A DNA stretch of 64,000 nt from assembly GCA_963698975.1 (NCBI GenBank), contig CAVOSV010000001.1, positions 98,514 through 162,513 of the forward strand. Reading direction: 5' to 3'. The notes below the pieces were generated by a model that made no database searches, was not told the origin of the DNA, and saw only the letters and a list, made by a program, of their open reading frames with translations. The DNA is from an uncultured Gemmatimonadales bacterium (lineage in GTDB: Bacteria > Gemmatimonadota > Gemmatimonadetes > Gemmatimonadales > GWC2-71-9). The position numbers and the translations under genes are program-made. Below, one piece after another: positions 1 through 64,000 of this stretch (positions are counted from its first letter, which is position 1; every line of letters starts with the position of its first letter).

Positions 1-390
1 GCGCTCTGGCCCGACCAGCCTTTGCAGGAGCTGCTGGACGAAGCGGAGGCATTCTTCAGCACTGAAGATGCCCGGCTCGCGTCCGTGCTGGTGGCTGAGA
101 AAGCCGGCGAAGGTCTGGTCGGATTCGCCGAGCTGTCACTCCGCCCCTATGCTGAAGATTGCCGCACCACTCCGGTGGCATTCCTCGAGGGCTGGTACGT
201 GACGCCGTCGATGCGGCGGCAGGGTGTCGGCGGAGCGCTGGTGCGCGCAGCCGAGGACTGGGGACGAGCGCAGGGTTGCCGGGAGTTTGGGTCGGACACG
301 CAGTTCGACAACACCACCAGTATTGCGGCACATCTGGCGCTCGGCTTCGACGATGCCGGCGCCCTGCGCTCCTTCCGCAAAGATTTGTAG
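1..390 (+). CDS. GNAT family N-acetyltransferase, aminoglycoside 6'-N-acetyltransferase-like (5' end cut by window edge)
   Basis: Frame 1 is open from nt 1 (ALWPDQPLQELL...) to the stop at 388-390. The translation has the GNAT acetyl-CoA loop RRQGVGGALVRAAEDWGRAQGC and an AAC(6')-I-like C-terminus SIAAHLALGF. Confidence 0.75.
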   Translation, partial: ALWPDQPLQELLDEAEAFFSTEDARLASVLVAEKAGEGLVGFAELSLRPYAEDCRTTPVAFLEGWYVTPSMRRQGVGGALVRAAEDWGRAQGCREFGSDTQFDNTTSIAAHLALGFDDAGALRSFRKDL

Positions 391-402
391 AGGAGAGACC
401 CC

Positions 403-1064
403 ATGCCCGCTGTTCCCCATCCCAAACGGTTCGGCGTTCTCGGCTCGGGCGAGGTGGGCCAGGCGCTGGCCAAGGGGCTCGCCGCCAACGGCTACGAGGC
501 GCGGATCGGAACCCGCTCGCCGGGCAAGCTGGCCAAATTCTCCCGCAGCACCGGGATCGAGGAAGGCACCTTCTCCTCGGTGGCCGCGTGGGGCGAGGCT
601 GCGGTGCTGGCGGTGCTGGGGACAGCGCGCGCTGGAGGCAATCGATCTCGCCGGCGCCCGACAATCTCAATGGCAAGCTGGTGATCGACACCACCAATCC
701 GATCAGCAACGACCCGCCGGTAGACGGGGTGCTTCGCTATTTCACCGGACCCAACGAGTCGCTGATGGAACGGCTGCAGGCGGCGCACCCCCGCATCGCG
801 TTCGTCAAGGCGTTCAATAGCGTGGGCAGCGACCTCATGGTGCACCCGCTCCTGTCCGGCGGTCCGCCCACCATGTTTTTCTGCGGCAACGATGCCGGGG
901 CCAAAGCGGTAGTGGCCCGGCTGCTGGAGCACCTCGGCTGGGAGGGTGCGGATATGGGAAGTGTTGTCGCGGCTCGAGCCCTGGAGCCGCTGGCTCAGCT
1001 CTGGTGCATTCCCGGTTTTCGAGAGAACGACTGGACCCACGCCTTTCGGCTGCTCCGGGTCTGA
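403..1064 (+). pseudogene. NADPH-dependent F420 reductase-like / NAD(P)-binding Rossmann oxidoreductase, frame broken twice
   Basis: The Rossmann motif FGVLGSGEVGQALAKGLAANGYE is in frame 1 (ORF 403..684). ALEAIDLAG is in frame 2. PDNLNGKLVIDTTNP...FFCGNDAGAKAVVARLLEHLGWEGADMG runs to the stop at 1064 in frame 3. The two 1-nt shifts are near 629 and 653. Confidence 0.7.
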
Positions 1065-1102
1065 AGCGGGCCCTTACCCAGCTGACATTCACTGGAGGAG
1101 AC

Positions 1103-1327
1103 ATGTGCAGGAACATCAAGCGTCTGAGACATCCCGATCATCCTCCGACCGACGAGGAGCTGCACAGCGCTGCGTTGCAGTTCGTGCGGAAAATCAGCGG
1201 CTTCCAGGCACCGTCACAGGCCAACCAGGAGGCCTTCGATCGGGCGGTACATGACGTCGCCGCGGTCTCGCGCGCGCTGTTCGATAGCATCCGAGTACGG
1301 GGACGCCCCTATGCCGAGTCGGCATGA
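1103..1327 (+). CDS. DUF2277 family protein
   Basis: Internal ATG at 1103 is preceded by GGAGGAG. MCRNIKRLRH...TDEELHSAALQFVRKISGF matches the conserved DUF2277 N-terminus. Confidence 0.7.
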   Translation: MCRNIKRLRHPDHPPTDEELHSAALQFVRKISGFQAPSQANQEAFDRAVHDVAAVSRALFDSIRVRGRPYAESA

Positions 1328-1659
1328 TCAGCCGTATCTGGCGAGGATGGACTACCGCCCGAAACGCCGATGCATACGAGGGGCTGCTCAAGGCGGAGAT
1401 TTTCACCGGCATCATCGACCGCGGGATCACCGGATTTCAGGGCATGGATCTTCTGCGCCGTGAGGTAGAGGAGGGCGTGGAGTTCGTCACCATCATGTGG
1501 TTCGACTCTCTGCTCGCTGTGCGAACCTTTGCCGGCGAGGACTACGAGCAGGCCGTGGTTCCCGCCAAGGCCCGCCAGCTGCTGATCCGCTTCGATGAGC
1601 GATCGGCCCACTATGAAGTGCGCGAACGGCGGGGGCCTGGCAATGGCCATGCGGCCTGA
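1324..1659 (+). CDS. antibiotic-biosynthesis-monooxygenase (ABM)-like small protein
   Basis: 111-aa ORF with an ATGA overlap onto the preceding gene. Ferredoxin-like ABM pattern (VEFVTIMWFDSLLAVRTFAGEDYEQAV). Confidence 0.55.
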   Translation: MISRIWRGWTTARNADAYEGLLKAEIFTGIIDRGITGFQGMDLLRREVEEGVEFVTIMWFDSLLAVRTFAGEDYEQAVVPAKARQLLIRFDERSAHYEVRERRGPGNGHAA

Positions 1660-1681
1660 CTCTCATCCCGGAGATCCCGAT

Positions 1682-2176
1682 ATGCGCATCGCACCAGTAT
1701 CGGCGGTTCTCGCGGCACTGCTCCTGCTAGTCAGTTCTCCCTCGTCCTCGTCAGCCCAGACTCAGGGGTCCCGCTACATAAATCCGCCGAGCCTCACCAA
1801 ACCCAACGGCTATACCCACGTCGTTGTTGCCCCGGACAACCGCACCGTGTACGTGGCTGGGCAGGTTGCCTTGGACAGTACCGGCCAGCTGATTGGTGCG
1901 GGCGACTTCAAGGCCCAGGCCCAGCGGGTCTACGAGAACCTGCGCCGGGCGTTGACCAGCGTCGGCGGGTCAATGGACGACGTGGTGAAGACCACCACGT
2001 TCATCACTGACATAAAGAACCTGCCGGCCTTGCGCGAAGTCCGGGCCCAGGTCTCCCGGTCCGGCCGCCCGCCCGCCAACACGCTGGTGGTGGTCTCCAG
2101 CCTCGCCCGGCCCGAGCTGATGATCGAAGTCGAGGCCGTTGCCGTGCTGAGTCAGAGCGTGCGCTTTGCGCAGTGA
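1682..2176 (+). CDS. RidA/YjgF/L-PSP family protein with signal peptide
   Basis: Start at MRIAPVSAVLAALLLLVSS (signal-like). Core YVAGQVALDSTGQLIG...DDVVKTTTFITD...IEVEAVAV is typical of RidA. Confidence 0.8.
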   Translation: MRIAPVSAVLAALLLLVSSPSSSSAQTQGSRYINPPSLTKPNGYTHVVVAPDNRTVYVAGQVALDSTGQLIGAGDFKAQAQRVYENLRRALTSVGGSMDDVVKTTTFITDIKNLPALREVRAQVSRSGRPPANTLVVVSSLARPELMIEVEAVAVLSQSVRFAQ

Positions 2177-2239
2177 TGTCACGCTCGAGGTAGTTCTCCA
2201 AGTTCTATCGCCATAGACTCCTGAACTCCGGAGGTTGGG

Positions 2240-2641
2240 GTGCCTCGCTTGTCGCGCCGAGCCGTTCTGGCTCTGAGTTCTATCATCGGCCTTGCGCTCT
2301 GGCTGATCCCGGCCGGCTTTCTTCACCAACCGGTTCCTTGGAACGGCAGCGGTCCCGCGTATCCTCTCACCCTCTTCGGGTGCGGGCTCGTGCTCGGTTT
2401 TCTAGCTCCCGGTCGATCGGGCGCTATTGTTGCCGGCATGTTTCTCGGCCAGCTCGCCGTTCTGCTCTGGCTGGTTGTCGCCAGTCGTGAGAACAGGGCG
2501 CTGTGGCTGGTAGAAGTCGTCATGCTAGCCGGCTACACCTTCGTGGCCACCGGGCTTGGAGCGCTCATCGGCAGCGTCCTGCGTCGCCGAATGCATCCTG
2601 ACCTTCCGGTGGAGCGCCGGGTGTCGGATCGAAGAGCGTGA
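2240..2641 (+). CDS. hypothetical membrane protein
   Basis: 133-aa ORF with a GTG start and four hydrophobic segments. No recognisable family. Confidence 0.5.
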   Translation: MPRLSRRAVLALSSIIGLALWLIPAGFLHQPVPWNGSGPAYPLTLFGCGLVLGFLAPGRSGAIVAGMFLGQLAVLLWLVVASRENRALWLVEVVMLAGYTFVATGLGALIGSVLRRRMHPDLPVERRVSDRRA

Positions 2642-3213
2642 TCATGCCGACACTAGGAGTCCGACCCGACAAATCAGGATCAATTGTGCGCCCACTCTTT
2701 GTTCTAACGGCTCTGGCCCTCACGGCCGGGCTGTTACAGGCCCAGTCCTCTCTCTCACCCGATCAGCTCGCCGACTGGCAGCGGAACCGAACTACGGTGC
2801 TGGCCTACATCGATGCCATGCCCGATTCTGCGACCGGCTTCAGGCCCACCCCGGGCGTCCGGAGCTTCGCTGAGCAGTTCGATCATATCGTGACCACAAA
2901 CCTGGAAGTTGCGGCGGTGGCGCTCAGGGGACAGAAGGCCGCACCCGCCCTCGGTGACAGCTCGGTCTATCTGCACGACAAGGCCGCACTTCGGAAATAC
3001 GCAGCGGCCACCTACGACTATTTCCTCAAGGCGCTGCAGGAGGCCAAGCCCGCACAGTTGAGCAAGCGAGTGGCGATCTACGGTCAGCCGCCTCAGCCGG
3101 CGAGTCGGCTGGCCATGCTCTCGTTCGAGCACTCAGTCTGGACGCTCGGCCAGATCGTACCTTACCTTCGGCTGAACGGAGTCACGCCTCCCGAATACCG
3201 CATGCCGTTCTGA
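2638..3213 (+). CDS. DinB family protein (secreted)
   Basis: GTGA overlap with the upstream gene and a signal-like N-terminus. FAEQFDHIV...FEHSVWTLGQIVPYLRLNG is a DinB_2-type His pattern. Confidence 0.7.
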   Translation: MIMPTLGVRPDKSGSIVRPLFVLTALALTAGLLQAQSSLSPDQLADWQRNRTTVLAYIDAMPDSATGFRPTPGVRSFAEQFDHIVTTNLEVAAVALRGQKAAPALGDSSVYLHDKAALRKYAAATYDYFLKALQEAKPAQLSKRVAIYGQPPQPASRLAMLSFEHSVWTLGQIVPYLRLNGVTPPEYRMPF

Positions 3214-3216
3214 TCG

Positions 3217-5037
3217 ATGGCAAAGATTCACATCGCGGCATCGCTCGCTCTGCTGGTTGTTCCGCCGGCTGCAATGAGTCAAAGTGCTCCGCCGGCCTAT
3301 CACTGCCGCTTTGTGCCGGTGCCGGTACGAGACGGAATTCATCTCAATACCAGTGTGTGCCAGCCAGACGGGCAGCAAGGGCCGCTGCCGTTCCTGCTCA
3401 CCCGCACGCCTTACGGCATCGAGGGTGACACCGTAGTTCCGGAGAGCTATCGGTTCTTTGCCGCCGACGGCTACATCTTCGTGTCCCAGGATATCCGCGG
3501 CAGGTACAAGAGCGAGGGACAGTTCATCATGAATCGCCCGTTGCATGATCCGGGCGATCCCAAGGGAGTCGACGAGAGCACCGACACCTACGACACGGTC
3601 GAGTGGCTTTTGGCCAATGTTCCGGGAAACAACGGGCGGGTCGGAGTCCTCGGCGTCTCCTATCCCGGTTTTCTGGCGACGATGGCCGGGATCAATCCCC
3701 ATCCAGCGGTGAGGGCCATCTCGCCTCAGGCGCCGATGACCGACACCTGGATGGGAGACGATTTCTTCCATCAGGGCGCGTTCCGGCTCTCCTACGGCTT
3801 CGAGTACGCCGGCTCGATGGAGCTGACCACTGACTCTCCGCTGTCCGGCGCGATGCCGATCGACTCCTGGGACACCTACGACTGGTACGCCCGTCTGGGC
3901 TCTCTCGCCAACGTGGATCGGATGTACTTCCACGGAAGGGTTCCCACCTGGCAGGCATTTGTGGCGCATCCGGCTTATGACCGATTCTGGCAGCAGCGGG
4001 CGGTGCAGCGGATCCTCAAGGCTCCGCTGGTCCCCACGCTGACCGTGGGCGGCTGGTGGGATCAGGAAGACCGTTACGGGCCGCTGGCTACCTATGCCGC
4101 GCTCGAGCGGGGAGACAGCAGCAGGCAGAACTTTCTGGTGATGGGTCCCTGGAATCACGGCGGTTGGCGCCGCCCGGCCAACCTCATGCGGATTGTTGAC
4201 CCGGGCACCTATGAGGCCTACCTGCGTGATGTTGAGGCTCCATGGTTCGCGCATTACTTGAAGGATCGAAAGGCAGGAGAGCAACCCGAGGCAATGCTCT
4301 ACGACGCCGGAGCTCGCCGCTGGCGCTCATACGATAGCTGGCCACCCAAGGCTCCGCCCCGAAGTCTCTATCTCCATGGCGGTGGCGCTCTCAGCTTCGA
4401 TCCACCTCGAGCCGGAGAGGCATCCTACGATCAGTACGTTTCGGATCCGGCTCACCCGGTGCCCTATCGCTCTCGGCCAGTGGAGCGCACCTATGATGCT
4501 CGGGGGAGCCGCTGGAAGTTTTGGGAAACAGAGGACCAGCGTTTTGTGGACGGCCGGCCTGATGTTGTGAAGTGGGTATCCGCGCCGCTCGAGGAAGACC
4601 TGCTGGTGGCCGGGAACATCAAAGCCAGCATCGTGGCCTCGACTACGGGACGCGATGCCGACTGGGTGGTGAAATTGATCGACGTCCTCCCCGACAGCGT
4701 TCCGGATAACTGGTCCTGGGGCGGATACGAGCTCATGGTCGCTCACGAGATCATGCGCGGCCGCTATCGCCGGAGCTTCAGCGCCCCAGAGCCGCTGGCT
4801 CCAAACACGCCGCTGGAGTTCACCGTGGATCTGCATCAGCAGAGCTACACCTTCCAGCGGGGACACCGGATCATGGTTCAGATCCAGAGCAGCTGGTTTC
4901 CGCTCTACGACCGGAACCCACAGACCTGGGTGCCCAACATCTTCAAGGCCAAGCCAGGCGACTTCCAGGCCCAAACGCATCGCATCTGGCACACGCCCAA
5001 ACTCGCTTCGCGAATAGAGCTGACCGTTCAACACTGA
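3217..5037 (+). CDS. CocE/NonD family hydrolase (S15 X-Pro dipeptidyl-peptidase-like)
   Basis: 606-aa intact ORF. LLTRTPYG, RGRYKSEG, VGVLGVSYPGF (nucleophile elbow) and a C-terminal jelly-roll (GGYELMVAHEIMRGRYR) are present. Confidence 0.85.
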   Translation: MAKIHIAASLALLVVPPAAMSQSAPPAYHCRFVPVPVRDGIHLNTSVCQPDGQQGPLPFLLTRTPYGIEGDTVVPESYRFFAADGYIFVSQDIRGRYKSEGQFIMNRPLHDPGDPKGVDESTDTYDTVEWLLANVPGNNGRVGVLGVSYPGFLATMAGINPHPAVRAISPQAPMTDTWMGDDFFHQGAFRLSYGFEYAGSMELTTDSPLSGAMPIDSWDTYDWYARLGSLANVDRMYFHGRVPTWQAFVAHPAYDRFWQQRAVQRILKAPLVPTLTVGGWWDQEDRYGPLATYAALERGDSSRQNFLVMGPWNHGGWRRPANLMRIVDPGTYEAYLRDVEAPWFAHYLKDRKAGEQPEAMLYDAGARRWRSYDSWPPKAPPRSLYLHGGGALSFDPPRAGEASYDQYVSDPAHPVPYRSRPVERTYDARGSRWKFWETEDQRFVDGRPDVVKWVSAPLEEDLLVAGNIKASIVASTTGRDADWVVKLIDVLPDSVPDNWSWGGYELMVAHEIMRGRYRRSFSAPEPLAPNTPLEFTVDLHQQSYTFQRGHRIMVQIQSSWFPLYDRNPQTWVPNIFKAKPGDFQAQTHRIWHTPKLASRIELTVQH

Positions 5038-5054
5038 TTGCCGCCAAGGAGATC

Positions 5055-5543
5055 ATGCCGGATAAGCCCCTCAATCACGGAGCCGCCCCCGCAGCCGAGC
5101 GCGAGGTCCGCGTACTGTACGATGAGGTTCTCCGCTGCTGGAACGCGCGCAATGCCGGCGAGTTCGCCCGGTGCTTCAGCCGGAACGGCAACATGGTGGG
5201 CTTCGACGGAAGTCCAGTCGATGGGCAGCAGAATATCGAGGAGCACTTGAGCGAGGTGTTTGGCAGCCATCCCACTGCGGCCTACATCGGGAAGGTCCGC
5301 GAAGTTCGTCTGCTGTCTCCCGGCGTGGTGCTCCTGCGAGCCGTTGCCGGAATGGTGCCGCCGGGCAAGTCGGAGCTGAACCCCGCCGTCAATACGATCC
5401 ACACGCTGGTCGCCGCATCCGAGGGCGACCGCTGGAGAGTGGAGCTGTTCCAGAGCACACCGGCAGCATTCCACGGGCGGCCCGCCGCGGTGGAAGCACT
5501 GACAGCCGAACTCAGGAGGGAGTTGGAGCGGCACCCGATCTAG
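5055..5543 (+). CDS. SgcJ/EcaC family (SnoaL-like/DUF4440 fold) protein
   Basis: 162-aa ORF. REVRVLYDEVLRCWNARNAGEFARCFSRNGNMVGFDG is the typical N-terminus. Confidence 0.7.
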   Translation: MPDKPLNHGAAPAAEREVRVLYDEVLRCWNARNAGEFARCFSRNGNMVGFDGSPVDGQQNIEEHLSEVFGSHPTAAYIGKVREVRLLSPGVVLLRAVAGMVPPGKSELNPAVNTIHTLVAASEGDRWRVELFQSTPAAFHGRPAAVEALTAELRRELERHPI

Positions 5544-6442
5544 CGGGTGCGGCTCCAGCGATCTCGAAGACAGCCCAGGAATGAGTCGCAGCGGGCCGGC
5601 TCGTTCGATGCTACGGCGGCGCTGTCGGCCGGGAGATCCGGCGGAAGCGCATCCAGGCGAGCGGCCATGTCCTCCGGGTCCTCGTCGGACTGATCGGACA
5701 GCTTGGCACCGGCAAGCAGAATCTCCCGGCGGAGCCGAGACGCCGTCCGCATCACGCGCACCGGATACTGCTGGCAGCGGGGCGTGTTGCGGCCGCGGAC
5801 GCATCCGTTATATCGCCGAAGGGCGGCTTCGAGCGACTTGGTCCGTCGCAAGTGCATCTGCAGCAGCCGAGCCCCGTGACAGATGTTGGCCTCCACGTTC
5901 AGGAGGTCACCCGAGAGACAGCGATAGTTTCCGACGTGCATCGGCATGACCTGCATCAAGCCGATGGCGCCCTCGCTGCTGACCGCGCTGGTATCGAACG
6001 GCGCGTTCTCGATCAGGAGCACCGCCGCAAGCACGCTCGGGCTGATGTGGGCTCGGCCGGCTTCATACACCACGGCTGAGGCTACCCGGTCCGCCAGCTC
6101 GGCGTTACGGGTGCGCCGCGCCAGAGCCGTGGCCAGGGGCCGTTCAGCCAGTCGCCTGGTCACCGCCGACTCCATGGCCGCGCTGTCCGTCGCCGTGCGG
6201 GGGCGAACCGGCGCAGACACGCGAGGCTTGGGAGTGCTCGTCTTGCGAGCGCTCGTCCTGGGAGCGCTCGGCTTGGGAGCGCTCGCTCGCGGGACAGCGG
6301 CCGGCACCCGCGCGGGCATGATCCCGGTTGTGGCCAGCGCTGCGGGTGTTCCAGGGCTTGTAGAGGCGCACGCGGACAGCAGGGTCACTGCCGCAAGTCC
6401 ATACGATTTCAGCGCCTTGCCACGACAGATAGCGGGAAACAT
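5540..6442 (-). CDS. lytic transglycosylase (SLT domain) lipoprotein with Ala/Pro/Ser/Lys-rich linker
   Basis: Lipobox LLSAC, a low-complexity SAPKPSAPRTSARKTSTPKP linker, and the SLT catalytic region SSEGAIGLMQVMP. Confidence 0.8.
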   Translation of the reverse strand: MFPAICRGKALKSYGLAAVTLLSACASTSPGTPAALATTGIMPARVPAAVPRASAPKPSAPRTSARKTSTPKPRVSAPVRPRTATDSAAMESAVTRRLAERPLATALARRTRNAELADRVASAVVYEAGRAHISPSVLAAVLLIENAPFDTSAVSSEGAIGLMQVMPMHVGNYRCLSGDLLNVEANICHGARLLQMHLRRTKSLEAALRRYNGCVRGRNTPRCQQYPVRVMRTASRLRREILLAGAKLSDQSDEDPEDMAARLDALPPDLPADSAAVASNEPARCDSFLGCLRDRWSRTR

Positions 6443-6652
6443 GGCGCTCCTCTCGAAGACGTGACGGCAGTATGGCCCGTGCCAGAGGGTCGCTCAAGTG
6501 TTAAAAAGTTGTTCGCGACGAGATTTGGGACACTCAGAATCGGTCACTCGGGGTGGCCGGCCTCGGAAGTGGTGGCGGTGCCTGCTCGATCAGATCGCAT
6601 CTGAGCTGCTGCACCGACTGGCACCCAGGGGGTTCGTTACAAAGGAGGTACA

Positions 6653-7072
6653 ATGCTGCGAAAGAGCTGGGTGCTGGCTGGGATGCTCCTGCTCGCGTGC
6701 GGAGGAGATGACGGCTTCAACCCGACGCCCGAAACCGTGGCGGGAACCTATCAACTCACAACTCTCAAGGAGACGCAGAACGGGATTACCCTGGATCATC
6801 TCGCCCTGGGAGTTACGGCGGAGCTGATCCTGGCGCCCCAAGGCACCGCCACCGGTCACCTCTTTGCTCCCCACAGTGCGGAAGATGGTAGCGACCTGGA
6901 CACCGATGTAACCGGAGGATGGAGCTTGAGCGGCACCACCGTCACCCTGAGCCTGGATCAGGACCTCTTGTTCAACGGCCTTACTCTCACCGCCGAGCCC
7001 AATCAGCTTCGGGGCAACCAGACCCTGCCGGGCAATATTGCGGTCGAGATCGTGTTCACCCGTACGCAGTAA
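6653..7072 (+). CDS. hypothetical lipoprotein
   Basis: GGAGG before the ATG. Lipobox LLLACGG. No family assigned. Confidence 0.6.
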   Translation: MLRKSWVLAGMLLLACGGDDGFNPTPETVAGTYQLTTLKETQNGITLDHLALGVTAELILAPQGTATGHLFAPHSAEDGSDLDTDVTGGWSLSGTTVTLSLDQDLLFNGLTLTAEPNQLRGNQTLPGNIAVEIVFTRTQ

Positions 7073-7083
7073 GCGGATTCCTC

Positions 7084-8032
7084 GTGCAACGATCCATTCT
7101 GGGGCTGCACCATGTGACCGCCACGGTAAACGAGGCCCAGCCCGACCTCGATTTCTACCGCAGTACTCTCGGTCTTCGGCTGGTGAAGAAGACGGTGAAC
7201 TTCGACAATCACAACGTCTACCACTTCTACTATGGAGACGAGCGGGGCGCGCCGGGAACCATCTGGACCACCTTTCCCTACGGCGGCTGGGGCGTGGCAC
7301 CTGGCCGGCACGGCGCTGGCCAGATCACCACCACCTCCTTCTCGGTACCTGCAGGATCGCTTTCGCGTTGGATGCGTCCGGTTGCAAGCCAAAGGCCTAT
7401 TGGTCCAGCAGAACAGTGCCAACGGGAGGAACGCGATCATCGTCACCGACCCCTCCGGACTTCAGGTCCGACTGATCGAGGCGGCGGACGACCCTCGAAC
7501 ACCGTGGACCGGGAACGGCCTTTCTGCAGACATGGCCATTAGAGGTCTCCATGGTGTGACGCTGACGGTAACGGCCCCGGAAGCGAGCGTGAGCTTTGCC
7601 CGGGAGTTGCTCGGCTTCGAGGTCGTAGATGAAGCAGAAGGTCTGGTGCGGCTGGCCGTGAATGGCGATCTGCCGGGCCACGCCCTGGAGCTGAGTTATG
7701 GAGACGACGCTCCTCCAGCACGCAACGGGCTGGGCACGGTGCACCACGTTGCCCTAGCCATTACCGATGAAGACGAACAGAGACGGCTGCGGCAAGAACT
7801 GATCTCTCGCGGCATTTCTGTTACCGAGGTGCTGGACCGGCAGTATTTCCGTTCGATCTACTTCCGCGAGCCCGGAGGGGTGCTCTACGAGGCAGCTACG
7901 ATCGCTCCCGGATTCACTGTGGACGAGCCGCTCGCGGGATTAGGACAGGAGCTCAAGCTTCCTCCGTGGGAGGAAAAGAATCGCGCGGAGATCGAGCGCA
8001 ATCTGCCGGTCATTGACCCAGCTCAGCGTTGA
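7084..8032 (+). pseudogene. ring-cleaving dioxygenase / VOC (glyoxalase) family, two-domain, one frameshift
   Basis: GTG at 7084 gives ILGLHHVTATVNEAQPDLDFYRSTLGLRLVKKTVNFD in frame 1. RLQAKGLLVQQ...IRGLHGVTLTV...VHHVALAI...YFRSIYFREPGGVLYE continues in frame 2. The shift is near 7378 (cgtCCgg). Confidence 0.75.
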
Positions 8033-8762
8033 TTCTGAGTACCGTCTCGTGCGCCACGCGCTGCAGCATCATTACGGTACCGGCAGGCACCGACAGGGTC
8101 TGCCCCTGCACCACCGCCTGCTCCGGAAGCCGCTGCGCGTCGTGCCCGGTGATTCCCTCATATACCACCAGTGCAGCAAGGTACGTCCCCAGCGGAGCCG
8201 GGTGAAACCCATCGGGACCGTAGAGCGGTAGCGCGGGATCCTCCGCCCAGGCGGCGCGCCAGGCTTCCCCCGCCGGGAAACAGGGCCCGTCCACGGCGCG
8301 TGCCGCGTCCAGACAGGATTGCAAGACGCCATCGAACACCGCCCGATCGGGCGCTGCGGGCCAGGCCATCAACTGTGCCGTGCGCCCTCCCCCAGCGCGC
8401 ACGTCTGGGTCGAGCAGCTTCGCGGCCAGGATCAGCGTATCACGACCTATTTGCTGACTGGTCGGCCCTTGCTGCAGCACCACGAAGTCCCAGCCGCCTC
8501 GGTGCAGCACGTCGACCGCGTCGCTCCCGCCGTACACGTGGTCGATCACGGCGAAATTGGGCCGGGTGACGGCTTCGGTCACGATGGTGTCATTCACCGA
8601 GGCGGCGAGCTGCGCCACGGTTCCGGGAAGATCATTGGAAGCGGTGAGGCTGTTGCCGATGAACAGCACGCGATAGCCGCCGCCCGGCTCGGGTGCTGCC
8701 GGAGGGTTCCCGCCAGCGCAGGCGGCAAGCAGTGACAGAGCTGTGAGGAGGCGTGAGATCAT
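8010..8762 (-). CDS. SGNH/GDSL-like hydrolase lipoprotein
   Basis: Start at MISRLLTALSLLAACAGG (lipobox). Block I variant VLFIGNSLT and a C-terminal DGFHP motif. Confidence 0.7.
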   Translation of the reverse strand: MISRLLTALSLLAACAGGNPPAAPEPGGGYRVLFIGNSLTASNDLPGTVAQLAASVNDTIVTEAVTRPNFAVIDHVYGGSDAVDVLHRGGWDFVVLQQGPTSQQIGRDTLILAAKLLDPDVRAGGGRTAQLMAWPAAPDRAVFDGVLQSCLDAARAVDGPCFPAGEAWRAAWAEDPALPLYGPDGFHPAPLGTYLAALVVYEGITGHDAQRLPEQAVVQGQTLSVPAGTVMMLQRVAHETVLRINAELGQ

Positions 8763-8985
8763 GCCGAGGTCGCGGGTGTTTCCATCGGGGACGAGAACCG
8801 GCTGCCGCAAGACACACGAAACCCGCCGCCCTCCTCACCCGTCCTCGGTGCTAGGCGAAAGGAGCAGATACCATGAGACGTTCAATCTCCGTCCCTCACG
8901 GTCCTCAGTGGGGCTTCGGCGCATCGGTCGACCGGTTGCCGTTGATCCGCTCGGCCGCGGAATACGGGCTCCTGAGGTCAGCGAA

Positions 8986-9717
8986 ATGACACCAGCTGAT
9001 CGTTCGCTCGCGTCCGCCGTGTTGATGGCGCTGGGGCTGGCGCTCGGCGGATGGTTCATCGGTCATGGGTTTGCCAGCGGACGGGCCTCAGATCGGTTCG
9101 TTGAAGTGAAGGGTTTGGCCGAGCGGGAGGTCACCGCCGATCTGGCGCTGTGGCCGTTGCGATACGTGAGCACGGGCGACGATCTCACGGCAGCCCAGGC
9201 CCAGATCACCCGCAATACCCGGCAAGTGTTTGCCTTTCTCAGCCGGAACGGGATCGATACTACCGCGGTGCAGCTCCAGGCGCTGGAGGTGTCCGACGCC
9301 TTCGCCAACCGGTTCCCGGGCGAGCGCGCCGGCCCCCGCTACGTCATCCAGCAAACCGTCATGGTGCGGTCGAGGAAACCGGACGTAGTAATGGCTGCCA
9401 GCCAGCGGGTCAGCGAGCTGGTGGGCGCCGGCGTGGTCTTGTCTTCCAGTGGAGAATACGGCATCGGCGGTCCCACCTTCATTTTCACCAGGCTCAACCA
9501 GCTCAAGCCTTCGATGGTCAAGGAAGCCACCGCCAACGCCCGGGCGGCCGCCCAACAGTTCGCCGCCGATTCCAGAAGCGGGCTGGGCAGCATTCGACAG
9601 GCCAGCCAGGGAATTTTCGTCATACTGCCCAGGGATCAAGCCCCCGGAGTCAACGAGGGAGCTCAGCTTCAGAAAATTGTCCGGGTAGTCTCGACGGTTC
9701 AGTACTTCCTGCGATGA
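8986..9717 (+). CDS. SIMPL domain-containing protein (DUF541)
   Basis: Internal ATG at 8986 with an N-terminal TM segment. EVKGLAEREVTADLALW...EATANARAAAQQFAADSRSGLG matches the SIMPL pattern. Confidence 0.8.
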   Translation: MTPADRSLASAVLMALGLALGGWFIGHGFASGRASDRFVEVKGLAEREVTADLALWPLRYVSTGDDLTAAQAQITRNTRQVFAFLSRNGIDTTAVQLQALEVSDAFANRFPGERAGPRYVIQQTVMVRSRKPDVVMAASQRVSELVGAGVVLSSSGEYGIGGPTFIFTRLNQLKPSMVKEATANARAAAQQFAADSRSGLGSIRQASQGIFVILPRDQAPGVNEGAQLQKIVRVVSTVQYFLR

Positions 9718-9935
9718 GTGGGCAGTTTGGCCCACCCGGGGGCAGGCAGTTGACTGAAAACCATTTCGGTGACAGTATGGCACGGGGACGCGAGGTTCGT
9801 GGGCGTCCCTTCGGCAGACTTCTGCATCTGAGCCACCCTTGCCTGACTCTGCACGTTCCGACAACACGACCAGGCTTCCAGGCCCCACGGGGAGGGCTCG
9901 GAGTACGCCCATGAGTTACGCCGAGCGCTGAACCA

Positions 9936-12644
9936 ATGAACGGACGGAGGAATGCTGCTATGACCCTGTGTTCGCGTCTTGCTCATCTCGTTTCCGCATT
10001 CGCACTCGCTCTTCCGCTTCTCTTCCCCATCTCAATTTCAGCCCAACAGCCAGCAGCTACCGGCAGCATTGCCGGGCGGGTGGTAGATGAGAACGGGACC
10101 GGCGTCGCGAATGCGCAGATTTACCTCGACCGACCCGCCCTCGGCACTCAGAGCCGGACGGATGGGGGCTACACCCTGAGCCGGGTTCCCCCCGGCAGTT
10201 ACACGCTCCACGCGCGGCTGCTGGGGTTCAAGCCCGAGTCGACCAGCGTCACGGTTTCGGCCGACGCTCAGGCAACCGCGGACTTCACCATGCGGCACGA
10301 TCCGCTTCAACTGCAAACCCTGGTCGTGACCGGAACCCAGAGTCCGCGGGTGAACCTGGATGCCAGCGTTGCAGTCACCACGCTGACGGCCACCGAGATC
10401 ACTGCGGCGGCGCCGAGGAGCACCACGGAGATGCTCCGCGTCGTCCCGGGGTTTACCCGGGTCGAGAGCTCCGGCGGAGAAGTCAACGAGAACATCAGCA
10501 TGCGGGGCATTCTGGGGGTGGAGTATGTAGCATTTCTGGAGGATGGGCTTCCGGTATTCCCCACCATGCACACCTTCTTCATGAACGCGGACAACCTGTT
10601 CCGCTTCGACAACAATATCGAGCGGATGGAGGTTGTGCGCGGGGGCAGCTCACCGCTGTTCGGGTCCAACACGCCTGGCGCCATTGTGAACTTCATCAAC
10701 AAGAGTGGCGGGGATGTCTTCGGCGGCACCATGACCGCCAGCGGCGCCACCCAGGGCCTGGCCCGCTATGACCTCAACATGAACGGCCCCATCGGGGACG
10801 ATTGGCGCTTCAATGTCGGGGGATTTTATCGGTACGATCACGGCGTGCGCGATCCGGGCTTCCCTGGCATTGCGGGAGGTCAGCTCAAGGCGAGCGTGAC
10901 CCGGAATCTTGACAACGGGTACGTCCGGGTCTCGGTCAAGCACCTCAATGACCGGAACCAGTTCGTCCTCGATCTTCCCTTCACCAACGCACTCGACCCG
11001 CAGTATGTCCCCGGCCTCAGCGATTATGTCGCGATGAATACGGCGGAAGGGCTGGATCAGCGGGTGCCTACCCCGACGGGGGATCTGACGCTGCCCCTGG
11101 ATAACGGGCTTCGGACGGTGGCCACCTGGCTTACCGCGACGGTGTCGCTCGACCTCAGCGAGAAGTGGCACCTGGAGAACTCCGCCCAGGTCATGCGCAA
11201 CGCCCAGCAGTGGAACGCCCTGCTGCCTTTCCAGGTGTTCACGGCAGCCGACTACATCACCGCTACGGCCGGGTCTGGCGGGCTGGGGAAACCAGCCGGC
11301 AGTACGGGTCAGTATTTCTTCACCAATCACGATGACCCAACCGGCGCTAAGCTTCCCTTCGATACTCCGAACGGCCTGGTCGCGCCCAGTGGCGAGTGGC
11401 ATATCGACAAGCCGATCTCGGCAGTTCAGGACCAGCTCTCGCTGAGGAGAAGCTTCGGGAAGAGCTCGCTCAACCTGGGCGCTTATGTGGCCAACTACAC
11501 GCAGGACAACCACTGGTTCTTTACCAATGTGCTGATGGATGTCCGAGACAACCCGCGTTTCCTCGACCTGGTAGTCAACGGGACCGATTCGGTCACCAAG
11601 AACGGGTTCCGTAACTTCCTGGACAACTACGTCAACGGACACGGGTATGCGTCTGTGGCTTCAGCCGTAATTGGCGGGGAGCTGCAGCTCACTGAGCGGC
11701 TCCGCGCCGATCTCGGCGTCCGGGGCGAGTATAACAACTTCGTGCAGAGCTCGGAAAACACCACCCGAGTGGACCTCGACGGCGACTCCACCACGACCTA
11801 CGATAACGAGTTGTTCGGGAACGGGAGCTTCCGTCACTTTAACCGGGAAATAAGCGACTGGTCGGCTTCGGTGGGCCTCAACTACCGGCTGAACCAACAG
11901 TTCGCCCTCTATGGAACCGGGAACCGCGGGTACAAGATGCCGGCACTGGACGAGTTCCTGAACGCTGCGGCGCAGGAACAGGTGGACCTCTTCGACTCGC
12001 GGGAAGTCCAATCGGTCGAAGGCGGTGTCAAATACGCCAACCGCGGACTGGGCGTCACGGTGAACGGTTTCTGGACCAAGCTCAAGAACGTCGTGAGCCA
12101 GGGAGCCGTGGTCGACTCCGTCACCGGATCCACTACGTGGATCATAGTTCCCGGTGCGGAGACCAAGTCCTATGGAGCGGAAGTGGAGGCAACCATCAGC
12201 CCGCTCGAGGGACTGCAGATCGTCGGCAGCACCACAATCCTCAAGGCCGAGGTGGGAGCCGGAGGTGGGACCGACATCGGAAGCCGGCTCAACGGGGTTC
12301 CGACATCTCTGGGCAATCTGGCCGTCTTCTTCGCGCCCCGGCGCACCGGCCTTTCGTTCAAGGGCGACTGGCACTACGTGGCAGAGCGTCCGGCGGGCGC
12401 GGGCATCGCGCTGCCGGCGTACAGTTACTTCAACTTCGGCGCCGGGTTCGCCATTGTGGGCGGAGCCAGGTTCAATGTGGACCTCCTGAACGCCTTGCAG
12501 AGCAAAGGTTTGGAAGAAGGCAATCCGCGAGTTGCAACCCCGGGTGCATCTCCGCTCTTCCTTGCCCGCCCCTTGCTGCCACGCCGGCTGCAGGCGTCCA
12601 TTGCGTATGACTTCGGAGGGCAGCAGCCGCAAGAACTGCGGTAG
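9936..12644 (+). CDS. TonB-dependent receptor with carboxypeptidase-regulatory-like N-terminal domain
   Basis: 902-aa intact ORF with a signal peptide. GSIAGRVVDENGTGVANAQIYL (CarbopepD_reg), a plug region (TEMLRVVPGF...RGI) and a C-terminal barrel are present. Confidence 0.9.
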   Translation: MNGRRNAAMTLCSRLAHLVSAFALALPLLFPISISAQQPAATGSIAGRVVDENGTGVANAQIYLDRPALGTQSRTDGGYTLSRVPPGSYTLHARLLGFKPESTSVTVSADAQATADFTMRHDPLQLQTLVVTGTQSPRVNLDASVAVTTLTATEITAAAPRSTTEMLRVVPGFTRVESSGGEVNENISMRGILGVEYVAFLEDGLPVFPTMHTFFMNADNLFRFDNNIERMEVVRGGSSPLFGSNTPGAIVNFINKSGGDVFGGTMTASGATQGLARYDLNMNGPIGDDWRFNVGGFYRYDHGVRDPGFPGIAGGQLKASVTRNLDNGYVRVSVKHLNDRNQFVLDLPFTNALDPQYVPGLSDYVAMNTAEGLDQRVPTPTGDLTLPLDNGLRTVATWLTATVSLDLSEKWHLENSAQVMRNAQQWNALLPFQVFTAADYITATAGSGGLGKPAGSTGQYFFTNHDDPTGAKLPFDTPNGLVAPSGEWHIDKPISAVQDQLSLRRSFGKSSLNLGAYVANYTQDNHWFFTNVLMDVRDNPRFLDLVVNGTDSVTKNGFRNFLDNYVNGHGYASVASAVIGGELQLTERLRADLGVRGEYNNFVQSSENTTRVDLDGDSTTTYDNELFGNGSFRHFNREISDWSASVGLNYRLNQQFALYGTGNRGYKMPALDEFLNAAAQEQVDLFDSREVQSVEGGVKYANRGLGVTVNGFWTKLKNVVSQGAVVDSVTGSTTWIIVPGAETKSYGAEVEATISPLEGLQIVGSTTILKAEVGAGGGTDIGSRLNGVPTSLGNLAVFFAPRRTGLSFKGDWHYVAERPAGAGIALPAYSYFNFGAGFAIVGGARFNVDLLNALQSKGLEEGNPRVATPGASPLFLARPLLPRRLQASIAYDFGGQQPQELR

Positions 12645-12725
12645 ATCGTTGCAGGATTGACCGAGCACCACCGGCGGCGGGCCCAAGGGTTGGACCCGCC
12701 GCCGTCTGCTATAGGATTTCGACAA

Positions 12726-14928
12726 ATGAACCAACGACTGGGCCTGCGCGCGCTGTCCTGGGCCCAACTGTTCTTCAGCCTCCAGCCTGGCGGCTCAGGC
12801 AAGCTCGCCGCAGTCCCCGGACAGCACTTTCCTGCTGCAGAGCACCGATCCGGCGCGCCGCCCCTCCCCTTTCATCGGCAATGGTCATCTGGGCATGGTG
12901 GTGCCGGCGCTGGGGCTTGGCCCCGCTCCAGCCTACATGACCGCGCTCTTCGAGGAGGCTCCGCGCGATGTTCCGCGCATTGTGGTGGTCCCTGCCTGGG
13001 GCACCCTTGGCCTGTCCAACGGAAGCCGCTGGCTGGCCGCTGACTCGAGCCCAGCTGCGGTAGTCAAGGACTATCGCCAATCCGTCGATATGCGCTCCGG
13101 TACCGCGCTCACCAGCTACGGCTGGGAATCAGGCTCTCGGAGAATGACCGTTCGGTCGCAGACGTTTATTTCGCGGGCGGCTCCGTCTCTGGCGGTGACC
13201 CGCCTGGATCTGACTCCGGGATACACCGGTCGGGTGGGGGTGCGCTTTGCGCTGACCGGATGGCCTCCGCCCCAGCGTCTGGCGCTGGGCACCCTCCGCC
13301 GGGCGGATCCGAGCTGGGGGCCCAAGGACATCTGGTATCCCGGCCACATGATCGTTCGCTCCCGCCAGGTCACACGGACCGCGAACGGCGCCCAGCTCAC
13401 CATGGCGTCGCTGCCCGAAGGGCGCCCTACCCTGCTTGCCCAGGCGCTGGCGCTGAGTTGGCCCCACGCGCTGGAGAATGCCACGGTTCACACCACCGCT
13501 TCGGGCGACACCGCACTGGTGGAGCTGAGCTTCGACGGCATGGAGGGCAGAACTTACAGTTTCAGTCAGGTCGCTAGCGCCCTGGCCTCAGCTACCGAGC
13601 CTCATCTCGTCACCCGCGCGGGCAACGAGGCCAGAGCCGCCTTGGAGCGGGGCTTCCGTGCGCTCGCGGAAGCCAATGCGGAGGCATGGGGCCGTCGCTG
13701 GGAGAGCGACATCGAGATCGAGGGCGACCCGGGTCTGCAGCGGGTCGCACGGTCCATGCTGTTCTATCTGCTCTGCAGCTCCGACTCCGCCACCTCGATG
13801 GGAATCGGTCCGATGGGTCTGTCCAGCGCGGGGTATTACGGCCACGTGTTCTGGGACTCCGATACCTGGATGTTTCCGTCGCTCCTGATCACCCATCCGG
13901 ATATCGCGCACTCTCTGGTGGCCTTCCGGGCCCGGACCCTGCCGGCCGCTCAAGCCAACGCAAAGACCAACAAATTCCGCGGCGCGCAGTATCCCTGGGA
14001 AGCGGACGAGCAGGGCCGGGAGACCACGCCCTTCTTCGCGGTGCAGAACGCCCATTCTGAAATTCACGTCAACGGCGACGTCGCCCTGGCCCAGTGGCAG
14101 TACTATCTAGCCACCGGCGACTCCGCCTGGCTCGCGCGCGAGGGCCTTCCGGTGATCCGGGCAACGGCTGACTTCTGGGTCAGCCGCGCCAGCTACGACT
14201 CCGCCGGTGGCCGCTACCACATTCGGAACGTGGTCTCGGTGGCCGAAGGGCTGATTGGGGTGAGCGACGACGCCTACACCAATGCCGTGGCTCGGCGAAA
14301 TCTGCAGATCGCCGCTGAGGCAAGCCGACGAGTGGGCGCTCAGGTCGACCCCCGCTGGAGCGAGGTCGCCGGTAAGCTGCATCTGCCGTACGACTCCGCC
14401 AGCCAGTACTTCCGTACCTACGAAGGGGCTCCCGACTCAACCCTGGGGGACGTGACTCCGCTCCTGAGCTATCCGCTCGGGGTCGAAATGAGCGAACAGG
14501 CCAAGCGCTCCCAGCTGGAGCAGGCGGTCGGCAAACTCCTCAAGGAGGGGCCCGGCGCGATGATGGGCTCCACCCTGCTCTCGGTCGATGCGGCGGAGCT
14601 GGGCGACCGGGCAATGGTCGATTCGCTGCTGCCCCACAGCTATCGGAGCTGGCTGCAGGGGCCCTTCCTGATGCTCTCCGAGACTCCCGACAAGAAGGAC
14701 GCGGTGAACTTCGTGACCGGAGCCGGTGGGTTTCTCCAGCAGGTGCTCTACGGGTACACGGGACTGCGCTGGGGCGAGAAGGGACTGGAGCCTGCGTTCA
14801 ATCCGGTGCTGCCGTCGCACGTGAAGCGGCTCACCTTGCACAACGTGTACTCCAGGGGGAAGCGCTACGATGTGATCGTGGACTCGTCGGGACGGCGGAT
14901 GATTCCGCACCAGGAGTCCGCGAGATGA
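12726..14928 (+). pseudogene. glycoside hydrolase family 65-like protein (secreted), frameshift inside the signal-peptide region
   Basis: MNQRLGLRALSWAQLFFS (ATG 12726) is in one frame. ASSLAAQASSPQSPDSTFLLQSTDPARRPSPFIGNGHLG continues in the frame of ORF 12895..14928. The shift is near 12780. The catalytic-domain motif GYYGHVFWDSDTWMFPSLL is GH65-like. Confidence 0.7.
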
Positions 14929-17481
14929 TGGGCTTTTTCTACCTCGTCGCGTTGGTAGTGGGCGCGAATCAGTACTTGGGTTCTGCGGGAGACGATGCCA
15001 ACGAGATCTCGGCCACTGCAGTTTGCCCGCGGGACCCGGGTGTCCTGAGCACGTGCCAGGACTTGCGGCAGGACGTAGGGCTCCGAGTAGCGAGCGTAGC
15101 AAGTACGAGAGCGTCCGAAGGACACCCGGGTCCCGCGCCAATTCGCAGTGCTGAATCAGGAAAGCCGGTCGAGCCGGTACTCGCGTTTCCCGATCCCGAG
15201 CTCGACGACACCGCCGCCTATCAAGGCTACCAGACCCGCTTCTACCGCGATTCCAGGAACAACACCGTTCAGATCTATCTCCAGCCGCAGACCTCGCGCG
15301 CGGTGCTGGTCTGGGCCGATGCCGCCAACGAAAGCGTAGGCTTCAACGCTCGGGACTCCCAGGGGAGACCGACCCGCCTCTTCTGGGGCGCGAGTGCGGC
15401 TGAGGTGGCTGATTCCGATTCCACCAGGAGCATAGAGTTCCGCCTGACCACTCCCCTCTCCGCCCTCCAGCTGGGCTGGTTCGTGCTCGGTTCGATGCGG
15501 GTGGAGCGGGACTTCGTCTACGCCAAGGACTACGAGAAGCCGTTCGGGGGTTCCTATCGCGTGGCGGAGGAGTCTCTCCTGGTGGCCGACGTGGCCCGGC
15601 TTCCCGTGGACGAGCAGAAGCGTCATTTGGAGCTGCTCCATGCCCAGAGCTTGGAGCACCTCCGGAGTCGTCTCGTGCCGGCTTTCGAGCTGAAGCCGGG
15701 GGACACCGTCGAAACCATCCGGATCGAGCGACCCTCGCTCGATCGGTCGCAATTTCCTCCGGCTCGAGCTCCGAGTAGATCCCCGGCGGGTGAAGGCCCG
15801 CGTGAAGGATCAAATCGTCTCACTGGAGACTCGGCCCGGATCGCCCCTCCGCTTCAGCGTGCGAGTCAGCACCAATGCGGCGCCGCTTACTCCTCTTTCG
15901 AGACAGGAAATCTTCAATAGGCAGTTTCTGGATTTCCTGGCCCGCGACAGCACCGGCAGCGACAGCGCCGCCATTGCGGCCCGCCGGCTGGAGCGGCAGG
16001 TCCGTGGCGTCGAGCTGCTGAGCAGCAGGGAGAAGTTGATGGCGGGTCTGCCCAACTTCGCCACTTACTTCGGCCGCGACATGATGATGACCGCGCTCAT
16101 GATGCGGCCGATCTGGTCGCCGGACATGCCGGAGCACGTGATCGCCAGCGTGTTGCGGAAACTGGGGCCCAGGGGAGATGTGAGCCACGAGGAGGCGCTC
16201 GGCGGCCAGGCCATCCGGGAGCACGCGGTACTGTACGACTCTCTGCTGGGCCACTACTTCAAGTCCGGCACCACCGGCCGGAGCAAGGCGGACAGTGCCC
16301 TGGTCCAGGCCCGGGAACTGCTCGCGGACCTGCAGCGGACCCGCGAGAACTACCACATGATCGACGACGAGTTTCAGCTGCCGGTGCTCGCCGCCCGCTA
16401 CCTGGCCGATTCCCTGGTGCCGGCTGATCGCAAACGCGCCTTTCTCCAGGAGAAGTCGGACAGCGGAGCGTCTCGACTGGGCCTGCTATTGCGCGAGCTC
16501 AACCTGGTCTCCTCCCTCAGCCTTCCTTATGTCGAGCATCCCACGGCCAAGAGCCTGGTGAGCTTCCCCAAACGGGACTCGACTCACTGGCGCTCCGCCA
16601 GCTGGCGGGACAGCGACGCGGGTTACGCCGGTGGCCGCTTTGCCATGGACATCAATGCCATCTGGGTGCCCCAGGCGCTGGAGGCCATCGGAGTCATTCT
16701 CCACTCGCTGAAGGAGCTTGGCCTCGACCAGGACTCCAGCACATCGGGCGACAGCGCCGCCGCCCTACAGCGATTTCGCACCGACTCGACCTATCTCCGC
16801 CGTGCGATCGACACCTGGAAGGGCGCCCGCAAGCACTTCACGGTAAAGCTGTCTCCGGCTCAGATTCGCAATGGCATCAATGCCAAGCTGCATTCGTTGC
16901 CCTCCGCTGAGCGCGCCTACTGGAATGGAGTTCTCACCACACAGAAGGAGCCTGCCGACTCACTCACGTTCCTGGCTCTCTCGCTGGACCCAACGGGCAA
17001 ACCGATCCGCGTGGTGAATACCGATCCTGCTACGGAGCTGTTTCTCAATCCGGATCTTGCCCCCGACCTGGTGTCCCAGGAGATCCAGCCGGTGCTTCGC
17101 CCGTACCCTGTCGGACTGTTCGTAACTGGCCTGGGTCCGCTGGTAGCCAACGATGCCTACGCCACCCCCGCCATCTGGGATCGCTTCCAGAAGGATCAGT
17201 ACCACAGTCCCCGCGTCGTTTGGGGCCGTGAGGTCAATCTCCTGTTCCTCGGCTTGGCCTATCATTTAGAGAAAACCGGAGACCCCAAGCTGCGGGACGC
17301 ACTGCAGCGCATCTTATCGGCTGTAAGTGCATCCTCAATGCAGCACAACGAGCTCTGGAGTTATGAGATCAAAGGCGGGAAGCTCAAGCCGATGCGCTAC
17401 GGCACCAGTTCGGACGTGCAGCTGTGGAACACGACAGAGCTGGTGGTCGAATTCGTCCTCTCTAGACTGGAGGGACGGTGA
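14925..17481 (+). pseudogene. large uncharacterised glycosidase-like protein (GDE_C-like FGRD motif), one frameshift
   Basis: ORF 14925..15920 and ORF 15790..17481 join as ...IRIERPSLD/GRNFLRLELRVDPRRVKARVKDQIV at ~15744. LPNFATYFGRDMMMTALMM resembles the amylo-alpha-1,6-glucosidase type six-hairpin motif. It overlaps GH65 by ATGA and DUF1080 by GTGA. Confidence 0.5.
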
Positions 17482-18200
17482 AGAAAGTTGCCCGGCTGGC
17501 TGGCTTTGCATTCTGGGCGGCCGTCTGCAGCTGCTCGCGACCGCCTGACGGTAAGCCCCACCAAGTGGATGCGATGAACCAACTGACACGGGAGGAGCGA
17601 ACCGCCGGCTGGCAACTGCTCTTCGACGGCAAAACGATCGAGCACTGGAGGGGATATCGAAAAGACGCCCTCCCCAAGGGCTGGCAAGTGGTGGATGGCA
17701 CGATCACCCGGGTCGACAGTGCGGGCGACATCGTCTCGACCGACCAGTTCCGGGACTTCGAGCTGACCCTCGAGTGGATGGTGGCGGAGGGAGGCAACAG
17801 CGGAATCTTCTGGCGGGTGAGCGAAGACCAGGAATACCCCTGGGAGAGCGGCCCCGAGATGCAAGTGCTGGATGACGCACGACATCCCGATGGGCGTTCC
17901 CCGCTCACTTCGGCCGGGGCGCTGTATGGTCTCTACCCGTCACGTCACGGAATAGTTCACGCCGCCGGGCAATGGAACGCGGTCCGCATTCTGGTTCGGG
18001 GCAACCACCTGGAGTACTGGCTCAACGGAGTGAAGTTGGTGGAAGCTGAGATCGGAAGCAAAGACTGGAACGCGCGAGTTGCGCAGAGCAAGTTTGCCAG
18101 GATGCCACGCTACGGCCGGAATCCTACCGGTCACATCGGTCTGCAGGACCACGGCGACCGGGTGGCCTTCCGCAACATCAAGATTCGGGTGCTGCAGTAG
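17478..18200 (+). CDS. DUF1080 (3-keto-disaccharide hydrolase) family protein
   Basis: WQLLFDGKTIEHWRGY...GDIVSTDQFRDFELTLEW...GNSGIFWRV...EMQVLDD...HIGLQDHGDRVAFRNIKI is the family signature. Confidence 0.85.
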   Translation: MKKVARLAGFAFWAAVCSCSRPPDGKPHQVDAMNQLTREERTAGWQLLFDGKTIEHWRGYRKDALPKGWQVVDGTITRVDSAGDIVSTDQFRDFELTLEWMVAEGGNSGIFWRVSEDQEYPWESGPEMQVLDDARHPDGRSPLTSAGALYGLYPSRHGIVHAAGQWNAVRILVRGNHLEYWLNGVKLVEAEIGSKDWNARVAQSKFARMPRYGRNPTGHIGLQDHGDRVAFRNIKIRVLQ

Positions 18201-18236
18201 GATCGCCCGCCGGCCAGGGCCGCCAGGTGCCTTGCG

Positions 18237-19454
18237 CTACCGCAGGCACAAAGGCTCCAGACCCGCCGGTGGGAAATCCAGTGTCCGCCCTTGCTCCGCG
18301 CTCATGTAGGCGGTCATCAGGAGCTTCACCACCTCGAGGCCATCATCGAAGGTGAGCCGCAACGGCTCCAGGCCGAGAAAGGCGCGTACGAAGTGGCGAT
18401 CCTCCGCTTCGTAGCCGTACGCCACCGGTTCCTGAGCCACCACAGGCATGAGCCCCACGTCGGCGTTCTGCTTTTCTATCAGGTCCTCTCGCGGCCTGGC
18501 AAGTGTCTCCCTGCTGAAGAAGAGCTGGAGCCCGCTATTCAGCGTGTTCATGACATCGAGTACTCGGGGCCCAGCAGCTCGGCGGACAGTCTCAGACCCG
18601 GGCCGACGAAGCTCCACGATGTCGTTGCCTCGCCCAAGACCGTCTGCCCATCCCCGGTCTGGAACTCGATCGTAAGACTGGCAAAGTCTTCCGCTGGAGC
18701 TCGTCCGTAGTTCACGTCGTTACCCATGAGCTGGGTGAGCCGTTCGGCATATGGAGGCTGCGTCCACTTGAGACTGGCAATGCGGGCGGTAACGCGCACC
18801 GGCCGAACCGACTCCAGAGACGCTCCGGGTTCCGTGAGCAGATGCCGGACCAGAAGTGCCGAGTGGCACATCAATGTCGTTGAGCACCCCACCGCCCTGG
18901 AGCTGGCCGCGCCAGAACCACGGCGCATGGGGGCCGCTGTGCTCCTCGGCTGCCCGCGCCAGATAAGGCCGGCCGGACACCGATGCTCCCCGGCTCCAGA
19001 TCAGTGCTCGACCAATCTCAACCTGGGGAGCGAACACCTGGTTCTCCAGGTAGCCGTGCGCGACGCCCGCGGCCCGCACCAGCTCGGTTATCCGCAATGC
19101 TTCGGCAACGTTCCGGGCCAACGGCTTCTCGCAGGCAATGCCCAGCAGCGGGGCGGCGCGACGGCTTACCCCGTGGCAAATTTCTTCCACGTTCTCGACT
19201 CGGGCGTGGTTGGGGCCGCAGAGCCATATTGCCTGAATGGCCGGATCCGCTACCAGGTCGCTGATGGAATCGTACGGACGGGCTGGACCTACATCGAGTC
19301 TTCGTGCCAGATCCGCCGCGTTACCAGCGTGCTCCCGGCTGGGACTCCAGACACCGAGCACATCGGCATCACGGACGCCGGTAAACGCCTGGAGGTGGAA
19401 GCGGGCGTTAAAGCCACTACCGATAACCCCGATTCCCAGCCGTCTGTTCGCCAT
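18237..19454 (-). pseudogene. Gfo/Idh/MocA family oxidoreductase, two frameshifts
   Basis: MANRRLGIGVIGSGFNARFHLQAF (Rossmann) is in the frame of ORF 18720..19742. The middle part is in ORF 18548..18928 and the C-terminus in ORF 18237..18617. Shifts are near 18865 and at the GGGG run 18566-18569. Confidence 0.8.
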
Positions 19455-19458
19455 TCCG

Positions 19459-20073
19459 TCAGGACTGATCCTCATAGTGCACGCCGAGCTTCTTGAGCGC
19501 CGGCTCGGGACAGCCTTTCCATTCTGGTACGAACGCGTTGCCCCGATACTGCAGATCCTTGACTCCCATTTCGCTGGACCAGAATCCTGAGGCCGTGAGA
19601 TCGCGAAAACTATTGAAGAAGATGACCCCCGGCTGCATCTCCGGCTTGGCGCGGCCCGGCCAGGCGATCGCGTCGAGCACTGCGGCTCGTTGCCTGCCGC
19701 TCGCTCCAACGAACGTGCGACCGGAGCGCTGTTGACTCTCACGATCCAGCCAGGCGAGGCCGTTTCGCATTGCGCTTCGGCCTTCGGGTGTCGTGTCCTT
19801 ATCGGCCATCATGAAGTCGATGAACTCGGGCACTTTGGCGTCCGTGGCACTTCCGGAGCGTTCGTCCCGTGGAATGATCAGGTCTACCAGCACCTCCACC
19901 GTTTCGAATTCGTGAGGAGTGAAGAATGCAGGCTGGAACCCGGGCGAGCTCCCCAGCTGCCGTGCCGAGCGTGCGGCCCGGTCACATCCTGCCAGGCTGA
20001 AGCCGAAGGAGAGGGCCAATGGTGCCGTGGCCAGAAGTTTTACCGTTTCCCTTCGGCTCAGCGCTCTTTTCAT
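19459..20073 (-). CDS. gluconate 2-dehydrogenase subunit 3 family protein (Tat signal)
   Basis: MKRALSRRETVKLLATAPLA is a twin-arginine leader. The remainder is typical of the small subunit that pairs with GMC oxidoreductases. Confidence 0.8.
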   Translation of the reverse strand: MKRALSRRETVKLLATAPLALSFGFSLAGCDRAARSARQLGSSPGFQPAFFTPHEFETVEVLVDLIIPRDERSGSATDAKVPEFIDFMMADKDTTPEGRSAMRNGLAWLDRESQQRSGRTFVGASGRQRAAVLDAIAWPGRAKPEMQPGVIFFNSFRDLTASGFWSSEMGVKDLQYRGNAFVPEWKGCPEPALKKLGVHYEDQS

Positions 20074-21750
20074 ACCGCACGCTGCCTTCGCTGTTCGGCG
20101 ATGTAGTCGCTGGTACGCCAGGCCAGTGCCAGGATGGTCCAGGTGGGGTTCTTATCGGCCTGACCCACAAACGGCCCGCCGTCCACCACAAACAGATTCT
20201 TCACATCGTGCGCCTGAGCGTACCGGTTGAGCACCGAGGACCGGCGGTTGTTACCCATGCGGGTACCGCCCACTTCGTGAATGATTCGGCCTCCAGGCTG
20301 CAGCCCGAAATCCGTGGCGGAGTCTGGCATCGGTTCGACCACCTGCCCTCCCATTTCGGCTATGATGGAACGGAACGTCTGTTGGGCATGCCGGGTTTGC
20401 CGGATTTCATGTTCGCTCCACTTCCAGTGAAACCGAAGGACCGGAATGCCCCAACGGTCGACTCTGCTGGGATCTATCTCGCAGTAGGAGTCCGGATTCG
20501 GGATCATCTCGCCTCGCATCGCGAGTCCGATGGTCGCGCCGTAGTAGCGGCGATAATCCCTCTTGAGCTGCAGACCGTACCCGCCACCGGATGGGTACTT
20601 GTGGATGTCTCCCATGAAGCCGTAGCCCGGTTGGCTGAGACCACCCCAGATCTCGATGTGATATCCACGAGGGAAGTCCAGCTTTCGATTGTCCAGCCAC
20701 CATGGCACGTAGAGATGGAGACTTCCAACCCCATCCTCATTGTGGGGCACCTGATCCATCAGCCGGGGAATCAGCCCGCCCACGTCGGTGCCCGTGGTAT
20801 CCGTCAGATCGCGTCCCACCATCCCGCTGGAGTTGGCGAGCCCATGGGGAAAGTGAGAGGACTTCGAGTTGAGCAGCAGGCGCGCCGACTCACAGGCACT
20901 GGCCGCAAGCACGACGATTCTGGCGCGGACGTGCCGGTCCTCCCCGGTGGTCTTCTCTATATAAGAGACTCCGTTGGCCAGCCCTCGATCACTCACCGTC
21001 ACTTCGCGCGCCATCGCGTTGGTGATGAGGGTCAACCGCCCGGTCGCCAATGCGGGGGCGATGAGCACACCAGGCGAAGAAAAGTTGGAGTTGGTGCGGC
21101 AGCCGCGGTTGCACTGGCCGCAGTAGTGGCAGGCCGGCCGGCCGTTATGGGCTCGGGTGAGTACCGAGACTCGCGCAGGTATGCAGGTGATCCCCAGCCG
21201 GTCGCAGGCTTGCTTCACCAGCAGCTCGTAGCAACGGGGCCTCGGGGGCGGCAGGAAAATTCCGTCCGGGTGATTTCTCAGCCGTTCGACACTTCCGAAC
21301 ACCCCCACCAGGCGGTCGACCCGGTCATAGTATGGCCGGATATCGTCGTACCCGATCGGCCAGTCGTCTCCCAAGCCATCCAGCGAGCGTCCCCGGAAGT
21401 CATCGGGCCCGAACCGGAGCGAAATCCGTCCCCAGTGGTTGGTACGACCGCCCAGCATGCGGGCCCGCCACCAGGTGAAGCGATTCGCCCTCAGCGACGG
21501 TGTACGGCTCTCCCGCGATCTCCCAGCCGCCGATGCAGGCGTCGAACTCCCCGAAAGGCCGTTCGCTGGTTGGTGCACCACGTCGCGAGGATTGGTAGGG
21601 CCAGGTGAACATCGCCGAATCCGTTCGGCTGTCCCACGGGCCGCCGGCTTCGAGCAGGACCACGTTCGCGCCGGACTGGGTGAGCACATAGGCGGCCATG
21701 CCGCCGCCCGCTCCGGAGCCTACGATGCACACATCGTAGTCGGTCCTCAC
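20070..21750 (-). pseudogene. GMC family FAD oxidoreductase, one frameshift
   Basis: N-terminus YDVCIVGSGAGGGMAAYVLTQSGANVVLLEAG is in ORF 21400..21750. The rest (RFTWWRARMLGGRTNHWGR...HEVGGTRMG) is in ORF 20070..21689. The shift is at the run near 21488. Confidence 0.85.
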
Positions 21751-21753
21751 CGC

Positions 21754-22776
21754 TCAGACTCGTCTTCCCTGCTCGTCGAACCAGTGCAGCTTCTCCCGAT
21801 CGAATCGCAGCCCCACGATTTGTTCAGGCTCGACCGCAGTTTCCGGCGGCGCCACCACTCGAATGGCCGGGCCCTGGTTGTTGCCCCGCAGGCAGAGGTA
21901 GACCAGTTGCTCGCTCCCCCGTGACTCCACCAACTCGACATAGGCACTCTCGTCGCCGGTGCCCGGCGCAACGATCTGAATGTCGTGCGGCCTGATGCCG
22001 AGGGTGGCTGCCCTGCGGGTGAGCGCAGAAGGCAGCTCTTTCTCCGGCAGGAAGTTCATTGCGGGCGAGCCGACAAACCCGGCAACGAACTGATTGGCCG
22101 GCCTCAGATACAGCTCCATCGGCGGCGCGACCTGCTGCAGGAAGCCGTCGCGCATCACCGCGACCCGGCTCCCCAGCGTCATCGCCTCCTCCTGGTCGTG
22201 CGTCACGTAGACGACGGTGGCACGCAGGCGGCGGTGTAAGCGGGCGAGCTCTGCCCGAGTCTCCACTCTGAGCTTGGCGTCGAGATTGGAGAGCGGCTCG
22301 TCAAACAGAAAGACCTTGGGCTCCCGCACGATCGCCCGTCCCAGCGCCACTCGCTGGCGCTGGCCGCCGGAGAGCTGAGCCGGCTTCCGGTCCAGTACCG
22401 TCTCCAGCGACAGGGCACGACCCGCCTGCTCCACTCGCTGCTCGATCTCCTCCCGGCCCGCTCCCCGCATCCTGAGGCCGAACCCGAGATTCTCCCTCAC
22501 CGTCATGTGGGGATACAGGGCATACGTCTGAAATACCATGGCGATATCTCGCTCCTGCGGCGGGAGCACGGTCACATCCCGATCTCCGATCAGAATGCGT
22601 CCGCCGGTGGGTGTCTCCAGACCGGCGATCATCCGGAGCGCGGTGCTCTTGCCGCAGCCGGACGGCCCCACCAGCACCATGAACTCGCCGTCGTTGATCT
22701 GGAGATCGAGCCCCTGAGCCGCGACATGCCCATTGGGATAGGTCTTCTTCACGCCTTCGAGACGAACCGATGCCAT
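21754..22776 (-). CDS. sugar ABC transporter ATP-binding protein (MalK/UgpC/MsmX type)
   Basis: Walker [10 protein letters not shown], signature LSGGQRQR, Walker [11 protein letters not shown] and a C-terminal regulatory domain. Confidence 0.9.
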
Positions 22777-22777
22777 G

Positions 22778-23596
22778 CTACCCTTTCACCGCGCCGGCTG
22801 TGAGCCCCTGCACGATCCGCCGCTGGAACGCCAGGACCAGCAGGGTGACGGGCGCCGTAGCGACCACGGCCGCCGCCAGGATCTGCCCCCAGGGCACCTG
22901 ATACATCCCCCGGAACAGCGCGATGGCGACGGGCACCGTCTGGCGCTCCGGACCGAGGGTGAAGGAGAGGGCGAAGAGAAACTCGTTCCAGCTGTACACG
23001 AAGGTGAGTATCGCAGTGGTCGCCAATCCCGGCAGCGCCAGCGGAACGATGACCTCGGCGAAGGCGCGGAGCCGGCTCGCCCCGTCCACCATTGCGGCTT
23101 CCTCCAGCTCTGCCGGCAGCTGGCGGAAGAAGCCTACCAGAAGCCACACCGTAAGCGGCATGGCAAAGGTGAAGTATGGGAGAATCAGTCCGGGATAGGT
23201 GTTGATCAGTCTCAGAGAACGGAGCAGCATGTACAGCGGCGACACCACCGAGATCTGGGGAAACATTCCGACCGCCAGGATGAACCCAAGCAGCGCCAGC
23301 TTCCCCCGGAACTGCAGCCGGGCCAGGGCGTAGGCGCAGAGCGATCCCACCCCTACGCAAAACGCTGTTGTCGAGCCCGCCACGATGAGCGAGTTCCGGA
23401 TCGGGACCCAGAAGTTGCGCTGGGTGAACAGCGCCCGATAGTGATCCAGCACCAGGTGCCCCGGCACAAGCGAAGGCCCCTGAAACAGCCGAGCCTCAGG
23501 GGTGAACGAGGCGAGGATCGCCCAATAGAAGGGGAAGGCGCTCGCCACCACCAGGAGCGTCAGCGCCAGCACCGGCCACCACTTTCGCTCGCTCAC
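22778..23596 (-). CDS. carbohydrate ABC transporter permease (MalG/UgpE-like)
   Basis: GTG at 23596 overlaps the upstream stop (GTGA). EAA loop region [23 protein letters not shown]. Confidence 0.85.
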
Positions 23597-24483
23597 CGGC
23601 GCGCTCCGGTGAGGTCGGCGCCGAGAAAGCGGACGTACACCATGGCCAGCGCAAAAGTCACCACGAACACGATGACCGATAGCGCCGAGCCATAACCGAA
23701 CTGCAGGTTCTGCAGCAGCGCATTGAAGGTATAGAGCGCGATGGGCTCGGTGGACGTGCCCGGTCCGCCTCCGGTCAATGCATATACCAGGTCGAATACT
23801 CGGAAGGCGTCGAGGGTTCGGAAGATCAGCGCGACCAGAATTGCCGGCTTGAGCAGCGGAAGAGTGACATAGCGGAACTGGCGCCATGCGCTGGCGCCGT
23901 CGATCCGGGCGGCCTCGTACAGCGAGCTATCGATGTTCTGCAATCCCGCCAGCAGCAGCAGAGCCACGAAGGGAGTGGTCTTCCAGACATCAGCCAGAAT
24001 GATGGGCACCCAGGCAGTGGCGGCCTGGATGAACCAGACGATCGGTTCCCGGATAAATCCCGCGCTGACCAGTCCGGCGTTTACGATTCCGGTCTGGCCC
24101 TCGAACATGAACCGCCAAAGCAGAGCCGAAACAACGGTCGGGATCGCCCAGGGCACCAGCACGGCCGCGCGAACCAGGCCTCGTCCCTTGAACGCGCGGT
24201 TGAGCGCCAGCGCCAGCCAGAGGCCGATCACCAGCTCCAGAGTGACGCTGGTGACCGCGAAGAAAAGCGTATGCCCCAGCGCGCCGATGAATCGGGGGTC
24301 TTGCACCGCATCCAGGTAGTTGGTCAGACCGATGAACGGCCGCCCCAGCCAGGGCATCCGGAGATCGTGCAGGTGCAGCGATTCCCAGAAGGTCCAAACC
24401 AGAGGAAAGAGAGCGATCAGGAGGATGGTCAGCAGCGCCGGCAGAACCAGCCCCCAGGCCAGCCGCGCCTCTTGCGCTTCCAC
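23593..24483 (-). CDS. carbohydrate ABC transporter permease (MalF/UgpA-like)
   Basis: 296 aa, six TM segments, EAA loop YEAARIDGASAWRQFRYVTLPLL. Confidence 0.85.
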   Translation of the reverse strand: MEAQEARLAWGLVLPALLTILLIALFPLVWTFWESLHLHDLRMPWLGRPFIGLTNYLDAVQDPRFIGALGHTLFFAVTSVTLELVIGLWLALALNRAFKGRGLVRAAVLVPWAIPTVVSALLWRFMFEGQTGIVNAGLVSAGFIREPIVWFIQAATAWVPIILADVWKTTPFVALLLLAGLQNIDSSLYEAARIDGASAWRQFRYVTLPLLKPAILVALIFRTLDAFRVFDLVYALTGGGPGTSTEPIALYTFNALLQNLQFGYGSALSVIVFVVTFALAMVYVRFLGADLTGARR

Positions 24484-24496
24484 GCCGCGGACCGGA

Positions 24497-25789
24497 TCAG
24501 CGTTGGGCAGTGGCTACTCCGGTGCCGAGTCCGACTCGGTTGAGCAAGTGCTGCATGTCCAGTTGGGCCTGCGCTAGGGCGGCCTCCGGGGTGGTTTGCC
24601 GGGTCAGCGCGCGGTGCAGGTTGATTTGAAGAATCTCTGAGAGCTGGTTGTACACCGGAGTGACCGGCCGCGGCACGGCGTACTCGATGACCCGGCGCAC
24701 CGCATCGGTCGGCAAACCCAGCTCGGCAGTCAATCCCTCTCCCTCATATAGCGCGACACGCGAGGGAAACTGTCCGACCACTCGTGCGCGCTCCCGCATC
24801 TGCTCGGGTTGGGTGAGATAGTTGATCACCGCCCAGGCTGCTGCGGGGCTTTCGGTGTGGCGGTTGATGGCCAGCTGCGCGCCGCCCAGGGCAGCCGTAG
24901 GACGTCCCCCCGGGCCCGCCGGCATTGCGGCCACGCTGAATTTCCCCGTTACCCGCGACTGGGCACTGTCGCGCAGGAGACCCACTGCGTACGGCCAGTT
25001 CCGCATGAAGGCCGATTCGCCGTTCTGGAAGGCGAACCGGCTCTCCTCCTCGTGCCAGGTCAGCACTGCCGAGGGGACGATGCCATCCCGGTATATCTCG
25101 TTGAGCATTTCGGTCAGGGCCAGCCGCCCCGCCTCCGAATTCACTACCACCCGTCCGCCTTCCAGGATTGCGCCACCGTACGCACCCAGATATTCCACGA
25201 AGTTCGTGATCAGTCCCTCATAGCGGGCTCCCTGCCACACTAATCCGTACTTCAGGCGATGCTCCTGTCGAGCGCGCTTGGCGAAGCTCACCAGCTCGCC
25301 CAGAGTATTCGGGGCCGAGGGCACCAGATCGGTGCGCCAGTAGAGCATGCCGACGTCCACGAACCAGGGCAGCGCAAAGAGGGAATCCCGCCAGCGGTTG
25401 GCCTGAATGGTCGAAGGGAAAAAGCTCCCGGTGTCGGGCCCGAATTGATCGAGGGGGAGGATCCACCCTGCGGCGGCAAATTCCGGAGTCCAGATGGCGT
25501 CGAGCTGAAGAATGTCCGGATCGCTCGCGCCGGCGTTGAGCCACTGCACATAGAGCTGGTGTCGCTGGTCGGCCGCGTCGGGTGTGTCCCGCCGCATCAC
25601 CCGAATGCCGGGATGCTCCGCGTTGAATCGGGCCAGCTGCCGGTTCAAGACTTCCGCCTCGGCCCCGAGCGAGCTGCCGGGAAAGGTGACGATGATAGGG
25701 CCGCGGTCGGTCTGCCCGGCACAGCTCCACACCAGTGCCGGCGCAAGCAGACGCAACAATCGGTGGACTCGGCGCGGAGTCGCTCTCAC
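24497..25789 (-). CDS. ABC transporter extracellular solute-binding protein (family 1, sugar type)
   Basis: 430 aa, signal peptide, typical SBP_bac_1 pattern. First gene of the minus-strand operon. Confidence 0.85.
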   Translation of the reverse strand: MRATPRRVHRLLRLLAPALVWSCAGQTDRGPIIVTFPGSSLGAEAEVLNRQLARFNAEHPGIRVMRRDTPDAADQRHQLYVQWLNAGASDPDILQLDAIWTPEFAAAGWILPLDQFGPDTGSFFPSTIQANRWRDSLFALPWFVDVGMLYWRTDLVPSAPNTLGELVSFAKRARQEHRLKYGLVWQGARYEGLITNFVEYLGAYGGAILEGGRVVVNSEAGRLALTEMLNEIYRDGIVPSAVLTWHEEESRFAFQNGESAFMRNWPYAVGLLRDSAQSRVTGKFSVAAMPAGPGGRPTAALGGAQLAINRHTESPAAAWAVINYLTQPEQMRERARVVGQFPSRVALYEGEGLTAELGLPTDAVRRVIEYAVPRPVTPVYNQLSEILQINLHRALTRQTTPEAALAQAQLDMQHLLNRVGLGTGVATAQR

Positions 25790-25873
25790 AAGATTAAGAA
25801 AGAGGACCTCCTGGGAACGGACAGCGGGCAGGCAATTACGTGGAGGTATTCTGCTCTGAAATTGCTCCGGGCG

Positions 25874-28800
25874 CTAGCCTCCGGGCTGGCCGGTCGTGAG
25901 CGGAGTTTTGGCGGCCGGCGCAGCGGGCTGCGGCTGGGTCCGCACCACCCGGCGCCACACCTTGGCGATCATCCAGGTACGGAAGTTGTCGAGGATCTCG
26001 TAGATCGTCGGAATTACCAGCAGGGTCAGGAGCGTGGAGGTGATCACGCCGCCGATCACCGCGCGGCCCAGCGGAGCCCGGAAGTCGGCACCCTCTCCCC
26101 TGCCGAGCGCAACCGGCATCATGCCGGCAATCAGCGCGATCGTGGTCATCATGATCGGGCGAAGCCGGATCCGGCCGGCTTCGATCAGCGCCTCACGCAG
26201 CGGCGTTCCCCGCTCGTGGGCCCACTTGGCAAAGTCGATCAGCAGGATGGCGTTCTTGGCCACGATGCCCATCAGCAGGATCACCCCGATCAGACTCATG
26301 ATGTTGAGCGTGTCGCGAGTGATGATCAGCGCCAGCACCACTCCGATCAACGACAGCGGCAGCGAGATCAGAATCGCCAGGGGATCGAGGAACGAGCCGA
26401 ACTGAACCACCAGGATGAGATACATCAGCACCACCGCAGCGCCGAGAGCGGTGAAGATCCGGGTGAACACCTCCGCCTGATCTCGCGCCTCGCCGCCCTG
26501 GGTGATCCGGTAGCCGGGCGGAAGCTCCCGCTCCAGGCTGGCCAGCCGGGCGTTGATGTCGCGGGTGACCTCGGTCAGCGAGCGGCCCTGCACGTTGGCC
26601 TGCACGTTCACCACCGCCTCGCGATTGAGGTGGTTGATCTGTGCCGGCCCGAGCCCCTGACGAATCGAGGCCACCTGCCCCAGGGGTAAAGTGACCGGAG
26701 CGCCACTGGGACCCGGTATCACCAGCGGCAGCCGCTCCAGATCCACCGTCCGCTCCCGCGCTTCCGGCGCGAGCCGCACGGTGACGTCGCGGGTTTCTCC
26801 GGTGGGATCCACCCAATCACCCGCATCGATCCCGGCAAAGGCGGGCCGGAGCGACTGGGCCACCTGCGACACCGTTATCCCAAGTGAGCCGGCCAGGCCG
26901 CGGCGCAGCTCGACCACCAGCTCGGGACGCTCGCCGCGGGTCGAGAGGCCCACGTCCACCGCTCCGGGTACCTTCCGAACCAGAGCCGCGGCCCGGGTAG
27001 CGAACCGGGTCAGCACCGTTGGATCGTCGCCCCGCATCTCCACCTGAATCTGCTTCATGGCGCCGCCGAACCCGCTGGTGAACACGGACACCTCGGCTCC
27101 ACCCACGTGAGACAGCTCTTCCCGGAGCATCTCGCCCAGACGGTCCTGGCTGATGCTCCGCTCCTTCTTCGGCACCAGCCGCACGTAGGTCAGCGCCTGA
27201 TCCACTCCTGGCGCCATCAGCGGAATCGGCGTGCCGATCCCGGTGTAGGTGTACGCCACCTCCGGGTGCCTGCGCGCGATCCGCTCCACTTCCTCGGACT
27301 TGAGCCGGGTGTATTCCAGGCTGGACCCCGGCGGCGCCTCGATGATGAAGTTGATCTCGCTCCGGTCACTGATGGGGATGAATCCCGCGCCGCCCAGCGT
27401 GGCCTGTAGTGCGATCGCGCCGAAGAACGAGCCCAGGGCGATCAGCACCATCGCCAGCCGGTGGTCCAGCGCCCAGGCGATCAGGCCCTGATAGCGCTCG
27501 GCCTGGCGGTCGAACCAGCGGTTGAATCGATCGAGGGCCCGGGCGATCGGATTCCGCCGCTCGTGCGACTCGGTCTGAGGATCGGCCCAGTAGGCCGACA
27601 ACATCGGGTCGAGCGAGAAGCTGACGAAGAGCGACACCAGCACGGCGCAGGCAATGGTCAGCGCAAATGGCTTGAACCACTGGCCCGCGATACCGTACAT
27701 GAACGCTACCGGCACGAACACCGCGACGATGGAGAACGTCGTGGCCGCCACCGCGAGCCCGATCTCGTCCGTTGCCTCGTGCGACGCCCGCAGGTGGTCC
27801 TTCCCCATCTCGATATGGCGGACGATGTTCTCCCGCACCACAATGGCGTCGTCGATCAGGATGCCGATAGCCAGCGACAGTCCCAGCAGCGACATGGTGT
27901 TCAGGGTAAACCCAAAGGCCCATACCGCGATGAAGCTGGCCAGCACCGAAACTGGCAGCGCCAGACCGGTGATCACGGTGGAGCGCCACGAGTTCAGAAA
28001 GAGAAAGACCACCAGCACCGTGAGCAGCGCACCTTCGATCAGAGCCTCCTGCACGTTGGCCACCGCGCGGCTGACCCGCTGCCCCGCGTCCTGCACGATC
28101 TGGAGCTTCACGTCCTTCGGCATGGTGCGCTGCAGCTCGGCCACCCGGGCCCTGATCTCATCGCTCACCTGAGTGGTGCTGTACCCTTTGGACTTGATGA
28201 TCTCGACCCCGACCGCCTCTCTTCCGTTGTAGAGCGCGATCGTGCGGGGCTCCTCGGTGCCGTCGTACACCTTGGCCACCTGCCCCAGGCGGATTGAGTT
28301 TCCGCTCCGCTCCGCCACCACCAGCTGGGCAAAATCAGTAGGGCCTTCGGGACGTCCCCGAAGCCGGATGGTGCGCTCCTCCAGCCCGCCGTTGAGCCGG
28401 CCCACCGGCGCGGCCAGGTTCTGCGCCTCCAGGGCCTGAACCACCTGCGCCACGCTCACACCCGAGGCTTCCAGCTGCGCCGGCTGCAGCTCCACCGTCA
28501 TCTCCCGCTCGATCCCACCCACCACGCTCACCTGGGCCACGCCGGCGATGCGCGCGAAGCGCCCGGGTCACTCCCGGATCGGCCAGCCGGGTGAGCGTCG
28601 TCGCGGGCACCGTCGCCGAGGTCAGCGTCAGGGTGACCACCGGCAGCTCGGATGGATCGAAGCGGGTGAGCACCGGCTCCTCCATCTCGGTCGGGAGATC
28701 GGCGCGCTTGGTGGAGATGGCGTCGCGGATGTCCTGCGACGCCTGCTGAATCGGCTTCTCGAACTCGAAGAAGATGGTGCACGAGGCCAGACCATCCGTC

Positions 28801-29057
28801 GCCGAGCAGGTGGACTTCTCGCCGTCCACCCCGCTGATCCCGAAGATCGCGTCCTCCACCGGGTCGATGATCTCCCGGGTAACCTCGGAAGGCGACGCGC
28901 CCGGATAGACGATGGTTACGCCCACCACCGGCTGCTGGATGTCGGGAAACTCGTCGGTGTGGAGATTGAGCAGGGCGAAGATGCCGAATACCACCAGGGC
29001 GACCATGGCGGTCACCGTCACGATCGGCCGGCGAATGGCAAAATCGGAGATGAACAT
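25874..29057 (-). pseudogene. RND (AcrB/HAE1-type) efflux permease, one frameshift
   Basis: MFISDFAIRRPIVTVTAMVALV starts at 29057 inside the long ORF 28335..30512. The body is ORF 25874..28540. The junction ...LADPGVTR/RFARIAGVAQVSVVGG is at CCCGGG 28562-28567. Confidence 0.9.
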
Positions 29058-30164
29058 CAGCGGCTGACCTCGTCCTGCGTGATCTTCACCGGACTGCCCT
29101 CGGTCACCGCCTGAGCCGATCCCAGCAGCACGGTGTCGCCCGGAGAAATTCCGGAGTTGACCTCGATCAGTTCCGCCGCCTCGTCTCTCACGCCCAGCTC
29201 GACCGGCACCAGATTCACCTTTCCATCCTTGATCCGGTGAATCACCGGCGCGGTGCCCCGCCGGTCTACCGCCGAGAACGGGACCGCTATCGCGCGACGG
29301 GCATCGGTGGCGACCCGACCCTCGGCGAACAGCCCCGACTACCAGAGCTTCCTCAGAGTTGGGAATGCTCACGTAGATCCGGACCTGGCGGGTAGCCGGA
29401 TCTACCGCCGGATTGATCCGCTCGATCTTTCCGGTAAACCGACGATCGAAGCCGCTCACGCCGAACTCCACCGGTGTCCCGACCTTGAGCCGGCCGATCT
29501 CCTCCACCGGTACCGTGGCCTCGAGCCTGAGGGTGCGCAGATCTACGATGGTGAACATCGCCCCGCCCACCTGAACCACGTCGCCCGCGGCCACCTGACG
29601 CTCGCTCACGATTCCACTGATCGGCGCGCGCACTTCGGTGTTCGCCAGCTGTTTCTGGGCCGAAGCCAGCCGCGCCTGCGCGTCGGCCAGCGCGCCCTCG
29701 GCGTTGGTCTGGGCCTGCTGGGCGGTCTCGAGATCCCGGTCCGACACCGCGCCGGCCTGAGCCAGGCGGGACGACCGCTCCGCGTTCCGCCGGGCGTTCT
29801 GGAGCGCCGACTCCGCCGTCCGGACCGCAGAGCGGGCGGAGAGATACGCGTCGCGCACCGAGTTGTCGTTGATCTTGGCCAGCAGTACCCCCGGCTTCAC
29901 CCGCTGGCCTTCATCCACATAGGTCTTCTCCACCGGTCCCATGATCTCGGCTCGCACCCGCGCCTCCAGCTTCGGCTCCAGCGAGCCCGAGATGGCCGGC
30001 CCGCTCCGAAGCTGGGCCGAATCCGCCACCGCAATGTTCTCCCGGCCAACGAGCACGACGGGATCCGCCGCGGCTGAGCCGCTGTCGCTCGGCTTCGGCT
30101 TGCAGGAGAACAAGGCGATCGCCAGAGCCGGTAGAACGGCTCCGTACCATAGAACACGCGTCAT
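29057..30164 (-). pseudogene. efflux RND periplasmic adaptor (MFP/HlyD family), one frameshift
   Basis: MTRVLWYG... lipoprotein start at 30164 (ATGA overlap with the TolC stop). The coiled-coil and beta-barrel region runs to ...SIPNSEEALVVG, then LFAEGRVATDARRAIAVPFSAVD...IHRIKDGKVNLVPVELG is in another frame. The shift is at the CCCC run 29333-29336. Confidence 0.85.
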
Positions 30165-31807
30165 TGACCTGAGACTCCTGGGAGAAGCTCGCCGGTGATA
30201 TCGGTGCCGGCGACCTGTGGGGCTGGCGGCTGATAGAGCGGCTGCGGTGCAGGCTGAGTGGCTGCACCGCTCTGGACCGATGCTCCGGCCGTTTGCGACG
30301 GCACCGCGATGGGAAGCGCCGGCAGCAGGGCGATTCTCACCTTGGCCACCTGCAGATCGCGCGCGGCGCGGGCCCGCGCCGCCTGGGCCTGCTGCAGCTG
30401 GATCCGGGAATCCAGCAGCTCGGTCTGGGTCGAGATCCCCTCCCGATAGCGCAGCTCGGCGATCTTGTAGGCCCGGGCCGCCTGCTCTACGGTTCCTGCA
30501 CTCGCCTGCCATCCGGCCTCCGCCGCCTGGAGCTGGGTCATCGCATTTCTGCCGTCCACCTCCGCCAGCTCTCGCGCCTGCTCCAATCGAAGCTCCGCCT
30601 GCGTGAGGTTGGCGCGGGCGACCGCAACGTCCCCGCCGATCCGCCCGCCGGTAAAAAGGGGAACCTGCAGTCCCACCGACACCACCCAGTCGGAGACGAA
30701 GTCGGCCCCGAAGGGCGAGACATTGTTGGGATAGCCCAGCTGGAGGAACTGCGAGTTCACGGCGAGCTGGGGCAGCCGCTGACCCTTGGCCGCCCGTAGG
30801 AGTCCGCGCTGAGCCTCGACCGCCTCGTTGGCTTGCCGCACCGGCGCCCGGACGCTGGTGCTGGTGTCGCCCGGATTGGCTACCAGCTGCGAGAGCCGGG
30901 GCGAGTCCACCAGCGCGGTGTCACCCAGCTCGGTCGCGAGCGCGAGCGGCTGATCGAGCGGGAAGTCGAGCAGCTGCTTGAGCCGGTAGTGCGCCAGGTC
31001 GCGATCGGCTCGGCGCTGAATGACCACAGGGCGCTGGTTGTCACGAGTGACTCGGGCCCGCAGCAGATCGAACTCCGACTGGTTTCCCACCTGTCGCGCA
31101 AGGCGGGTCTGGCTCAGCGTTGTGTCGGCCTGTTCCAGCGTGGCCTCGGCAATCGCCAGCAGCCGGTCGGCCAACGACGCATCGTAGTAGGCGCCGGTGA
31201 CATCGAGCAGCAGCTGAGCCTGGGCTGAGGTCAGGCCCAATGCGGCGCTTCGAGCATTGGCGCTGGCCGCACGGCTCTGGCCGCTCACCTGCCCGCCGCT
31301 GAACAGGGTCTGCGAAAAGGAGAGGCCGAAGCGATAAGTGTTGGCTCGGCCGAACGGCAGGTTGCGAAAGCCGGCAAACGGATCGGCGCTGCTGGAGCAG
31401 GCGACGGCGCTCTCCAGCGAGTCCAGCCGCTGCTCGACCGGGAGCGATGGATCAGGTACGAACTCGCGGCAGATCCGGGGCGCAGCGGTGGACGTGTCGC
31501 TGCCGGTCTCGAGTGCCGAGAATTGGCTCTCCAGGGTACGGAGATAGGCGGCAGTCCCGTTCACCTGGGGGAAGTAGCCGCTCTTGGCCCGCTTCCGGTC
31601 ACCCTCCGCCCGGGCCAGCTCCTCCCGGGCAATGCCAACGGTCTCGCTGTTTCGCTCGGCGATCTCCAGCGCCTGGGCCAGGGTGAGCGTCCGAGCCTGG
31701 CTGAGTGTGGGCTGCTGTGCTGCGAGCGAACCGGGAATGGTGCCGGCGGTCAGGGCCGCCGCCAGAAGCAGGCCTGAGGGCCTGCGCTGCAAATGAAATG
31801 ATCTCAT
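30161..31807 (-). CDS. TolC family outer-membrane efflux protein
   Basis: 548 aa with a signal peptide and two OEP repeats. The C-terminal tail is Pro/Gln-rich. ATGA overlap with the TetR stop. Confidence 0.85.
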   Translation of the reverse strand: MRSFHLQRRPSGLLLAAALTAGTIPGSLAAQQPTLSQARTLTLAQALEIAERNSETVGIAREELARAEGDRKRAKSGYFPQVNGTAAYLRTLESQFSALETGSDTSTAAPRICREFVPDPSLPVEQRLDSLESAVACSSSADPFAGFRNLPFGRANTYRFGLSFSQTLFSGGQVSGQSRAASANARSAALGLTSAQAQLLLDVTGAYYDASLADRLLAIAEATLEQADTTLSQTRLARQVGNQSEFDLLRARVTRDNQRPVVIQRRADRDLAHYRLKQLLDFPLDQPLALATELGDTALVDSPRLSQLVANPGDTSTSVRAPVRQANEAVEAQRGLLRAAKGQRLPQLAVNSQFLQLGYPNNVSPFGADFVSDWVVSVGLQVPLFTGGRIGGDVAVARANLTQAELRLEQARELAEVDGRNAMTQLQAAEAGWQASAGTVEQAARAYKIAELRYREGISTQTELLDSRIQLQQAQAARARAARDLQVAKVRIALLPALPIAVPSQTAGASVQSGAATQPAPQPLYQPPAPQVAGTDITGELLPGVSGQ

Positions 31808-32389
31808 CGGGACCTGCGCACGCCCACACCAATGGCGCGCAAAAAGAGTCGAATGTACTCGTCGAGGGCTTCATCGGGATCGTTGCGATAGATGTCCCGC
31901 ATGATCTCGCGCCCCATCGCATCGGCGAAGAGCGCTCCCATCAACATGGCGGAAGCGGCAATCTCATTGAACGGAGCCTTTGCCAGCCCAACCTCTCGCA
32001 GCCGGCGCAGATACCGGCTGAGCGCCCGCACTGCCAGAGCCGTTGGACTGTTTTCACTGGAAAAGATCCCGGGGTGCTCCGCGATCTCGCCCATGCAGGT
32101 GCGAATCAAAGCCCGGCGATCTGCGCAATTCTGTGATGTGAGTCCGGGCCCATTCGCGGAGCTCGCGGGCCGGATCGCGGGGATGCTCGGGCAGGAGCTC
32201 AGGCAGATCGCTGGTGCCGGCCCGCACGATCGCTTCGCGGATCAGCGCGTCCTTGGATCCGAAATGGCGGAACAGGGTGATCTCGTTCACCCCGGCCGCG
32301 GTGGCGATCCGGCGGGTGGTGGCGCCCCGGTAGCCTGATTCGGCGTAAATCCGGGCGGCGGCGTGGAGCAGCTGGTCGCGAACCGACAT
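31804..32389 (-). pseudogene. TetR/AcrR family transcriptional regulator, one frameshift
   Basis: The HTH LLHAAARIYAESGYRGATTRRIATAAGVNEITLFRHFGSKDAL is in ORF 32054..32554 (start 32389). The C-terminal ligand domain is in ORF 31804..32109. The shift is near 32120. Confidence 0.8.
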
Positions 32390-32421
32390 GGCGGCCAGTA
32401 TAGTGCAAGCTCTGTCTGCAA

Positions 32422-32437
32422 GCAAGTGGCCACTTAC
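32422..32437. promoter_or_regulatory. candidate TetR operator (near-perfect 16-bp palindrome GCAAGTGGCCACTTAC)
   Basis: The core AAGTGGCCACTT (32424-32435) is a perfect 12-bp palindrome. It lies 35 nt upstream of the tetR start in the divergent region. TGCAAGC occurs twice just before it. Confidence 0.4.
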
Positions 32438-32446
32438 AATTACACC

Positions 32447-32475
32447 TTGCGTGGACTGCACCCCCTGGTTAGCAT
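32447..32475 (+). promoter_or_regulatory. possible sigma-70-type promoter for the riboswitch-led transcript
   Basis: TTGCGT, a 17-nt spacer, then TAGCAT, ending ~25 nt before the aptamer. The match to consensus is weak. Confidence 0.3.
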
Positions 32476-32499
32476 TTTTGCGTCGCTCCGAGAGGGGCG

Positions 32500-32590
32500 A
32501 TGCCGAAAAAGGCAAACCCGTCGTGAGGCGGGGACGCAAAGCCAGGAGTCCCAAGCAGTTGTCGTCGGGATCGTCCGGTTGCCGAAGCGC
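32500..32590 (+). promoter_or_regulatory. c-di-GMP-I (GEMM-I) riboswitch aptamer
   Basis: GAAAAAGGCAAACC-CGUC-GUGA-GGCG-GGGACGCAAAGCC...CCGGUUGCC reproduces the conserved GGCAAACC, GNRA-capped P1b hairpin, GGACGCAAAGCC and closing GGUUGCC blocks of the Vc2-type aptamer. It sits ~160 nt upstream of the OM barrel gene at 32749. Confidence 0.7.
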
Positions 32591-32748
32591 GAGCCTCCAG
32601 CTCTACCCTTCGGCCTATTCCATCCGGGATAGGCGTTCCTGTTTCCGACACCCTGCTCGACCGAGATCGCAGTCGCCGCCCCGTGGCGCTGCGTTGACGA
32701 TCGACCTCGACGCGCAGGGGACATCCACACTCTACGTCGGAGACATAC

Positions 32749-33437
32749 ATGCGCCGCAGTCTCATGGTTCCGCTCGCCCTGCTTGCGATCGTGAAGTCGC
32801 CTGCAGCGGCCCAGACCTGTCAGGGTATGGCCTCGTTTTCTGCCGGCCAGCTCCAGGTCGCCGGTAACGCCCAGTTCCCCGATGGCGGCAAGGTCTGGGG
32901 CGGCAGCCTGACCTATGGTCTGCCCTCCGGCCTCTACGCTGGTGCCGACCTGTCCAACACCTCTGCTCGACAACGATGGTGGCAGCTCGCTGGGTCTCGG
33001 CGCGCACGCCGGTTACCAGATGAAGCTGGGCCGCACCCAGAAGGTGGCGCTCTGCCCGGTGGCCAACCTGTCTCTCGGCATGGGCCCGGATGACAAGCAG
33101 GCTGATATCAACTCGTCTCAGACTAACGCGAACTTCGGTTTCGCGCTGGGCACCGAGATGGGCGCCAGCCAGCAGATGCGGATCATCCCGACCGCCGGTC
33201 TGGGACTGCAGTACAGCAAGTTCAAGGTCGACCAGGCCGGCGCCACGGTGCTGCGAGGCTTCTGAGACCTACGGCCTGGCCCGTCTCGGCGTCGGCTTCG
33301 TGTTCAACCAGCAGATCTCGGTTCGCCCGACCGTTGACATCCCGGTGGGCTCGGATCTGCAGAACGATCCGACCTTCGGCGTGTCCGTGGGCTATAACTT
33401 CGGCAGCAAGGGCGTCAGCAAGAGCCGCCGCCACTAG
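32749..33437 (+). pseudogene. small outer-membrane beta-barrel protein, paralog 1, two frameshifts
   Basis: Signal peptide plus AAQTCQGMASFSAGQLQVAG in ORF 32749..33093. The middle part is in ORF 32915..33265. The C-terminus ETYGLARLGVGFVFNQQISVRPTVDIPV...VGYNF is in ORF 33090..33437. It is collinear with paralog 2. Shifts are near 32960 and 33258. Confidence 0.65.
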
Positions 33438-33462
33438 TCTCCGCGGTAGCAAGTGTGGTACG

Positions 33463-33497
33463 AACGGGAGCGGCCCAGCCGCTCCCGTTTCGTTTTT
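33463..33497 (+). terminator. intrinsic terminator
   Basis: Perfect 12-bp stem AACGGGAGCGGC / GCCGCTCCCGTT with a 3-nt loop, followed by TCGTTTTT. Confidence 0.7.
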
Positions 33498-33572
33498 GGC
33501 TTCCGCCCGTGTCGATGGTCTGTGTCTTGCTTTAAAAGCCGCAGTCCCCCCTGACACCCTCACGGCACCACC

Positions 33573-34385
33573 ATGCGACGCATGCTCCGACGCATTCTCC
33601 CAGTTTGTCTTGCTCTCGTCCTCACCGCCGCGCCGGCGGTCCGGGCCCAGAGCTGCCAGGGCCTGCCTTCGTTCTCCACCAGTCCACTCCAGGTGACGGG
33701 CGAGGCGTCGCTCACCTGGCATTCGGACGCGCTTGGCGCCGGGCTCAGCTACGGATTTCCTCGGGGGCCTTTCGGCCAGATGAGCGTGGTCAGCCGGACT
33801 CACGAAAACTTCGGCGGATCGTCGGTCGACGTGGGCGGTGCCGCAGGATACGAGATCCCGCTGGGCGCCGAGTCGCGGGTCCACCTCTGCCCGGTGCTGG
33901 CAGGAGCCCTGGAGCTGGGTCCCAACAACGCATTCAACTCGGACGTGAAGCGGCTGCGCCAGTCGGCGCACCTCGGCCTGACGGTGAGCACCGAGCTCAG
34001 GCCGATGCAGCGCTGGAACGTGATTCCGACGTTCGGCCTGGCCTATGCCTACCAGAATGACGAGGCCCAGGACCACGCCGGTACCGTCCTGTTCAAGATC
34101 GCCGATTACTACACGCTGGCCCAATTCGGGGTCGGTCTGGTCTATCAGTCCACGCTGTCACTTCGGCCCTACGTGGATCTCCCGCTCTGGCTTTCCGGCG
34201 GCGAGCCGACGGTCGGGTTGGTGGTGGGGTATGGGCTCGGGAAGGGAGCTGGGAGCTCAGGAACTGGGAGTCGTCCCGGACTCCCCTCGTCCCGACCCCG
34301 CAACTCCCACTTCACCACGCGATCTGCAGAACTCCGCCTTCCGAGATTTCGCCTCGAAGTCAGTCGCCTTCCCATTGCTCCATAA
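33573..34385 (+). CDS. small outer-membrane beta-barrel protein, paralog 2 (3' end doubtful)
   Basis: Signal peptide plus AQSCQGLPSFSTSPLQVTG. Alternating beta-strand pattern runs to ...VGLVVGYGLGKG. The last ~45 codons are Ser/Pro/Arg-rich and read through a hairpin at 34266-34285. Confidence 0.6.
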   Translation: MRRMLRRILPVCLALVLTAAPAVRAQSCQGLPSFSTSPLQVTGEASLTWHSDALGAGLSYGFPRGPFGQMSVVSRTHENFGGSSVDVGGAAGYEIPLGAESRVHLCPVLAGALELGPNNAFNSDVKRLRQSAHLGLTVSTELRPMQRWNVIPTFGLAYAYQNDEAQDHAGTVLFKIADYYTLAQFGVGLVYQSTLSLRPYVDLPLWLSGGEPTVGLVVGYGLGKGAGSSGTGSRPGLPSSRPRNSHFTTRSAELRLPRFRLEVSRLPIAP

Positions 34386-34487
34386 CACCTTAGCGCAACG
34401 AATCGATTGGTCTGCAACTTGCCCTCACCCTCGCGCGGCCACGCGAATGCGGGCGCCGAGTTCCTCGGCACATTTTCTCCAAACAAC

Positions 34488-35046
34488 ATGAGAGGCGACA
34501 TGGGTACACTCCGGGCTACTGGATTCTGCGCGCTCCTCACGGCTGTGCTGGCCACCTCGGCCTTCGCCCAGCAGGCGCAGACGCGGCAAGGGCTGTGGGT
34601 CGGCGGCGGCATGGGCTACGGCTCGCTGGGCCTGACCTGCGATGGCTGTAGCGGCGTCGATCGTGAGGGTGGAGTCAGCGGGTACGCCAAGGTCGGCGGC
34701 ACCCTGCGGCAGAACATCCTCCTGGGCGTCGAGATGAACGGCTGGACCAAGAGCGAGTTCGGCGGTCGGGTGACGATGGGCAACATGTCGGGTGCGGCTT
34801 ACTGGTATCCGATGCCGACCCAGGGCCTCTTCATCAAGGCCGGCGCCGGCTACTCGGTGCTCTCGGTGGACGATGGGATCAGCACCGCCGACGATTCCGG
34901 CTTCGGGCTGCTCGGCGGCCTGGGTTACGACGTCCGGGTGGGCAAGAACCTGTCGATCACTCCGGTCGCGAACTACTTCCGCGGCGCGTTCGATGGGCGG
35001 CTCCGCCAACGTGCTGCAGCTCGGCGTGGGCGTAACCTCGCACTAA
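34488..35046 (+). pseudogene. outer-membrane beta-barrel domain protein (third barrel gene), one frameshift near the 3' end
   Basis: MRGDMGTLRATGFCALLTAVLATSAFAQQ signal, then GLWVGGGMGYGSLG...GLGYDVRVGKNLSITPVANYFRGAFDG. SANVLQLGVGVTSH-stop follows in the frame of ORF 34792..35046. The shift is near 34995. Confidence 0.65.
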
Positions 35047-35125
35047 GCACGATCACAGTCGAAGGCCGGCCCTGACGGGGGCCGGTAACAGCGCCAGCGG
35101 GGGGATCACAGGAAGACCTGGTCCT

Positions 35126-35161
35126 CCCGCTCACGCTTTTGTTTTTCCCGCTCACGCTTTT
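35126..35161 (+). promoter_or_regulatory. two copies of a 15-nt box CCCGCTCACGCTTTT spaced 21 bp apart, upstream of osmC-like gene
   Basis: Exact copies at 35126-35140 and 35147-35161. The second ends 10 nt before the ATG at 35172. Confidence 0.35.
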
Positions 35162-35171
35162 ATTTCCCCTC

Positions 35172-35699
35172 ATGGACTCATCCCAGCTCAAGAATCTTCA
35201 GGCGCCGCTGAAGCAGAAGTACAAGGACGACCCATCCAGCGCGGTGGTGACTCTGAAGGCAAGCGGCCGGCTGGATGCGCCCGGGGTGAGCTGCCGAGTG
35301 GAGACGGGGCAAGCTCTGGTCGAGGCGGGACTGCATCCAGCCACGGGTGGAACCGGTCTTCAGGCCTGCTCGGGCGACATGCTGCTCGAGGCACTGGCCG
35401 CCTGCGCCGGGGTGACGCTCCGCGCGGTGGCCACCGCGCTGGAGATTCCGGTCCGGGGCGGCACGGTCGAGGTCGAGGGCGATCTGGATTTCCGGGGAAC
35501 CCTCGGCGTGAGCAAGGAGGCAGCGGTGGGCTTCGGGGAGATCCGGCTCCGGCTCAACCTCGACTCCGACGCCTCGCCCGATCAGCTGGCCACCCTGCAC
35601 AAGCTCACCGAGCGCTACTGCGTGGTGCTGCAGACCCTCAAGTCATCACCCGCCATCGCGACCGAAGTGACAACAGCATCAGGTTTGAAGTCGCGCTGA
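35172..35699 (+). CDS. OsmC family peroxiredoxin-like protein
   Basis: GLHPATGGTGLQACSGDMLLEALAACAG...LHKLTERYCVVLQTL carries the two conserved Cys regions of OsmC/Ohr. Confidence 0.85.
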   Translation: MDSSQLKNLQAPLKQKYKDDPSSAVVTLKASGRLDAPGVSCRVETGQALVEAGLHPATGGTGLQACSGDMLLEALAACAGVTLRAVATALEIPVRGGTVEVEGDLDFRGTLGVSKEAAVGFGEIRLRLNLDSDASPDQLATLHKLTERYCVVLQTLKSSPAIATEVTTASGLKSR

Positions 35700-35724
35700 T
35701 TGGGTAAGCGGAGCGATCGTGCAG

Positions 35725-37730
35725 TTATCTGCGTCGGGGACCCGCCTGCGGCGGGTGCGTTGCGGCAACGTTTTTCTGCTTTCCAGCTAGATCTCTCTCC
35801 TTACTAATCCCTTCCCAGGCGGTATAGGCCGAATCGAGCTCGGCTCGGGCAATCTCGAGCTCGCGGCCGAGCTGCTGCGCCTCGAGCACGCCGTCCTTGG
35901 TGGTATACAATGCGGGATCTTCCAGCCGGGCTCTGATCGAAGCCACCCGCTCCTCGCAGGCGCTCACCCGCACCTCGGCCTCCTCCAGGACTTTCCGCGA
36001 GTCTCGCTTGGACGACGCTTCGCGTTTGCGGGTGTTCTCGCTCCGGCGGGTCTGCTTCCGCTCGTGCACCCGCCGGAGCGACTCCTCCTCCGCAGCCGCC
36101 ACCCGCGCCGCGTGAGCGCGCTCGGTGCTGGCCTGCTCCCACTCCTCGAACCCGCCCGGGTAGTCCACGATCCTCGACTCGTGCAGCACCCAGGTTCTGG
36201 TGGTGAGGCCGCGGAGCAGAGCCCGGTCGTGGCTCACCAGGATCACCGTGCCCTCGAACGCCTCGATCGCGTCCTCCAGCGCCTCGATCGATTCCACGTC
36301 GAGATGGTTGGTGGGCTCGTCGAACACCAGGAGGTTGGCCGAGCTGAGCATCATCATGGCCAGCGCTACCCGGGCGCGCTCACCGCCGGAGAGACTGCCG
36401 GCTTTCCGAAGCACGCTGTCGCCGGAGAAGCCGAAGCGGCCGAGGTGGCCCTGAATGGCGCCGCGGTTCCAGCTAGGCCGAAGATCGTTGATCAGGTCGT
36501 AGAGCGAGCGGTCGGAGGGAACCTGGGCCAGGTCCTGACGGTAGTGGGCGATCTGGACCGAGGGAGGGATCCGCACCTCGCCTCCGTCGGGCGGACGCTC
36601 GCCCACCATGCAGCGGATGAGCGTGGTCTTCCCCGCCCCGTTCGGTCCGACCAGTCCGACCACATCGCCCCGGCGAACCGTGGCCGAGAAGTCGTGCAGC
36701 AGCACCCGCTCGCCGATGGCAACCCGCACGCGCTCCAGCAGCAGCGCCTGATCCCCACCCCGGGCGGCCGGCTCCAGCCGCAGCGCCATGGTGCCATCCG
36801 CTCCGGTGGGCTCGCTCAGCCGGCTCACCCGCTCCAGACGGCGCCGGCGCCCCTTCGCTTGGGCGCTGTTCTGTCCGGCGATGTTGCGGCGGATGAAGTC
36901 CTCCTGCGACGCGATTGCCCGGGACTGCTTGTCGAACGCGCGCTGCTGGGTCAGCCGCCGCTCGGCCCGCTGGCGCGAGGAAGTTCTCGTAGTCACCGGT
37001 GTAGGTGAAAACGGTGCCGGCCTCGAGGTGCAGCACGTGGTCGACCACCGCCTGAAGGAACACCCGGTCATGGCTGATGAGGAGCACCGTGGCGTCGAGA
37101 CCTGGCGAGATACTCCTCCAGCCAGCGGGTGGTCTCGAGGTCGAGGTGGTTGGTTGGCTCGTCCAGCAGGAGCACGTCGGCCGGGCTCACCAGCTGCTGC
37201 ACCAGGCCCAGCCGGCCCCGCTCGCCTCCGCTCAGCCCGCTGAGGGACTGGGTGCGAGCCTGGTCCGGATCGAAGCCCAGGCCGTGCAGCACCGCATCGA
37301 TCCGGGGAGCCAGGGTGTAGCCGCCATCGCGCTCGAACCGCTCCAGGTCGCGATCGTAGCGCGACAGCATCTCCGGGGTGCAGCGATCTCCCGCCTGGGC
37401 CAGCGCCTCACCCTGCCGCGCCAGCGACCGCTCCAGCTCCAGCAGCTCGGCGAAGTGTCCCGCCGCTGCTTCCCAGACCGTGCTCGCTCCCGGAAACTCC
37501 CGGTGCTGGTCCATCAGCGACACCCGAAGCCCTCCGCCCCGCGCCACCGTTCCGCGGGTGGGCTCGGCCTGGCCCGCGATCAGGCCGAACAGCGTGGTCT
37601 TGCCGCTGCCGTTCCGCCCGATGATCCCCCACTTCTCTCCCCGGGTGACCGTAAAGGTCACGTCCTGGAAGAGACGGGTCGCTCCGAATTCGACGGCCAC
37701 TCCCGAGAGCGAGAGCTGGGTCACGAGCAC
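35725..37730 (-). pseudogene. ABC-F family ATPase (two ABC domains plus linker), two frameshifts
   Basis: Domain 1 (GRNGSGKTT, LSGGERGRL, LLLDEPTNHLD) is in ORF 37068..37730. LLISHDRVFL is in ORF 36473..37087. The linker, domain 2 (GPNGAGKTT, LSGGERARV, LVFDEPTNHLD) and the coiled-coil tail are in ORF 35725..37071. Shifts are near 37080 and 36975. Confidence 0.85.
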
Positions 37731-37806
37731 TCCGATGCCGATTGGAATTCAATGAGGTGCGGTGCGGAAAGTAATACTGAGGCGGAACCCGGGGAACCTG
37801 GCGATT

Positions 37807-40596
37807 TCAGAACTGAACGGTCGCCAGGTTGGAGCACACGGTCTTCCCGGTCTCGCAAATCTTGAAGGTGTAGTTCGAGGCGCCCGGCAGCAGGCGAGAG
37901 TTGGTCCACCGCCCGTCGTTGACCTGTGCCATCAGGAACTTCCCATCCTGGTACACGTCCACGTTGGTTCCCTTGGCGCCGCTCCAGGCGAGCATCATGT
38001 ACTGCCTGGTGGCGTCCACCTGGGCGTGACGTTGAGCACGATGCCGCTGGTGGCGACGGTGATCGCCGCGGTGGACGTGCCGGTGGCGCCCTTGTTGTCG
38101 GTGGCCGTCTGGGTCACAGTGTAGGTGCCGGCGCTCGCGTAGGTCTTGCTCAGACTCCGCACGCTCGAGCTGGTGCCGTTCCCGAACGTCCATCTCCAGG
38201 ACGCAATGGTGCCATCCGGATCGACGCTCTGATCGTTGAACCGGCAGGTGAGCCCCGTGCAGAGCGCCACGAAAGCAGCGCGCGGCGCCAGGTTCGAGGA
38301 CGGAGCAGTCACCGTCACCGATGCAGACTTTTCGTTGGTGGCCCCGTCGTCATCGGTGGCCTGCAGCGTCACCGTATAGGTCCCGCCTGCGGTGTAGGTG
38401 TGGCTTGGATTCTTCACCGTTTCAGTCCTGCCGTCGCCGAAGCTCCAGGCTCCAGCCGGTCACCAGACCGTCTCCGTCGGTGCTGCCGTCGGTGAAGCTA
38501 CAGGTGAGTCCGCTGCAGGTCTGGCTGAACTGCGCGGTGGGCGCGCTGTTGGGCGGGGGAGGTCCGATCGTCACCGTATGGGTGACTGCATTCGTCGCCC
38601 CATCGTCGTCGGTGGTGGTGAGGGTTACCTGGAACGATCCCTCAGCCCCGTAGGTGTGCTGAGGGTTGGCCACGTCTGCCGTGGCGTCATCGCCGAAGTT
38701 CCAGCTCCACGCGGTCACCTGTCCGTCCGCGTCGGTGCTGGCATCGTGGAAGCTGCAGTCGAATCCGGTGCACTCCTGGGTGAACGACGCCACCGGCGGA
38801 GCGTTGAGCGGCGGCTGGGGATCGCCCACCTGGCCAACCTTCACGATCTTGGCTACCGACGGCACGCCGCTCCCGTTCAGCAGGAAGAGCATGTAATGCC
38901 CTGGAGGCGCCAGGTTGGGGTTGCCTGGGGCTGAAATGCTGAGACCGCCCGCGATCCGGCTGAACGACAGCCACTCGAACCGCTGGCCCATGTCGAATGC
39001 GTGGGTCACCGAGCCGAGCCGGATCAGGCTCACCTTGCTGATGTCGGCCGCGTCCGGCGTCCCCACCTGGAATGAGGCGTCGTACCCGATGGCGTCGGGC
39101 GCCGAGCTGATCACCGGGCGCGGCCCCTGGAACAGATAAGGCGGCGAGAACAGTTCGGCGTTCCGCTGATCGGGACCCGATTCGCCGCTGCCGGCGTGCA
39201 GCACGCGGCCGTCGGGCAGGAGGATAGAGGTGGAGTGATAGATCCGGTCGATCGAGTTGCTGGCCAGCCGGGTCCAGATGCCGGTTTGCGGGTTCCACAA
39301 CTCAGCGGCGTGCACGGCCAGGGTGCAGATCGTTGAATGCCGTGCCGCCGGTGCCACCGGTCGCCAGCACCTCTCCAGTGGGCAACACCGTCGCATTCAG
39401 GTGCCGCCGCGGGAAAGCCATCGACCCGGTCCACTGCCACCGGGGCGACTGCGGAGGTGAGATCGATGATCTCGGCGGTGTTGGTGGTGTAGCCGCCGCC
39501 GACGTAGATCACCTTGCCCGGTTCGTACATCACCGCCGAGCCGTAGGACCGTGCGCCGTACAGCCGGGGGGCCACCACGGCTCCAGGTGCCGGTGCCGGT
39601 TGGGTCGAGGTAGCGGCTGGTGGCCGTCTCGGCCACGAAGATCTTGCCGTTGGGGGCCACGAATGAGCGGGGATACAAGCGGCAGCGCCAGCGGAGTGAG
39701 CACGTGGGTTGCCCCGTTCGACCAGACCTCCGGGTACTGCACCGAAGCACCCGTGCCGTCCTTGCCGGAAAAGATCACCACGTCGCCGTTGGGCATGGCC
39801 ACGTTGGTGGGATACCACCGGGCGTAGTGCATCGGCGCCGAGCGCGACCAGCTCTGTGAGACCGGGTCGAAGATGGTGATGTCGGGTATGCCGTTGAGCG
39901 ACCACGTTGGCGTCGTTGTTGCCGCCGGTCACCAGCACCCGCCCGTCGGGCAGCAAGGAATGTCCGGAGCAGAAGATGACGGCCGGCGCGGGTACCGCGC
40001 TGAACTGTCCGGTGGCAGGGTCCCACAACTGCGGTGGATCGGAGAAGCCCCAGGAGAGAACCTTGCCGTCGGGAAGCAGACTCACGTGAACGGCGATGTC
40101 GTTCCAGGGAAACGGCGCGCTCCATTCTCCCATGGATGCGCTGGTTGCGCCCTCCGCAAATGAGGCGGACGAGGGAGCCGGTCCGCAGGCCCGGTCGAGA
40201 TTGTTGCGGCGAGTCTCGAGATCGTCGCCCTGATACAGCTCCACCGCGCCGCGCTCCACCGTCTCCACTTCGGTCTCGCTGTAGCCTTCGTCGTCTATGG
40301 AAGCAGGTGGCAGGGTGAGGCTTCCGCTCTCGTCGCTGCCCACCACGTGATAGGTGACCCGAACTACGTCGCGGGTTTGGTTGGTGGCGAGGAACTTGTT
40401 GCCGCAGATGTACACCAGATCGATGGGGCCGAGCGGCCCATCGTGCTCCCCCCGGCTTACGGGAGGGGCCGTGCGAGCCGGAGGGGGCCTGAGCGCTGTC
40501 CAGGCAACCGAGAAGCAAAGCGCCCGCGGCAAGGGAAGCCGTGAGGGCTGACCGATGAGAACGGATTACCGACTCCGCTTGTAATTGGGTGATCAC
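37807..40596 (-). pseudogene. secreted galactose-oxidase/glyoxal-oxidase-like protein (Kelch propeller plus DUF1929-like) with three PKD domains and a C-terminal beta-domain; about eight frameshifts
   Basis: Lipoprotein-like signal (GTG 40596). Propeller pieces WNDIAVHVSLLPDGKVL, HYARWYPTNVAMPNGDVVIFSG, YPRSFVAPNGKIFV, YGSAVMYEPGKVIYVGGG, FPRRHLNATVLPTGEVLATGG and RIYHSTSILLPDGRVLHAGSG are in alternating frames. PKD signatures follow (SWSWNFGDD...HTYGAEGSFQVTLTTTDDDGATN, three times). Shifts are near 40450 (C6 run), 39897, 39690, 39585, 39443, 39326, 38449 and 38028. Confidence 0.75.
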
Positions 40597-40725
40597 CCGG
40601 CCGTGACGAGCACCGGTCGCTCAATAGTCACCTCTGGTCCCGGTTGCGCCAGACCCGGGAAGAATCCAGCGTTGGGGGGGCCGCGCTGCAAGGAATGGCA
40701 GTCAGTCCGCGGCTGATGGTTCCTT

Positions 40726-41073
40726 CTATCGACTGGTCCATTCCCGCCAGACATTCTCCGCGTCACCAATAGTCAGCTGAGAGCCGTTTCGCACCAGCGG
40801 CATCCGGAGCAGCAGTGGTTCGGCCACCAGCTTGTCTCGCCAGCGCTCCGGGCCGAGCTGGGCGGCGGCGAGACCGAGATCGGCGAAGCGGCGAGAAGAG
40901 CGGTCGATCAACGCCTCGATCCCGAACTTCTGGATGAAGCGGTTCAGCTCCCCCGGTGACGCCGGCCTCTCGATTAAATCCACGAAATGCGTCTTGACCC
41001 GCCGCTCGGCAAAGAAGCGGAGGGCCTTTCGGGTGTCGGCGCTCTTCTTGACTCCGAAGATCTGCACTTCCAT
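40726..41073 (-). CDS. ArsC/Spx/YffB family protein
   Basis: 115 aa. MEVQIFGVKKSADTRKALRFFAERRV...LLRMPLV matches the ArsC-family fold. The N-terminal Cys position is Lys/Ser here. Confidence 0.7.
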   Translation of the reverse strand: MEVQIFGVKKSADTRKALRFFAERRVKTHFVDLIERPASPGELNRFIQKFGIEALIDRSSRRFADLGLAAAQLGPERWRDKLVAEPLLLRMPLVRNGSQLTIGDAENVWREWTSR

Positions 41074-41121
41074 CGGCGAGAATCTACCTGTGGCGTGCCG
41101 TCCGAGGCATTAGGATAGGTC

Positions 41122-42975
41122 ATGGACTGGCGCAAGCTCCCCCGGCGCGCTCACATCCGGGCCGTTCGCATCGTGGTTACTCCGGCTCGCGCGGCGCGGG
41201 GCACCTGGTATGCGGTGGTAGACCAGTTCAACGCCCTGGGCCTGAGCGAGAACGCGATCCTGCTGGGTTTCGGCGTGGCGGTGGGACTGGCCGGCGCGTT
41301 CGGGGTGGTGGCCTTCTACAAGCTGATCGACCTCGCCTTCGGCGTGTTCTACCGCTGGCCCGCGACCTTCATTTCCCGCACCGCCTTCCTGGCTTACCGG
41401 CCTCTCATCACCGCCGCCGGCTTCGTCACCGCCTGGTGGATGATGCGCCGGCTGGGTCGGGGGCACGAGGGGCTCAACGTCCCCGACGTGCAACGCGCGG
41501 TGGCCCGGCGAGGCGGAGACGTGCCGACCATGCCGGCGCTGGCCCGCACCGCGGCAAGCGCCATCACGATCGGCAGCGGCGGCTCGGCCGGGAGCGAAGG
41601 TCCGGTTGCCGTACTGGGCGCCGCGGCCGGCTCGTTGCTGGGCCGGATTTTTCGGTTCGAGGGAAACCGGGTGAAGGTGCTGGTGGGCGCCGGCGCGGCC
41701 GCGGGAATTTCGGCGGCGTTCAACGCTCCGCTAGCGGGGGCTTTCTTCGCGCTGGAAGAGATCCTGGGCAGCTTCACCGCCAGCGCCTTTCCGGCAGTGG
41801 TGGTGAGCAGCGTAATCGCAGCAGTGGTCTCCCGCGCCTTCTTCGGCAATCACCCGGCATTCCCCATCCCCGCCGAGTACGGCTACACCCTGCTGCGCGA
41901 GCTGCTGCTGTTCTATCCCATCCTCGGCGTGCTGGCCGGGCTCGCGTCGGCGCTCTTCGTGTGGACCTATTTCCGGACCGACGAGTGGGTGCGGCGGCTG
42001 CCGCTGTCGCCCTATGTAGTGCCGGTATTGGGAGGCCTGCTGGTGGGCGCGCTGGTGTATCTCTCCGGCGGAATTCTGGTGGGCTACGGCCACCTGGCGG
42101 TGCATCTCGAGGTGTTCGGCCGGATGGCCTGGTGGGCGCTGGCCCTGCTGGCGCTGGGCAAGATTGTGGCGACCTCGCTCACCTTGAACACCGGTGGCTC
42201 AGGCGGCGTCTTCACCCCGTCGCTCTACATCGGCGCGGCTACCGGCGGATCGTTCGGGGTGGCGATCTCCGGACTCTTCCCCGCCCTGCACCTGCACCCG
42301 GAGGCGTTCGCGCTAGTGGGAATGGGCGCGCTGGTGGCGGGCGCAACCGACGCGCCGATCACCGGGATCCTGATCGTGTTCGAGATGACCAACGACTACG
42401 CCATCGTGCTGCCGCTGATGCTGGCGACGGTCATCTCCCACTACGTGGCCCGTCGGCTGGAGCCCGATTCCTTATATAGTGGCTGGCTCCGGCGCCGGGG
42501 CGAGAACCTGGAGCACGGCACTGACCGCGACGTGCTCAACGCGCTGACGGTGGGAGATGCCTACGAGAGCGCGCCGGTGGTGTTCGGGCCGACCGATTCG
42601 GTGGCCCAGATGCTGGATCAGCTGGGCTCAGGTGAGCAGTCAACGTTTCCCGTGGTGAACGGCGACGGAACTCTGCTCGGCGTGGTAACTACCGCGCAGC
42701 TGGGCCGGATCGCCCGGGACCAGCACGCGCTGGCGCCGATACTGATCGCGGCCGACGTGGCCAGCCCCACCGAGACGGTCACTCCGGCCGATCACCTGCA
42801 GGAGGCAATCAGGCGGCTGGGAGTGCGCGGCGCCGCGGCGTTGCCGGTGGTGCAGCCGGAGGGCGGGCGGCTGCTGGGATTGGTGACCCGCTCGCACATC
42901 CTGGCGCTCTATGAAAAGACGCTCAGTGCGGGCGAGTCGGGGGTGGCTAGCGGGCGGGCCGATCTCCATCGCTGA
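41122..42975 (+). CDS. ClC family voltage-gated chloride channel with C-terminal CBS pair
   Basis: 617 aa. Selectivity motifs GSGGSAGSEGP, GAFFALEE and GGVFTPS, followed by two CBS-like repeats. Confidence 0.9.
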   Translation: MDWRKLPRRAHIRAVRIVVTPARAARGTWYAVVDQFNALGLSENAILLGFGVAVGLAGAFGVVAFYKLIDLAFGVFYRWPATFISRTAFLAYRPLITAAGFVTAWWMMRRLGRGHEGLNVPDVQRAVARRGGDVPTMPALARTAASAITIGSGGSAGSEGPVAVLGAAAGSLLGRIFRFEGNRVKVLVGAGAAAGISAAFNAPLAGAFFALEEILGSFTASAFPAVVVSSVIAAVVSRAFFGNHPAFPIPAEYGYTLLRELLLFYPILGVLAGLASALFVWTYFRTDEWVRRLPLSPYVVPVLGGLLVGALVYLSGGILVGYGHLAVHLEVFGRMAWWALALLALGKIVATSLTLNTGGSGGVFTPSLYIGAATGGSFGVAISGLFPALHLHPEAFALVGMGALVAGATDAPITGILIVFEMTNDYAIVLPLMLATVISHYVARRLEPDSLYSGWLRRRGENLEHGTDRDVLNALTVGDAYESAPVVFGPTDSVAQMLDQLGSGEQSTFPVVNGDGTLLGVVTTAQLGRIARDQHALAPILIAADVASPTETVTPADHLQEAIRRLGVRGAAALPVVQPEGGRLLGLVTRSHILALYEKTLSAGESGVASGRADLHR

Positions 42976-43762
42976 CAGTGACGCTGTCGCCCACCCGGAG
43001 TCGTCCCGGTGCCTGGTGCACCGCGTTTTGGCCGAAGTACACCTTGCCGTCGACCTTGCGGTAGGTGGCCAGGGTGCGGAGCGGTTCCACTCCGCGCTCG
43101 GTGGTGGTCTGATCGGTGGTGGTGATGACGCAGCGGTCGCACGGTTTCACCAGGTTCAGGACCACGCTCCCGATTTCCATCCGGCTCCACCGATCCTCGC
43201 TATACGCCCCGCCACCCGATACAGTCAGATTGGGGCGAAACCGATTCATCGGAAGCGGCTGGGCGAGCCGGCGGTTAAGGTCGGCCAGCGACTCTTCCGA
43301 GATGAGCATGAGAGGATAGGCGTCGGCAAAGCTCACCCGGGAACCGCTCGGATCGTAGGCCGGGTTGGTCGGCCGAAAGGATTCAGCCGGCATGTGGAAC
43401 AGACTGCACGGGATGCCGAGGAAGTCGGAGAACCAGCGGGCCGCGGCCTCTCCGGTCCAGGTGGCCTCGCAGCGGTCGTCCCACACCGTCACCTGGGTCA
43501 CCACGGTGGCCTTCGGCTCCAGCGGCAGCTCCAGCGGCGGCATGCCGGGAGCGTTCACCCGGAGCACCTTCCCGGTTATGGCGGGGCTCACCAGCGCGAG
43601 CCGGGGATGGTCCCGCTGGGTCATAAACCCACCGGCCTGATCCACCAGCATGAAGCGCCGGTCGTAGCGGAGCCCGAACTCATCCACGTCCCACTGGTCC
43701 ACCGGGATCCCTCGGCAGGACTTTATGGGGTAGATGAACAGACTGGTTAGCGTTATGGGCAT
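42947..43762 (-). CDS. MOSC domain-containing protein (N-terminal beta-barrel plus MOSC)
   Basis: LFIYPIKSCRG...RFRPNL...KPCDRCVITTTDQ (conserved Cys). It overlaps the ClC 3' end by 29 nt (convergent). Confidence 0.85.
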   Translation of the reverse strand: MPITLTSLFIYPIKSCRGIPVDQWDVDEFGLRYDRRFMLVDQAGGFMTQRDHPRLALVSPAITGKVLRVNAPGMPPLELPLEPKATVVTQVTVWDDRCEATWTGEAAARWFSDFLGIPCSLFHMPAESFRPTNPAYDPSGSRVSFADAYPLMLISEESLADLNRRLAQPLPMNRFRPNLTVSGGGAYSEDRWSRMEIGSVVLNLVKPCDRCVITTTDQTTTERGVEPLRTLATYRKVDGKVYFGQNAVHQAPGRLRVGDSVTVSDGDRPAR

Positions 43763-43834
43763 GTCAGGTAGCCACTGATGAACACGGATAGGAGCACGGA
43801 TCGGGCATCACGAATCTACACGAAAGGTATTAGC

Positions 43835-43854
43835 CGCAGATAAACGCAGATAAA
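43835..43854. repeat. tandem 10-bp direct repeat CGCAGATAAA x2
   Basis: Exact copies at 43835-43844 and 43845-43854, in the AT-richer divergent region between the MOSC and M20 genes. Confidence 0.6.
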
Positions 43855-43905
43855 TTCCTCAACCTGAAGAGTTCATCGGAAGTGAAACCTCACACGAGAT
43901 CCCCC

Positions 43906-45300
43906 ATGCGTCTGATCCCCTTGTCAGTCTTCGCTCTTCTCGCCACCGCGCCGGTTCTCGCCGCTCAGCAGGAGCCGCGGGCGCTCGAGCGTGAAATCCT
44001 GAAGCAGCTGGTCGAGATCAACACCAGCGACTCCGCCCGGCACACCGACCTCGCAGCCAAGGCCATGGCGGAGCGGCTGACCAGCGCGGGGCTTCCGGCG
44101 GACGACGTGCGGCTGATCGAGACCGAGCCCGGGATCACCAATCTGGTCGCGCGGTATCGGGGCAAGGGCGGCAGCGCCAAACCCATTCTCCTCATGGCCC
44201 ACCTGGATGTGGTCGGGGCCCGGAGGGAGGACTGGTCGTTCGATCCATTCACCTTCCGGGAGCAGGACGGGTACTACTACGGCCGAGGATCGAGCGACAA
44301 CAAGGCGGGCGCGGCGATGCTGGTAGCGAATTTCGTTCGCTACAAGCGCGAGGGCTTCGTCCCCTCACGCGATCTCATCATCGTGCTCACCGGCGACGAA
44401 GAGACCTCCGGCGATGGCATCCAGGCCCTGCTGAAGCAGCACCGGGACCTGCTGGACTCCGATTTTGCGCTCAACACCGATGCCGGCGGGGGTGAGCTCC
44501 GGGAGGGCAAGGCCACATCCTTCTCGGTGCAGACAGCGGAGAAGGTCTATCTCACCTTCCTGCTGGAGACCCGGAACAAGGGCGGGCACAGCTCGGTGCC
44601 GGAACCGAGCAACGCGATCTATCAGCTCACCCGGGCGCTGAACCGCCTGGCGAATTTCTCCTTCCCTGTACGGCTGAACGAGACCACCCGGGAGTACTTC
44701 AACAAGACCGCCGCAACCGAGCCCAAGGCGCTGGCCTCCGACATGCGCGCCGTGGCAAAGAACGGCAATGCGGACGCCGCCCGGCGGCTTTCCGCGGCCA
44801 CGCCCTACTACAACTCCCTGCTCCACACTACCTGCGTTGCCACCCGGCTCTTTGCCGGCCATGCCGACAATGCCCTGCCCCAGCTGGCCCGCGCCACGGT
44901 GAACTGCCGGATTCTTCCCGACCAGCCGCCCGATTCGGTCGAGGCGACGCTCAAGCGGGTGCTGGCCGACACCGGAGTCCACATCTCCCGCGAGCGCCCG
45001 CCCACGTTGAGCCCGGCCTCGCCGCTCCGGCCCGATGTGATCGAGCCGGCCACCGCGCTGGCCCACAAGATGTGGCCCGGCGTGGTGATCGTGCCCGAGA
45101 TGTCGACCGGCGCGAGCGACGGCCTATACGTGAGGAACGCCGGGATTCCGGTGTATGGGGTATCGGCCGTGTTCGAGCGGATCGACGATATCCGGGCCCA
45201 CGGCCGGGACGAGCGGATCGGGGTCAAGGCCTATCACGAGGCGGCGCAGTACTGGTATCAGCTGGTGAAGGCGCTCGCTGCGGCGGAACCTCAGACGTAG
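43906..45300 (+). CDS. M20/M25/M40 family metallopeptidase (secreted)
   Basis: Signal MRLIPLSVFALLATAPVLAAQ (an alternative GTG start is at 43882). LLMAHLDVVGA, GRGSSDNKAG, VLTGDEETSG and RAHGRDERI metal-ligand motifs. Confidence 0.85.
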   Translation: MRLIPLSVFALLATAPVLAAQQEPRALEREILKQLVEINTSDSARHTDLAAKAMAERLTSAGLPADDVRLIETEPGITNLVARYRGKGGSAKPILLMAHLDVVGARREDWSFDPFTFREQDGYYYGRGSSDNKAGAAMLVANFVRYKREGFVPSRDLIIVLTGDEETSGDGIQALLKQHRDLLDSDFALNTDAGGGELREGKATSFSVQTAEKVYLTFLLETRNKGGHSSVPEPSNAIYQLTRALNRLANFSFPVRLNETTREYFNKTAATEPKALASDMRAVAKNGNADAARRLSAATPYYNSLLHTTCVATRLFAGHADNALPQLARATVNCRILPDQPPDSVEATLKRVLADTGVHISRERPPTLSPASPLRPDVIEPATALAHKMWPGVVIVPEMSTGASDGLYVRNAGIPVYGVSAVFERIDDIRAHGRDERIGVKAYHEAAQYWYQLVKALAAAEPQT

Positions 45301-45316
45301 CGAGCGCCGGGCCGGG

Positions 45317-46522
45317 TCAACCGCCGACGCGCACCGGATGGAAGCGGTTGGTCTGGGTTCCATCGCCGAGCTGACCGGACGAGTTCCTCCCCCAGCAGTA
45401 GGTAGCGCCGTCGTTCAGAGCACAGGTGTGGTTACCCACGGTCCCGGCGATGATGGTGCTGAAGAAGCCCGCCACTTTGTTCGGCGTCGTGCGCCAGGAG
45501 GAGACGCCCAGCTGGCCATACTCATTCGATCCCCAGCAGTACACCACATGACCGCTGGCAAGGCCGCAGGTGTGATTGACCCCTGCCGTGATGCCGGCCA
45601 GAGAAAGTCCCCCGGCCACGGCTCGCGGCCGCAAGCGCGGAGTTTGAGTACCGTCGCCCAGCTGGGATTCCGCGTTGCGCCCCCAGCAGTAGCCGACGTG
45701 ACCGGTGGTCACCCCGCAGCTGTGACGGCCTCCCGCCACCACATTGCTGAAGCTGAAGCCACCCAGCACTGCAACCGGCTTGAGGCGGTTCGTCGTCGTG
45801 CCATCACCCAGCTGGCCATCGGAATTGGATCCCCAGCAGTAGCCCCGATCCTGGGTGGTAACCGCGCAGGTGTGGTCGCCGCCGGGAATGATCCGCAGAA
45901 AACGGAGGGTACCGGCGACGCGCCCCGGCACCGCCCGGTCAGTGGTAGTGCCGTTCCCCAGCTGGCCCGATGCGTTCTCTCCCCAGCAGAACCCGACGCT
46001 GTTGAAGTCGACAGCGCAGGTATGGCGATAGCCGGCGCGAATCTGGCGGAAGTGCCGTCCACCGGCCACTGCCTTCGGGGTGTACCGATTCGTGGTGGTG
46101 CCGTCGCCCAACTCACCCGATGAATTCACGCCCCAGCAGTAGGCCAGGTTCTGTCCGGTCAAGGCACAGGTGTTGGACGAGCCGGCGCTGATAAGAATGA
46201 ATCTGAGGTTGGTCGAAACCGGGACGGGTGCCTTCTGGATGAGCCCGCTCTTGTCTCCATTCCCCAGGGCGCCGAGCGCGCTCTCACCCCAACAATAGGC
46301 GCGATGGTCCGCAGTCAGGCCGCAGGTGTGATACGTCCCGGCACTGATCTGGACGAACGTAGGCGCCGGAGTGGCCAGGGTGCTGAGCGCCGGCGCAGTC
46401 TCGGGATCTGAAGGGGCGGTCGGATCGGCACAGCCAGACACGCTCAGGAGTGCCGATAGTGCCAGACCGATTGCGGAGACTTGGTACCGACCTCCGGTGT
46501 AACTGCGATATCTGAGGCTCAT
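45317..46522 (-). CDS. RCC1-repeat (seven-bladed propeller) lipoprotein
   Basis: Lipobox LLSVSGC followed by seven repeats of the type HTCA(L/V)....YCWG.N..GQLGDGT. Confidence 0.8.
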   Translation of the reverse strand: MSLRYRSYTGGRYQVSAIGLALSALLSVSGCADPTAPSDPETAPALSTLATPAPTFVQISAGTYHTCGLTADHRAYCWGESALGALGNGDKSGLIQKAPVPVSTNLRFILISAGSSNTCALTGQNLAYCWGVNSSGELGDGTTTNRYTPKAVAGGRHFRQIRAGYRHTCAVDFNSVGFCWGENASGQLGNGTTTDRAVPGRVAGTLRFLRIIPGGDHTCAVTTQDRGYCWGSNSDGQLGDGTTTNRLKPVAVLGGFSFSNVVAGGRHSCGVTTGHVGYCWGRNAESQLGDGTQTPRLRPRAVAGGLSLAGITAGVNHTCGLASGHVVYCWGSNEYGQLGVSSWRTTPNKVAGFFSTIIAGTVGNHTCALNDGATYCWGRNSSGQLGDGTQTNRFHPVRVGG

Positions 46523-47077
46523 TGGATTCCTTCGGTGGTCAGCGCCAAACTACCCGTTTCGTACAACCTGGAGCGGGCCCATCAAGCCCGAGTCAAGTCC
46601 TGTGCCAGCGGCTGCCTGTCTCACTGCGACCGCCGTCGGCGCAGTCGTGCACCGGCCGAAAGAGTTACGCCTAGCGGTTAGCCTCGAGTAAGAGGCGACC
46701 GGCATGCTCATGCCGCCGGACCGGCTTGACGCCGCCGGCTCCGGCAGTCGTGAACTGCAGGTCGCGTGCCAAGGTGACACTGCGAGCCGACGCCAGCCGG
46801 ATCATCCATCGCCCGGCGATACGGCAAGCGAGCGTCCGGCTGGTCGGGTGCACCGTCGTCGACCCCGCCGCCACGGTAGCCGGACTGGGATCCGGGCCAG
46901 GGACACGACTCCGGCGGCCGATCTGACTCCGCCGGCGAGCGAGCTTCATCTGGTCGGGCTCGAGCTCGTCAAAGCGCCACGTAGCCGGATCGGGTCCGGG
47001 CGAGCCGTTATGAAGCGTTTCCTCGCTTCCATCTGCCGGCGCGGGCGTAGCGTGATCCACGCCGATCTGATTCCGGT

Positions 47078-47533
47078 TCAGGTTCTCATCGCCGGTGGGC
47101 TAACGATGGTCCACGCCGACGGTCCGGCCAGCACGCCACCCATCCAGCCACCCATCGTAAGCAGAGCCAGCGCGATACCCTGGAGCACCAGCTCCGCGTT
47201 ACCGGGCATCGCTCCAGGCTGTCCTCTGATGATGCAGGCGACGATAAACAGGGCCACGGCGCCGAGGTTGACCAGCATGTGTTTGGTCGCGCGCTGCTTG
47301 CCGGAGCTCCTGGGTGGCACAGTGCCGAAGTAGTCGATAAAACCCGGGATAGCAGCCACCAGCGCGGCTGCTATCCCGATGAGGCCGAGGTGCCCTCCCG
47401 TTCGCCACCAGGCCGGATGGTCAGTCAGCTTTCCGACGAAGTCGAAGAGGAACGCTCCGTACAGGAACGCGAACGGAAAGGGGATCAGCGCCGGATGAAT
47501 CGGGTGTCCCCGAATACTGGCCCGGCTCCTCAT
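47078..47533 (-). CDS. DUF2231 domain-containing membrane protein
   Basis: IRGHPIHPALIPFPFAFL is the family N-terminus, with four TM segments. The last ~15 codons may be affected by another shift (the alternative frame reads GRTVGVDHR-stop). Confidence 0.7.
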   Translation of the reverse strand: MRSRASIRGHPIHPALIPFPFAFLYGAFLFDFVGKLTDHPAWWRTGGHLGLIGIAAALVAAIPGFIDYFGTVPPRSSGKQRATKHMLVNLGAVALFIVACIIRGQPGAMPGNAELVLQGIALALLTMGGWMGGVLAGPSAWTIVSPPAMRT

Positions 47534-47559
47534 GCCACCTCCTTATGCACCGCCAAACC

Positions 47560-48203
47560 TCAGGCCGTCGGCTTGCCCAGCTTCTTCTGAATCTGCTCCG
47601 CATGGTCGAGGTGCTTCTGGATGACCGGTCCGGCCTGCTCGATCAGCTTCTTCAGCTCCTCGTTCTGGGCCGCGTCGTGCGCCTTGCCGGCCAGGTCGAG
47701 CACCGCCTTGTGAATGCCGATCTCCTGGTCGATGTAGGTCCGGTCGAAGGCCGCGCCCTTGGCCGCACCCTTGAGCGCCGTCATTTCCGACTGCACCGCG
47801 GGCTTGAGCGGATCATCGGCCGGCAGCTGCGGGGTCACGCCCAGCCGCTTGGCCAGCTGCTGCCCCTGGGCACGGAGCGCGTGATGCTCGCCCATCATCA
47901 GCTTGGCGAATGCCTTCACGTCGGGATTGGTTGCTTTGGTGACCGCGTAGTGCGCCGGCCGCGCTATCGGCCATGTTGGCCTCGTCCAGCAGGGCCACGA
48001 TGTTGGCATCGGACAGCGCGCCCGGCTGACGCCGACTGTGAGCCCATCGCCATCGAGGTATCGGCCGCTCCGCTGGTCATCGCGCTGGAGCTGGTATCGG
48101 AGCTCATCGCGGTGTTGTCCGAGGTCCGCTCCTTCTTACACCCGGCAATCAGGACGAGCATTCCGGCCGCCACGGCGGCTCGGCGAGTAATGTGATCAAG
48201 CAC
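47560..48203 (-). pseudogene. DUF4142 domain-containing lipoprotein, two frameshifts
   Basis: The lipobox LIAGC N-terminus is in ORF 47964..48203. IVALLDEANMADS is in ORF 47813..47998. TKATNPDVKAFAKLMMGEHHAL...DRTYIDQEIGIHKAVLDL is in ORF 47560..48009. Shifts are near 48000 and 47955. Confidence 0.7.
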
Positions 48204-48289
48204 TTGCGCCTCCTAAAGTTGAGACCTGTTACCTCGGGAAACCCTTTATCTCTGCTTCCGGCTCAGCACCCCGGGTAGTAATACGAAGT

Positions 48290-48994
48290 TTGCCTCAGAA
48301 AAGCAAGATAGTTTATACTTATCTCGACTTTCACGCGGGGAGACCATTGCGAGACCTCAAGCGTGCCTCACAGGGAACCAGCGGCCGAATCCTCGAGCTG
48401 CTTCGTCGCGGGCCGATGACGGTGGACGATCTGGCCCGGGCGCTGGACCTCACCCGCACCGCCGTGCGGGCGCAGCTGGCGACGCTGCTCCGGGACGGAC
48501 TGGCCGAGGTGCGGGGCAGCCGGCGGGGAGCGAGCAAGCCGTCCCATGTGTATGGGGCGACGGCGCAGGCCGAGCTGCTCTTCTCCCGGGCCTACGTCCC
48601 GATCCTGACCCAGCTCATGCATGTGCTGGCTCACCGGCTGCCCGAGACGCAGTTCGACGCGGTGATGCATGAGGTAGGACGCCGGCTGATGGACGGACGC
48701 GCGGCGCCCCGCGGCACTCTGCGGGAGCGGGTGGCCGGAGCGAGCGCTCTGCTGAACGAGCTCGGCGGCCTGACCGAGATCACCGAGGAGCAAGGCGGCT
48801 TTCTGATTCGAAGCCACGGCTGCCCCCTGGCGGCGGCCACGGCAAACCATCCCGAGGTCTGCAACGCGCTGGAGAGTTTGTTGAGCGAGTTCGTGGGCGC
48901 CAGCGTCACCAAATGCTGCGACCGCTACGACCGGCTGCGCTGCTGTTTCGAGATCGGGATACCCGATCAGCCGAACAGTCAGGTCGTCCATTGA
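48290..48994 (+). CDS. winged-helix (ArsR-like) transcriptional regulator with Cys-rich C-terminal domain
   Basis: SGRILELLRRGPMTVDDLARALDLTRTAVRAQLATLLRDGL is the HTH. The C-terminal part has HGCPL...VCNALE...KCCDRYDRLRCC. The start codon is uncertain (TTG at 48290). Confidence 0.65.
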   Translation: MPQKSKIVYTYLDFHAGRPLRDLKRASQGTSGRILELLRRGPMTVDDLARALDLTRTAVRAQLATLLRDGLAEVRGSRRGASKPSHVYGATAQAELLFSRAYVPILTQLMHVLAHRLPETQFDAVMHEVGRRLMDGRAAPRGTLRERVAGASALLNELGGLTEITEEQGGFLIRSHGCPLAAATANHPEVCNALESLLSEFVGASVTKCCDRYDRLRCCFEIGIPDQPNSQVVH

Positions 48995-49018
48995 CCGGAC
49001 GTTCGTGAGGAGAGTGAC

Positions 49019-49829
49019 GTGACTTTCATGGCTTACCGGAACTGGCGCAATGCTGAGGCCGACGCCGATCCGCTGCTCGAGCGAAGGCTCAGGCTGTTCA
49101 CCCAGATCATGCGTTCTCCTCGACAAGAGTTCGCGCTGCAGTTCGAGGAACATGACGAGTGTGCGGCGTTCGGAGGCTCGGTGCGGGGCCGGCTGTGCCA
49201 GCATCTGGCACAGCTGCCGCCGCGCCGGCTGGAACCGGGCCAGCACCTCTACCGGACGGGAAGTCCCGCCCGAAGTCTGTTTCTGGTGCTGAGCGGGCTG
49301 ATCAAGACGGGCGCGATCTCTCCCGAGGGCGAGGAGCTGACGCTCCGGCTCTGCAAGCCGGGCGATCTGGTGGGAGAGCTCTGTGTCTGCGGCGGCAACC
49401 GGCGGGAGGACGCCGTCGCTCTGGAGCCGAGCGCGGTGGTGGAGATGTCGGTGGCGGCATTGCTGGGACGACTGCGGGACGATCCTGAAACCGCGGTGGA
49501 GTTTGCCGGCGCGGTGTGCGACCGTCTGGCCGACGCGTACGAGCAGATCGAGAGTCTCTCCTGGGACACGGTGCTCTACCGGCTGGTGCGCACCCTGCTC
49601 CGGCTGGCCGAATGAATTGGGCCAGCCGGCGGAGAACGGCACCAGCCTGGCGCATCACATCAAGCAGGAGGAGCTGGCCCGGCTGGTGGGAGCCCGGCGG
49701 GAGGTGGTGTCCGGGCTGCTCAATCGATTGCGAGCCAGCGGGCACATCAGCTACTCGGCCCGAGGGGCGATCACGGTCCATCCCGGAGGACTCCATCGGT
49801 TTCTGGAGGCCAGGAGCCGGGCGGGATGA
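49019..49829 (+). pseudogene. Crp/Fnr family transcriptional regulator, one frameshift
   Basis: The cNMP-binding domain (LFLVLSGLIKTGAISPEGEELTLRLCKPGDLVGE) is in ORF 49019..49615. The HTH (IKQEELARLVGARREVVSGLLNRLRASGHI) is in ORF 49383..49829. The shift is near 49610. Confidence 0.8.
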
Positions 49830-49883
49830 GCGAGATGTTAGCGAGCTAACTGACGCGAGGTGGCGCGCCACCTAGGTTCGCGC

Positions 49884-51068
49884 ATGGCTCGTTCCCCTGG
49901 CGCTCAGCGGTTCACCACGACGACTCTCCTTGGAGCCGCTCTGCTGGCTTCGGCCCCCGCCTGCAGCGACAACGGTCCCGACGAGGCTAACCCACAGCAA
50001 CTGGCCCAGGGCCAGCAGACCTTCCGCTTCGACACCTACGGCGACGAGACGTTCTGGACCGACACCCTCCGGATGCATGAGGTGATCAGCTCGGGGGTGA
50101 GCCCGGCGACCGCGCTGAGTGTGGGACTCAAGGTGGACGCCGACGCGGTGCCGCCGGGCACGCTCGAGAGCGCAGACCTCAACTCGCCCGCGACCACCGT
50201 CGCCCTGCTCAAGCTGAACGCGGTGGTGGGTCTCAAGGGCACGGTGGAGACTATCAACGGGAAGGACACGCTCACCAAGGTCGGGATCACCTGCGCGCTC
50301 TGTCACTCCACGGTAAACAATTCGGTGCAGGCCGGTATCGGGCAGCGGCTGGACGGGTGGCCCAACCTCGATCTCAATGTGGGTGCGATGGTGGCGCTCT
50401 CGCCCGCGCTCACCAGCGAGCAGAAGGCGGTGTACAACTCGTGGGGACCGGGCAAGTACGACGCCCGGTACAACTTCGACGGGCAAAACGATCCCGCGCT
50501 GATTCCGCCGGCCTACGGGCTGGATGGGGTGAACAGCGTGACCTACACCGGCGATGGCGACCGCATCGAATACTGGAATCGCTATGTCGGCGTCACCCAG
50601 ATGCACGGACACGGCTCGTTCGCGGAGCCGCGGCTCAACATCAGCGTGTCCAACCCGCCGGATCAGATCGAGAGCAAGCTTCCGGATCTCGAGAGCTATC
50701 AGCTGAGTCTTGCCAAACCGGCTCCGCCTCCGGGCACTTTCGATGCCGCAGCGGCCGCGCGGGGTAAGGAGGTATTTAACGGGCAGGGACAGTGCGCCAC
50801 CTGTCACGCCGGCACCACCTTCACCGACGCGAACACCAGGCTTCACCCCACCAGCGAGGTGGTCACCGATCCGACTCACGCCGACCGGAGCGCCACCAAG
50901 ATGTACCGGACCACGCCGCTTCGGGCCTTGTGGCAGCACGCGCCGTATTTCCACGACGGCAGCGCGGCCACGCTCAATGATGTGGTGGACCGCTACGATT
51001 CCGCGAAGAACCTGCAGCTCACGCCCGCCCAGAAAGCCGACCTGGTCGAGTATCTGAAGTCCCTTTAA
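49884..51068 (+). CDS. di-haem c-type cytochrome lipoprotein (peroxidase-like, family uncertain)
   Basis: Lipobox LLASAPAC. Two CXXCH motifs (CALCH and CATCH). Confidence 0.6.
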   Translation: MARSPGAQRFTTTTLLGAALLASAPACSDNGPDEANPQQLAQGQQTFRFDTYGDETFWTDTLRMHEVISSGVSPATALSVGLKVDADAVPPGTLESADLNSPATTVALLKLNAVVGLKGTVETINGKDTLTKVGITCALCHSTVNNSVQAGIGQRLDGWPNLDLNVGAMVALSPALTSEQKAVYNSWGPGKYDARYNFDGQNDPALIPPAYGLDGVNSVTYTGDGDRIEYWNRYVGVTQMHGHGSFAEPRLNISVSNPPDQIESKLPDLESYQLSLAKPAPPPGTFDAAAAARGKEVFNGQGQCATCHAGTTFTDANTRLHPTSEVVTDPTHADRSATKMYRTTPLRALWQHAPYFHDGSAATLNDVVDRYDSAKNLQLTPAQKADLVEYLKSL

Positions 51069-51096
51069 CAAAGTCCATTGTTGATAGCTTTGGCGA

Positions 51097-52095
51097 GTGA
51101 CCACTCGCCTGATCCTGTCGTCGCTTTCCCTGATAGTTCTTCTCCTTGCCGTATCGGGCGATGGGGAGAGTCAAACCAGCCGCGCGCCGCTCAGGCTGGT
51201 GGCGGAGATCCCCGTCCCCGGGGGCGTCGGGCGATTCGACTACCAGAGCCTGGATCCCAGCGACGGAAGGCTGTACATCGCGCAGATGGGAGCCGGCCGG
51301 CTCCTGGTATTCGACACGAAAGCCGATCGGGTGATCTCCAGCCTACCGGGCTTTGCCCGGGTTACCGGCGTGCTGGCGGTGCCTCAGCTCGATCGGGTGT
51401 ACGCCTCAGCGGCAGGAAGGCACGAGCTGGTGGTGCTGGAATCACCGGCGCTTCGGGTGATGAACCGGATCCGCGACATCCGATTTCCCGATGGGATCGC
51501 CTACGCGGCCAAGGCGGGCAAGATCTTCGTGTCGGATGAGTCTGGGCAGCGGGACGTGGTGATTGACGCCCGGGCCGACAGCGGACTCGGCATGGTCGCC
51601 CTGGGCGGGGAGGCGGGAAACACCCAGTACGACTCGGTGGGTAATCGAATCTGGGTGGCGGTCCAGACCCGGAACCAGCTGGTGGCCATCGATCCCGCCA
51701 CGGACAGCATCGTGGGCCGCTACGATCTCCCCAGCGCCGATCATCCTCACGGCCTCTTCATCGATGCGCCGCACCGGCTGGCGTACGTGGCCTGCGAGGG
51801 GAACGGGAGACTGCTGGTGTTCGATCTGACTTCGCTACGAGTGATGGGAAGCTATTCGGTGGGAGACGATCCGGACGTGCTGGCCTACGATCCTGGATTA
51901 CAGCGGCTGTACGTGGCGGCAGAGTCGGGCGTGGTCACTGTATTCCAGCAACGCGGCGCGGCGCTGGAGCCTCTGGGCGAGTATCGGGCACCGGCGGCGC
52001 ACTCGGTATCGGTGGATCAGGCAACTCATCGGGTGTATCTGCCGCTGGAGAACGTCGGCGGACGGCCCGTGCTCCGGATTCTCTCGCCCCGCTGA
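51097..52095 (+). CDS. YncE/YVTN-type beta-propeller repeat protein (secreted)
   Basis: GTG start, signal peptide, and repeated ...RLYVA.../...RVYAS.../...RIWVAV.../...LAYVACEG... blades. Confidence 0.75.
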   Translation: MTTRLILSSLSLIVLLLAVSGDGESQTSRAPLRLVAEIPVPGGVGRFDYQSLDPSDGRLYIAQMGAGRLLVFDTKADRVISSLPGFARVTGVLAVPQLDRVYASAAGRHELVVLESPALRVMNRIRDIRFPDGIAYAAKAGKIFVSDESGQRDVVIDARADSGLGMVALGGEAGNTQYDSVGNRIWVAVQTRNQLVAIDPATDSIVGRYDLPSADHPHGLFIDAPHRLAYVACEGNGRLLVFDLTSLRVMGSYSVGDDPDVLAYDPGLQRLYVAAESGVVTVFQQRGAALEPLGEYRAPAAHSVSVDQATHRVYLPLENVGGRPVLRILSPR

Positions 52096-52105
52096 CCGAG
52101 AGCGC

Positions 52106-52303
52106 TCAGGCTGCCAGCTTTGCCTGACCGCTCTCGTCCGGAGGTGTAACTGCCTGGGCTCGCTTCCGCTCCAGGTCGGCGGCGATCAGGCGCTGAGCCA
52201 GGAGGATCGACGCCTCCACGGTAGCGGCGGCGGGAAGTCCCGAGTAGGCCTGGTCGAGCGGATTCTCCATGTTGTCCATCTTCCGAGTCTCCTGAGCGGA
52301 CAC
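52106..52303 (-). CDS. hypothetical small protein
   Basis: 65-aa ORF only. No family and no clear RBS. Confidence 0.25.
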   Translation of the reverse strand: MSAQETRKMDNMENPLDQAYSGLPAAATVEASILLAQRLIAADLERKRAQAVTPPDESGQAKLAA

Positions 52304-52457
52304 GTCCGCAACCAGCGTCGGACCTGCCCCGCTCCAGACGTTAACTGAAAACCACTCTCTAAACGAACTACCGAGTGAAGGCCCGAAAGATTCCGCCGAG
52401 CTCGAGTCTAGCCTCTCGGGTCAGGAGGGGGTAATGCATCGAGCGTGCCATGCTACG

Positions 52458-52533
52458 ACGGTTAACGGTGAACGGTGAACGGTGCTGGTGAACGGTGAAC
52501 GGTGAACGGTGAACGGTGAACGGTGAACGGTGA
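52458..52533. repeat. heptanucleotide tandem repeat (ACGGTGA)n, about 11 units, the last six perfect
   Basis: ACGGTTA ACGGTGA ACGGTGA ACGGTGCTGGTGA, then six exact ACGGTGA units. Intergenic, 164 nt upstream of the Big_2 lipoprotein start. Confidence 0.9.
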
Positions 52534-52696
52534 AGCGTAGGATCCCTCGCCGGCGAAGTCAGGCCTGCCGCATGATGTTGTGGTTGGTCGGGTACGAAGC
52601 GTGAGCCGTCGTCGGGCGATGGGCCCGGCGGCGGCTTGCGATTCCCCCCTAACGCTTCAAGCAGTACCTTGGTTTTATCCCCTTCCCACTCGTGCC

Positions 52697-53092
52697 ATGG
52701 CAGCGAAGCTCACCCTGCGTTGCGGCATCATCGCCCTCTATGGCTCCATGGTCGCCCTCCTGCTGGTGGGCTGCGATGCCGGGACCCTCATTGTCGTCGA
52801 CAGCTGTTCCGGCGTGGTCGCCGTGGTGGTAACACCCGACCGAACCGTGGTGCGAGTGGGTGATACGGTCACGCTCAACGCCAACTTTGCTTCCCCGGAC
52901 TGCGTCGCGGGAGGCCTAACAACCGAGCAGTGGCGGTGGTCGAGCAGCAATACCTCGATCGCACGGATCGACTCCTTGAGCGGAGTGGCGGAGGGCGTCG
53001 GTCCCGGTGAGGCCACCATCTATGTGCGTCACGCGCAGAACAGCGAAGTGGTGAGCAGTACCGACCTGACGGTGGTCGAAACAGGGCTGTAG
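52697..53092 (+). CDS. bacterial Ig-like (Big_2) domain lipoprotein
   Basis: Start MAAKLTLRCGIIALYGSMVALLLVGCDAG (lipobox). VTLNANF...WSSSNTSIARIDSLSGVAEGVGPGEATIYV is Big_2-like. Confidence 0.7.
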   Translation: MAAKLTLRCGIIALYGSMVALLLVGCDAGTLIVVDSCSGVVAVVVTPDRTVVRVGDTVTLNANFASPDCVAGGLTTEQWRWSSSNTSIARIDSLSGVAEGVGPGEATIYVRHAQNSEVVSSTDLTVVETGL

Positions 53093-53246
53093 TTCTGCTC
53101 CCCACCAAGAGATCCCAGTGACACCGACGGCGGGCGCTCCCGCGTCTGCTTTTGCAGCCGAGGAGTCTTCCGCAGCTGATGCGCGTTCCGTGCCTGCAGC
53201 ACAACCGCAGGCACCGGCAGTGTCCGGTATGTAAGAGAGGATCATT

Positions 53247-53447
53247 ATGCGAGCCTATTTACGGATTTCTGGCGCCCTGTTTGGACTCATTGCCTTGGCC
53301 CATCTGCTCCGGGTGGTCCGTCACTGGCCTGTTGATCTCGGGGGACACATAGTGCCCCTGTGGGCTTCATGGCTGGGACTACTCCTCGCTGGAGCACTGA
53401 GCATCTGGGCGTTCCGCTTAATCCGAGCTATGCCTAGAGCAATCTGA
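53247..53447 (+). CDS. small two-TM membrane protein
   Basis: AGAGAGGA RBS, 66 aa, two hydrophobic helices. It is followed immediately by attC-like sequence. Confidence 0.5.
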   Translation: MRAYLRISGALFGLIALAHLLRVVRHWPVDLGGHIVPLWASWLGLLLAGALSIWAFRLIRAMPRAI

Positions 53448-53464
53448 TGCGCTTAGATACGGGC

Positions 53465-53504
53465 GTCTGACTGCCGCATGCAGCTGACGCGCGGTCCGTT
53501 GGGC
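53465..53504 (+). repeat. attC-like site (unusually short)
   Basis: R'' GTCTGAC, GCATGCAGCTG fused to the right arm CAGCTGACGCGCGGTCC, then R' GTTGGGC (53498-53504). Confidence 0.5.
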
Positions 53505-53582
53505 GGCGCGCGAAGCATCTCCGCAAGGTCCGGAAGGCCCCAGTCATGGAGCGCATCCACCAGTCACGTCCGCGAGGGAGCC

Positions 53583-54026
53583 ATGCCACTGGCGGCGATC
53601 CTGATTTGGTACATGGTGATTGGCGCGCTGGCGGCCATCGGATCGGTGACGATCAGCCGCTCGCGGTTCTCGCCGCGGGTGGAACACATGCTATTCGCGC
53701 TGCTGCTCATTCCGATCGGCGCGATGTACCTGGCCTTCGTGGCGTACTTCGGCGACTACTCGACGCTCCGGCCCGAGGCCTTTGCGGTGGCGGTATTCGC
53801 CGTGCTCGGCCTCCTAGGCCTCCGGTTTGCCGCGCTCGTCGTGCTGGGCTACGCGCTCCACGGCGGGTGGGACCTGATGCACGAGCTCTGGGTGCACCTC
53901 GGCTCCGGGGCCGGCGGCGCGCGACGGCTCACCGACATACCGCTGGCATACGGAGTGTTCTGCGCGGCGTACGACTGGTGCATGGCGGCCTACTTCTATA
54001 CCCGACGGGTGGCCTGGCGGCAGTGA
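53583..54026 (+). CDS. cassette ORF: hypothetical four-TM membrane protein
   Basis: GGGAG RBS, ATG at 53583, 147 aa, hydrophobic throughout. Confidence 0.65.
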   Translation: MPLAAILIWYMVIGALAAIGSVTISRSRFSPRVEHMLFALLLIPIGAMYLAFVAYFGDYSTLRPEAFAVAVFAVLGLLGLRFAALVVLGYALHGGWDLMHELWVHLGSGAGGARRLTDIPLAYGVFCAAYDWCMAAYFYTRRVAWRQ

Positions 54027-54061
54027 GCGGCGCGCCCTAGTCGAGATCTCAGCGCAGCGCC

Positions 54062-54163
54062 GCCTAAACAAGCGCATGCAGCTGGCGGGCGCCTCAGCTC
54101 AACGGAACGTTAGATAGTGTCCCAACGGGCAGGTCGCCGCAGCTGATGCGCGGTCCGTTAGAT
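54062..54163 (+). repeat. attC site (family A)
   Basis: R'' GCCTAAAC. L'' GCGCAT-G-CAGCTG pairs with L' CAGCTGATGCGC, leaving one unpaired G. R' GTTAGAT at 54157-54163. Confidence 0.8.
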
Positions 54164-54276
54164 GGCGCCCACGCACTCATGTCGGGACAGATGAGACTAC
54201 CTACCGTGGGACCCGAGAGCCCCGGTCAGAGTGAGCCGGGACTATCGGACGACCGACCGCGAGATCCACGCTTCTG

Positions 54277-54795
54277 TTACTGTCCCGAGCTCGCACCCAG
54301 GGTGACGAGAAGCTCGTCCAGCTGATCGAATGTCTCGCCCATTGCATCGGCTGCTCCGGTGCCGGCAGCGTCGAGCGCTTCCTTCGAAGGATAGCTCTCG
54401 CGCAGGACCACCAGCGTCTTGCCGCCCGTTTCCTCGAAGGTCACCGTGGTGACAGGCCCGCCCTCGCCACCTTCTTCATTAGTCCACGCGAGACGCGAGT
54501 ACGGCTTCACTTCCACATACGTGCCGAAAAACGCGGCAGGCTCGGCGCCACCGTGGTCGAATACCAATCGGTACTTGCCGCCGACACGAGCATCCACCTC
54601 GCAGGACAGCAGGGTCATTCCCATCGACTTGGGCACCCACCAACGCTTGAGCAGCTCGGCCTTGGTAAATGCCTCGAACACGATGCGCGCCGGGCCGTTG
54701 ATGGTCCGCGTGACAGCCACCTCGCGGTCCGACTTCCGGTCCACCGTGGTGCGGTTCTTCAGGGGGCCGGGCTTACTTTCGATTTTTGCGTTCAT
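54277..54795 (-). CDS. SRPBCC (AHSA1/Aha1-like) domain protein, in a reverse-oriented cassette
   Basis: 172 aa. VAVTRTINGPARIVFEAFTKAELLKRWWVPK...VVLRESYPSKEALD is typical of the family. Confidence 0.8.
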   Translation of the reverse strand: MNAKIESKPGPLKNRTTVDRKSDREVAVTRTINGPARIVFEAFTKAELLKRWWVPKSMGMTLLSCEVDARVGGKYRLVFDHGGAEPAAFFGTYVEVKPYSRLAWTNEEGGEGGPVTTVTFEETGGKTLVVLRESYPSKEALDAAGTGAADAMGETFDQLDELLVTLGASSGQ

Positions 54796-55138
54796 CGCTC
54801 TTCTCCTTTCGTGTTAGTTCCTCGACAACCTTGTCCAACTCGTCGAAGCGTTCGTCCCAGCGCTGGCGGTACCTCTCGAGCCACACCGTCTCTTGCTCCA
54901 ATCGGCGCGGCCCCAGCTGGCACGTCCGCACGCGCCCGATCTTCTTCGTGGTGACGAGCCCCGCCTGCTCCAGAACGCCGACGTGCTTCTTCATGCCCGT
55001 GAGCGTCATGTGGAAGGTCTCGGCAAGGTCCGTGATCGAAGCGTCGGCTCGTCCGAGCTGCTCCAGAACCCCACGCCGCGTGGCGTCGGAGAGCGCGGCG
55101 AACGAAGTATCAAGTCGGGTCGTCAGATACTGAACCAT
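54773..55138 (-). CDS. ArsR/SmtB family transcriptional regulator
   Basis: FAALSDATRRGVLEQLGRADASITDLAETFHMTLTGMKKHVGVLEQAGLV is the HTH. It overlaps the SRPBCC start by 23 nt. Confidence 0.8.
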   Translation of the reverse strand: MVQYLTTRLDTSFAALSDATRRGVLEQLGRADASITDLAETFHMTLTGMKKHVGVLEQAGLVTTKKIGRVRTCQLGPRRLEQETVWLERYRQRWDERFDELDKVVEELTRKEKSDERKNRK

Positions 55139-55150
55139 ATGGTTCAGTAT
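55127..55150. promoter_or_regulatory. 24-bp perfect palindrome ATACTGAACCATATGGTTCAGTAT centred on the arsR start codon (candidate autoregulatory operator)
   Basis: Checked base by base. The centre CATATG contains the ATG (minus strand, 55138). Confidence 0.55.
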
Positions 55151-55210
55151 ATAACGCAAGCGTTGCGGCATGGCAAGGGGTGGCCGCGAAAAGCGATGCG
55201 TCCTAAGATC

Positions 55211-55385
55211 TCACAACGGCAGAGAGGGCCGTCACGATGCGGCCGTTCGGCAGGGACGCCCCTGTTTCTCAGTGCGTCCCTGCTTTTCGTGCTCGAGCCG
55301 ATAGTGTCAAGAGCATCCTGCCACGCTCGGCGGCACACCGATGGCGTGGAATACGCCGCCGCAGCTGATGCGCGGTCCGTTAGGC
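55211..55385 (+). repeat. attC site (right arm certain, left end uncertain)
   Basis: Right arm CGCAGCTGATGCGCGGTCCGTTAGGC with R' at 55379-55385. Internal GATAGTGT box as in family A. Candidate R'' TCACAAC at 55211. A further degenerate arm GCGATGCGTCCTAAGAT lies at 55194-55210. Confidence 0.55.
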
Positions 55386-55471
55386 GGAGCACCGCCCCGC
55401 TGTAACAGCCCGATCGCGAACTCGGGATTGTTCTAGCATCTTTCCTGGAGTCCGGTCGCGAAGGGAGAAGC

Positions 55472-55744
55472 ATGTCAGAAGAAACCCTGCGAGAGCTGGT
55501 CGCGAACCTCCGGTCGGAACTCACTCAGCCACACGATCTCGATGAACCGACCCGGCGGACGCTCCACGAATTGGCGCAGGAGCTAGAACAGGCGCTAAAC
55601 CGGCCAGCCGGCACACCGCCACGGCCAGTTCTCGCACTGCGCGGACGTTTGGCGGATCGGGTACGTGAGCTGGAAGCTTCACACCCGAGACTCGCGGCCA
55701 CGCTGGAGAACATTATCGATACGCTGGCGTTCTACGGGCTGTAG
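55472..55744 (+). CDS. cassette ORF: DUF4404 family protein
   Basis: 90 aa, helical. The C-terminus ASHPRLAATLENIIDTLAFYGL is typical of DUF4404. Confidence 0.7.
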   Translation: MSEETLRELVANLRSELTQPHDLDEPTRRTLHELAQELEQALNRPAGTPPRPVLALRGRLADRVRELEASHPRLAATLENIIDTLAFYGL

Positions 55745-55814
55745 TGGAGTCGGTCTGTGATAGCCAGCTCACCAAAACCTGGTCGCCGGGAGCGCGCCCA
55801 GGCCGTTGAACGCG

Positions 55815-55869
55815 CATGCATCCGACGGCCGGCCGAATCTGCGTGCGGGCGACCAGACTCCGCGAGGGA
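55815..55869 (+). repeat. degenerate attC-like site
   Basis: GTTGAAC-GC-GCATGCATCC...TCTGCGTGCGGGCGACCAGACT resembles the R''-L''...L'-R' layout but with a mutated R'. Confidence 0.3.
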
Positions 55870-55871
55870 AC

Positions 55872-56372
55872 ATGGACATCAAACCGACGCTGTTGGCTAT
55901 CTCCAACGACGCGCGGGCCTGGCTCAAGGCGTGGGCGCAAGACTTCACCGAGGCGGATGCCAGACTACCGGTGCCCGGGAGCCGCGCTCCGAATCCACTG
56001 GCGTGGCAGTTGGGCCATATCGCTTGCGTGGAGGACGATGTCGCGCAGCTGTTCACGCTGGATGAAAGACCGGAACCGCTCGTGCCGCCCGCCGTGCGAG
56101 CTGCGTGTGCCACCGGGAGCCCGGCACCCGACGAAGGGACAGGGTATCTCTCGCTAGCGGAGCTTTGGGCGCTCCTTGATCGGACGCATACGCACCTGCT
56201 GGCGATCCTGGAGGCAGCCGAGGACGCTGACCTGGATCGCCCGCCGCGCGTGGCGAATCCGTACTTCCGCTCCCTGGGTCAGGGAGTCTACGAAGCGGCC
56301 CTCCACGAGAACTACCATGTGGGCGAGATCGCGGCCGTACGTAAGGCGCTCGGTAAAACTCGGATCGGGTAG
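55872..56372 (+). CDS. cassette ORF: DinB family protein
   Basis: GAGGGA RBS, ATG at 55872. NPLAWQLGHIA...ALHENYHVGEIAAVRKALG is the DinB His triad pattern. Confidence 0.8.
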   Translation: MDIKPTLLAISNDARAWLKAWAQDFTEADARLPVPGSRAPNPLAWQLGHIACVEDDVAQLFTLDERPEPLVPPAVRAACATGSPAPDEGTGYLSLAELWALLDRTHTHLLAILEAAEDADLDRPPRVANPYFRSLGQGVYEAALHENYHVGEIAAVRKALGKTRIG

Positions 56373-56389
56373 AGCCAGGCCGGCCTGCA

Positions 56390-56519
56390 GCCTAGCCCGC
56401 TAGTGCAGTCGACAAGCGCGCACGGAGCGGAGCTCTGCCCGGGATGGTAACGGCAGACAGGGAGTTGCGGAACGTAGATTTTGACGGGTCGCATGCAGCG
56501 GATTTGCATTTCGTTAGAC
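56390..56519 (+). repeat. attC site (family B, AT-rich right-arm variant)
   Basis: Left arm GCCTAGCCCGCTAGTGCAGTCGAC. Right arm CAGCGGATTTGCATTTCGTTAGAC with R' at 56513-56519. Confidence 0.65.
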
Positions 56520-56546
56520 CGACTCTAACCAGGGGATGGGGGAGCA

Positions 56547-56951
56547 ATGACCACTGCGCCACCGCGCGATCTCGCTCTGCGCCGCTTGGGCCGGTCGGTA
56601 GTCGGAGCAGCGCTCGTTGGGGTCGCTGGTTGGATTACGCTGCGTAACCTACGCCTGCCCAACAACGATGGCTGGTTTTTCTGGGTTCCAATCGCGGGCT
56701 GGCTGGTTACGATGGGGCTGCTCTGCTGGTGGGCCGCACTGGCGCGTCAGCCGACGACCCGGGCTCGCATCGGGGCGAGTTGGCGGGCTGGCTGGGTCCT
56801 TGGCGCGGCCGGTCTCGCGCTCGGCTTTTTTGGTCCGCTTCTGATCACCCCGAAGGCCAACCTGGGGCCGCTACTCGGTATCTTGATCACAGGACCCGGG
56901 GCGTTTGTGCTGGGGGCGCTGGCGGCGGCGCTGGCATGGAGGAGTCCGTGA
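56547..56951 (+). CDS. cassette ORF: hypothetical four-TM membrane protein
   Basis: GGGGGAG RBS, 134 aa, Trp-rich TM helices. Confidence 0.65.
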   Translation: MTTAPPRDLALRRLGRSVVGAALVGVAGWITLRNLRLPNNDGWFFWVPIAGWLVTMGLLCWWAALARQPTTRARIGASWRAGWVLGAAGLALGFFGPLLITPKANLGPLLGILITGPGAFVLGALAAALAWRSP

Positions 56952-56953
56952 TC

Positions 56954-56976
56954 GAGCTGGTGCGCAGTCCTTAGGC
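56954..56976 (+). repeat. degenerate attC right arm
   Basis: GAGCTGGTGCGCAGTCC-TTAGGC compared with the consensus CAGCTGATGCGCGGTCCGTTAGGC. The G of GTT is missing. Confidence 0.35.
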
Positions 56977-57110
56977 TGCTCCAGGCGATCACGATAATTC
57001 CTACACGCATGCCCTGCAGTGAACTCACTCCTGACCATGGGGCTCCGGCGTAGAACTCTCAAAGGGGCATGGTCCCGTCAGAACCGTTCTCTTGAGATAG
57101 CGTAACCACC

Positions 57111-57884
57111 ATGGGAACTTGGGGCACCGGACTTTTCTCAAGCGATATGGCGCGTGACATCCGCGACTTTTACCGAGAGCGGATTGAAGACGGTATCGAG
57201 GACGCCGAAGCGACTCGCCTGACCCTCGAGAAGTTCCGGAGTTACCTCGACGATCCTGAAGAGGGCCCAGTGTTCCTTGTTGCCCTCGCCGTAACCCAGT
57301 CGAAGATCGGTCGACTTGATCCGGTCGTTCGTGGCCGGGCTCTAGCTGCCATCGACAGCGGTGCCGATCTCGCCACGTGGGAACAGGAGAACCCTAAGCT
57401 GCTGCCCAAGCGGCGAGAGGTTCTCAACAAAGCCCGCGGGCAAATAACGGGCGACCAACCAGCTCGCAAGCATCTACGACCACCGCCCCGGCCGAGCTGC
57501 GGACTCATCGCCGGTGACATCCTCGCTCTGAGTCTCGCGAATCGTGTTGCACTCTTGCGGGTCGTGCGAATCAAATCGCACCGCCGCGGTGAAACTCCGT
57601 ATCTTGAACGACTCGACTTCAATGGCTCAGCAGTGCCGTCAGCACCTGAGCTGGCGCAGCTCGGGGCAACAGGCAAGAACCCGGTCAATAACCTCCATGC
57701 TTCATCTGGTGAGATTCGCTTTAGCGCGTTTACTGCCTCCGACAAGATCGGTTGGAGAGAGGCCGGTTTCGAGAAAGTCGCTACGATCGCTCCGAGGCAG
57801 GGCGATGATCAGGCAATTTGGCCCAGCTATGGTGTTGCGTGGTCCGCGCTCGTTCGACAGTACCGACAGCGGGCGGCCGGATAA
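57111..57884 (+). CDS. cassette ORF: DUF4259 domain-containing protein
   Basis: The N-terminus MGTWGTGLFSSDMARDIRDFY is the DUF4259 signature. 257 aa, noticeably less GC-rich than the core genes. Confidence 0.7.
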   Translation: MGTWGTGLFSSDMARDIRDFYRERIEDGIEDAEATRLTLEKFRSYLDDPEEGPVFLVALAVTQSKIGRLDPVVRGRALAAIDSGADLATWEQENPKLLPKRREVLNKARGQITGDQPARKHLRPPPRPSCGLIAGDILALSLANRVALLRVVRIKSHRRGETPYLERLDFNGSAVPSAPELAQLGATGKNPVNNLHASSGEIRFSAFTASDKIGWREAGFEKVATIAPRQGDDQAIWPSYGVAWSALVRQYRQRAAG

Positions 57885-58038
57885 CAACGCAGTGCATCGG
57901 GCGAGCACGCGGCGAATGGCCAGGGTCGTGACGCAGCGACGGCCGCGGTGTATCTGGCGATCCCCGGCTGTCATGATATTGGATCGGCCGCACCACCAAC
58001 TGGAAAGTCGGCAGGCACTAATCTGTTTCCCTACGCGC

Positions 58039-58138
58039 CGCCAACAAGTGCATGCAGCACACGGCTGCGTCAGCTTTAAGAAGACGCTGGATGGTTGGGC
58101 GAGCGGCGCAGTCGCAGGTGATGCGCGGTCCGTTTCGC
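58039..58138 (+). repeat. attC site (family A)
   Basis: R'' CGCCAAC, then AAGTGCATGCAGCAC. Right arm GCAGGTGATGCGCGGTCC and R' GTTTCGC (58132-58138). Confidence 0.7.
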
Positions 58139-58195
58139 CGCATTCACCCGGCCTCCCCTTCTGGCACAACTTCCACCATCTGCGGAGTGTATCGC

Positions 58196-58645
58196 ATGGC
58201 TACCATTATCGGCCACGAAGCTGCCATCCCCAACCCGACCCTGAAGCCTCTTGGTCTCCTTGTCGGCGAATGGCGCACTGAAGGCTCGCACCCCATGTTG
58301 CCAGGCAAGACTCTTCATGGTCGCACCAGCTTCGCCTGGTCCGACGGCGGGGCTTTCCTCGTCATGCGCTCGGAGATTGACGAACCGGACATTCCAAGCG
58401 GCATCGGGATTTTCGGCACTGACGACGATGCCAAGGAATGCTCCATGTTGTATTTCGACGAGCGGGGTGTGTCGCGCCGCTACATCGTCGCGCTGCGCAG
58501 CGACGAGTGGCAGTGGTGGCGTGAGACTCCTGGTTTTACTGGTCGACTTGTCGATGGGGGCAGGCGCATGGTGGGGCAGGGCGAGATGAACCGTGGTGAC
58601 CGCTGGGAGCCAGACCTCCAGCTCACGTACACTCGGCTCGCATAA
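58196..58645 (+). CDS. cassette ORF: hypothetical protein (DUF1579/lipocalin-like, tentative)
   Basis: ATG at 58196, 149 aa. LKPLGLLVGEWRTEG is an N-terminal motif of that type. Confidence 0.6.
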   Translation: MATIIGHEAAIPNPTLKPLGLLVGEWRTEGSHPMLPGKTLHGRTSFAWSDGGAFLVMRSEIDEPDIPSGIGIFGTDDDAKECSMLYFDERGVSRRYIVALRSDEWQWWRETPGFTGRLVDGGRRMVGQGEMNRGDRWEPDLQLTYTRLA

Positions 58646-58671
58646 CGAGCGGACTTCCCGGCCTGAATGCG

Positions 58672-58768
58672 GCCTAACCCCCTCATGCAGCCGACGGCCC
58701 GAGGCGGTCCATAGATTTTGTGCGGGTGCGGAAATGATCGCCCGCAGCGGATGCGCGGTCCGTTAGGC
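58672..58768 (+). repeat. attC site (family B left arm, GC-rich right arm)
   Basis: R'' GCCTAAC (58672-58678) is the exact reverse complement of R' GTTAGGC (58762-58768). The inner arms CTCATGCAGCCG / CGCAGCGGATGCG pair imperfectly. Confidence 0.85.
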
Positions 58769-58793
58769 CGCGCCACCTATACCCTGTCCGGTA

Positions 58794-58835
58794 TCGTCGG
58801 TGTCGGATCTTCTCTCGTCGGTGTCGGATCTTCTC
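58794..58835. repeat. perfect 21-bp tandem duplication TCGTCGGTGTCGGATCTTCTC x2
   Basis: Copies at 58794-58814 and 58815-58835, inside a cassette and upstream of its ORF. Confidence 0.9.
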
Positions 58836-59013
58836 TATGAACTGAACGCACGTTGAGATTTCCTCTGTCAATGAGGAATGGCTCCGCTTCGCCCTGGCCA
58901 ACGGTGGAGAGCCCCTGGACCCCGCCAAGATCGCACGGCTCTGTTTTCGTTGTGACGCGCCTGACCGACGCCGACTCCTCGACCTCGAGATCTCCGCCGG
59001 GCGGGAGCGCGGG

Positions 59014-59319
59014 TTGCTCTACCGTGTCCGGACCTTGGGAGAACAGGAACGCCAACCAGTAGCGCTCTTGGAACCATACTCTTCACGGTCAGAGCATTTC
59101 GTGACCATCTGCGCATGGTGCGAGCGCGTCGCGGTGCCGGCGCAGGGGTGGCTGGAGATTGAGGTGGCTATTGCGGTGCTCCCCGCGCTTGCCGAGCCTC
59201 GTCTCAGGCAGCTGACCCATGGCGTCTGCGAGGTGTGCGCTCAGGCCCTCCACGGTGCGCTCAGCGAGGAACCAGTCAGTGTCGTTGTGGGGCAACTGGA
59301 GTCCGCCCGGCGCGCCTAA
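59014..59319 (+). CDS. cassette ORF: hypothetical Cys-rich (CxxC...CxxC) protein; true start unclear
   Basis: The frame is open and protein-like from 58846 (NEEWLRFALANGGEPLDPAKIARLCFRCDAPD...) with no ATG or GTG before the TTG at 59014. ICAWCE...GVCEVC are the Cys pairs. The TAA stop lies inside R'' GCCTAAC. Confidence 0.45.
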   Translation: MLYRVRTLGEQERQPVALLEPYSSRSEHFVTICAWCERVAVPAQGWLEIEVAIAVLPALAEPRLRQLTHGVCEVCAQALHGALSEEPVSVVVGQLESARRA

Positions 59320-59440
59320 CCCGCTAATGCAGGCAACAAACTCGAGCGAGGCCAGTAGTGACAACCGATCCCGCGCCAGCTAGCGGTCGCAAGGCCTGCC
59401 GACGGTACTGCGCTGACGGCCGCCAACAAACGATGTAGAT
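59314..59440 (+). repeat. attC site (family B left arm; right end degenerate)
   Basis: Left arm GCCTAACCCGCTAATGCAGGCAAC. The only R'-like sequence is GTAGAT at 59435-59440, directly before the next ATG. Confidence 0.45.
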
Positions 59441-60601
59441 ATGAGGATGAGCACGATTCGACGTATTCAAAGGTTTCTTCTCCTCTCTGTGACGGGGACT
59501 CTCGCCCTGTCCTGTCGGGGTCGGGTGGATCCCTCGGCGAAGGAATCGGCGCCCATTGTGGATGTCCAGCTTGGAGCGCCGACCTATATGAACTACGGGG
59601 GAGATTCTTGGGATCCCACCTGGGCGGAGGACGACAACCTCTATGCCGCGGTGAACGATGGCGCCGCCTTCGGCACTGTTAAACGGAATATTGGCTATAC
59701 GAAAATGACCGGGAACGATCCGCTCGCCTTGACCGGTCAGATGCAGAGCCTCATGGATTACGGCGCGATGAATGCGCCGACCGCCATCGACGGCCGGAAC
59801 TGGAAAAGTGGGGGGAGCATTTCCATCGATGGGGTTCAATACTTGTCCATCGGCATGGATCGGTATGTTGACCCGGCCTACGGAGGAAGGCAGACCCGCA
59901 TCCACGCGAGCATCATCAAATCGACCGATCATGGTGTCCACTGGACGCGGCCGATTGCGGAGAACCTCAAGCAGCCGATGTTCCCGGGGATGAGGTTCTC
60001 GACACCCTTCTTCATCCATTATGGAAAGGATTACGCCGCGGCGACCGTAGACAACGCTGACAAGTATGTCTACGCGAGCGCCAATAACGGCTTTTGGGAC
60101 AATGGCGATAATTTCATTCTGGGACGTGTCCTGAGATCGAAGATTGGTGCTCTGAAGGCGGCGGACTGGGCCTTCTACAGCGGCGGGGCCGGGATGCAGG
60201 ACTCGAGCTGGGTCAGCGACATGAACAAGGCCACGCTCATCATCGATGCTCCGGGAAGATGCGGCGAGGCTGGCGTGACCTATCTCCCCGCGCTCAAGAG
60301 GTACGTGCTGGTGACCTGGTACTACCCGATCGGCAACGGTCATGCCGGCAAGATCGAGGAGACCGAGCTCGTGTTCTACGAATCGCCCAAGCCATGGGGA
60401 CCCTGGAAAAGCTTCAAGAACATCCGCGCCAACCCCCAGGGCTGGTACATCCCCAAAGTCCTGTCGAAATTCCAGACGCACGTGGGGCGGGACCTTCAGG
60501 CCTACATCGCCGTCGCCGGAGACTGGCGAAACCCTACCTATTACAAATTCACGATGGTGCCCGCCAAGTTCGTGACCGGCCCTCCAGGAGCGCAGGAGTA
60601 G
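59441..60601 (+). CDS. cassette ORF: secreted lipoprotein, beta-propeller/sialidase-like (DUF4185-like, tentative)
   Basis: 386 aa, lipobox LALSC. GDSWDPTWAEDDNLYAAVNDG and STDHGVHWTRP motifs. Confidence 0.55.
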   Translation: MRMSTIRRIQRFLLLSVTGTLALSCRGRVDPSAKESAPIVDVQLGAPTYMNYGGDSWDPTWAEDDNLYAAVNDGAAFGTVKRNIGYTKMTGNDPLALTGQMQSLMDYGAMNAPTAIDGRNWKSGGSISIDGVQYLSIGMDRYVDPAYGGRQTRIHASIIKSTDHGVHWTRPIAENLKQPMFPGMRFSTPFFIHYGKDYAAATVDNADKYVYASANNGFWDNGDNFILGRVLRSKIGALKAADWAFYSGGAGMQDSSWVSDMNKATLIIDAPGRCGEAGVTYLPALKRYVLVTWYYPIGNGHAGKIEETELVFYESPKPWGPWKSFKNIRANPQGWYIPKVLSKFQTHVGRDLQAYIAVAGDWRNPTYYKFTMVPAKFVTGPPGAQE

Positions 60602-60660
60602 AGATCGCCTCCGAGGAATCTTCAGCATCACGGGGTGACGCCCGGGGTGAGAAAGCGTAC

Positions 60661-60797
60661 GCCCGATCAGGTGGCCGATTTAAAGAACGCGTTAGCGGAG
60701 GATGCAGTGGCGCGGCTCTAGGCGCTATCGGTGGGAGCGTTGGATATGGTGCGGCAGCGGAGAGAAGTCGCCGCAGCTGATGCCCAGTCCGTTGGGC
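60661..60797 (+). repeat. attC site (family A-like)
   Basis: Right arm CGCAGCTGATGCCCAGTCCGTTGGGC with R' at 60791-60797. Candidate left core GCCCGAT at 60661. Confidence 0.6.
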
Positions 60798-60850
60798 TGG
60801 CGCTCATCCATGCCTGAGCCCTGCAAGCCTGAGACCGATGGAGCGACCTA

Positions 60851-61207
60851 ATGGCGACCAAAGATGTCGTTCAGGGCTACTTCGATTGTCTGAGAGTGAA
60901 GCGAGGATGGGAAGCCTTCCTGGCTGATGAGATGGAGTTCACCAGCTTCACCAGCCCGATCAAGCGCGTGACGGGTAGAGGCGCCTATCTCGAAGCAACA
61001 AAGCGTTTCTACTCCATGATCAAGACTTTGGAGATCCAGGGCCCCATCATCGTGGATGGAGAAAGGGCCTGCGTTCTGACCCGATACGAACTTCAGCCAC
61101 CTGCTGGCCTTGTGTTCGAGAGCCACGTCGCGGAAGTGTTTGAAGTGCGGAATGACAAGATCAAGGCGTTTAACATCTACTTTGACAGTGCACCTTTCCC
61201 CAAGTAA
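60851..61207 (+). CDS. cassette ORF: SnoaL-like / NTF2-fold protein
   Basis: 118 aa. VVQGYFDCLRVKRGWEAFLADEMEFTS...VFEVRNDKIKAFNIYFD. Two sampled 60-nt lines give about 57-58 % GC by hand count, against ~72 % in one core line. Confidence 0.7.
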   Translation: MATKDVVQGYFDCLRVKRGWEAFLADEMEFTSFTSPIKRVTGRGAYLEATKRFYSMIKTLEIQGPIIVDGERACVLTRYELQPPAGLVFESHVAEVFEVRNDKIKAFNIYFDSAPFPK

Positions 61208-61354
61208 GAGAAACCCGGCAAATCACTGGGACGCGACGTTCTTGACCCCGGGCTCGGAGCCTATTACGAGCTGCCAGGCACTGAGTCGGCCAGACGTGTC
61301 CTGCGGCTCCTTGGCAGAGCCGTCGCAAGAATCGAGCAGCTGAGGAGGTGTAGC
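61208..61354 (+). repeat. degenerate attC-like site
   Basis: GAGAAACCCGGCAAATCAC resembles the family B left arm. GAGCAGCTGAGGAGGTGTAGC resembles the right arm and also supplies the RBS for the next ORF. Confidence 0.35.
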
Positions 61355-61359
61355 GGATC

Positions 61360-61725
61360 ATGAGGAACCTAGTCATTCTCGCGGCGGCGCTCGAAATTCC
61401 GACCGGTCTGGTCCTCATCCTCGCTCCCACCCTTTTTACGCAACTTCTATTCGGCACCGAGATGTCAGCTCCAGACCGGGCACTTGCCCCGCTTGCTGGT
61501 TTTGCCCTGCTAGCACTCGCAGTTGCCTGTTGGCCGGCACGCGGTGTTTCCGCGCCGCCAGCTTCCGCCGTCCGAGCACTCCTGGCATTTAGCTTCTTGT
61601 GCGCTGCGTACCTGGTATATCGGGGGATATCGGGGAACAGGACTGGGCTACTCCTGTGGCCTGCGGCCACTGGTCACGCCGTGCTCGGAGTACTTCTGAC
61701 GGTCGCTCCACGTTTAAGGGGTTAG
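61360..61725 (+). CDS. cassette ORF: hypothetical four-TM membrane protein
   Basis: 121 aa, hydrophobic. The 3' end runs into the following attC. Confidence 0.6.
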   Translation: MRNLVILAAALEIPTGLVLILAPTLFTQLLFGTEMSAPDRALAPLAGFALLALAVACWPARGVSAPPASAVRALLAFSFLCAAYLVYRGISGNRTGLLLWPAATGHAVLGVLLTVAPRLRG

Positions 61726-61775
61726 ATAGTATCCAAACGACAAGTCACCGCGGCTGATGCGCGGCCCGTTTAGGC
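61694..61775 (+). repeat. attC site (family A, left arm truncated)
   Basis: TTCTGAC...GTTAGATAGTATCCAAACG...CGCGGCTGATGCGCGGCCCGTTTAGGC with R' at 61768-61775. Confidence 0.6.
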
Positions 61776-61795
61776 GCACCGCTTGAAAGACAATC

Positions 61796-62500
61796 GTGAC
61801 CACTCGCACAATCATCCGATTTGGGGGTTTCTGTCTCGCAGGTGGTGCGATTGCGTTTCTTGTCGTCTTCGCTTACCTCGCCGCGCGCTTCAGTTACCCT
61901 GATGTCCTTGATGGTCCGGCTGCAACGGTCTTGCCAGCTCTTCTCGCGACCGGCCCTCAGGGCCGCCTGGTTTGGGCCATCTATGCGCTCCTCCCACTGA
62001 TATGGCTTCCAGCCGGCGTCGCGGCCTACGAAGCTTTGGCCCCGGTACGTCGTGGGGCGATGCGGCTGGCGCTGATGTTCGCGGTAGTGGCGGCCCTCGC
62101 CTTGATGTTGGGCCTCATGCGCTGGCCGAGTGTTCACTGGCACCTCGCATTGGCATTTGAGCGCGCAGGCCCCCCGGAGCAGGCCATCATTTCATCCATT
62201 TTTGATGGCCTTAACACCTATCTGGGCAACTACCTCGGTGAGTTTCTGGGTGAACTCTCTTTCAGCGCGTTCTTCCTATTGACTTCGATCGTTTGGCTGC
62301 ACTCACCAGGGACAGCCAGCTGGATTGGCTGGGTTGGTCTCGCGACGGCGGCGTTCGGTTTTGCAGGCATGTTCCGCAACGTCACCGACACCGTGGCTCC
62401 TATCGCAGCCCTGAACAATTACCTACTCCCCGCTTTCATGATCATTCTTGGTATCGCGCTCGTGCGGTGGCCGATGGGCCACGATGCAACGGGCGCCTGA
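61796..62500 (+). CDS. cassette ORF: DUF4386 domain-containing membrane protein
   Basis: GTG start, 234 aa, six TM segments, family-like layout. The TGA stop lies inside R'' GCCTGAC. Confidence 0.65.
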   Translation: MTTRTIIRFGGFCLAGGAIAFLVVFAYLAARFSYPDVLDGPAATVLPALLATGPQGRLVWAIYALLPLIWLPAGVAAYEALAPVRRGAMRLALMFAVVAALALMLGLMRWPSVHWHLALAFERAGPPEQAIISSIFDGLNTYLGNYLGEFLGELSFSAFFLLTSIVWLHSPGTASWIGWVGLATAAFGFAGMFRNVTDTVAPIAALNNYLLPAFMIILGIALVRWPMGHDATGA

Positions 62501-62597
62501 CAAGCGCATGCGGGTGACGGCGCCTCACTTCAAAGGAACGTCGGGATAGTGTGCACAAACGAGGAAGTCACCCCAGCTGATGCGCGGTCCGTTAGGC
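62495..62597 (+). repeat. attC site (family A)
   Basis: R'' GCCTGAC, AAGCGCATGC, internal GATAGTGT, right arm CCAGCTGATGCGCGGTCC, R' GTTAGGC (62591-62597). Confidence 0.85.
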
Positions 62598-62724
62598 GGC
62601 AGCCGAATAGATCATTGTGGCGCCTGCCGTTTCATGAAGTCGCAGTGCCGCCAGCTGGATCGTGCTCAATCTTGAGCGCCAGAGAGAGGGTCGGACAAGC
62701 CCCTGCCCGATGGAGGATCGTACG

Positions 62725-63120
62725 ATGACGGAAGCAGGTCCCGGCACGGTATGTCTCGCTAGCATCGCACCCCAATTTCTAGTGGACGATCTCAGCGCAG
62801 CCATGGCGTATTATCGCGATAAGCTCGGATTCAGCCTCGACTTCTGCTACGACTCGTTCTACGCAGGTGTGAGCCGCGACGGCTGTGCAATTCATCTCAA
62901 GTGTGCCCCCAAGACGCTCAGCGACCGAGCACATCGTCAGCAGAACGAGCATCTCGACGCCTATATCAGTGTCACCGGGGCCGCGACCCTGCAAGATGAA
63001 CTGCGGTCGCGTGGTGCATCCATCATTAAGTCGCTCGAAGCGCGACCGTGGTCGTGTATCGACTTCTACGTGGAGGACCCCGATGGATACATTCTCTGCT
63101 TCAGCGAGCCGACCGCCTAG
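62725..63120 (+). CDS. cassette ORF: VOC family (glyoxalase/bleomycin-resistance-like) protein
   Basis: GGAGGA RBS before the ATG at 62725. PQFLVDDLSAAMAYYRDKLGFSLDF...FYVEDPDGYILCF. Confidence 0.8.
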   Translation: MTEAGPGTVCLASIAPQFLVDDLSAAMAYYRDKLGFSLDFCYDSFYAGVSRDGCAIHLKCAPKTLSDRAHRQQNEHLDAYISVTGAATLQDELRSRGASIIKSLEARPWSCIDFYVEDPDGYILCFSEPTA

Positions 63121-63140
63121 AAGCCGGTCCGAACAGGCTG

Positions 63141-63284
63141 GCCTAACCCGCAAATCCAGCCGACAGGCGGGGGCGGGCCAGGGCTCCTGGGAGGCGCGGC
63201 GCTCCTCACGGCGTAGCAGCGGAAGCGTCGATGTGTGCGGGCGCCAGCATGATCGTCCGCAGCTGATTTGTATCTTCGTTAGAC
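63141..63284 (+). repeat. attC site (family B, AT-rich right-arm variant)
   Basis: R'' GCCTAAC. L'' GCAAATC-C-AGC pairs with L' GCTGATTTG(T), giving a compensatory change relative to GCGCAT/ATGCGC with an unpaired base at the same place. R' GTTAGAC at 63278-63284. Confidence 0.7.
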
Positions 63285-63307
63285 AGAACCGACGAGGAAC
63301 GCGGTAG

Positions 63308-63823
63308 ATGGAAATTGGATCAGTGAACCAGTTCCTGGATTACTGGGGCAACCTGCGGGAACGGACCCGCCGAGTGGTACTATGCATTCCCGCCGAGCGC
63401 CTGGAGTGGACGTATCGCGTGGGCGCGTTCACGTTCGGCGACTTGATTCGCCACCTGGCGACCATCGAGCGCTACATGTACGCGGAAACAGTGGCCGGGC
63501 GTCCCAGTCGGTATCCTGGATGCGGGCGCGAGTTAGCAGACGGGTATGAAGCGGTGCTGGCGTACGCCGATCGGCTCGATCAGGAGGCGAAGGACATCAT
63601 TGCCGGGCTGGAGGACACGGACCTCGCGCGCAAGTGCCGGACGCCGGCGGGCACACCGATCACCACGTGGAAGTGGTTGCGGGCCATGTGCGAGCATGAG
63701 GCGCATCATCGAGCCCAGATCTACCTCATGCTCAACATGCTAGAGATCGATACCCCTCCGCTGTTTGGCCTGACGTCGGAAGAGGTCCGTGCGCGGTCCG
63801 CTAGACACCCGGAAACATCATGA
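63308..63823 (+). CDS. cassette ORF: DinB family protein
   Basis: 171 aa. FGDLIRHLATIERYM...MCEHEAHHRAQIYLMLNML. Confidence 0.8.
   Translation: MEIGSVNQFLDYWGNLRERTRRVVLCIPAERLEWTYRVGAFTFGDLIRHLATIERYMYAETVAGRPSRYPGCGRELADGYEAVLAYADRLDQEAKDIIAGLEDTDLARKCRTPAGTPITTWKWLRAMCEHEAHHRAQIYLMLNMLEIDTPPLFGLTSEEVRARSARHPETS
63789..63806 (+). repeat. degenerate attC right arm inside the 3' end of the DinB ORF
   Basis: GTGCGCGGTCCGCTAGAC compared with the consensus ATGCGCGGTCCGTTAGAC. Confidence 0.3.
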
Positions 63824-64000
63824 CGATCAGGCGGATGGACAACGTAGGCATCGTGGTAGAATCCCTCGATTCCGCCATCTCCTTTTTCTCCGAGCTTGGC
63901 CTGAGACTCGAAGGGCGCACCACGGTCGAAGGAGAGTGGGCTGGGCGCGTCACCGGACTCGGGTCCCAGCGCGTCGAGATCGCCATGCTGGTCACTCCAG
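63820..64000 (+). CDS. cassette ORF: VOC (glyoxalase) family protein, 3' end cut by window edge
   Basis: ATGA overlap with the DinB stop. My translation reads MTIRRMDNVGIVVESLDSAISFFSELGLRLEGRTTVEGEWAGRV..., open to nt 64000. Confidence 0.7.
   Translation, partial: MTIRRMDNVGIVVESLDSAISFFSELGLRLEGRTTVEGEWAGRVTGLGSQRVEIAMLVTP

Follow-up and report, generated by a model that had tools for sequence, protein, structure and literature searches.

The 64,000-nucleotide stretch analysed here (the window) belongs to the three-contig, MAG-type assembly of a soil bacterium of the Gemmatimonadales (G000), and 15 of its otherwise conserved genes are broken by 27 single-nucleotide frame shifts. On the sequence comparisons described below, we consider it very probable that these shifts are not mutations in the organism but single-base errors left in the consensus of a metagenome assembly built from long reads only, in which case the organism most likely carries all 15 genes intact. 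The original prediction, made from this DNA alone, had already preferred sequencing or assembly error to decay. That preference is supported by the restriction of the shifts to one assembly, a 25:2 excess of insertions, the lack of stop codons, the disruption of rpoB and a like pattern in two other contiguous MAG-type assemblies.

To place the shifts, the window was aligned with syntenic contigs of the same-genus assemblies G011, G056 and G062 at 85-92% nucleotide identity, and with G069 over positions 1-17.4 kb of the window only. Reading frames were traced by tblastn with the relatives' open frames as queries, and gene identities and split domains were checked by Pfam on the relatives' orthologues and the window ORFs. 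The proposed total of about 27 shifts in 15 genes proved exact, with a single-base gap in the relatives' alignments at, or within a few nucleotides of, each site (Table 1). As had been read from the six frames, the conserved proteins run on in a neighbouring frame, the window copies switching frame at these sites. Two details required correction: alignment to the relatives moved the shift in the RND transporter from 28562-28567 to 28546, and the DUF4142 gene was reassigned to the minus strand. Pfam backs 14 of the 15 gene identities, with consecutive frame pieces matching consecutive parts of one model, and the large protein described as unknown is indeed without a Pfam match.

Table 1. Genes of the window interrupted by single-base shifts, with the relatives in which each shift is absent (positions are those of the window)
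Gene	Coordinates	Strand	Shift	Frames and domains	Relatives lacking the shift
F420-dependent NADP oxidoreductase	391..1064	+	+1 at 627, 656	tblastn frames 1>2>3; intact G011 orthologue matches PF03807	G011, G056, G062, G069
VOC/glyoxalase	6997..8032	+	+1 at 7376-7379	Frames 1>2; PF00903 split over ORFs 6919-7542 and 7232-8032	G011, G056, G062, both G069 contigs
GH65 glycoside hydrolase	12657..14928	+	+1 (A) at 12777	Intact G011 orthologue matches PF03632, PF03636	G011, G062, G069
Conserved 888-aa protein, no Pfam family	14913..17481	+	+1 (T) at 15743	tblastn frames 3>1	G011, G062, G069
Gfo/Idh/MocA oxidoreductase	18237..19742	-	-1 at 18549/50; +1 at 18874	Intact G056 orthologue matches PF01408, PF22725; window piece 18720-19742 holds the N-terminal domain only	Seen against G056 only
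GMC oxidoreductase	20070..21750	-	+1 at 21484/5	FAD Rossmann N-terminus in ORF 21400-21750; other GMC domains (GMC_oxred) in ORF 20070-21689	G056, G062
RND efflux transporter (AcrB family)	25874..29059	-	+1 at 28546	ACR_tran 172-1020 in ORF 25874-28540; 1-166 in another frame, within ORF 28335-30512	G011, G056, G062
Membrane-fusion protein (HlyD family)	29055..30552	-	+1 at 29339	tblastn frames -3>-1; orthologue matches PF16576, PF13437	G011, G056, G062
TetR-family regulator	31804..32521	-	+1 at 32119-32122	Frames -1>-2; TetR_N in G011 open frame	G011, G062
Outer-membrane beta-barrel gene 1	32698..33437	+	+1 at 32964, 33254	Orthologue matches PF13505	32964: G011, G062; 33254: G011 (G062 has a 5-nt gap difference there)
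Outer-membrane beta-barrel gene 2	34407..35075	+	+1 at 34995-34998	Orthologue matches PF13505	G011, G062
ABC-F ATPase	35725..37748	-	+1 at 36975/6, 37100	First ABC_tran in ORF 37068-37730; linker, second ABC_tran and CTD in ORF 35725-37071	36975/6: G011, G056 (G062 gap at 37008 instead); 37100: G011, G056, G062
Galactose-oxidase-like Kelch/PKD exoprotein	37807..40596	-	-1 at 38020; +1 at 38448, 39326, 39450, 39577, 39678, 39900, 40476	Intact G011 frame of 1008 aa with Kelch, GO-like_E_set and 4 PKD domains	All eight: G011, G056; 38020, 38448: also G062
DUF4142	47560..48212	-	+1 at 47951, 48031	Window ORF 47560-48009 covers model positions 21-138 only; intact G011 frame covers 2-138	Seen against G011 only
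Crp/Fnr-family regulator	49019..49829	+	+1 (A) at 49611	cNMP_binding in ORF 49019-49615; HTH_Crp_2 in the next frame, residues 85-133 of ORF 49383-49829	Seen against G011 only

The shifts had been described as usually one extra base, and this is the case at 25 of the 27 sites, the other two each lacking one base. Genome-wide, comparison of G000 with G011 gave 26 clean insertions and 2 deletions. At a GC content of 64% off-frames remain open, which made a classification of these genome-wide indels by ORF span too noisy; third-position mismatch periodicity was used in its place. A link to short G or C runs, and hence to a homopolymer-sensitive chemistry, was not upheld. Changes from one to two bases or from two to one account for about 6 of the 27 sites, none lies in a run of at least 5, and at about 17 a foreign base stands between unlike neighbours; the inserted base is the same as an adjacent one in 8 of the 26 genome-wide insertions, which is about the chance level. 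Since foreign-base insertions prevail and no run of at least 5 is involved, an unpolished long-read consensus fits these data whereas a homopolymer-sensitive chemistry does not. Inspection of the 27 site contexts revealed no shared motif, slippery sequence or common four-base word, and no A/T runs of the kind associated with transcriptional slippage.

Comparison with orthologues in close genomes found every one of the 27 shifts to be absent from the relatives covering it (between one and four of G011, G056, G062 and G069 per site). Eight of these comparisons are with one relative (18550, 18874, 33254, 47951, 48031 and 49611; 36975/6 and 34995 in part). As a control, 25.6 kb of this region was compared between G056 and G011; the pair shows 0-1 coding shifts, a background far exceeded by the 15 of G000. 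Contig counts of 440 and 640 and k141-style contig names suggest that G011 and G056 were assembled from short reads. G062 (20 contigs) and G069 (MFD09018.bin.2.1) are contiguous MAGs, and both carry private 1-bp indels of their own at sites other than those of G000, at 0.3-0.8 per kb in G062 and as 32 gaps in 2.3 kb in G069. These sequence comparisons indicate that the defect tracks assembly type rather than phylogeny: G062 and G069 are affected, and the two fragmented assemblies, G011 and G056, are in agreement. G062, which has more private 1-bp indels than G000, was dropped as a clean reference and kept for the phase test only. G069 was considered as a second assembly of the same strain, its TonB-receptor protein matching that of the window at 99% in the best tblastn segment; its DNA identity to the window is only 86-95%, making it another relative and not a replicate.

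The lesions extend to an essential gene. The only rpoB locus in the genome (C2:2216008-2220449) lies in three frames, having been split by a private extra base at each of two positions, C2:2216637 and C2:2219779. In G008, rpoB occupies one open frame of 1493 aa, with which each of the three pieces shares 90-99% protein identity. Within the window, the reported lack of in-frame stops is borne out: projection onto the relatives' frames gave about 7,200 codons and not one stop. Estimates of dN/dS on the corrected frames likewise favour error over decay, the pooled omega of 0.145 showing that selection is not relaxed. Ahead of the first shift omega is 0.21, beyond it 0.12, and in intact neighbouring genes 0.069. 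The TetR gene has no stops and an omega of 0.16 on either side of its shift, and the galactose-oxidase-like gene, with eight shifts, has none in 829 projected codons and an omega of 0.26. The most-affected genes evolve faster, omega reaching 0.25-0.38 in the galactose-oxidase-like, first beta-barrel and VOC genes. In the relative's coordinates, third-position mismatch periodicity carries on across the sites; at 15743 the phase is unbroken in G011 coordinates, and in the ABC-F gene it is 17:1:3 on one side and 18:3:1 on the other.

Error density is uneven: the window has 0.3-0.5 per kb, and the other regions sampled have 0.03-0.05 per kb, about 10-fold less. The hot zones are the window, C1:20-150 kb, C1:792-805 kb and C2:376-380 kb. 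A uniform error model does not predict such uneven density. The G000 assembly was most probably produced from Nanopore reads with Flye and light polishing, the platform being suggested by its three-contig, MAG-type form and by long-read relatives in the Microflora Danica Nanopore catalogue. The long-read MAGs of that catalogue (MFD) are Nanopore-only, assembled with Flye and polished by one round of Medaka (PMC12313526), and in metagenome bins below about 40x coverage short-read polishing is needed against frameshift-causing indels (PMC9262707). The uneven density could possibly have arisen in stretches of low read coverage, or from co-assembled mixed strains where the consensus step would have kept an extra base. 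Most of the errors lie outside homopolymers, unlike the classic Nanopore signature, and this counts against the consensus-error reading.

Two alternatives take the shifts to be real. A mutator or relaxed-selection episode might have left genuine insertions in the 15 genes too recently for stops or a raised dN/dS to have appeared. The indels are really in the deposited sequence, many of the affected genes are accessory (efflux pump, outer-membrane proteins, exoprotein), and a regional biological process could in principle raise the density at C1:20-150 kb about 10-fold over other sampled regions. We nevertheless judge recent pseudogenes to be very unlikely, given that the single-copy rpoB is split by like private +1 insertions, that eight indels in one gene are accompanied by no stop, that omega is lower after the shifts than before, that no site is common to any relative, and that like patterns occur at other sites in other contiguous MAGs. 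The insertion excess also contradicts the deletional bias of bacterial mutation, as reportedly described by Mira, Ochman and Moran in 2001. Alternatively, programmed ribosomal frameshifting, transcriptional slippage or quadruplet decoding might restore the frame and leave the genes functional as written, which would suit shifts that are nearly all +1 and are followed by conserved downstream frames. Programmed frameshift sites are conserved among relatives, whereas here the relatives' orthologues are plain and unshifted at every site. On inspection, no motif, slippery sequence or four-base word is common to the 27 sites, A/T runs of the slippage type are absent and two of the sites are -1, and we regard recoding as extremely improbable.

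A further proposal concerns how consensus errors would come about. The extra bases may sit at strain SNPs where a mixed-strain consensus kept both alleles, the hot zones then reflecting microdiversity and not low coverage. Many sites do look like a codon in which two alternative third bases follow one another (GA[T]C, from GAC/GAT, at 15743; GC[G]C at 627; GGC[G] at 656), unambiguous insertions in G062 touch the third codon position in 64 of 78 cases (p=0.002), and the faster evolution of the most-affected genes points the same way. The corresponding codon-position test in G000 gives 12/17 against an expected 2/3 (p=0.48), however, and several insertions fall between codon positions 1 and 2 (28546, 48031, C1:792425 and C1:802547), so that we hold this origin to be possible but on the whole doubtful. 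It seems unlikely that the hot zones mark stretches where at least two co-occurring strains differ, with each extra base beside a strain SNP, or, in a weaker variant, that a minor share of the 27 indels represents true pseudogene alleles at strain level. Were this so, the strain-SNP artefact would allow microdiversity to be read from long-read MAGs.

Taken as consensus errors, the shifts imply no new biology for the 15 genes, and their main value is as a warning. Such indels would distort gene calls, pseudogene counts, coding density and CheckM-type contamination estimates in G000 and in comparable long-read MAGs of this genus, among them G062 and G069, and no apparent case of recoding or pseudogene formation in the G000 genome should be accepted that is not backed by reads. 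Being mostly non-homopolymer insertions, the errors would be missed by homopolymer-aware fixes, and because they cluster regionally, local damage is greater than an error rate averaged over the genome would suggest.

The shifts can be set against three known systems. With programmed +1/-1 frameshifting (prfB, dnaX, IS3 transposases) they share a protein that goes on in the neighbouring frame; they differ in having no conserved site, slippery motif or stimulator, in the unshifted state of the orthologues and in their spread over 15 unrelated families. With the pseudogenes of reductive evolution, as in Mycobacterium leprae or recent host-restricted lineages, they share the frameshifting of many neighbouring genes, but nonsense mutations, truncations, IS insertions and a raised dN/dS are absent here, insertions predominate, the essential rpoB is affected and no lesion is common to relatives. 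Unlike classic homopolymer-tied Nanopore errors, they are mostly foreign bases outside runs, with 25 insertions to two deletions and clustering in hot zones. They most closely resemble the residual indels of Nanopore-only MAGs assembled with Flye and Medaka (PMC9262707, PMC12313526), which are to be expected where a bin has less than about 40x coverage. As here, those indels are single-base and private to an assembly, they fragment conserved and essential genes alike, and they are seen in MAGs of high contiguity rather than in short-read congeners.

We compared the window with four same-genus genomes that have syntenic contigs. These were G011 (440 contigs with k141-type names, short-read-like; 81-92% nucleotide identity to the window), G056 (640 contigs, short-read-like; 84-93%), G062 (a contiguous MAG of 20 contigs, spanning window 1-38.6 kb) and G069 (MFD09018.bin.2.1, a Microflora Danica long-read MAG, spanning 1-17.4 kb plus two short pieces up to 20.1 kb). 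The assembly under study, G000, comprises 3 contigs (3.93 Mb, GC 63.6%, completeness 95.4%, contamination 3.6%), and the relatives of the window's proteins are exclusively Gemmatimonadales MAGs. The original prediction of about 27 single-nucleotide frame shifts in 15 genes was borne out, as blastn placed an isolated one-base gap at each position listed, giving 27 sites in 15 genes. At 25 of these the window has an extra base, and at the other two it lacks one.

Frame-shift sites in the window, each seen as a blastn gap against relatives (extra base unless marked -1, a missing base)
Gene	Site(s)	Strand
F420-type NADP oxidoreductase	627, 656	
VOC	7376-9	
GH65	12777	
888-aa protein of unknown family	15743	
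Gfo/Idh/MocA	18549/50 (-1), 18874	
GMC	21485	
RND	28546	
MFP	29339	
TetR	32121	
Two OM barrels	32964, 33254, 34995	
ABC-F	36975, 37100	
Galactose-oxidase-like/PKD	38020 (-1), 38448, 39326, 39450, 39577, 39678, 39900, 40476	
DUF4142	47951, 48031	minus
Crp	49611	

With the relatives' open frames as tblastn queries, the frame hops in the window copies were visible. Pfam searches confirmed the families of 14 of the 15 shifted genes, and successive frame pieces matched one model piecewise and in order. The RND pieces cover ACR_tran 1-166 in one frame and 172-1020 in another, the Crp gene yields cNMP_binding followed by HTH_Crp_2, and the GMC gene a FAD Rossmann fold followed by the GMC domains. Because of the shifts at 29339 and 28546, a 725-aa open frame on the minus strand (28335-30512) falsely joins the HlyD-family MFP to positions 1-166 of the AcrB-family pump, and an automatic annotator would take it for a fusion protein.

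Comparison with orthologues, which the original prediction had named as a check, found the shifts absent from the relatives, 8 sites being compared with a single relative only. At several sites the indel is absent from G011, G056 and G062 alike, and at five it is absent from G069 too. As a control, G056 and G011 were aligned across 25.6 kb corresponding to a part of the window that has 15 sites; they differ by 0-1 coding shifts, and natural divergence within the genus is therefore not a source of such shifts.

The possibility that these are real, recent pseudogenes is very improbable. Projected on the relatives' codons, the window has 0 stops in ~7,200 codons, in agreement with the absence of in-frame stops noted earlier, and the galactose-oxidase-like gene has 0 in 829 codons with its eight indels. 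Third-position mismatch periodicity, followed in the relative's coordinates, is unbroken across the sites; the two flanks of 36976, for instance, give mismatch counts of 17:1:3 and 18:3:1. The dN/dS check proposed beforehand gave a pooled value of 0.145 (0.21 before the first shift, 0.12 past it), and six intact neighbouring genes gave 0.069. The insertion bias of 25:2 and the lack of any shift common to a relative also argue against decay, as does the fact that essential rpoB is split too. The sole rpoB locus of the genome (C2:2216008-2220449, outside the window) runs over three frames owing to two private extra bases, C2:2216637 and C2:2219779, neither of which is in G011 (93% nucleotide identity there). 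Each piece has 90-99% protein identity to rpoB of G008, one 1493-aa open frame. An rpoB in such a split state is incompatible with a living cell, and the G000 assembly therefore holds false insertions of exactly this kind. That the shifts are recoding sites is more remote still, given that the orthologues are unshifted and that inspection of the 27 site contexts by eye showed no shared motif. Together, these sequence comparisons indicate that the window's frame shifts are almost certainly an assembly artefact. Their biological interest is low; they offer a useful caution when annotating G000 and similar MAGs.

The suggested link to homopolymers did not hold. About 6 of the 27 sites are changes from one to two bases or from two to one, none lies in a run of at least 5, and at ~17 a foreign base stands between unlike neighbours. 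Genome-wide, 8/26 insertions are identical to an adjoining base, approximately the chance level. Clean +1 events occur at 0.34 per kb in the window when measured against G011 (0.5 if all 27 sites are counted), at 0.19 in C1:20-98 kb, at 0.03 in C1:440-720 kb and at 0.05 over 248 kb aligned to 40 arbitrary G011 contigs. Within one contig, C1:20000-150000 and C1:440000-720000 thus differ ~7-10-fold in their density of private +1 insertions. Minor hot spots lie at C1:792-805 kb and C2:376-380 kb; low local coverage and mixed strains are candidate causes of the unevenness. The G062 stretch syntenic to C1:20000-150000 is also ~2x as error-dense. For a consensus retaining both alleles of a strain SNP, we asked whether insertions touch third codon positions; they do so in 12/17 cases in G000 (p=0.48, not significant) and 64/78 in G062 (p=0.002).

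Further gaps of non-3n length occur between genes or where two genes meet (22776, 25823, 32564, 35058-35171, 37784, 47548, 48271). At 22774-22780 the window lacks one G present in G011, G056 and G062 (CCATGGCTA in the window versus CCATGCTA). This gap falls in the 1-2-nt junction of two minus-strand genes, leaves every frame unaffected, and could reflect either true divergence or an erroneous deletion. The ABC-F/exoprotein spacer (37759-37873) and position 48271, past the DUF4142 gene, show 2-4-nt differences from all available relatives which, being intergenic, are not classable as error or real.

Window 53159-63180 holds an array of short cassettes spaced by ~50-110-nt repeats. These end in ...GCAGCTGATGCGCGGTCCGTTAGGCGGC (a GTTRRRY-like core), are paired with upstream GCCTAAC motifs (RYYYAAC-like), and look like integron attC sites; similar repeats occur in many copies in G056, G011 and G062. 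The cassette ORFs match DUF6010, AHSA1/SRPBCC, DinB_2, DUF4185 and DUF4386, and the ORFs scanned included no integrase gene.

Contiguous relatives carry comparable 1-bp indels, private to each assembly and for the most part extra bases. G062 (contig C20) has many, located elsewhere than those of G000 (~0.3-0.8 per kb), and in G069 (C15:101500-121400) the 2.3 kb facing window 15161-17462 contain 32 gaps, at positions where G011, and mostly G062, are ungapped relative to the window. As read from these alignments, the defect is one that tracks assembly type, and gene calls in G062 and G069 are expected to be fragmented too. Bins below ~40x coverage require short-read polishing against frameshifting indels (PMC9262707), and the long-read MAGs of Microflora Danica were built from Nanopore data alone, by Flye assembly and one round of Medaka polishing (PMC12313526). 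The shifts are thus very probably residual consensus errors of a long-read-only metagenome assembly, and we infer that G000 comes from a Nanopore-only data set like Microflora Danica.

Follow-up and report, generated by a model that had tools for sequence, protein, structure and literature searches.

The tetR–barrel locus

The 64-kb window analyzed here (the whole stretch of 64,000 nucleotides from an uncultured Gemmatimonadales bacterium) holds a gene cluster whose order is kept in related loci: an RND pump, a membrane-fusion protein, an outer-membrane factor, tetR and, divergently, barrel genes 1, 2 and 3 (sometimes with a fourth) and OsmC. The tetR gene (PF00440), which starts at 32389 on the minus strand, is separated by 359 nt from the ATG of barrel gene 1 (32749, plus strand), and a putative c-di-GMP-I aptamer sits in this gap, in the divergent position between tetR and the first small outer-membrane barrel gene where a sequence-only reading of the same DNA had placed it. 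The aptamer is found at the same position in all 21 loci that cover the tetR–barrel gap (8/8 from metagenomes and 13/13 from genomes), and the genome matches all come from Gemmatimonadales or Gemmatimonadota MAGs. The features of the region are collected in Table 1.

Table 1. Features of the tetR–barrel region, in window coordinates; paired strands are separated by a slash.
Feature	Position	Strand	Basis or remark
Perfect 12-bp palindrome AAGTGGCCACTT (candidate TetR operator), between tetR and riboswitch promoter	32424..32435		Read from sequence
Candidate sigma-70-type promoter, TTGCGT / 17-nt spacer / TAGCAT	32447..32475	+	Read from sequence, conserved in relatives
5' hairpin GCGUCGCUCC-GAGA-GGGGCGAUGC, directly adjoining aptamer	32480..32503	+	10 pairs
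Probable c-di-GMP-I aptamer	32502..32587	+	Rfam match 69.9 bits, E 1.7e-14, full model
P1	32504-05/32583-84	+	Rfam structure
P2, GUGA loop	32512-13/32536-37 and 32517-22/32527-32	+	Rfam structure
P3	32540-52/32567-80	+	Rfam structure
Ligand-contact equivalents	G32511 (G20), A32538 (A47), C32582 (C92)	+	Rfam alignment, Vc2 numbering
Putative equivalent of interhelical pair C44-G83	C32535 (in GGGACGC) / G32573 (second base of P3 bulge)	+	Read from sequence
Alternative hairpin, GCCGAAG (32581-87; P1 3' strand and C92) / CUUCGGC (32608-14)	32581..32614	+	Unconstrained minimum-energy fold
Terminator-like hairpin GCCUAUUCC-AUCC-GGGAUAGGC, U-poor tail GUUCCUGUUU	32613..32634	+	Consensus scan; weak candidate
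Pyrimidine-rich switching segment GCGUUCCUGUUUCCGAC	32633..32649	+	Constrained vs free folding
Three-way-junction domain, 71 nt, between switching segment and Shine-Dalgarno	32651..32721	+	Folding
Shine-Dalgarno region GUCGGAGAC (32736-44) and gene 1 start codon (32749-51)	32736..32751	+	Sequence; invariant in 21 leaders
Barrel gene 1 (regulated gene)	32749..33437	+	ORF list, tblastn; paralogue of gene 2
Intrinsic terminator after gene 1, 13-bp stem then T-run CGTTTTTGG	33462 to about 33490-33500	+	Consensus scan, sequence
Sigma-54-like -24/-12 element (GG-N10-GC) TGGTCTGTGTCTTGCT, upstream of barrel gene 2	33516-33531		
Sigma-54-like -24/-12 element (GG-N10-GC) TGGTCTGCAACTTGCC, upstream of barrel gene 3	34408-34423		

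The family of barrel gene 1 matches PF13505 (470 protein matches), and the gene 1 orthologues are intact PF13505 proteins of 228-233 aa. The gene 2 family is small (26 clusters) and has no Pfam match; its AlphaFold model (pLDDT 79) shows a signal helix and about 10 strands, and the structural matches of this model are all outer-membrane barrels, with low TM-scores of 0.35-0.53 and no close solved relative among them. The modeling supports the view that the products are small outer-membrane barrels. The sequence-only reading had called them porin-like, a label that we drop: the predicted barrels are roughly 10-stranded and lack a close solved relative. In the window, tetR, barrel 1 and barrel 3 are each split across frames (31804-35075; single-base insertions near 32119, 32966, 33254 and 34995, as compared with L013); gene 1 is read in three frames, with two single-base insertions near 32966 and 33254. 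Intact orthologues are found on other contigs (TetR, 194 aa; barrels, 232, 228 and 191 aa), and assembly errors seem likelier than pseudogenes as the source of the splits. The upstream pump genes likewise look fused or frameshifted.

On the tetR side of the gap, the block that surrounds the palindrome, GCAAGCAAGTGG..ACTT, shows little or no variation in 8 loci, and we infer from its sequence a candidate TetR operator; if it is one, the barrel gene would be under both TetR and c-di-GMP control. Repeated TGCAAG motifs are present in 32400-32440, between tetR and the promoter, and are kept in relatives. The candidate promoter is too weak for a strict sigma-70 consensus scan, which found no promoter here; a transcript initiated from it would start near 32480. 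The 5' leader of gene 1 is roughly 270 nt long, aptamer included.

Class and probable ligand of the aptamer

At gathering thresholds, Rfam cmscan finds a single match in the 64-kb window, at 32502-32587 (+): the RNA covers positions 1-80 of the 80-position RF03167 model and scores 69.9 bits (E = 1.7e-14), above the gathering score of 59. The match is far beyond chance, and its model belongs to the same clan as RF01051, the family that the sequence-only reading had proposed for a check. Overlapping members of a clan are suppressed in the Rfam scan, and another family of the same clan (CL00126) also scores above its own gathering score at 32502-32587, hidden by clan competition; RF01051 has a gathering score of 35 bits. 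When 32300-32800 is scanned permissively with Rfam, no second known motif emerges, the other matches being at chance level (E above 3). A motif scan of the 64-kb window for GGDEF proteins found none, an uninformative result.

The class I blocks quoted in the sequence-only reading are all present (GGCAAACC at 32511-32518, GACGCAAAGCC at 32533-32543 and CCGGUUGCC at 32575-32583), together with its hairpin capped by a GNRA-type loop, CCCGUC-GUGA-GGCGGG at 32517-32532. In class I aptamers, G20, A47 and C92 contact c-di-GMP (PMC4744006, PMC5888326) and the interhelical C44-G83 pair is universally conserved (PMC4744006); the equivalents of the three contact bases, along with C32535 and G32573, are unchanged across 30 copies. 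In an alignment of 25 copies, the P1/P2/P3 structure of 22 pairs has 98.2% of cells paired, three P3 pairs show compensatory (two-sided) changes, and the observed covariation score is reached by 0 of 500 shuffles. The full-model match, the canonical contact bases and the presence in relatives uphold the class I claim: by its sequence, 32502-32587 (+) is very probably a genuine canonical class I c-di-GMP (GEMM-I) aptamer.

The RNA shares the common two-hairpin aptamer, the G20/A47/C92 contact bases and the bases of the C44-G83 pair with members of RF01051 (c-di-GMP-I), such as V. cholerae Vc2 and Vc1 and B. thuringiensis Bc1 (PMC4744006, PMC5888326), and resembles them further in its GNRA-family P2 loop and its location upstream of a membrane or envelope gene, within the 5' leader (PMC11218506). 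Unlike these RNAs, it has a GUGA (GYRA) loop and no 11-nt receptor; its P1 consists of only 2-3 pairs and is flanked by a conserved 5' hairpin; its stems are almost invariant; its 161-nt leader carries an extra three-way junction; control is probably exerted at the ribosome-binding site, not at a classical terminator; and it comes from an uncultured Gemmatimonadales host.

The P2 loop is GUGA in the window and GUGA, GAGA or GCGA in the relatives, and P3, as judged from the sequence, has no visible 11-nt receptor of the CCUAAG/UAUGG type. GYRA loops without a tetraloop receptor characterize the "type 2" form of class I (PMC11218506), and by its loop the window aptamer is probably of this receptor-less form. 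The missing receptor does not refute the class I call, because GUGA is a GYRA loop of the type 2 form; a tetraloop–receptor arrangement, to which the sequence-only reading had tied the assignment, is thus the wrong yardstick for this RNA.

Two alternative ligands have to be weighed. RF03167, the c-di-GMP-I-GGC variant, is the top-scoring family for the window RNA and for all 29 related copies (63-72 bits, gathering score 59), and membership in it could imply an altered pocket that recognizes a ligand other than c-di-GMP. The variant was reportedly defined by Weinberg et al. in PNAS 2017; the meaning of "GGC" used here is deduced from the RF03167 model consensus, which has in its junction a G at model position 10, a G at position 37 and a C at the second unpaired base before the P1 3' strand. 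The sole core mismatch of the window RNA to this consensus is at position 37 (A instead of the consensus G); GACGCAAAGCC, and hence an A at the diagnostic position, is present in 30/30 related copies. Nor does the RF03167 or RF01051 label depend on the diagnostic base in other sequences: some of the true G-bearing sequences fetched from metagenomes by a pattern search (those in L027 and L031-L033) are labeled RF01051 by Rfam, and five A-bearing aptamers in L028 are labeled RF03167. L028 is an unrelated metagenome contig of 60% GC, with six clan matches within about 6.5 kb (2523-9021), on both strands. The likeness of the window RNA to RF03167 extends to the short P1, the AAAGGCAAACC and UGCCGAAG flanks, the overall length and the best-scoring covariance model, but the defining G is absent and the true G-bearing metagenome examples differ in their P2 and P3 sequences. 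With A32538 at the A47 equivalent, we reject membership in the GGC variant and consider an altered pocket very improbable. The plain class I call of the sequence-only reading, which goes against the top Rfam family and agrees with the diagnostic base, is preferred to the RF03167 label because of this canonical A. Clan competition can give canonical aptamers the name of the "GGC" variant, and the diagnostic base should be checked before another ligand is inferred. Recognition of 3',3'-cGAMP, as by the GEMM-Ib subclass, is likewise very improbable: GEMM-Ib has the common fold, but the ligand adenine pairs with an A at the G20 equivalent (A14 in Geobacter Gs1761; PMC5888326), and the base at this position is G in every related copy (G32511 in the window).

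The leader of gene 1 and its predicted switch

In 11/11 comparisons, conservation of the 161-nt leader exceeds that of the genes on either side (whole-leader identity 0.84-0.98 vs 0.68-0.93 and 0.72-0.91 for the genes). The 5' hairpin that adjoins the aptamer has 100% of its cells paired in 21 leaders, with one-sided variation at four pairs and two-sided variation at two; it is specific to the plus strand because of its G-U pairs, and paralogue copies have a different stem, GCCGCUC/GAGCGGC, at this site. On the 3' side, the alternative hairpin, which is incompatible with P1 or ligand binding, encloses a small GAGC/GCUC hairpin (32591-32603); its pairs are invariant (7/7) in 21 leaders and variation is confined to the enclosed loop. 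The 9 pairs of the terminator-like hairpin at 32613-34 are also 100% paired, with three that vary on one side only, and the tail that follows degrades to GUUCUCGUAU in relatives. By its sequence, the switching segment could pair with either the aptamer strand 32520-32537 or the Shine-Dalgarno region, being complementary to each.

The three-way-junction domain folds with a minimum free energy of -36.5 kcal/mol (z -2.96) and adopts one consensus fold in 13 distinct sequences, among which 0 compensatory pairs are found; it has no Rfam match. It hardly varies among leaders with gene identities of only 68-93% and occurs once per locus, only in the gene-1-type leader. A search with a model of the junction yields no independent copies, only the expected leaders and a decayed remnant in L019 (3342-3510, gene-2 leader; 27.5 bits). 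In this remnant, the 5' hairpin is kept with only ~22 nt from the start of the aptamer, joined directly to an anti-SD-like segment and a degenerate form of the three-way junction. This decayed riboswitch appears to be a natural internal deletion.

The alternative pairings suggest a relay in which the state of the aptamer would be passed to the ribosome-binding site. When c-di-GMP is absent, two alternative helices would open the aptamer, one between the P1 3' strand (32581-87) and 32608-14, the other between the pyrimidine segment 32633-49 and 32520-37, which comprises the P2 3' strand and the junction. The Shine-Dalgarno would then stay free and gene 1 would be translated. Binding of c-di-GMP would lock the aptamer and free the segment UGUUUCCGAC (32640-49), which could then pair with GUCGGAGACA (32736-45) across the three-way junction and hide the ribosome-binding site, turning the gene OFF. 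We hold the account as a whole (a canonical aptamer, control limited to gene 1 and a translational OFF relay) to be likely. On the folding models, an OFF response of gene 1 to c-di-GMP is somewhat favored, and the chances that the controlled step is translation are about even.

The predicted folds agree with such a relay. In the free fold (-126.7 kcal/mol), 32633-49 is engaged with 32520-37 and the Shine-Dalgarno stays open; once the aptamer is enforced (-117.4 kcal/mol), 32640-49 joins 32736-45 instead. Judging from Vc2 affinities, the gap of 9.3 kcal/mol is within reach of tight c-di-GMP binding. With the aptamer locked, the predicted unpaired probability of the Shine-Dalgarno drops in 7/7 gene-1-type leaders (from 0.30 to 0.10 in the window); in the gene-2- and gene-3-type leaders of distant genomes, the predicted accessibility is unchanged. 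A local CUCU/GGAG hairpin over the Shine-Dalgarno in the free fold was dismissed, as it is not conserved. The helix between the aptamer strand and the segment (17 pairs) is 99.2% paired in 21 leaders, with four variable columns that show only C<->U changes opposite an invariant G, and the helix between the segment and the Shine-Dalgarno is 93% paired in the aligned leaders. In 15/16 leaders of three types, no other site makes a better duplex with the aptamer strand than the homologous segment does, at modest single-leader duplex z-scores (-0.2 to -2.9). In a paralogous leader (L017, 3341), the Shine-Dalgarno changes from GUCGGAGAC to AUCCGAGAC and its partner from GUUUCCGAC to GUCUCGGCG, and pairing is kept; an A in three relatives breaks one pair in both alternative helices. 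Because the relay helices are almost invariant, with essentially no compensatory covariation within gene-1-type leaders, the covariation support consists of one-sided changes and this one paralogue comparison.

The same aptamer could act on transcription instead, a reading to which we give a clearly smaller chance than to translational control. Upon binding of c-di-GMP, P1 would form and release CUUCGGC, so that hairpin 32613-34 could form all of its 9 bp and, together with the U-containing tail, terminate transcription; without the ligand, the two alternative helices would remove the two basal pairs of this hairpin and sequester the tail. A consensus scan flags the hairpin and tail as terminator-like, the hairpin is maintained through one-sided changes and overlaps the alternative helix by 2 nt, and termination is the usual point of action of class I c-di-GMP switches (PMC11218506). 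However, the tail (GUUCCUGUUUCC) is a poor one that has decayed to GUUCUCGUAUCC in relatives, whereas a bona fide terminator of the same locus, after gene 1, has a clear T-run; the hairpin is present in both predicted states; and ~110 nt of highly conserved leader lie downstream of it. Transcriptional control predicts the same OFF direction as the translational relay, and this agreement between two readings of the conserved alternative pairings weighs against an ON switch, in which c-di-GMP would raise barrel gene expression. ON and OFF class I switches are both known (pairs cited in the reference list of PMC11218506), and folding predictions, which rest here on free energies, are unreliable for GC-rich RNA; even so, we regard an ON response as unlikely.

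Among characterized switches, the translational OFF relay favored here can be compared with Bc1, in which the structured expression platform after the class I aptamer is likewise unusually long and the ribosome-binding site is trapped in the ligand-bound state, a state only predicted for the window RNA (PMC11218506). Bc1 differs in its two canonical terminators and in its GAAA loop, which has a receptor; the window RNA has one weak terminator-like hairpin and the three-way junction. This domain is located inside the predicted anti-SD:SD clamp and might be a second sensor, of a small molecule or a protein, which would make the leader a composite regulator. We consider this improbable; if true, barrel gene expression would integrate c-di-GMP with a second signal, and the invariant stems would reflect a second recognition surface, beyond alternative pairing alone.

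Reach of the riboswitch in the barrel family

The window riboswitch can act on barrel gene 1 only, because a strong terminator follows gene 1 and genes 2 and 3 have sigma-54-like promoters of their own. Both GG-N10-GC elements are kept at identical positions in nearly all related loci, and neither gene 2 nor gene 3 has an aptamer in the window. In the more distant genomes (L017-L023), 2-3 aptamers are found per locus, one ahead of each barrel paralogue (e.g., at 1368, 2464 and 4180 in L018 and at 2206, 3303 and 4920 in L020); the extra aptamers lie ~40-46 nt downstream of the GG-N10-GC motif and have a shorter expression platform, different from that of the window leader. The sequence-only reading had proposed that the barrel family as a whole is under second-messenger control; this would hold for the distant Gemmatimonadales, in which each paralogue has its own aptamer, and is too broad for the window, in which the switch can reach only a single gene. 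The aptamers of genes 2 and 3 are absent from the window lineage, where they were either lost or never present. The gene-3 leader of the window retains, at 34440-34496 and without an aptamer, a hairpin GCCGAGTTCCTCGGC, a U-rich tail and AGAGGCGACATG, a part that matches the gene-3-type riboswitch leader of distant genomes over its 3' half.

The riboswitch class has long been known, and a standard Rfam scan suffices to detect the element; what is unusual is the conservation of its long leader. Of some interest are a variant label that misleads, riboswitch arrays with one aptamer per paralogue and their apparent loss in the window lineage, the sigma-54-like promoters and the invariant three-way junction. 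To our knowledge, there is almost no experimental genetics in the Gemmatimonadales, a soil phylum. The three-part relay proposed for the ultra-conserved leader is a testable model of translational control, and the locus would add an envelope-protein target for c-di-GMP in this group, where a whole family of small barrel proteins appears to have per-gene riboswitches, of which the window lineage keeps only that of gene 1.

Follow-up and report, generated by a model that had tools for sequence, protein, structure and literature searches.

The superintegron of Vibrio cholerae, with its VCRs, is a sedentary chromosomal integron that has homogeneous, species-specific attC sites. The chromosomal integrons of Xanthomonas at ilvD have inactivated integrases and decaying arrays, and they retain an intI gene or pseudogene at the locus; in the "inverted integrase" group, which is of the Treponema denticola type, intI precedes the cassettes and shares their direction of transcription. 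This group of chromosomal integrons was named in PMC3575428. CALINs, which are attC clusters lacking an integron integrase, have about 5 attC sites on average (PMC4889954), and integrons of Gemmatimonadota, as well as CALINs in general, have been described previously (PMC8618304, PMC4889954).

The DNA analyzed here (the window) is a stretch of 64,000 nucleotides from an uncultured Gemmatimonadales soil bacterium, the last ~11 kb of which (52.45-64.0 kb) is a cassette array that runs on beyond the window end. This segment is very probably a chromosomal integron gene-cassette array without an integrase of its own, namely a CALIN, which is partly fossilized and lies at a conserved chromosomal site. 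The kind of element is already known, and the locus is a well-documented example of it; in view of the publications above, the initial annotation rated the novelty too high in regarding the attC type and cassette pool as little studied.

The array resembles the described CALINs (PMC4889954) in that at least two attC sites lie on one strand of a chromosome, neither intI nor a recognizable intI pseudogene is nearby, and the cassettes are of unknown or non-resistance function and unrelated to those of mobile integrons. It differs from them in its size (~16 junctions), in the visible decay of many sites, in its position, which is common to a related species (L015), and in having its right end outside the view. 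As in the V. cholerae superintegron (PMC5027507), the attC sites are long (here ~108-145 nt), highly alike, and branched in their variable terminal structures, arrays with dozens of cassettes occur (here in Gemmatimonadales relatives), and the small cassettes, mostly of unknown function, include reverse-oriented, self-regulated modules; however, the phylum here is Gemmatimonadota and the locus has no integrase. The conserved chromosomal position, the differing cassette content of close relatives, and the signs of lost recombination activity and site decay are shared with the Xanthomonas ilvD integrons, but the window locus bears no trace of intI. The likeness to the "inverted integrase" group lies in gene orientation, because intI and cassettes are co-directional in five related loci (L025, L037, L020, L057, and L091), whereas the Gemmatimonadales IntI is 53-56% identical to IntI1, itself a member of a different group, and the window lacks any such feature.

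Extent and Gene Content of the Array

The flanks of the array are ordinary chromosomal genes. Positions 51621-52451 correspond to positions 1-836 of L015 at 89%, with divergence thereafter, and the breakpoint at 52451 is also present in L096, with which homology stops at ~53127. The array start, initially placed at 53465, is corrected accordingly: by synteny, the variable region begins at ~52452, and its first attC-like element lies at ~53127. The intervening Big_2 ORF directly follows the conserved flank in L096 and has homologues within the arrays of L019 and L011, directly behind the homologue of the 257-aa gene at 57111-57884; it is probably either the first cassette or a hitch-hiker. Beyond the window end, 0.83 kb can be seen through L001, which contains a complete 149-aa glyoxalase gene followed by a GNAT gene.

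A unit of the array consists of a single ORF with an attC site behind it, the ORFs being mostly promoterless and encoded on the + strand. A recount gives ~17 ORF-bearing units (Table 1) rather than the 14-15 cassettes first estimated. The accompanying description of promoterless cassettes with one ORF per site in the same orientation is mostly correct, the exception being the reversed, self-regulated ArsR/AHSA1 pair, in which an operator-like palindrome (55121-55156, inverted repeat I21) overlaps the likely start codon; in L010, this module has full attCs on either side. Sigma-70-like promoters are not enriched (2 found versus 2.6 expected). The cassette functions (DinB, glyoxalase, SnoaL, DUFs) are those usual in environmental arrays. 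Of 18 ORFs, 14 have homologues in other genomes at loci that bear attC sites, and a syntenic relative (CAWGVB010000015) has six modules in common with the window in permuted order; judging from these sequences, the cassettes appear to have moved between genomes.

Table 1. Sites and ORFs of the cassette array, by position in the window (CM, covariance model)
Position	Strand	Feature	Evidence and remarks
52452-52534	+	Left limit of variable region	Relatives' synteny stops at 52451; microsatellite (ACGGTGA)x11 at 52458-52534 (Tandem Repeats Finder)
52697-53092	+	Big_2 lipoprotein ORF	Pfam Big_2
53127-53196	+	Decayed attC, L'-R' arm CAGCTGATGCGCGTTCCGTGCCTG alone recognizable	Repeat family D3; weak CM match, 9 bits
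53247-53447	+	Cassette ORF, 66-aa small membrane protein	ORF with ribosome-binding site; homologues in attC-bearing loci of 6 other contigs
53459-53506	+	44-nt attC derivative	CM 25.2 bits, E=1.3e-4; variable terminal region wholly deleted between two palindromic CAGCTG boxes (sequence inspection)
53583-54026	+	Cassette ORF, DUF6010 membrane protein	Pfam; 85-94% homologues in L081 and L011/L021
54056-54165	+	Intact type-A attC, best of window	CM 108.3 bits, E=8.5e-28; canonical hairpin by minimum-free-energy fold, both strands
54277-55171	-	Two-gene reversed cassette, AHSA1/SRPBCC and ArsR-type HTH regulator	Pfam
55294-55387	+	Half-decayed attC	Exact 24-nt box; CM only 14 bits; L'-R' arm 55353-55385 perfect, left arm gone; nhmmer covers model positions 78-110 only
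55472-55744	+	Cassette ORF, DUF4404	Pfam; 91% homologue in L011
55800-55866	+	Strongly decayed short attC-like junction (GCGCATGCATCCGACGG ...)	Repeat family D14, by eye; CM match not significant
55872-56372	+	Cassette ORF, DinB_2	Pfam; 89-92% homologues in L011 and L019
56385-56519	+	Decayed type-B attC, GCCTAGC CC GCTAGT-G-CAGTCG ... GTTAGAC	Repeat families D5 and D10; partial blastn matches to type-B sites elsewhere
56547-56951	+	Cassette ORF, 134-aa membrane protein	ORF; 76% homologue in L021
56955-56978	+	attC remnant, only right arm (GAGCTGGTGCGCAGTCCTTAGGCT)	Sequence inspection; no CM match
57111-57884	+	Cassette ORF, 257 aa, without Pfam family	95% homologue in L011, neighbors differ
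58034-58140	+	Type-A attC, R' core degenerate	CM 45.4 bits, E=3e-10
58196-58645	+	Cassette ORF, 149 aa, without family	ORF, profile search
58666-58770	+	attC, R''/R' cores perfectly complementary	CM 45.9 bits, E=2.3e-10; left arm type B-like, right arm type A-like; 9-bp R-box stem in fold
58846-59319	+	Cassette ORF, start uncertain, TAA stop in R'' core	64% homologue in L018; 21-nt tandem duplication just upstream (58794-58836)
59312-59406	+	Decayed type-B attC, GCCTAAC CC GCTAAT-G-CAGGC ... GCAAGGC	Repeat family D5 reference copy; short blastn matches to left arms elsewhere
59441-60601	+	Cassette ORF, DUF4185, 386 aa, signal peptide	Pfam
60684-60799	+	Weak type-A attC, right arm good, left degenerate	Box with 3 mismatches; nhmmer 28.6 bits; CM 13.3 bits
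60851-61207	+	Cassette ORF, SnoaL-like	Pfam; 89% homologue in L077
61215-61352	+	Strongly decayed attC-like junction, GCAAAT-C-ACTGGG ... CAGCTGAGGAGG	By eye; no model match
61360-61725	+	Cassette ORF, 121-aa membrane protein	ORF, profile search
61673-61776	+	Type-A attC without L'' arm	CM 21.2 bits, E=0.0018; arm removed by 17-nt deletion between TGAC repeats (versus site 62489-62599)
61796-62500	+	Cassette ORF, DUF4386 membrane protein, TGA stop in R'' core	Pfam
62489-62599	+	Intact type-A attC	CM 72.8 bits, E=6.7e-18; canonical fold
62710-63120	+	Cassette ORF, glyoxalase/VOC family	Pfam
63140-63284	+	Type-B attC, ~145 nt, compensatory GCAAAT/ATTTG variant	13 homologous sites in other arrays
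63308-63823	+	Cassette ORF, DinB	Pfam; 93-94% homologues in L015 and L044
63790-63805	+	attC remnant TGCGCGGTCCGCTAGA within 3' end of DinB ORF	Repeat family D8
63820-64000	+	Glyoxalase cassette ORF, 5' part, running off window	Pfam; fused to DinB cassette, start codon overlapping the preceding stop

The attC Sites and their Family

The 24-nt box reported earlier as recurring on the + strand is borne out by 7 matches with up to 3 mismatches, all on that strand between 53481 and 62597, where 0 are expected and 100 shuffles gave none; an 18-nt core family has 9 copies, one of them at 53173. The box forms the L'-R' arm in a Gemmatimonadales-specific attC family of ~108 nt. In the genome collection, 94 stretches contain its 20-nt core, nearly all of them in Gemmatimonadales MAGs, so that the earlier guess of a Gemmatimonadota-like lineage was right. 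Elsewhere, the family is represented by 373 matches in 88 loci (~280 full-length copies), and in 87 of these 88 foreign loci all copies lie on a single strand. The copies are spaced at a median of 664 nt, and the family is confined to single-strand arrays with cassette-sized spacing. Two families, both lineage-specific, make up the sites: type A is ~108 nt long and type B ~145 nt.

A covariance model (R1) trained on 140 attCs, none from the window, gave 6 window matches at E<0.01, all on the + strand and inside the array (53459-62599), and no significant match in the remaining 53 kb of the window. By comparison with the 38 R1 matches, mostly of 95-128 bits, in an IntI-linked array of 32 kb (L025, L045, L040, and L047), where some high scores are inflated because those sites are in the training set, the window has 6 matches in 11 kb, one alone exceeding 100 bits. 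There are ~16 junction sites in all, of which ~4 are intact.

The GTTRRRY-type cores were confirmed at the positions first given (53498, 54157, 55379, 56513, 58132, 58762, 60791, 61768, 62591, and 63278), those at 58132 (GTTTCGC) and 61768 (GTTTAGG) being degenerate, and GCCTAAC at 58672 and GTTAGGC at 58762 are indeed exact reverse complements. The RYYYAAC-like partner claimed for each core exists for most, but it is missing at 55379 and degenerate at 60791, and the site at 61768 lacks the L'' arm. Stop codons are located within the left core at 59317-59319 and 62498-62500, as noted before. Further decayed sites were recognized at 53127-53196, 55800-55866, 56955-56978, 59312-59406, 61215-61352, and 63790-63805. 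Most sites seem to be drifting, some probably having lost one arm and others the whole terminal region, and two cassettes appear to be fused already.

Absence of an Integrase

No tyrosine recombinase is present in the whole 64 kb, and a search of the window with the lineage's own IntI found neither IntI nor a remnant (best E=0.38), in agreement with the initial annotation. Arrays of this kind adjoin a full IntI gene in L025 and L037 and a partial one in L020, L057, and L091; in all five of these loci intI is upstream of the cassettes and in the same direction. Against TIGR02249 (cutoff 265), the IntI proteins of the relatives reach 422-423 bits, and in related Gemmatimonadales loci a GTTAGGC candidate attI core lies right after the intI stop. 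Because the same attC family adjoins bona fide integrases in relatives, the original proposal of a CALIN or of a chromosomal integron with intI elsewhere is supported.

Under the second half of this proposal, the array would belong to a complete sedentary chromosomal integron that is only partly in view, and would not be a true CALIN, the intI and attI lying past the right end or having been split off by rearrangement. Although the array continues past the window end at 64000, with 0.83 kb more visible in L001, the same order has very large, complete integrons (CAVUMU010000005 carries intI and 38 or more attCs spread over at least 36 kb), and a split integron is recorded as one CALIN and one integron (Cury et al., PMC4889954), this explanation is improbable, because intI is at the 5' end of the array in 5/5 related loci and that end (~52.4-53.2 kb) is inside the window and contains no intI, intI remnant, or attI-like match. 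The syntenic L015 likewise has no intI at the corresponding junction.

In the CALIN reading, an IntI of the kind found in the relatives may have assembled and shuffled the cassettes, probably using the folded bottom (-) strand as substrate, with circles being excised and re-inserted. The integrase would have been lost at this locus or was never encoded in cis. Because there is no integrase at the locus, the cassettes could be mobile today only with the help of an IntI from another part of the genome.

Folding of the attC Sites

The sites fold into the R''-L''...L'-R' hairpin that had been predicted, with two single-base bulges. In the single-strand fold, an unpaired spacer separates the R-box stem from a 6-bp stem; the palindrome CAGCTG (6 bp) comes next, with one bulged base before it and another after it, and the variable terminal structure comes last. 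The bulges occupy positions 16 and 23 of the consensus, with a 6-bp stem between them, and examination of the bottom-strand fold, as had been advised, placed both extrahelical bases on the arm opposite the AAC. In these modeled structures, the bulge positions agree with the placement and spacing rule of attC sites (PMC5027507). The one-base bulge of GCGCAT-G-CAGCTG against CAGCTGATGCGC was confirmed, as was the compensatory variant at 63141-63284, in which the type-B change from GCGCAT/ATGCGC to GCAAAT/ATTTGC, an AA/TT double change, is common to 4/14 homologous sites; the bulged base of this site is C on the top strand, that is, G on the bottom strand. Type A shows no covariation because its members are conserved at the sequence level. 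Thermodynamics do not favor folding of the bottom strand, the top strand being on average 0.94 kcal/mol more stable, and a G-T wobble asymmetry is absent (160 versus 142).

Although the repeats are GC-rich, imperfect, intergenic palindromes without within-family covariation, and their fold energies are unexceptional against shuffles (z about -1 to -2), the idea that they are REP/BIME-like or terminator-like elements unrelated to integrons, in a coincidentally cassette-like layout, is largely refuted and highly implausible, because they are limited to a single strand of one 11-kb stretch of the 64 kb, form single-strand arrays with ~660 nt spacing in 87/88 foreign loci, are physically linked to TIGR02249 integron integrases, have GTTRRRY/RYYYAAC cores and predicted bulges that obey the attC spacing rule, and separate genes that are permuted among genomes with breakpoints at the repeats.

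The element has minor peculiarities in its extrahelical bases and its asymmetric central spacer. On the bottom strand, C and C/T (C/Y) are bulged out in place of the usual G and T, which are found in the V. cholerae superintegron, and the unpaired spacer measures 5 nt in one arm but 2 nt in the opposite one, as against the usual 5-6 nt in both.

attC sites in the array

The locus at the 3′ end of the window is very probably an integron cassette array without a cis integrase at its 5′ end. A 24-nt box with the consensus CAGCTGATGCGCGGTCCGTTAGGC, which corresponds to the L′-R′ arm of an attC, has seven matches with at most three mismatches on the + strand of the 64-kb window (53481-62597) and none in 100 dinucleotide-preserving shuffles, which bears out the recurrence described in the initial annotation. 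Repeat finding recovered the same box family as an 18-nt core in nine copies, with one additional copy at 53173, and also returned a second family that consists of the left arms (GCCTAACCCGC.AAT.CAG).

Several details of the initial annotation were found again by direct reading of the sequence, namely the listed GTTRRRY cores, the exact reverse complementarity of the core pair 58672/58762, stop codons within two of the left cores (59317 and 62498), the single-base bulge of GCGCAT-G-CAGCTG against CAGCTGATGCGC, and the compensatory variant at 63141-63284. The R″ and R′ ends are complementary at 58672/58762 (GCCTAAC/GTTAGGC), 62494/62591 (GCCTGAC/GTTAGGC) and 63143/63278 (GCCTAAC/GTTAGAC), and degenerate cores are present at 58132, 61768 and 53190. 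A left partner had been assigned to each core; this holds for some sites, and several others have no left partner or arm. The G+C content of the region is slightly lower than that upstream (0.59-0.64 versus 0.65-0.68).

A covariance model, R1, was built from an alignment (A1) of 140 non-redundant attCs, none of which came from the window, with the consensus fold as its structure. When the whole 64 kb was scanned on both strands with filters off, six sites matched at E<0.01, all of them within the array, and three more sites there had weak scores. Elsewhere in the 64 kb, scores did not exceed 16.5 bits (E=0.035), a noise level. Rfam contains no attC family, and an Rfam scan of the window found none, its sole match being an unrelated riboswitch.

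attC sites matched by the covariance model R1 at E<0.01
Feature	Position	Strand	R1 score (bits)
attC	54056-54165	+	108
attC	62489-62599	+	73
attC	58666-58770	+	46
attC	58034-58140	+	45
attC	53459-53506	+	25
attC	61673-61776	+	21

Structure of the attC sites

Sites of two types can be distinguished. The consensus of type A on the top strand is GCCTAAC AA GCGCAT [G] CAGCTG [R] CGGCG ... CGCCG CAGCTG ATGCGC GGTCC GTTAGGC, and that of type B, which has 13 homologues in other arrays, is GCCTAAC CC GCGCAT [G] CAGCCG [A] CAGGCC ... GGCCTG CAGCTG ATGCGC A.TCC GTTAGGC. Known attC sites are 57-141 bp long; type A (105-110 nt) lies inside this range, type B (approximately 145 nt) is marginally over it, and the derivative at 53459-53506, which has only 44 nt, is under it and is probably non-functional. 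Unconstrained folding of the consensus and of the sites at 54058-54165, 58669-58770 and 62492-62599 yields an imperfect hairpin in which L″ and L′ are paired and the terminal structure is variable. In A1, 84.5% of the cells are paired, as compared with 30-44% when the partners are slid, and the R-box pairs at 84%. The central spacer of an attC is usually unpaired over approximately 5-6 nt per arm; the spacer of the present sites is asymmetric, the ′ arm contributing GGTCC (5 nt) and the ″ arm AA or CC (2 nt).

In both types, the bulges occupy positions 16 and 23 in the 5′ arm of the top strand and are separated by a 6-bp stem, which in type A is CAGCTG; the bulge-bearing ″ arm faces the bottom-strand AAC triplet. 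The same bulge placement and 6-bp separation belong to the geometry of functional attCs (Nivina et al., PMC5027507). The + strand is therefore the top strand, which agrees with the direction of the ORFs. Among the extrahelical bases of the bottom strand, position 16 is usually G and position 23/24 a conserved T (PMC5027507). Of 118 type-A sites, 116 have a top-strand G as the first bulge, corresponding to bottom-strand C, and the second bulge of type A is A or G, corresponding to bottom-strand T (60 sites) or C (52 sites); the window site at 63140-63284 has the canonical bottom-strand G and T. Because PMC5027507 qualifies these bases with "usually", their identity in type A is a deviation and not an exclusion.

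As indicators of the recombined strand, neither fold energy, the top strand being stabler by a mean of 0.94 kcal/mol, nor the asymmetry of G-T/C-A wobbles (160 versus 142) gave a preference for the bottom strand. Comparison of the folds with shuffles yielded weak z-scores in this GC-rich DNA, and RNAalifold returned no structure on the 140-site alignment. Type A has no covariation because the family is almost invariant. In type B, the double compensatory change of GCGCAT/ATGCGC to GCAAAT/ATTTGC occurs in 4 of 14 copies, including the window site.

attC family and integrases in other genomes

The 20-nt core GCTGATGCGCGGTCCGTTRG was found in 94 stretches among 185,579 species-representative genomes, nearly all of them Gemmatimonadales MAGs, and many of these stretches carry several copies on the same strand. 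With an nhmmer profile, 373 copies of an element of approximately 108 nt were detected in 88 of the loci so found. The copies are all on one strand in 87 of these loci, at a median spacing of 664 nt (quartiles 543 and 921), which is the size distribution of integron cassettes and not that of a dispersed repeat. REP/BIME-like repeats can thus be rejected as an explanation of the box, since none occur outside the array in the 64 kb and the foreign loci, with that single exception, are one-strand arrays. Neither a failure of the sites to score with the model nor a scattering of the box was observed at the scale available, and the interpretation of the locus as an integron array is supported along with the observation on which it was based.

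Integron integrases adjoin such arrays, as detected by tblastn. They are full length in two loci, L025 (3761-4756) and L037, and partial, either at contig ends or frameshifted, in three others (L020, L057 and L091). Over 315 residues, the two full-length proteins share 53-56% identity with IntI1, and they match the NCBIfam model TIGR02249, "integron integrase", with 423.4 bits (L025:3761-4756) and 421.9 bits (L037) against a cutoff of 265; the match covers model positions 1-315, that is, the whole model including the IntI-specific segment. In 5 of 5 loci, the array is located downstream of intI, and gene and cassettes share one strand. In L025, a GTTAGGC is present approximately 60 nt past the stop codon of intI, the first full attC is at 5271-5380, and the TAA of a small ORF in the second cassette lies inside the R″ core. 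On CAVUMU010000005.1, at approximately 27.7-64 kb (L025 3761-4830, L045, L040 and L047), intI precedes 38 or more attCs, which extend over at least 36 kb. This contig, which belongs to another Gemmatimonadales MAG, carries a complete chromosomal integron with a co-directional IntI of 331 aa.

The same attC family also occurs in L030 and L091 of CAZLYT01, a bin labelled Candidatus Competibacteraceae (Gammaproteobacteria), with seven exact cores in 8 kb and an IntI that is only 67% identical to the L025 protein. This occurrence reflects either mis-binning or spread of the integron type beyond Gemmatimonadales. Single sites of the family are present in bins labelled Chloroflexota, Pirellulales, Ignavibacteria and Eisenbacteria. 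An exact 20-nt core also occurs once in a complete alphaproteobacterial genome, the chromosome of Bradyrhizobium sp. McL0616 (L023, 7750-7769); because the full-length profile has no match there, this core is most likely due to chance, a few occurrences being expected per 20-mer in 596 Gb.

Integrase search and classification

Searches of the 64 kb by tblastn with IntI1 and XerC, and with the L025 and L037 integrases (best E = 0.38), found no integrase, in agreement with the initial annotation. The IntI1 and XerC queries were validated by their strong matches to L025 and L037. The searches covered the whole 53 kb 5′ of the array and the interior of the array; on the 3′ side, the sequence seen beyond 64 kb is the 0.83 kb of L001, a contig of a near-identical strain. 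Of the parts of a complete integron, intI is missing from the window, and nothing in it matches the intI-proximal (attI) region of L025; in the relatives L025 and L037, the arrangement of a complete integron is present, with intI, a putative attI and a cassette promoter next to the first cassette.

As defined by Cury et al. (PMC4889954), a CALIN has at least two attCs on one strand and no integron integrase or pseudogene of it within 4-10 kb. The six R1 matches at E<0.01, the type-B site and the decayed sites of the window are all on the + strand, and the array would be a CALIN by this definition, subject to the 3′ side past 64 kb. CALINs can arise by loss of intI, by a rearrangement that splits an integron, or by IntI-mediated insertion at a secondary site (PMC4889954). 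The array resembles the Vibrio superintegron, a sedentary chromosomal integron, in its long, homogeneous and lineage-specific attCs and in the huge arrays of its relatives, and the co-directional intI of these relatives resembles in layout that of the "inverted integrase" group (named in PMC3575428).

The Gemmatimonadales attC/IntI pair could conceivably be a distinct recognition variant, and the integrase-less array, at its conserved chromosomal site, could still be exchanging cassettes in trans with an integron at another locus of the genome, but this is rather unlikely. Such a variant may be marked by the bottom-strand C and C/T bulges, the 5/2 spacer, the CAGCTG palindrome between the bulges, the lack of bottom-strand bias and the co-directional integrase. 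If it exists, strand choice and cassette orientation may obey rules unlike those of IntI1 and VchIntIA. The bulge-base identity and the spacer geometry are a minor structural deviation that is testable.

Integrons of Gemmatimonadota have previously been recorded (PMC8618304), and the locus is not conceptually new; the general picture of integrons is unchanged, and the value of the locus is descriptive. It provides a well-resolved integrase-less array from a poorly cultured soil phylum, and two lineage-specific attC families are defined and tied to their cognate integrase in relatives. With a covariance model of the R1 type, soil cassette amplicons become assignable to the Gemmatimonadales lineage.

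Outside the array, the window codes for ordinary chromosomal functions, including peptidases, a TonB-dependent receptor, GH65, ABC transporters, an RND efflux system, a ClC channel and an RCC1-repeat protein. The RND efflux genes (25874-31870, −), whose products are an AcrB-like pump (735 bits) and an OEP protein of the outer membrane, are part of this context. A c-di-GMP-I-GGC riboswitch aptamer (RF03167; 32502-32587, +; 69.9 bits against a gathering score of 59) precedes the + strand ORFs from approximately 32.9 kb; it has no relation to the array. The ordinary flanking genes, among which there is no transposase or recombinase, led to the rejection of a plasmid or ICE context. The attC consensus had no matches among 72,556 plasmids of a plasmid database, and no tRNA or tmRNA gene that might be an integration target is present in the window.

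Cassette contents and probable mobility

The array contains about 17 small units, rather than the 14-15 cassettes counted in the initial annotation, and its decayed junctions are more numerous than those noted there. Almost all units consist of one + strand ORF behind a Shine-Dalgarno-like purine run. The Pfam families represented are Big_2, DUF6010, DUF4404, DinB_2, DUF4185, SnoaL_2, DUF4386, glyoxalase (twice) and DinB, and several small membrane proteins have no Pfam family. This mix of functions is typical of environmental arrays and does not include resistance genes. The array shows no enrichment of sigma-70-like promoters (2 found versus 2.6 expected).

One unit, at 54277-55171, is reversed and carries an AHSA1/SRPBCC gene and an ArsR-type regulator. 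A near-perfect 18/18-nt palindrome at 55121-55156 (CGTCAGATACTGAACCAT/ATGGTTCAGTATATAACG) lies over the probable ATG of the regulator and looks like an autoregulatory operator; the reversed cassette would therefore bring its own control. This module is bounded by a full attC on each side in locus L010 and directly abuts a glyoxalase cassette in locus L069, and the breakpoints are therefore at attC junctions.

Homologues of 14 of 18 ORFs in the window are found in attC-bearing loci of other genomes. The closest syntenic relative, CAWGVB010000015 (tiles L015, L011 and L021), has the left flank in common and an array of its own. When cassettes are numbered in window order from c0 (the Big_2 ORF) to c16 (the truncated glyoxalase), the common modules are arranged as Big_2, c2, c3, c4+c5, c6, c7, ..., c15 in the window and as c15, c4+c5, c7, Big_2, c3, c2, c6 in CAWGVB010000015. 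Judging from this permuted order and from the linkage of the site family to IntI in relatives, the cassettes would have been shuffled by an integrase, with the folded bottom strand of the attCs as its presumed substrate.

Array boundaries and decay

The left flank (51621-52451) corresponds to positions 1-836 of L015 at 89% identity, and synteny with both L015 and L096 stops at 52451, so that the variable region starts earlier than 53465, where the array had been taken to begin. L096, a more distant 2-kb contig on which no integrase is present, was the only one found in a metagenome scan for the left junction, and it helped to place this boundary. An (ACGGTGA)x11 microsatellite (52458-52534) lies exactly at the synteny break and is absent from the corresponding junction in both L015 and L096. 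The last 110 nt of the flank (52340-52451) are unusually conserved across species, with a 39-nt block identical in L015, and contain a hairpin (CCGAG...CTCGG). This segment has no Rfam match; it could be the site on the chromosome that the array targeted, or else a terminator or small RNA. The flank of L096 is immediately followed by the Big_2 gene, and homology extends to approximately 53127, the first, decayed attC arm of the window; in L011 and L019, Big_2 is located deep inside arrays. Given these different positions, Big_2 may be either the first cassette or part of the flank in the window.

A contig search beyond the right end of the window found one 4.2-kb contig, L001, which adds 0.83 kb in which the glyoxalase gene is completed and a GNAT gene is present, but no clear attC; no contig was found in a corresponding search with the 257-aa protein of cassette 57111-57884. 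L001 (ENA ERZ25039579 contig_32899) is 96.5% identical to 60582-63995 and has the same cassette order. Many single-base indels break its ORFs, and it resembles a noisy assembly from the same strain or one very close to it.

Of the sites in the window, about four of type A and one of type B are the only ones that appear intact. R1 has 6 matches in 11 kb of the window, 1 of them above 100 bits, as compared with 38 in 32 kb of the IntI-linked array, mostly at 95-128 bits, a difference in density and quality that is partly explained by the fact that some of the comparison sites trained the model. The damaged sites form a natural series of attC decay, comprising loss of arms, deletion of the terminal structure via the palindromic box, and cassette fusion. 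At 53459-53506, everything between two CAGCTG boxes is gone, and because these palindromic boxes are also direct repeats, such a deletion would be easy. At 61673-61776, the L″ arm has been lost between TGAC repeats, and only the right arm is left at 55353-55385, 56955-56978 and 63790-63805. The final two cassettes have fused, the stop codon of the first overlapping the start codon of the second. An exact 21-nt tandem duplication (TCGTCGGTGTCGGATCTTCTC x2, 58794-58836) is located just past the attC at 58666-58770; the ORF that follows has its first start codon at 59014, so that this ORF may be a damaged cassette gene.
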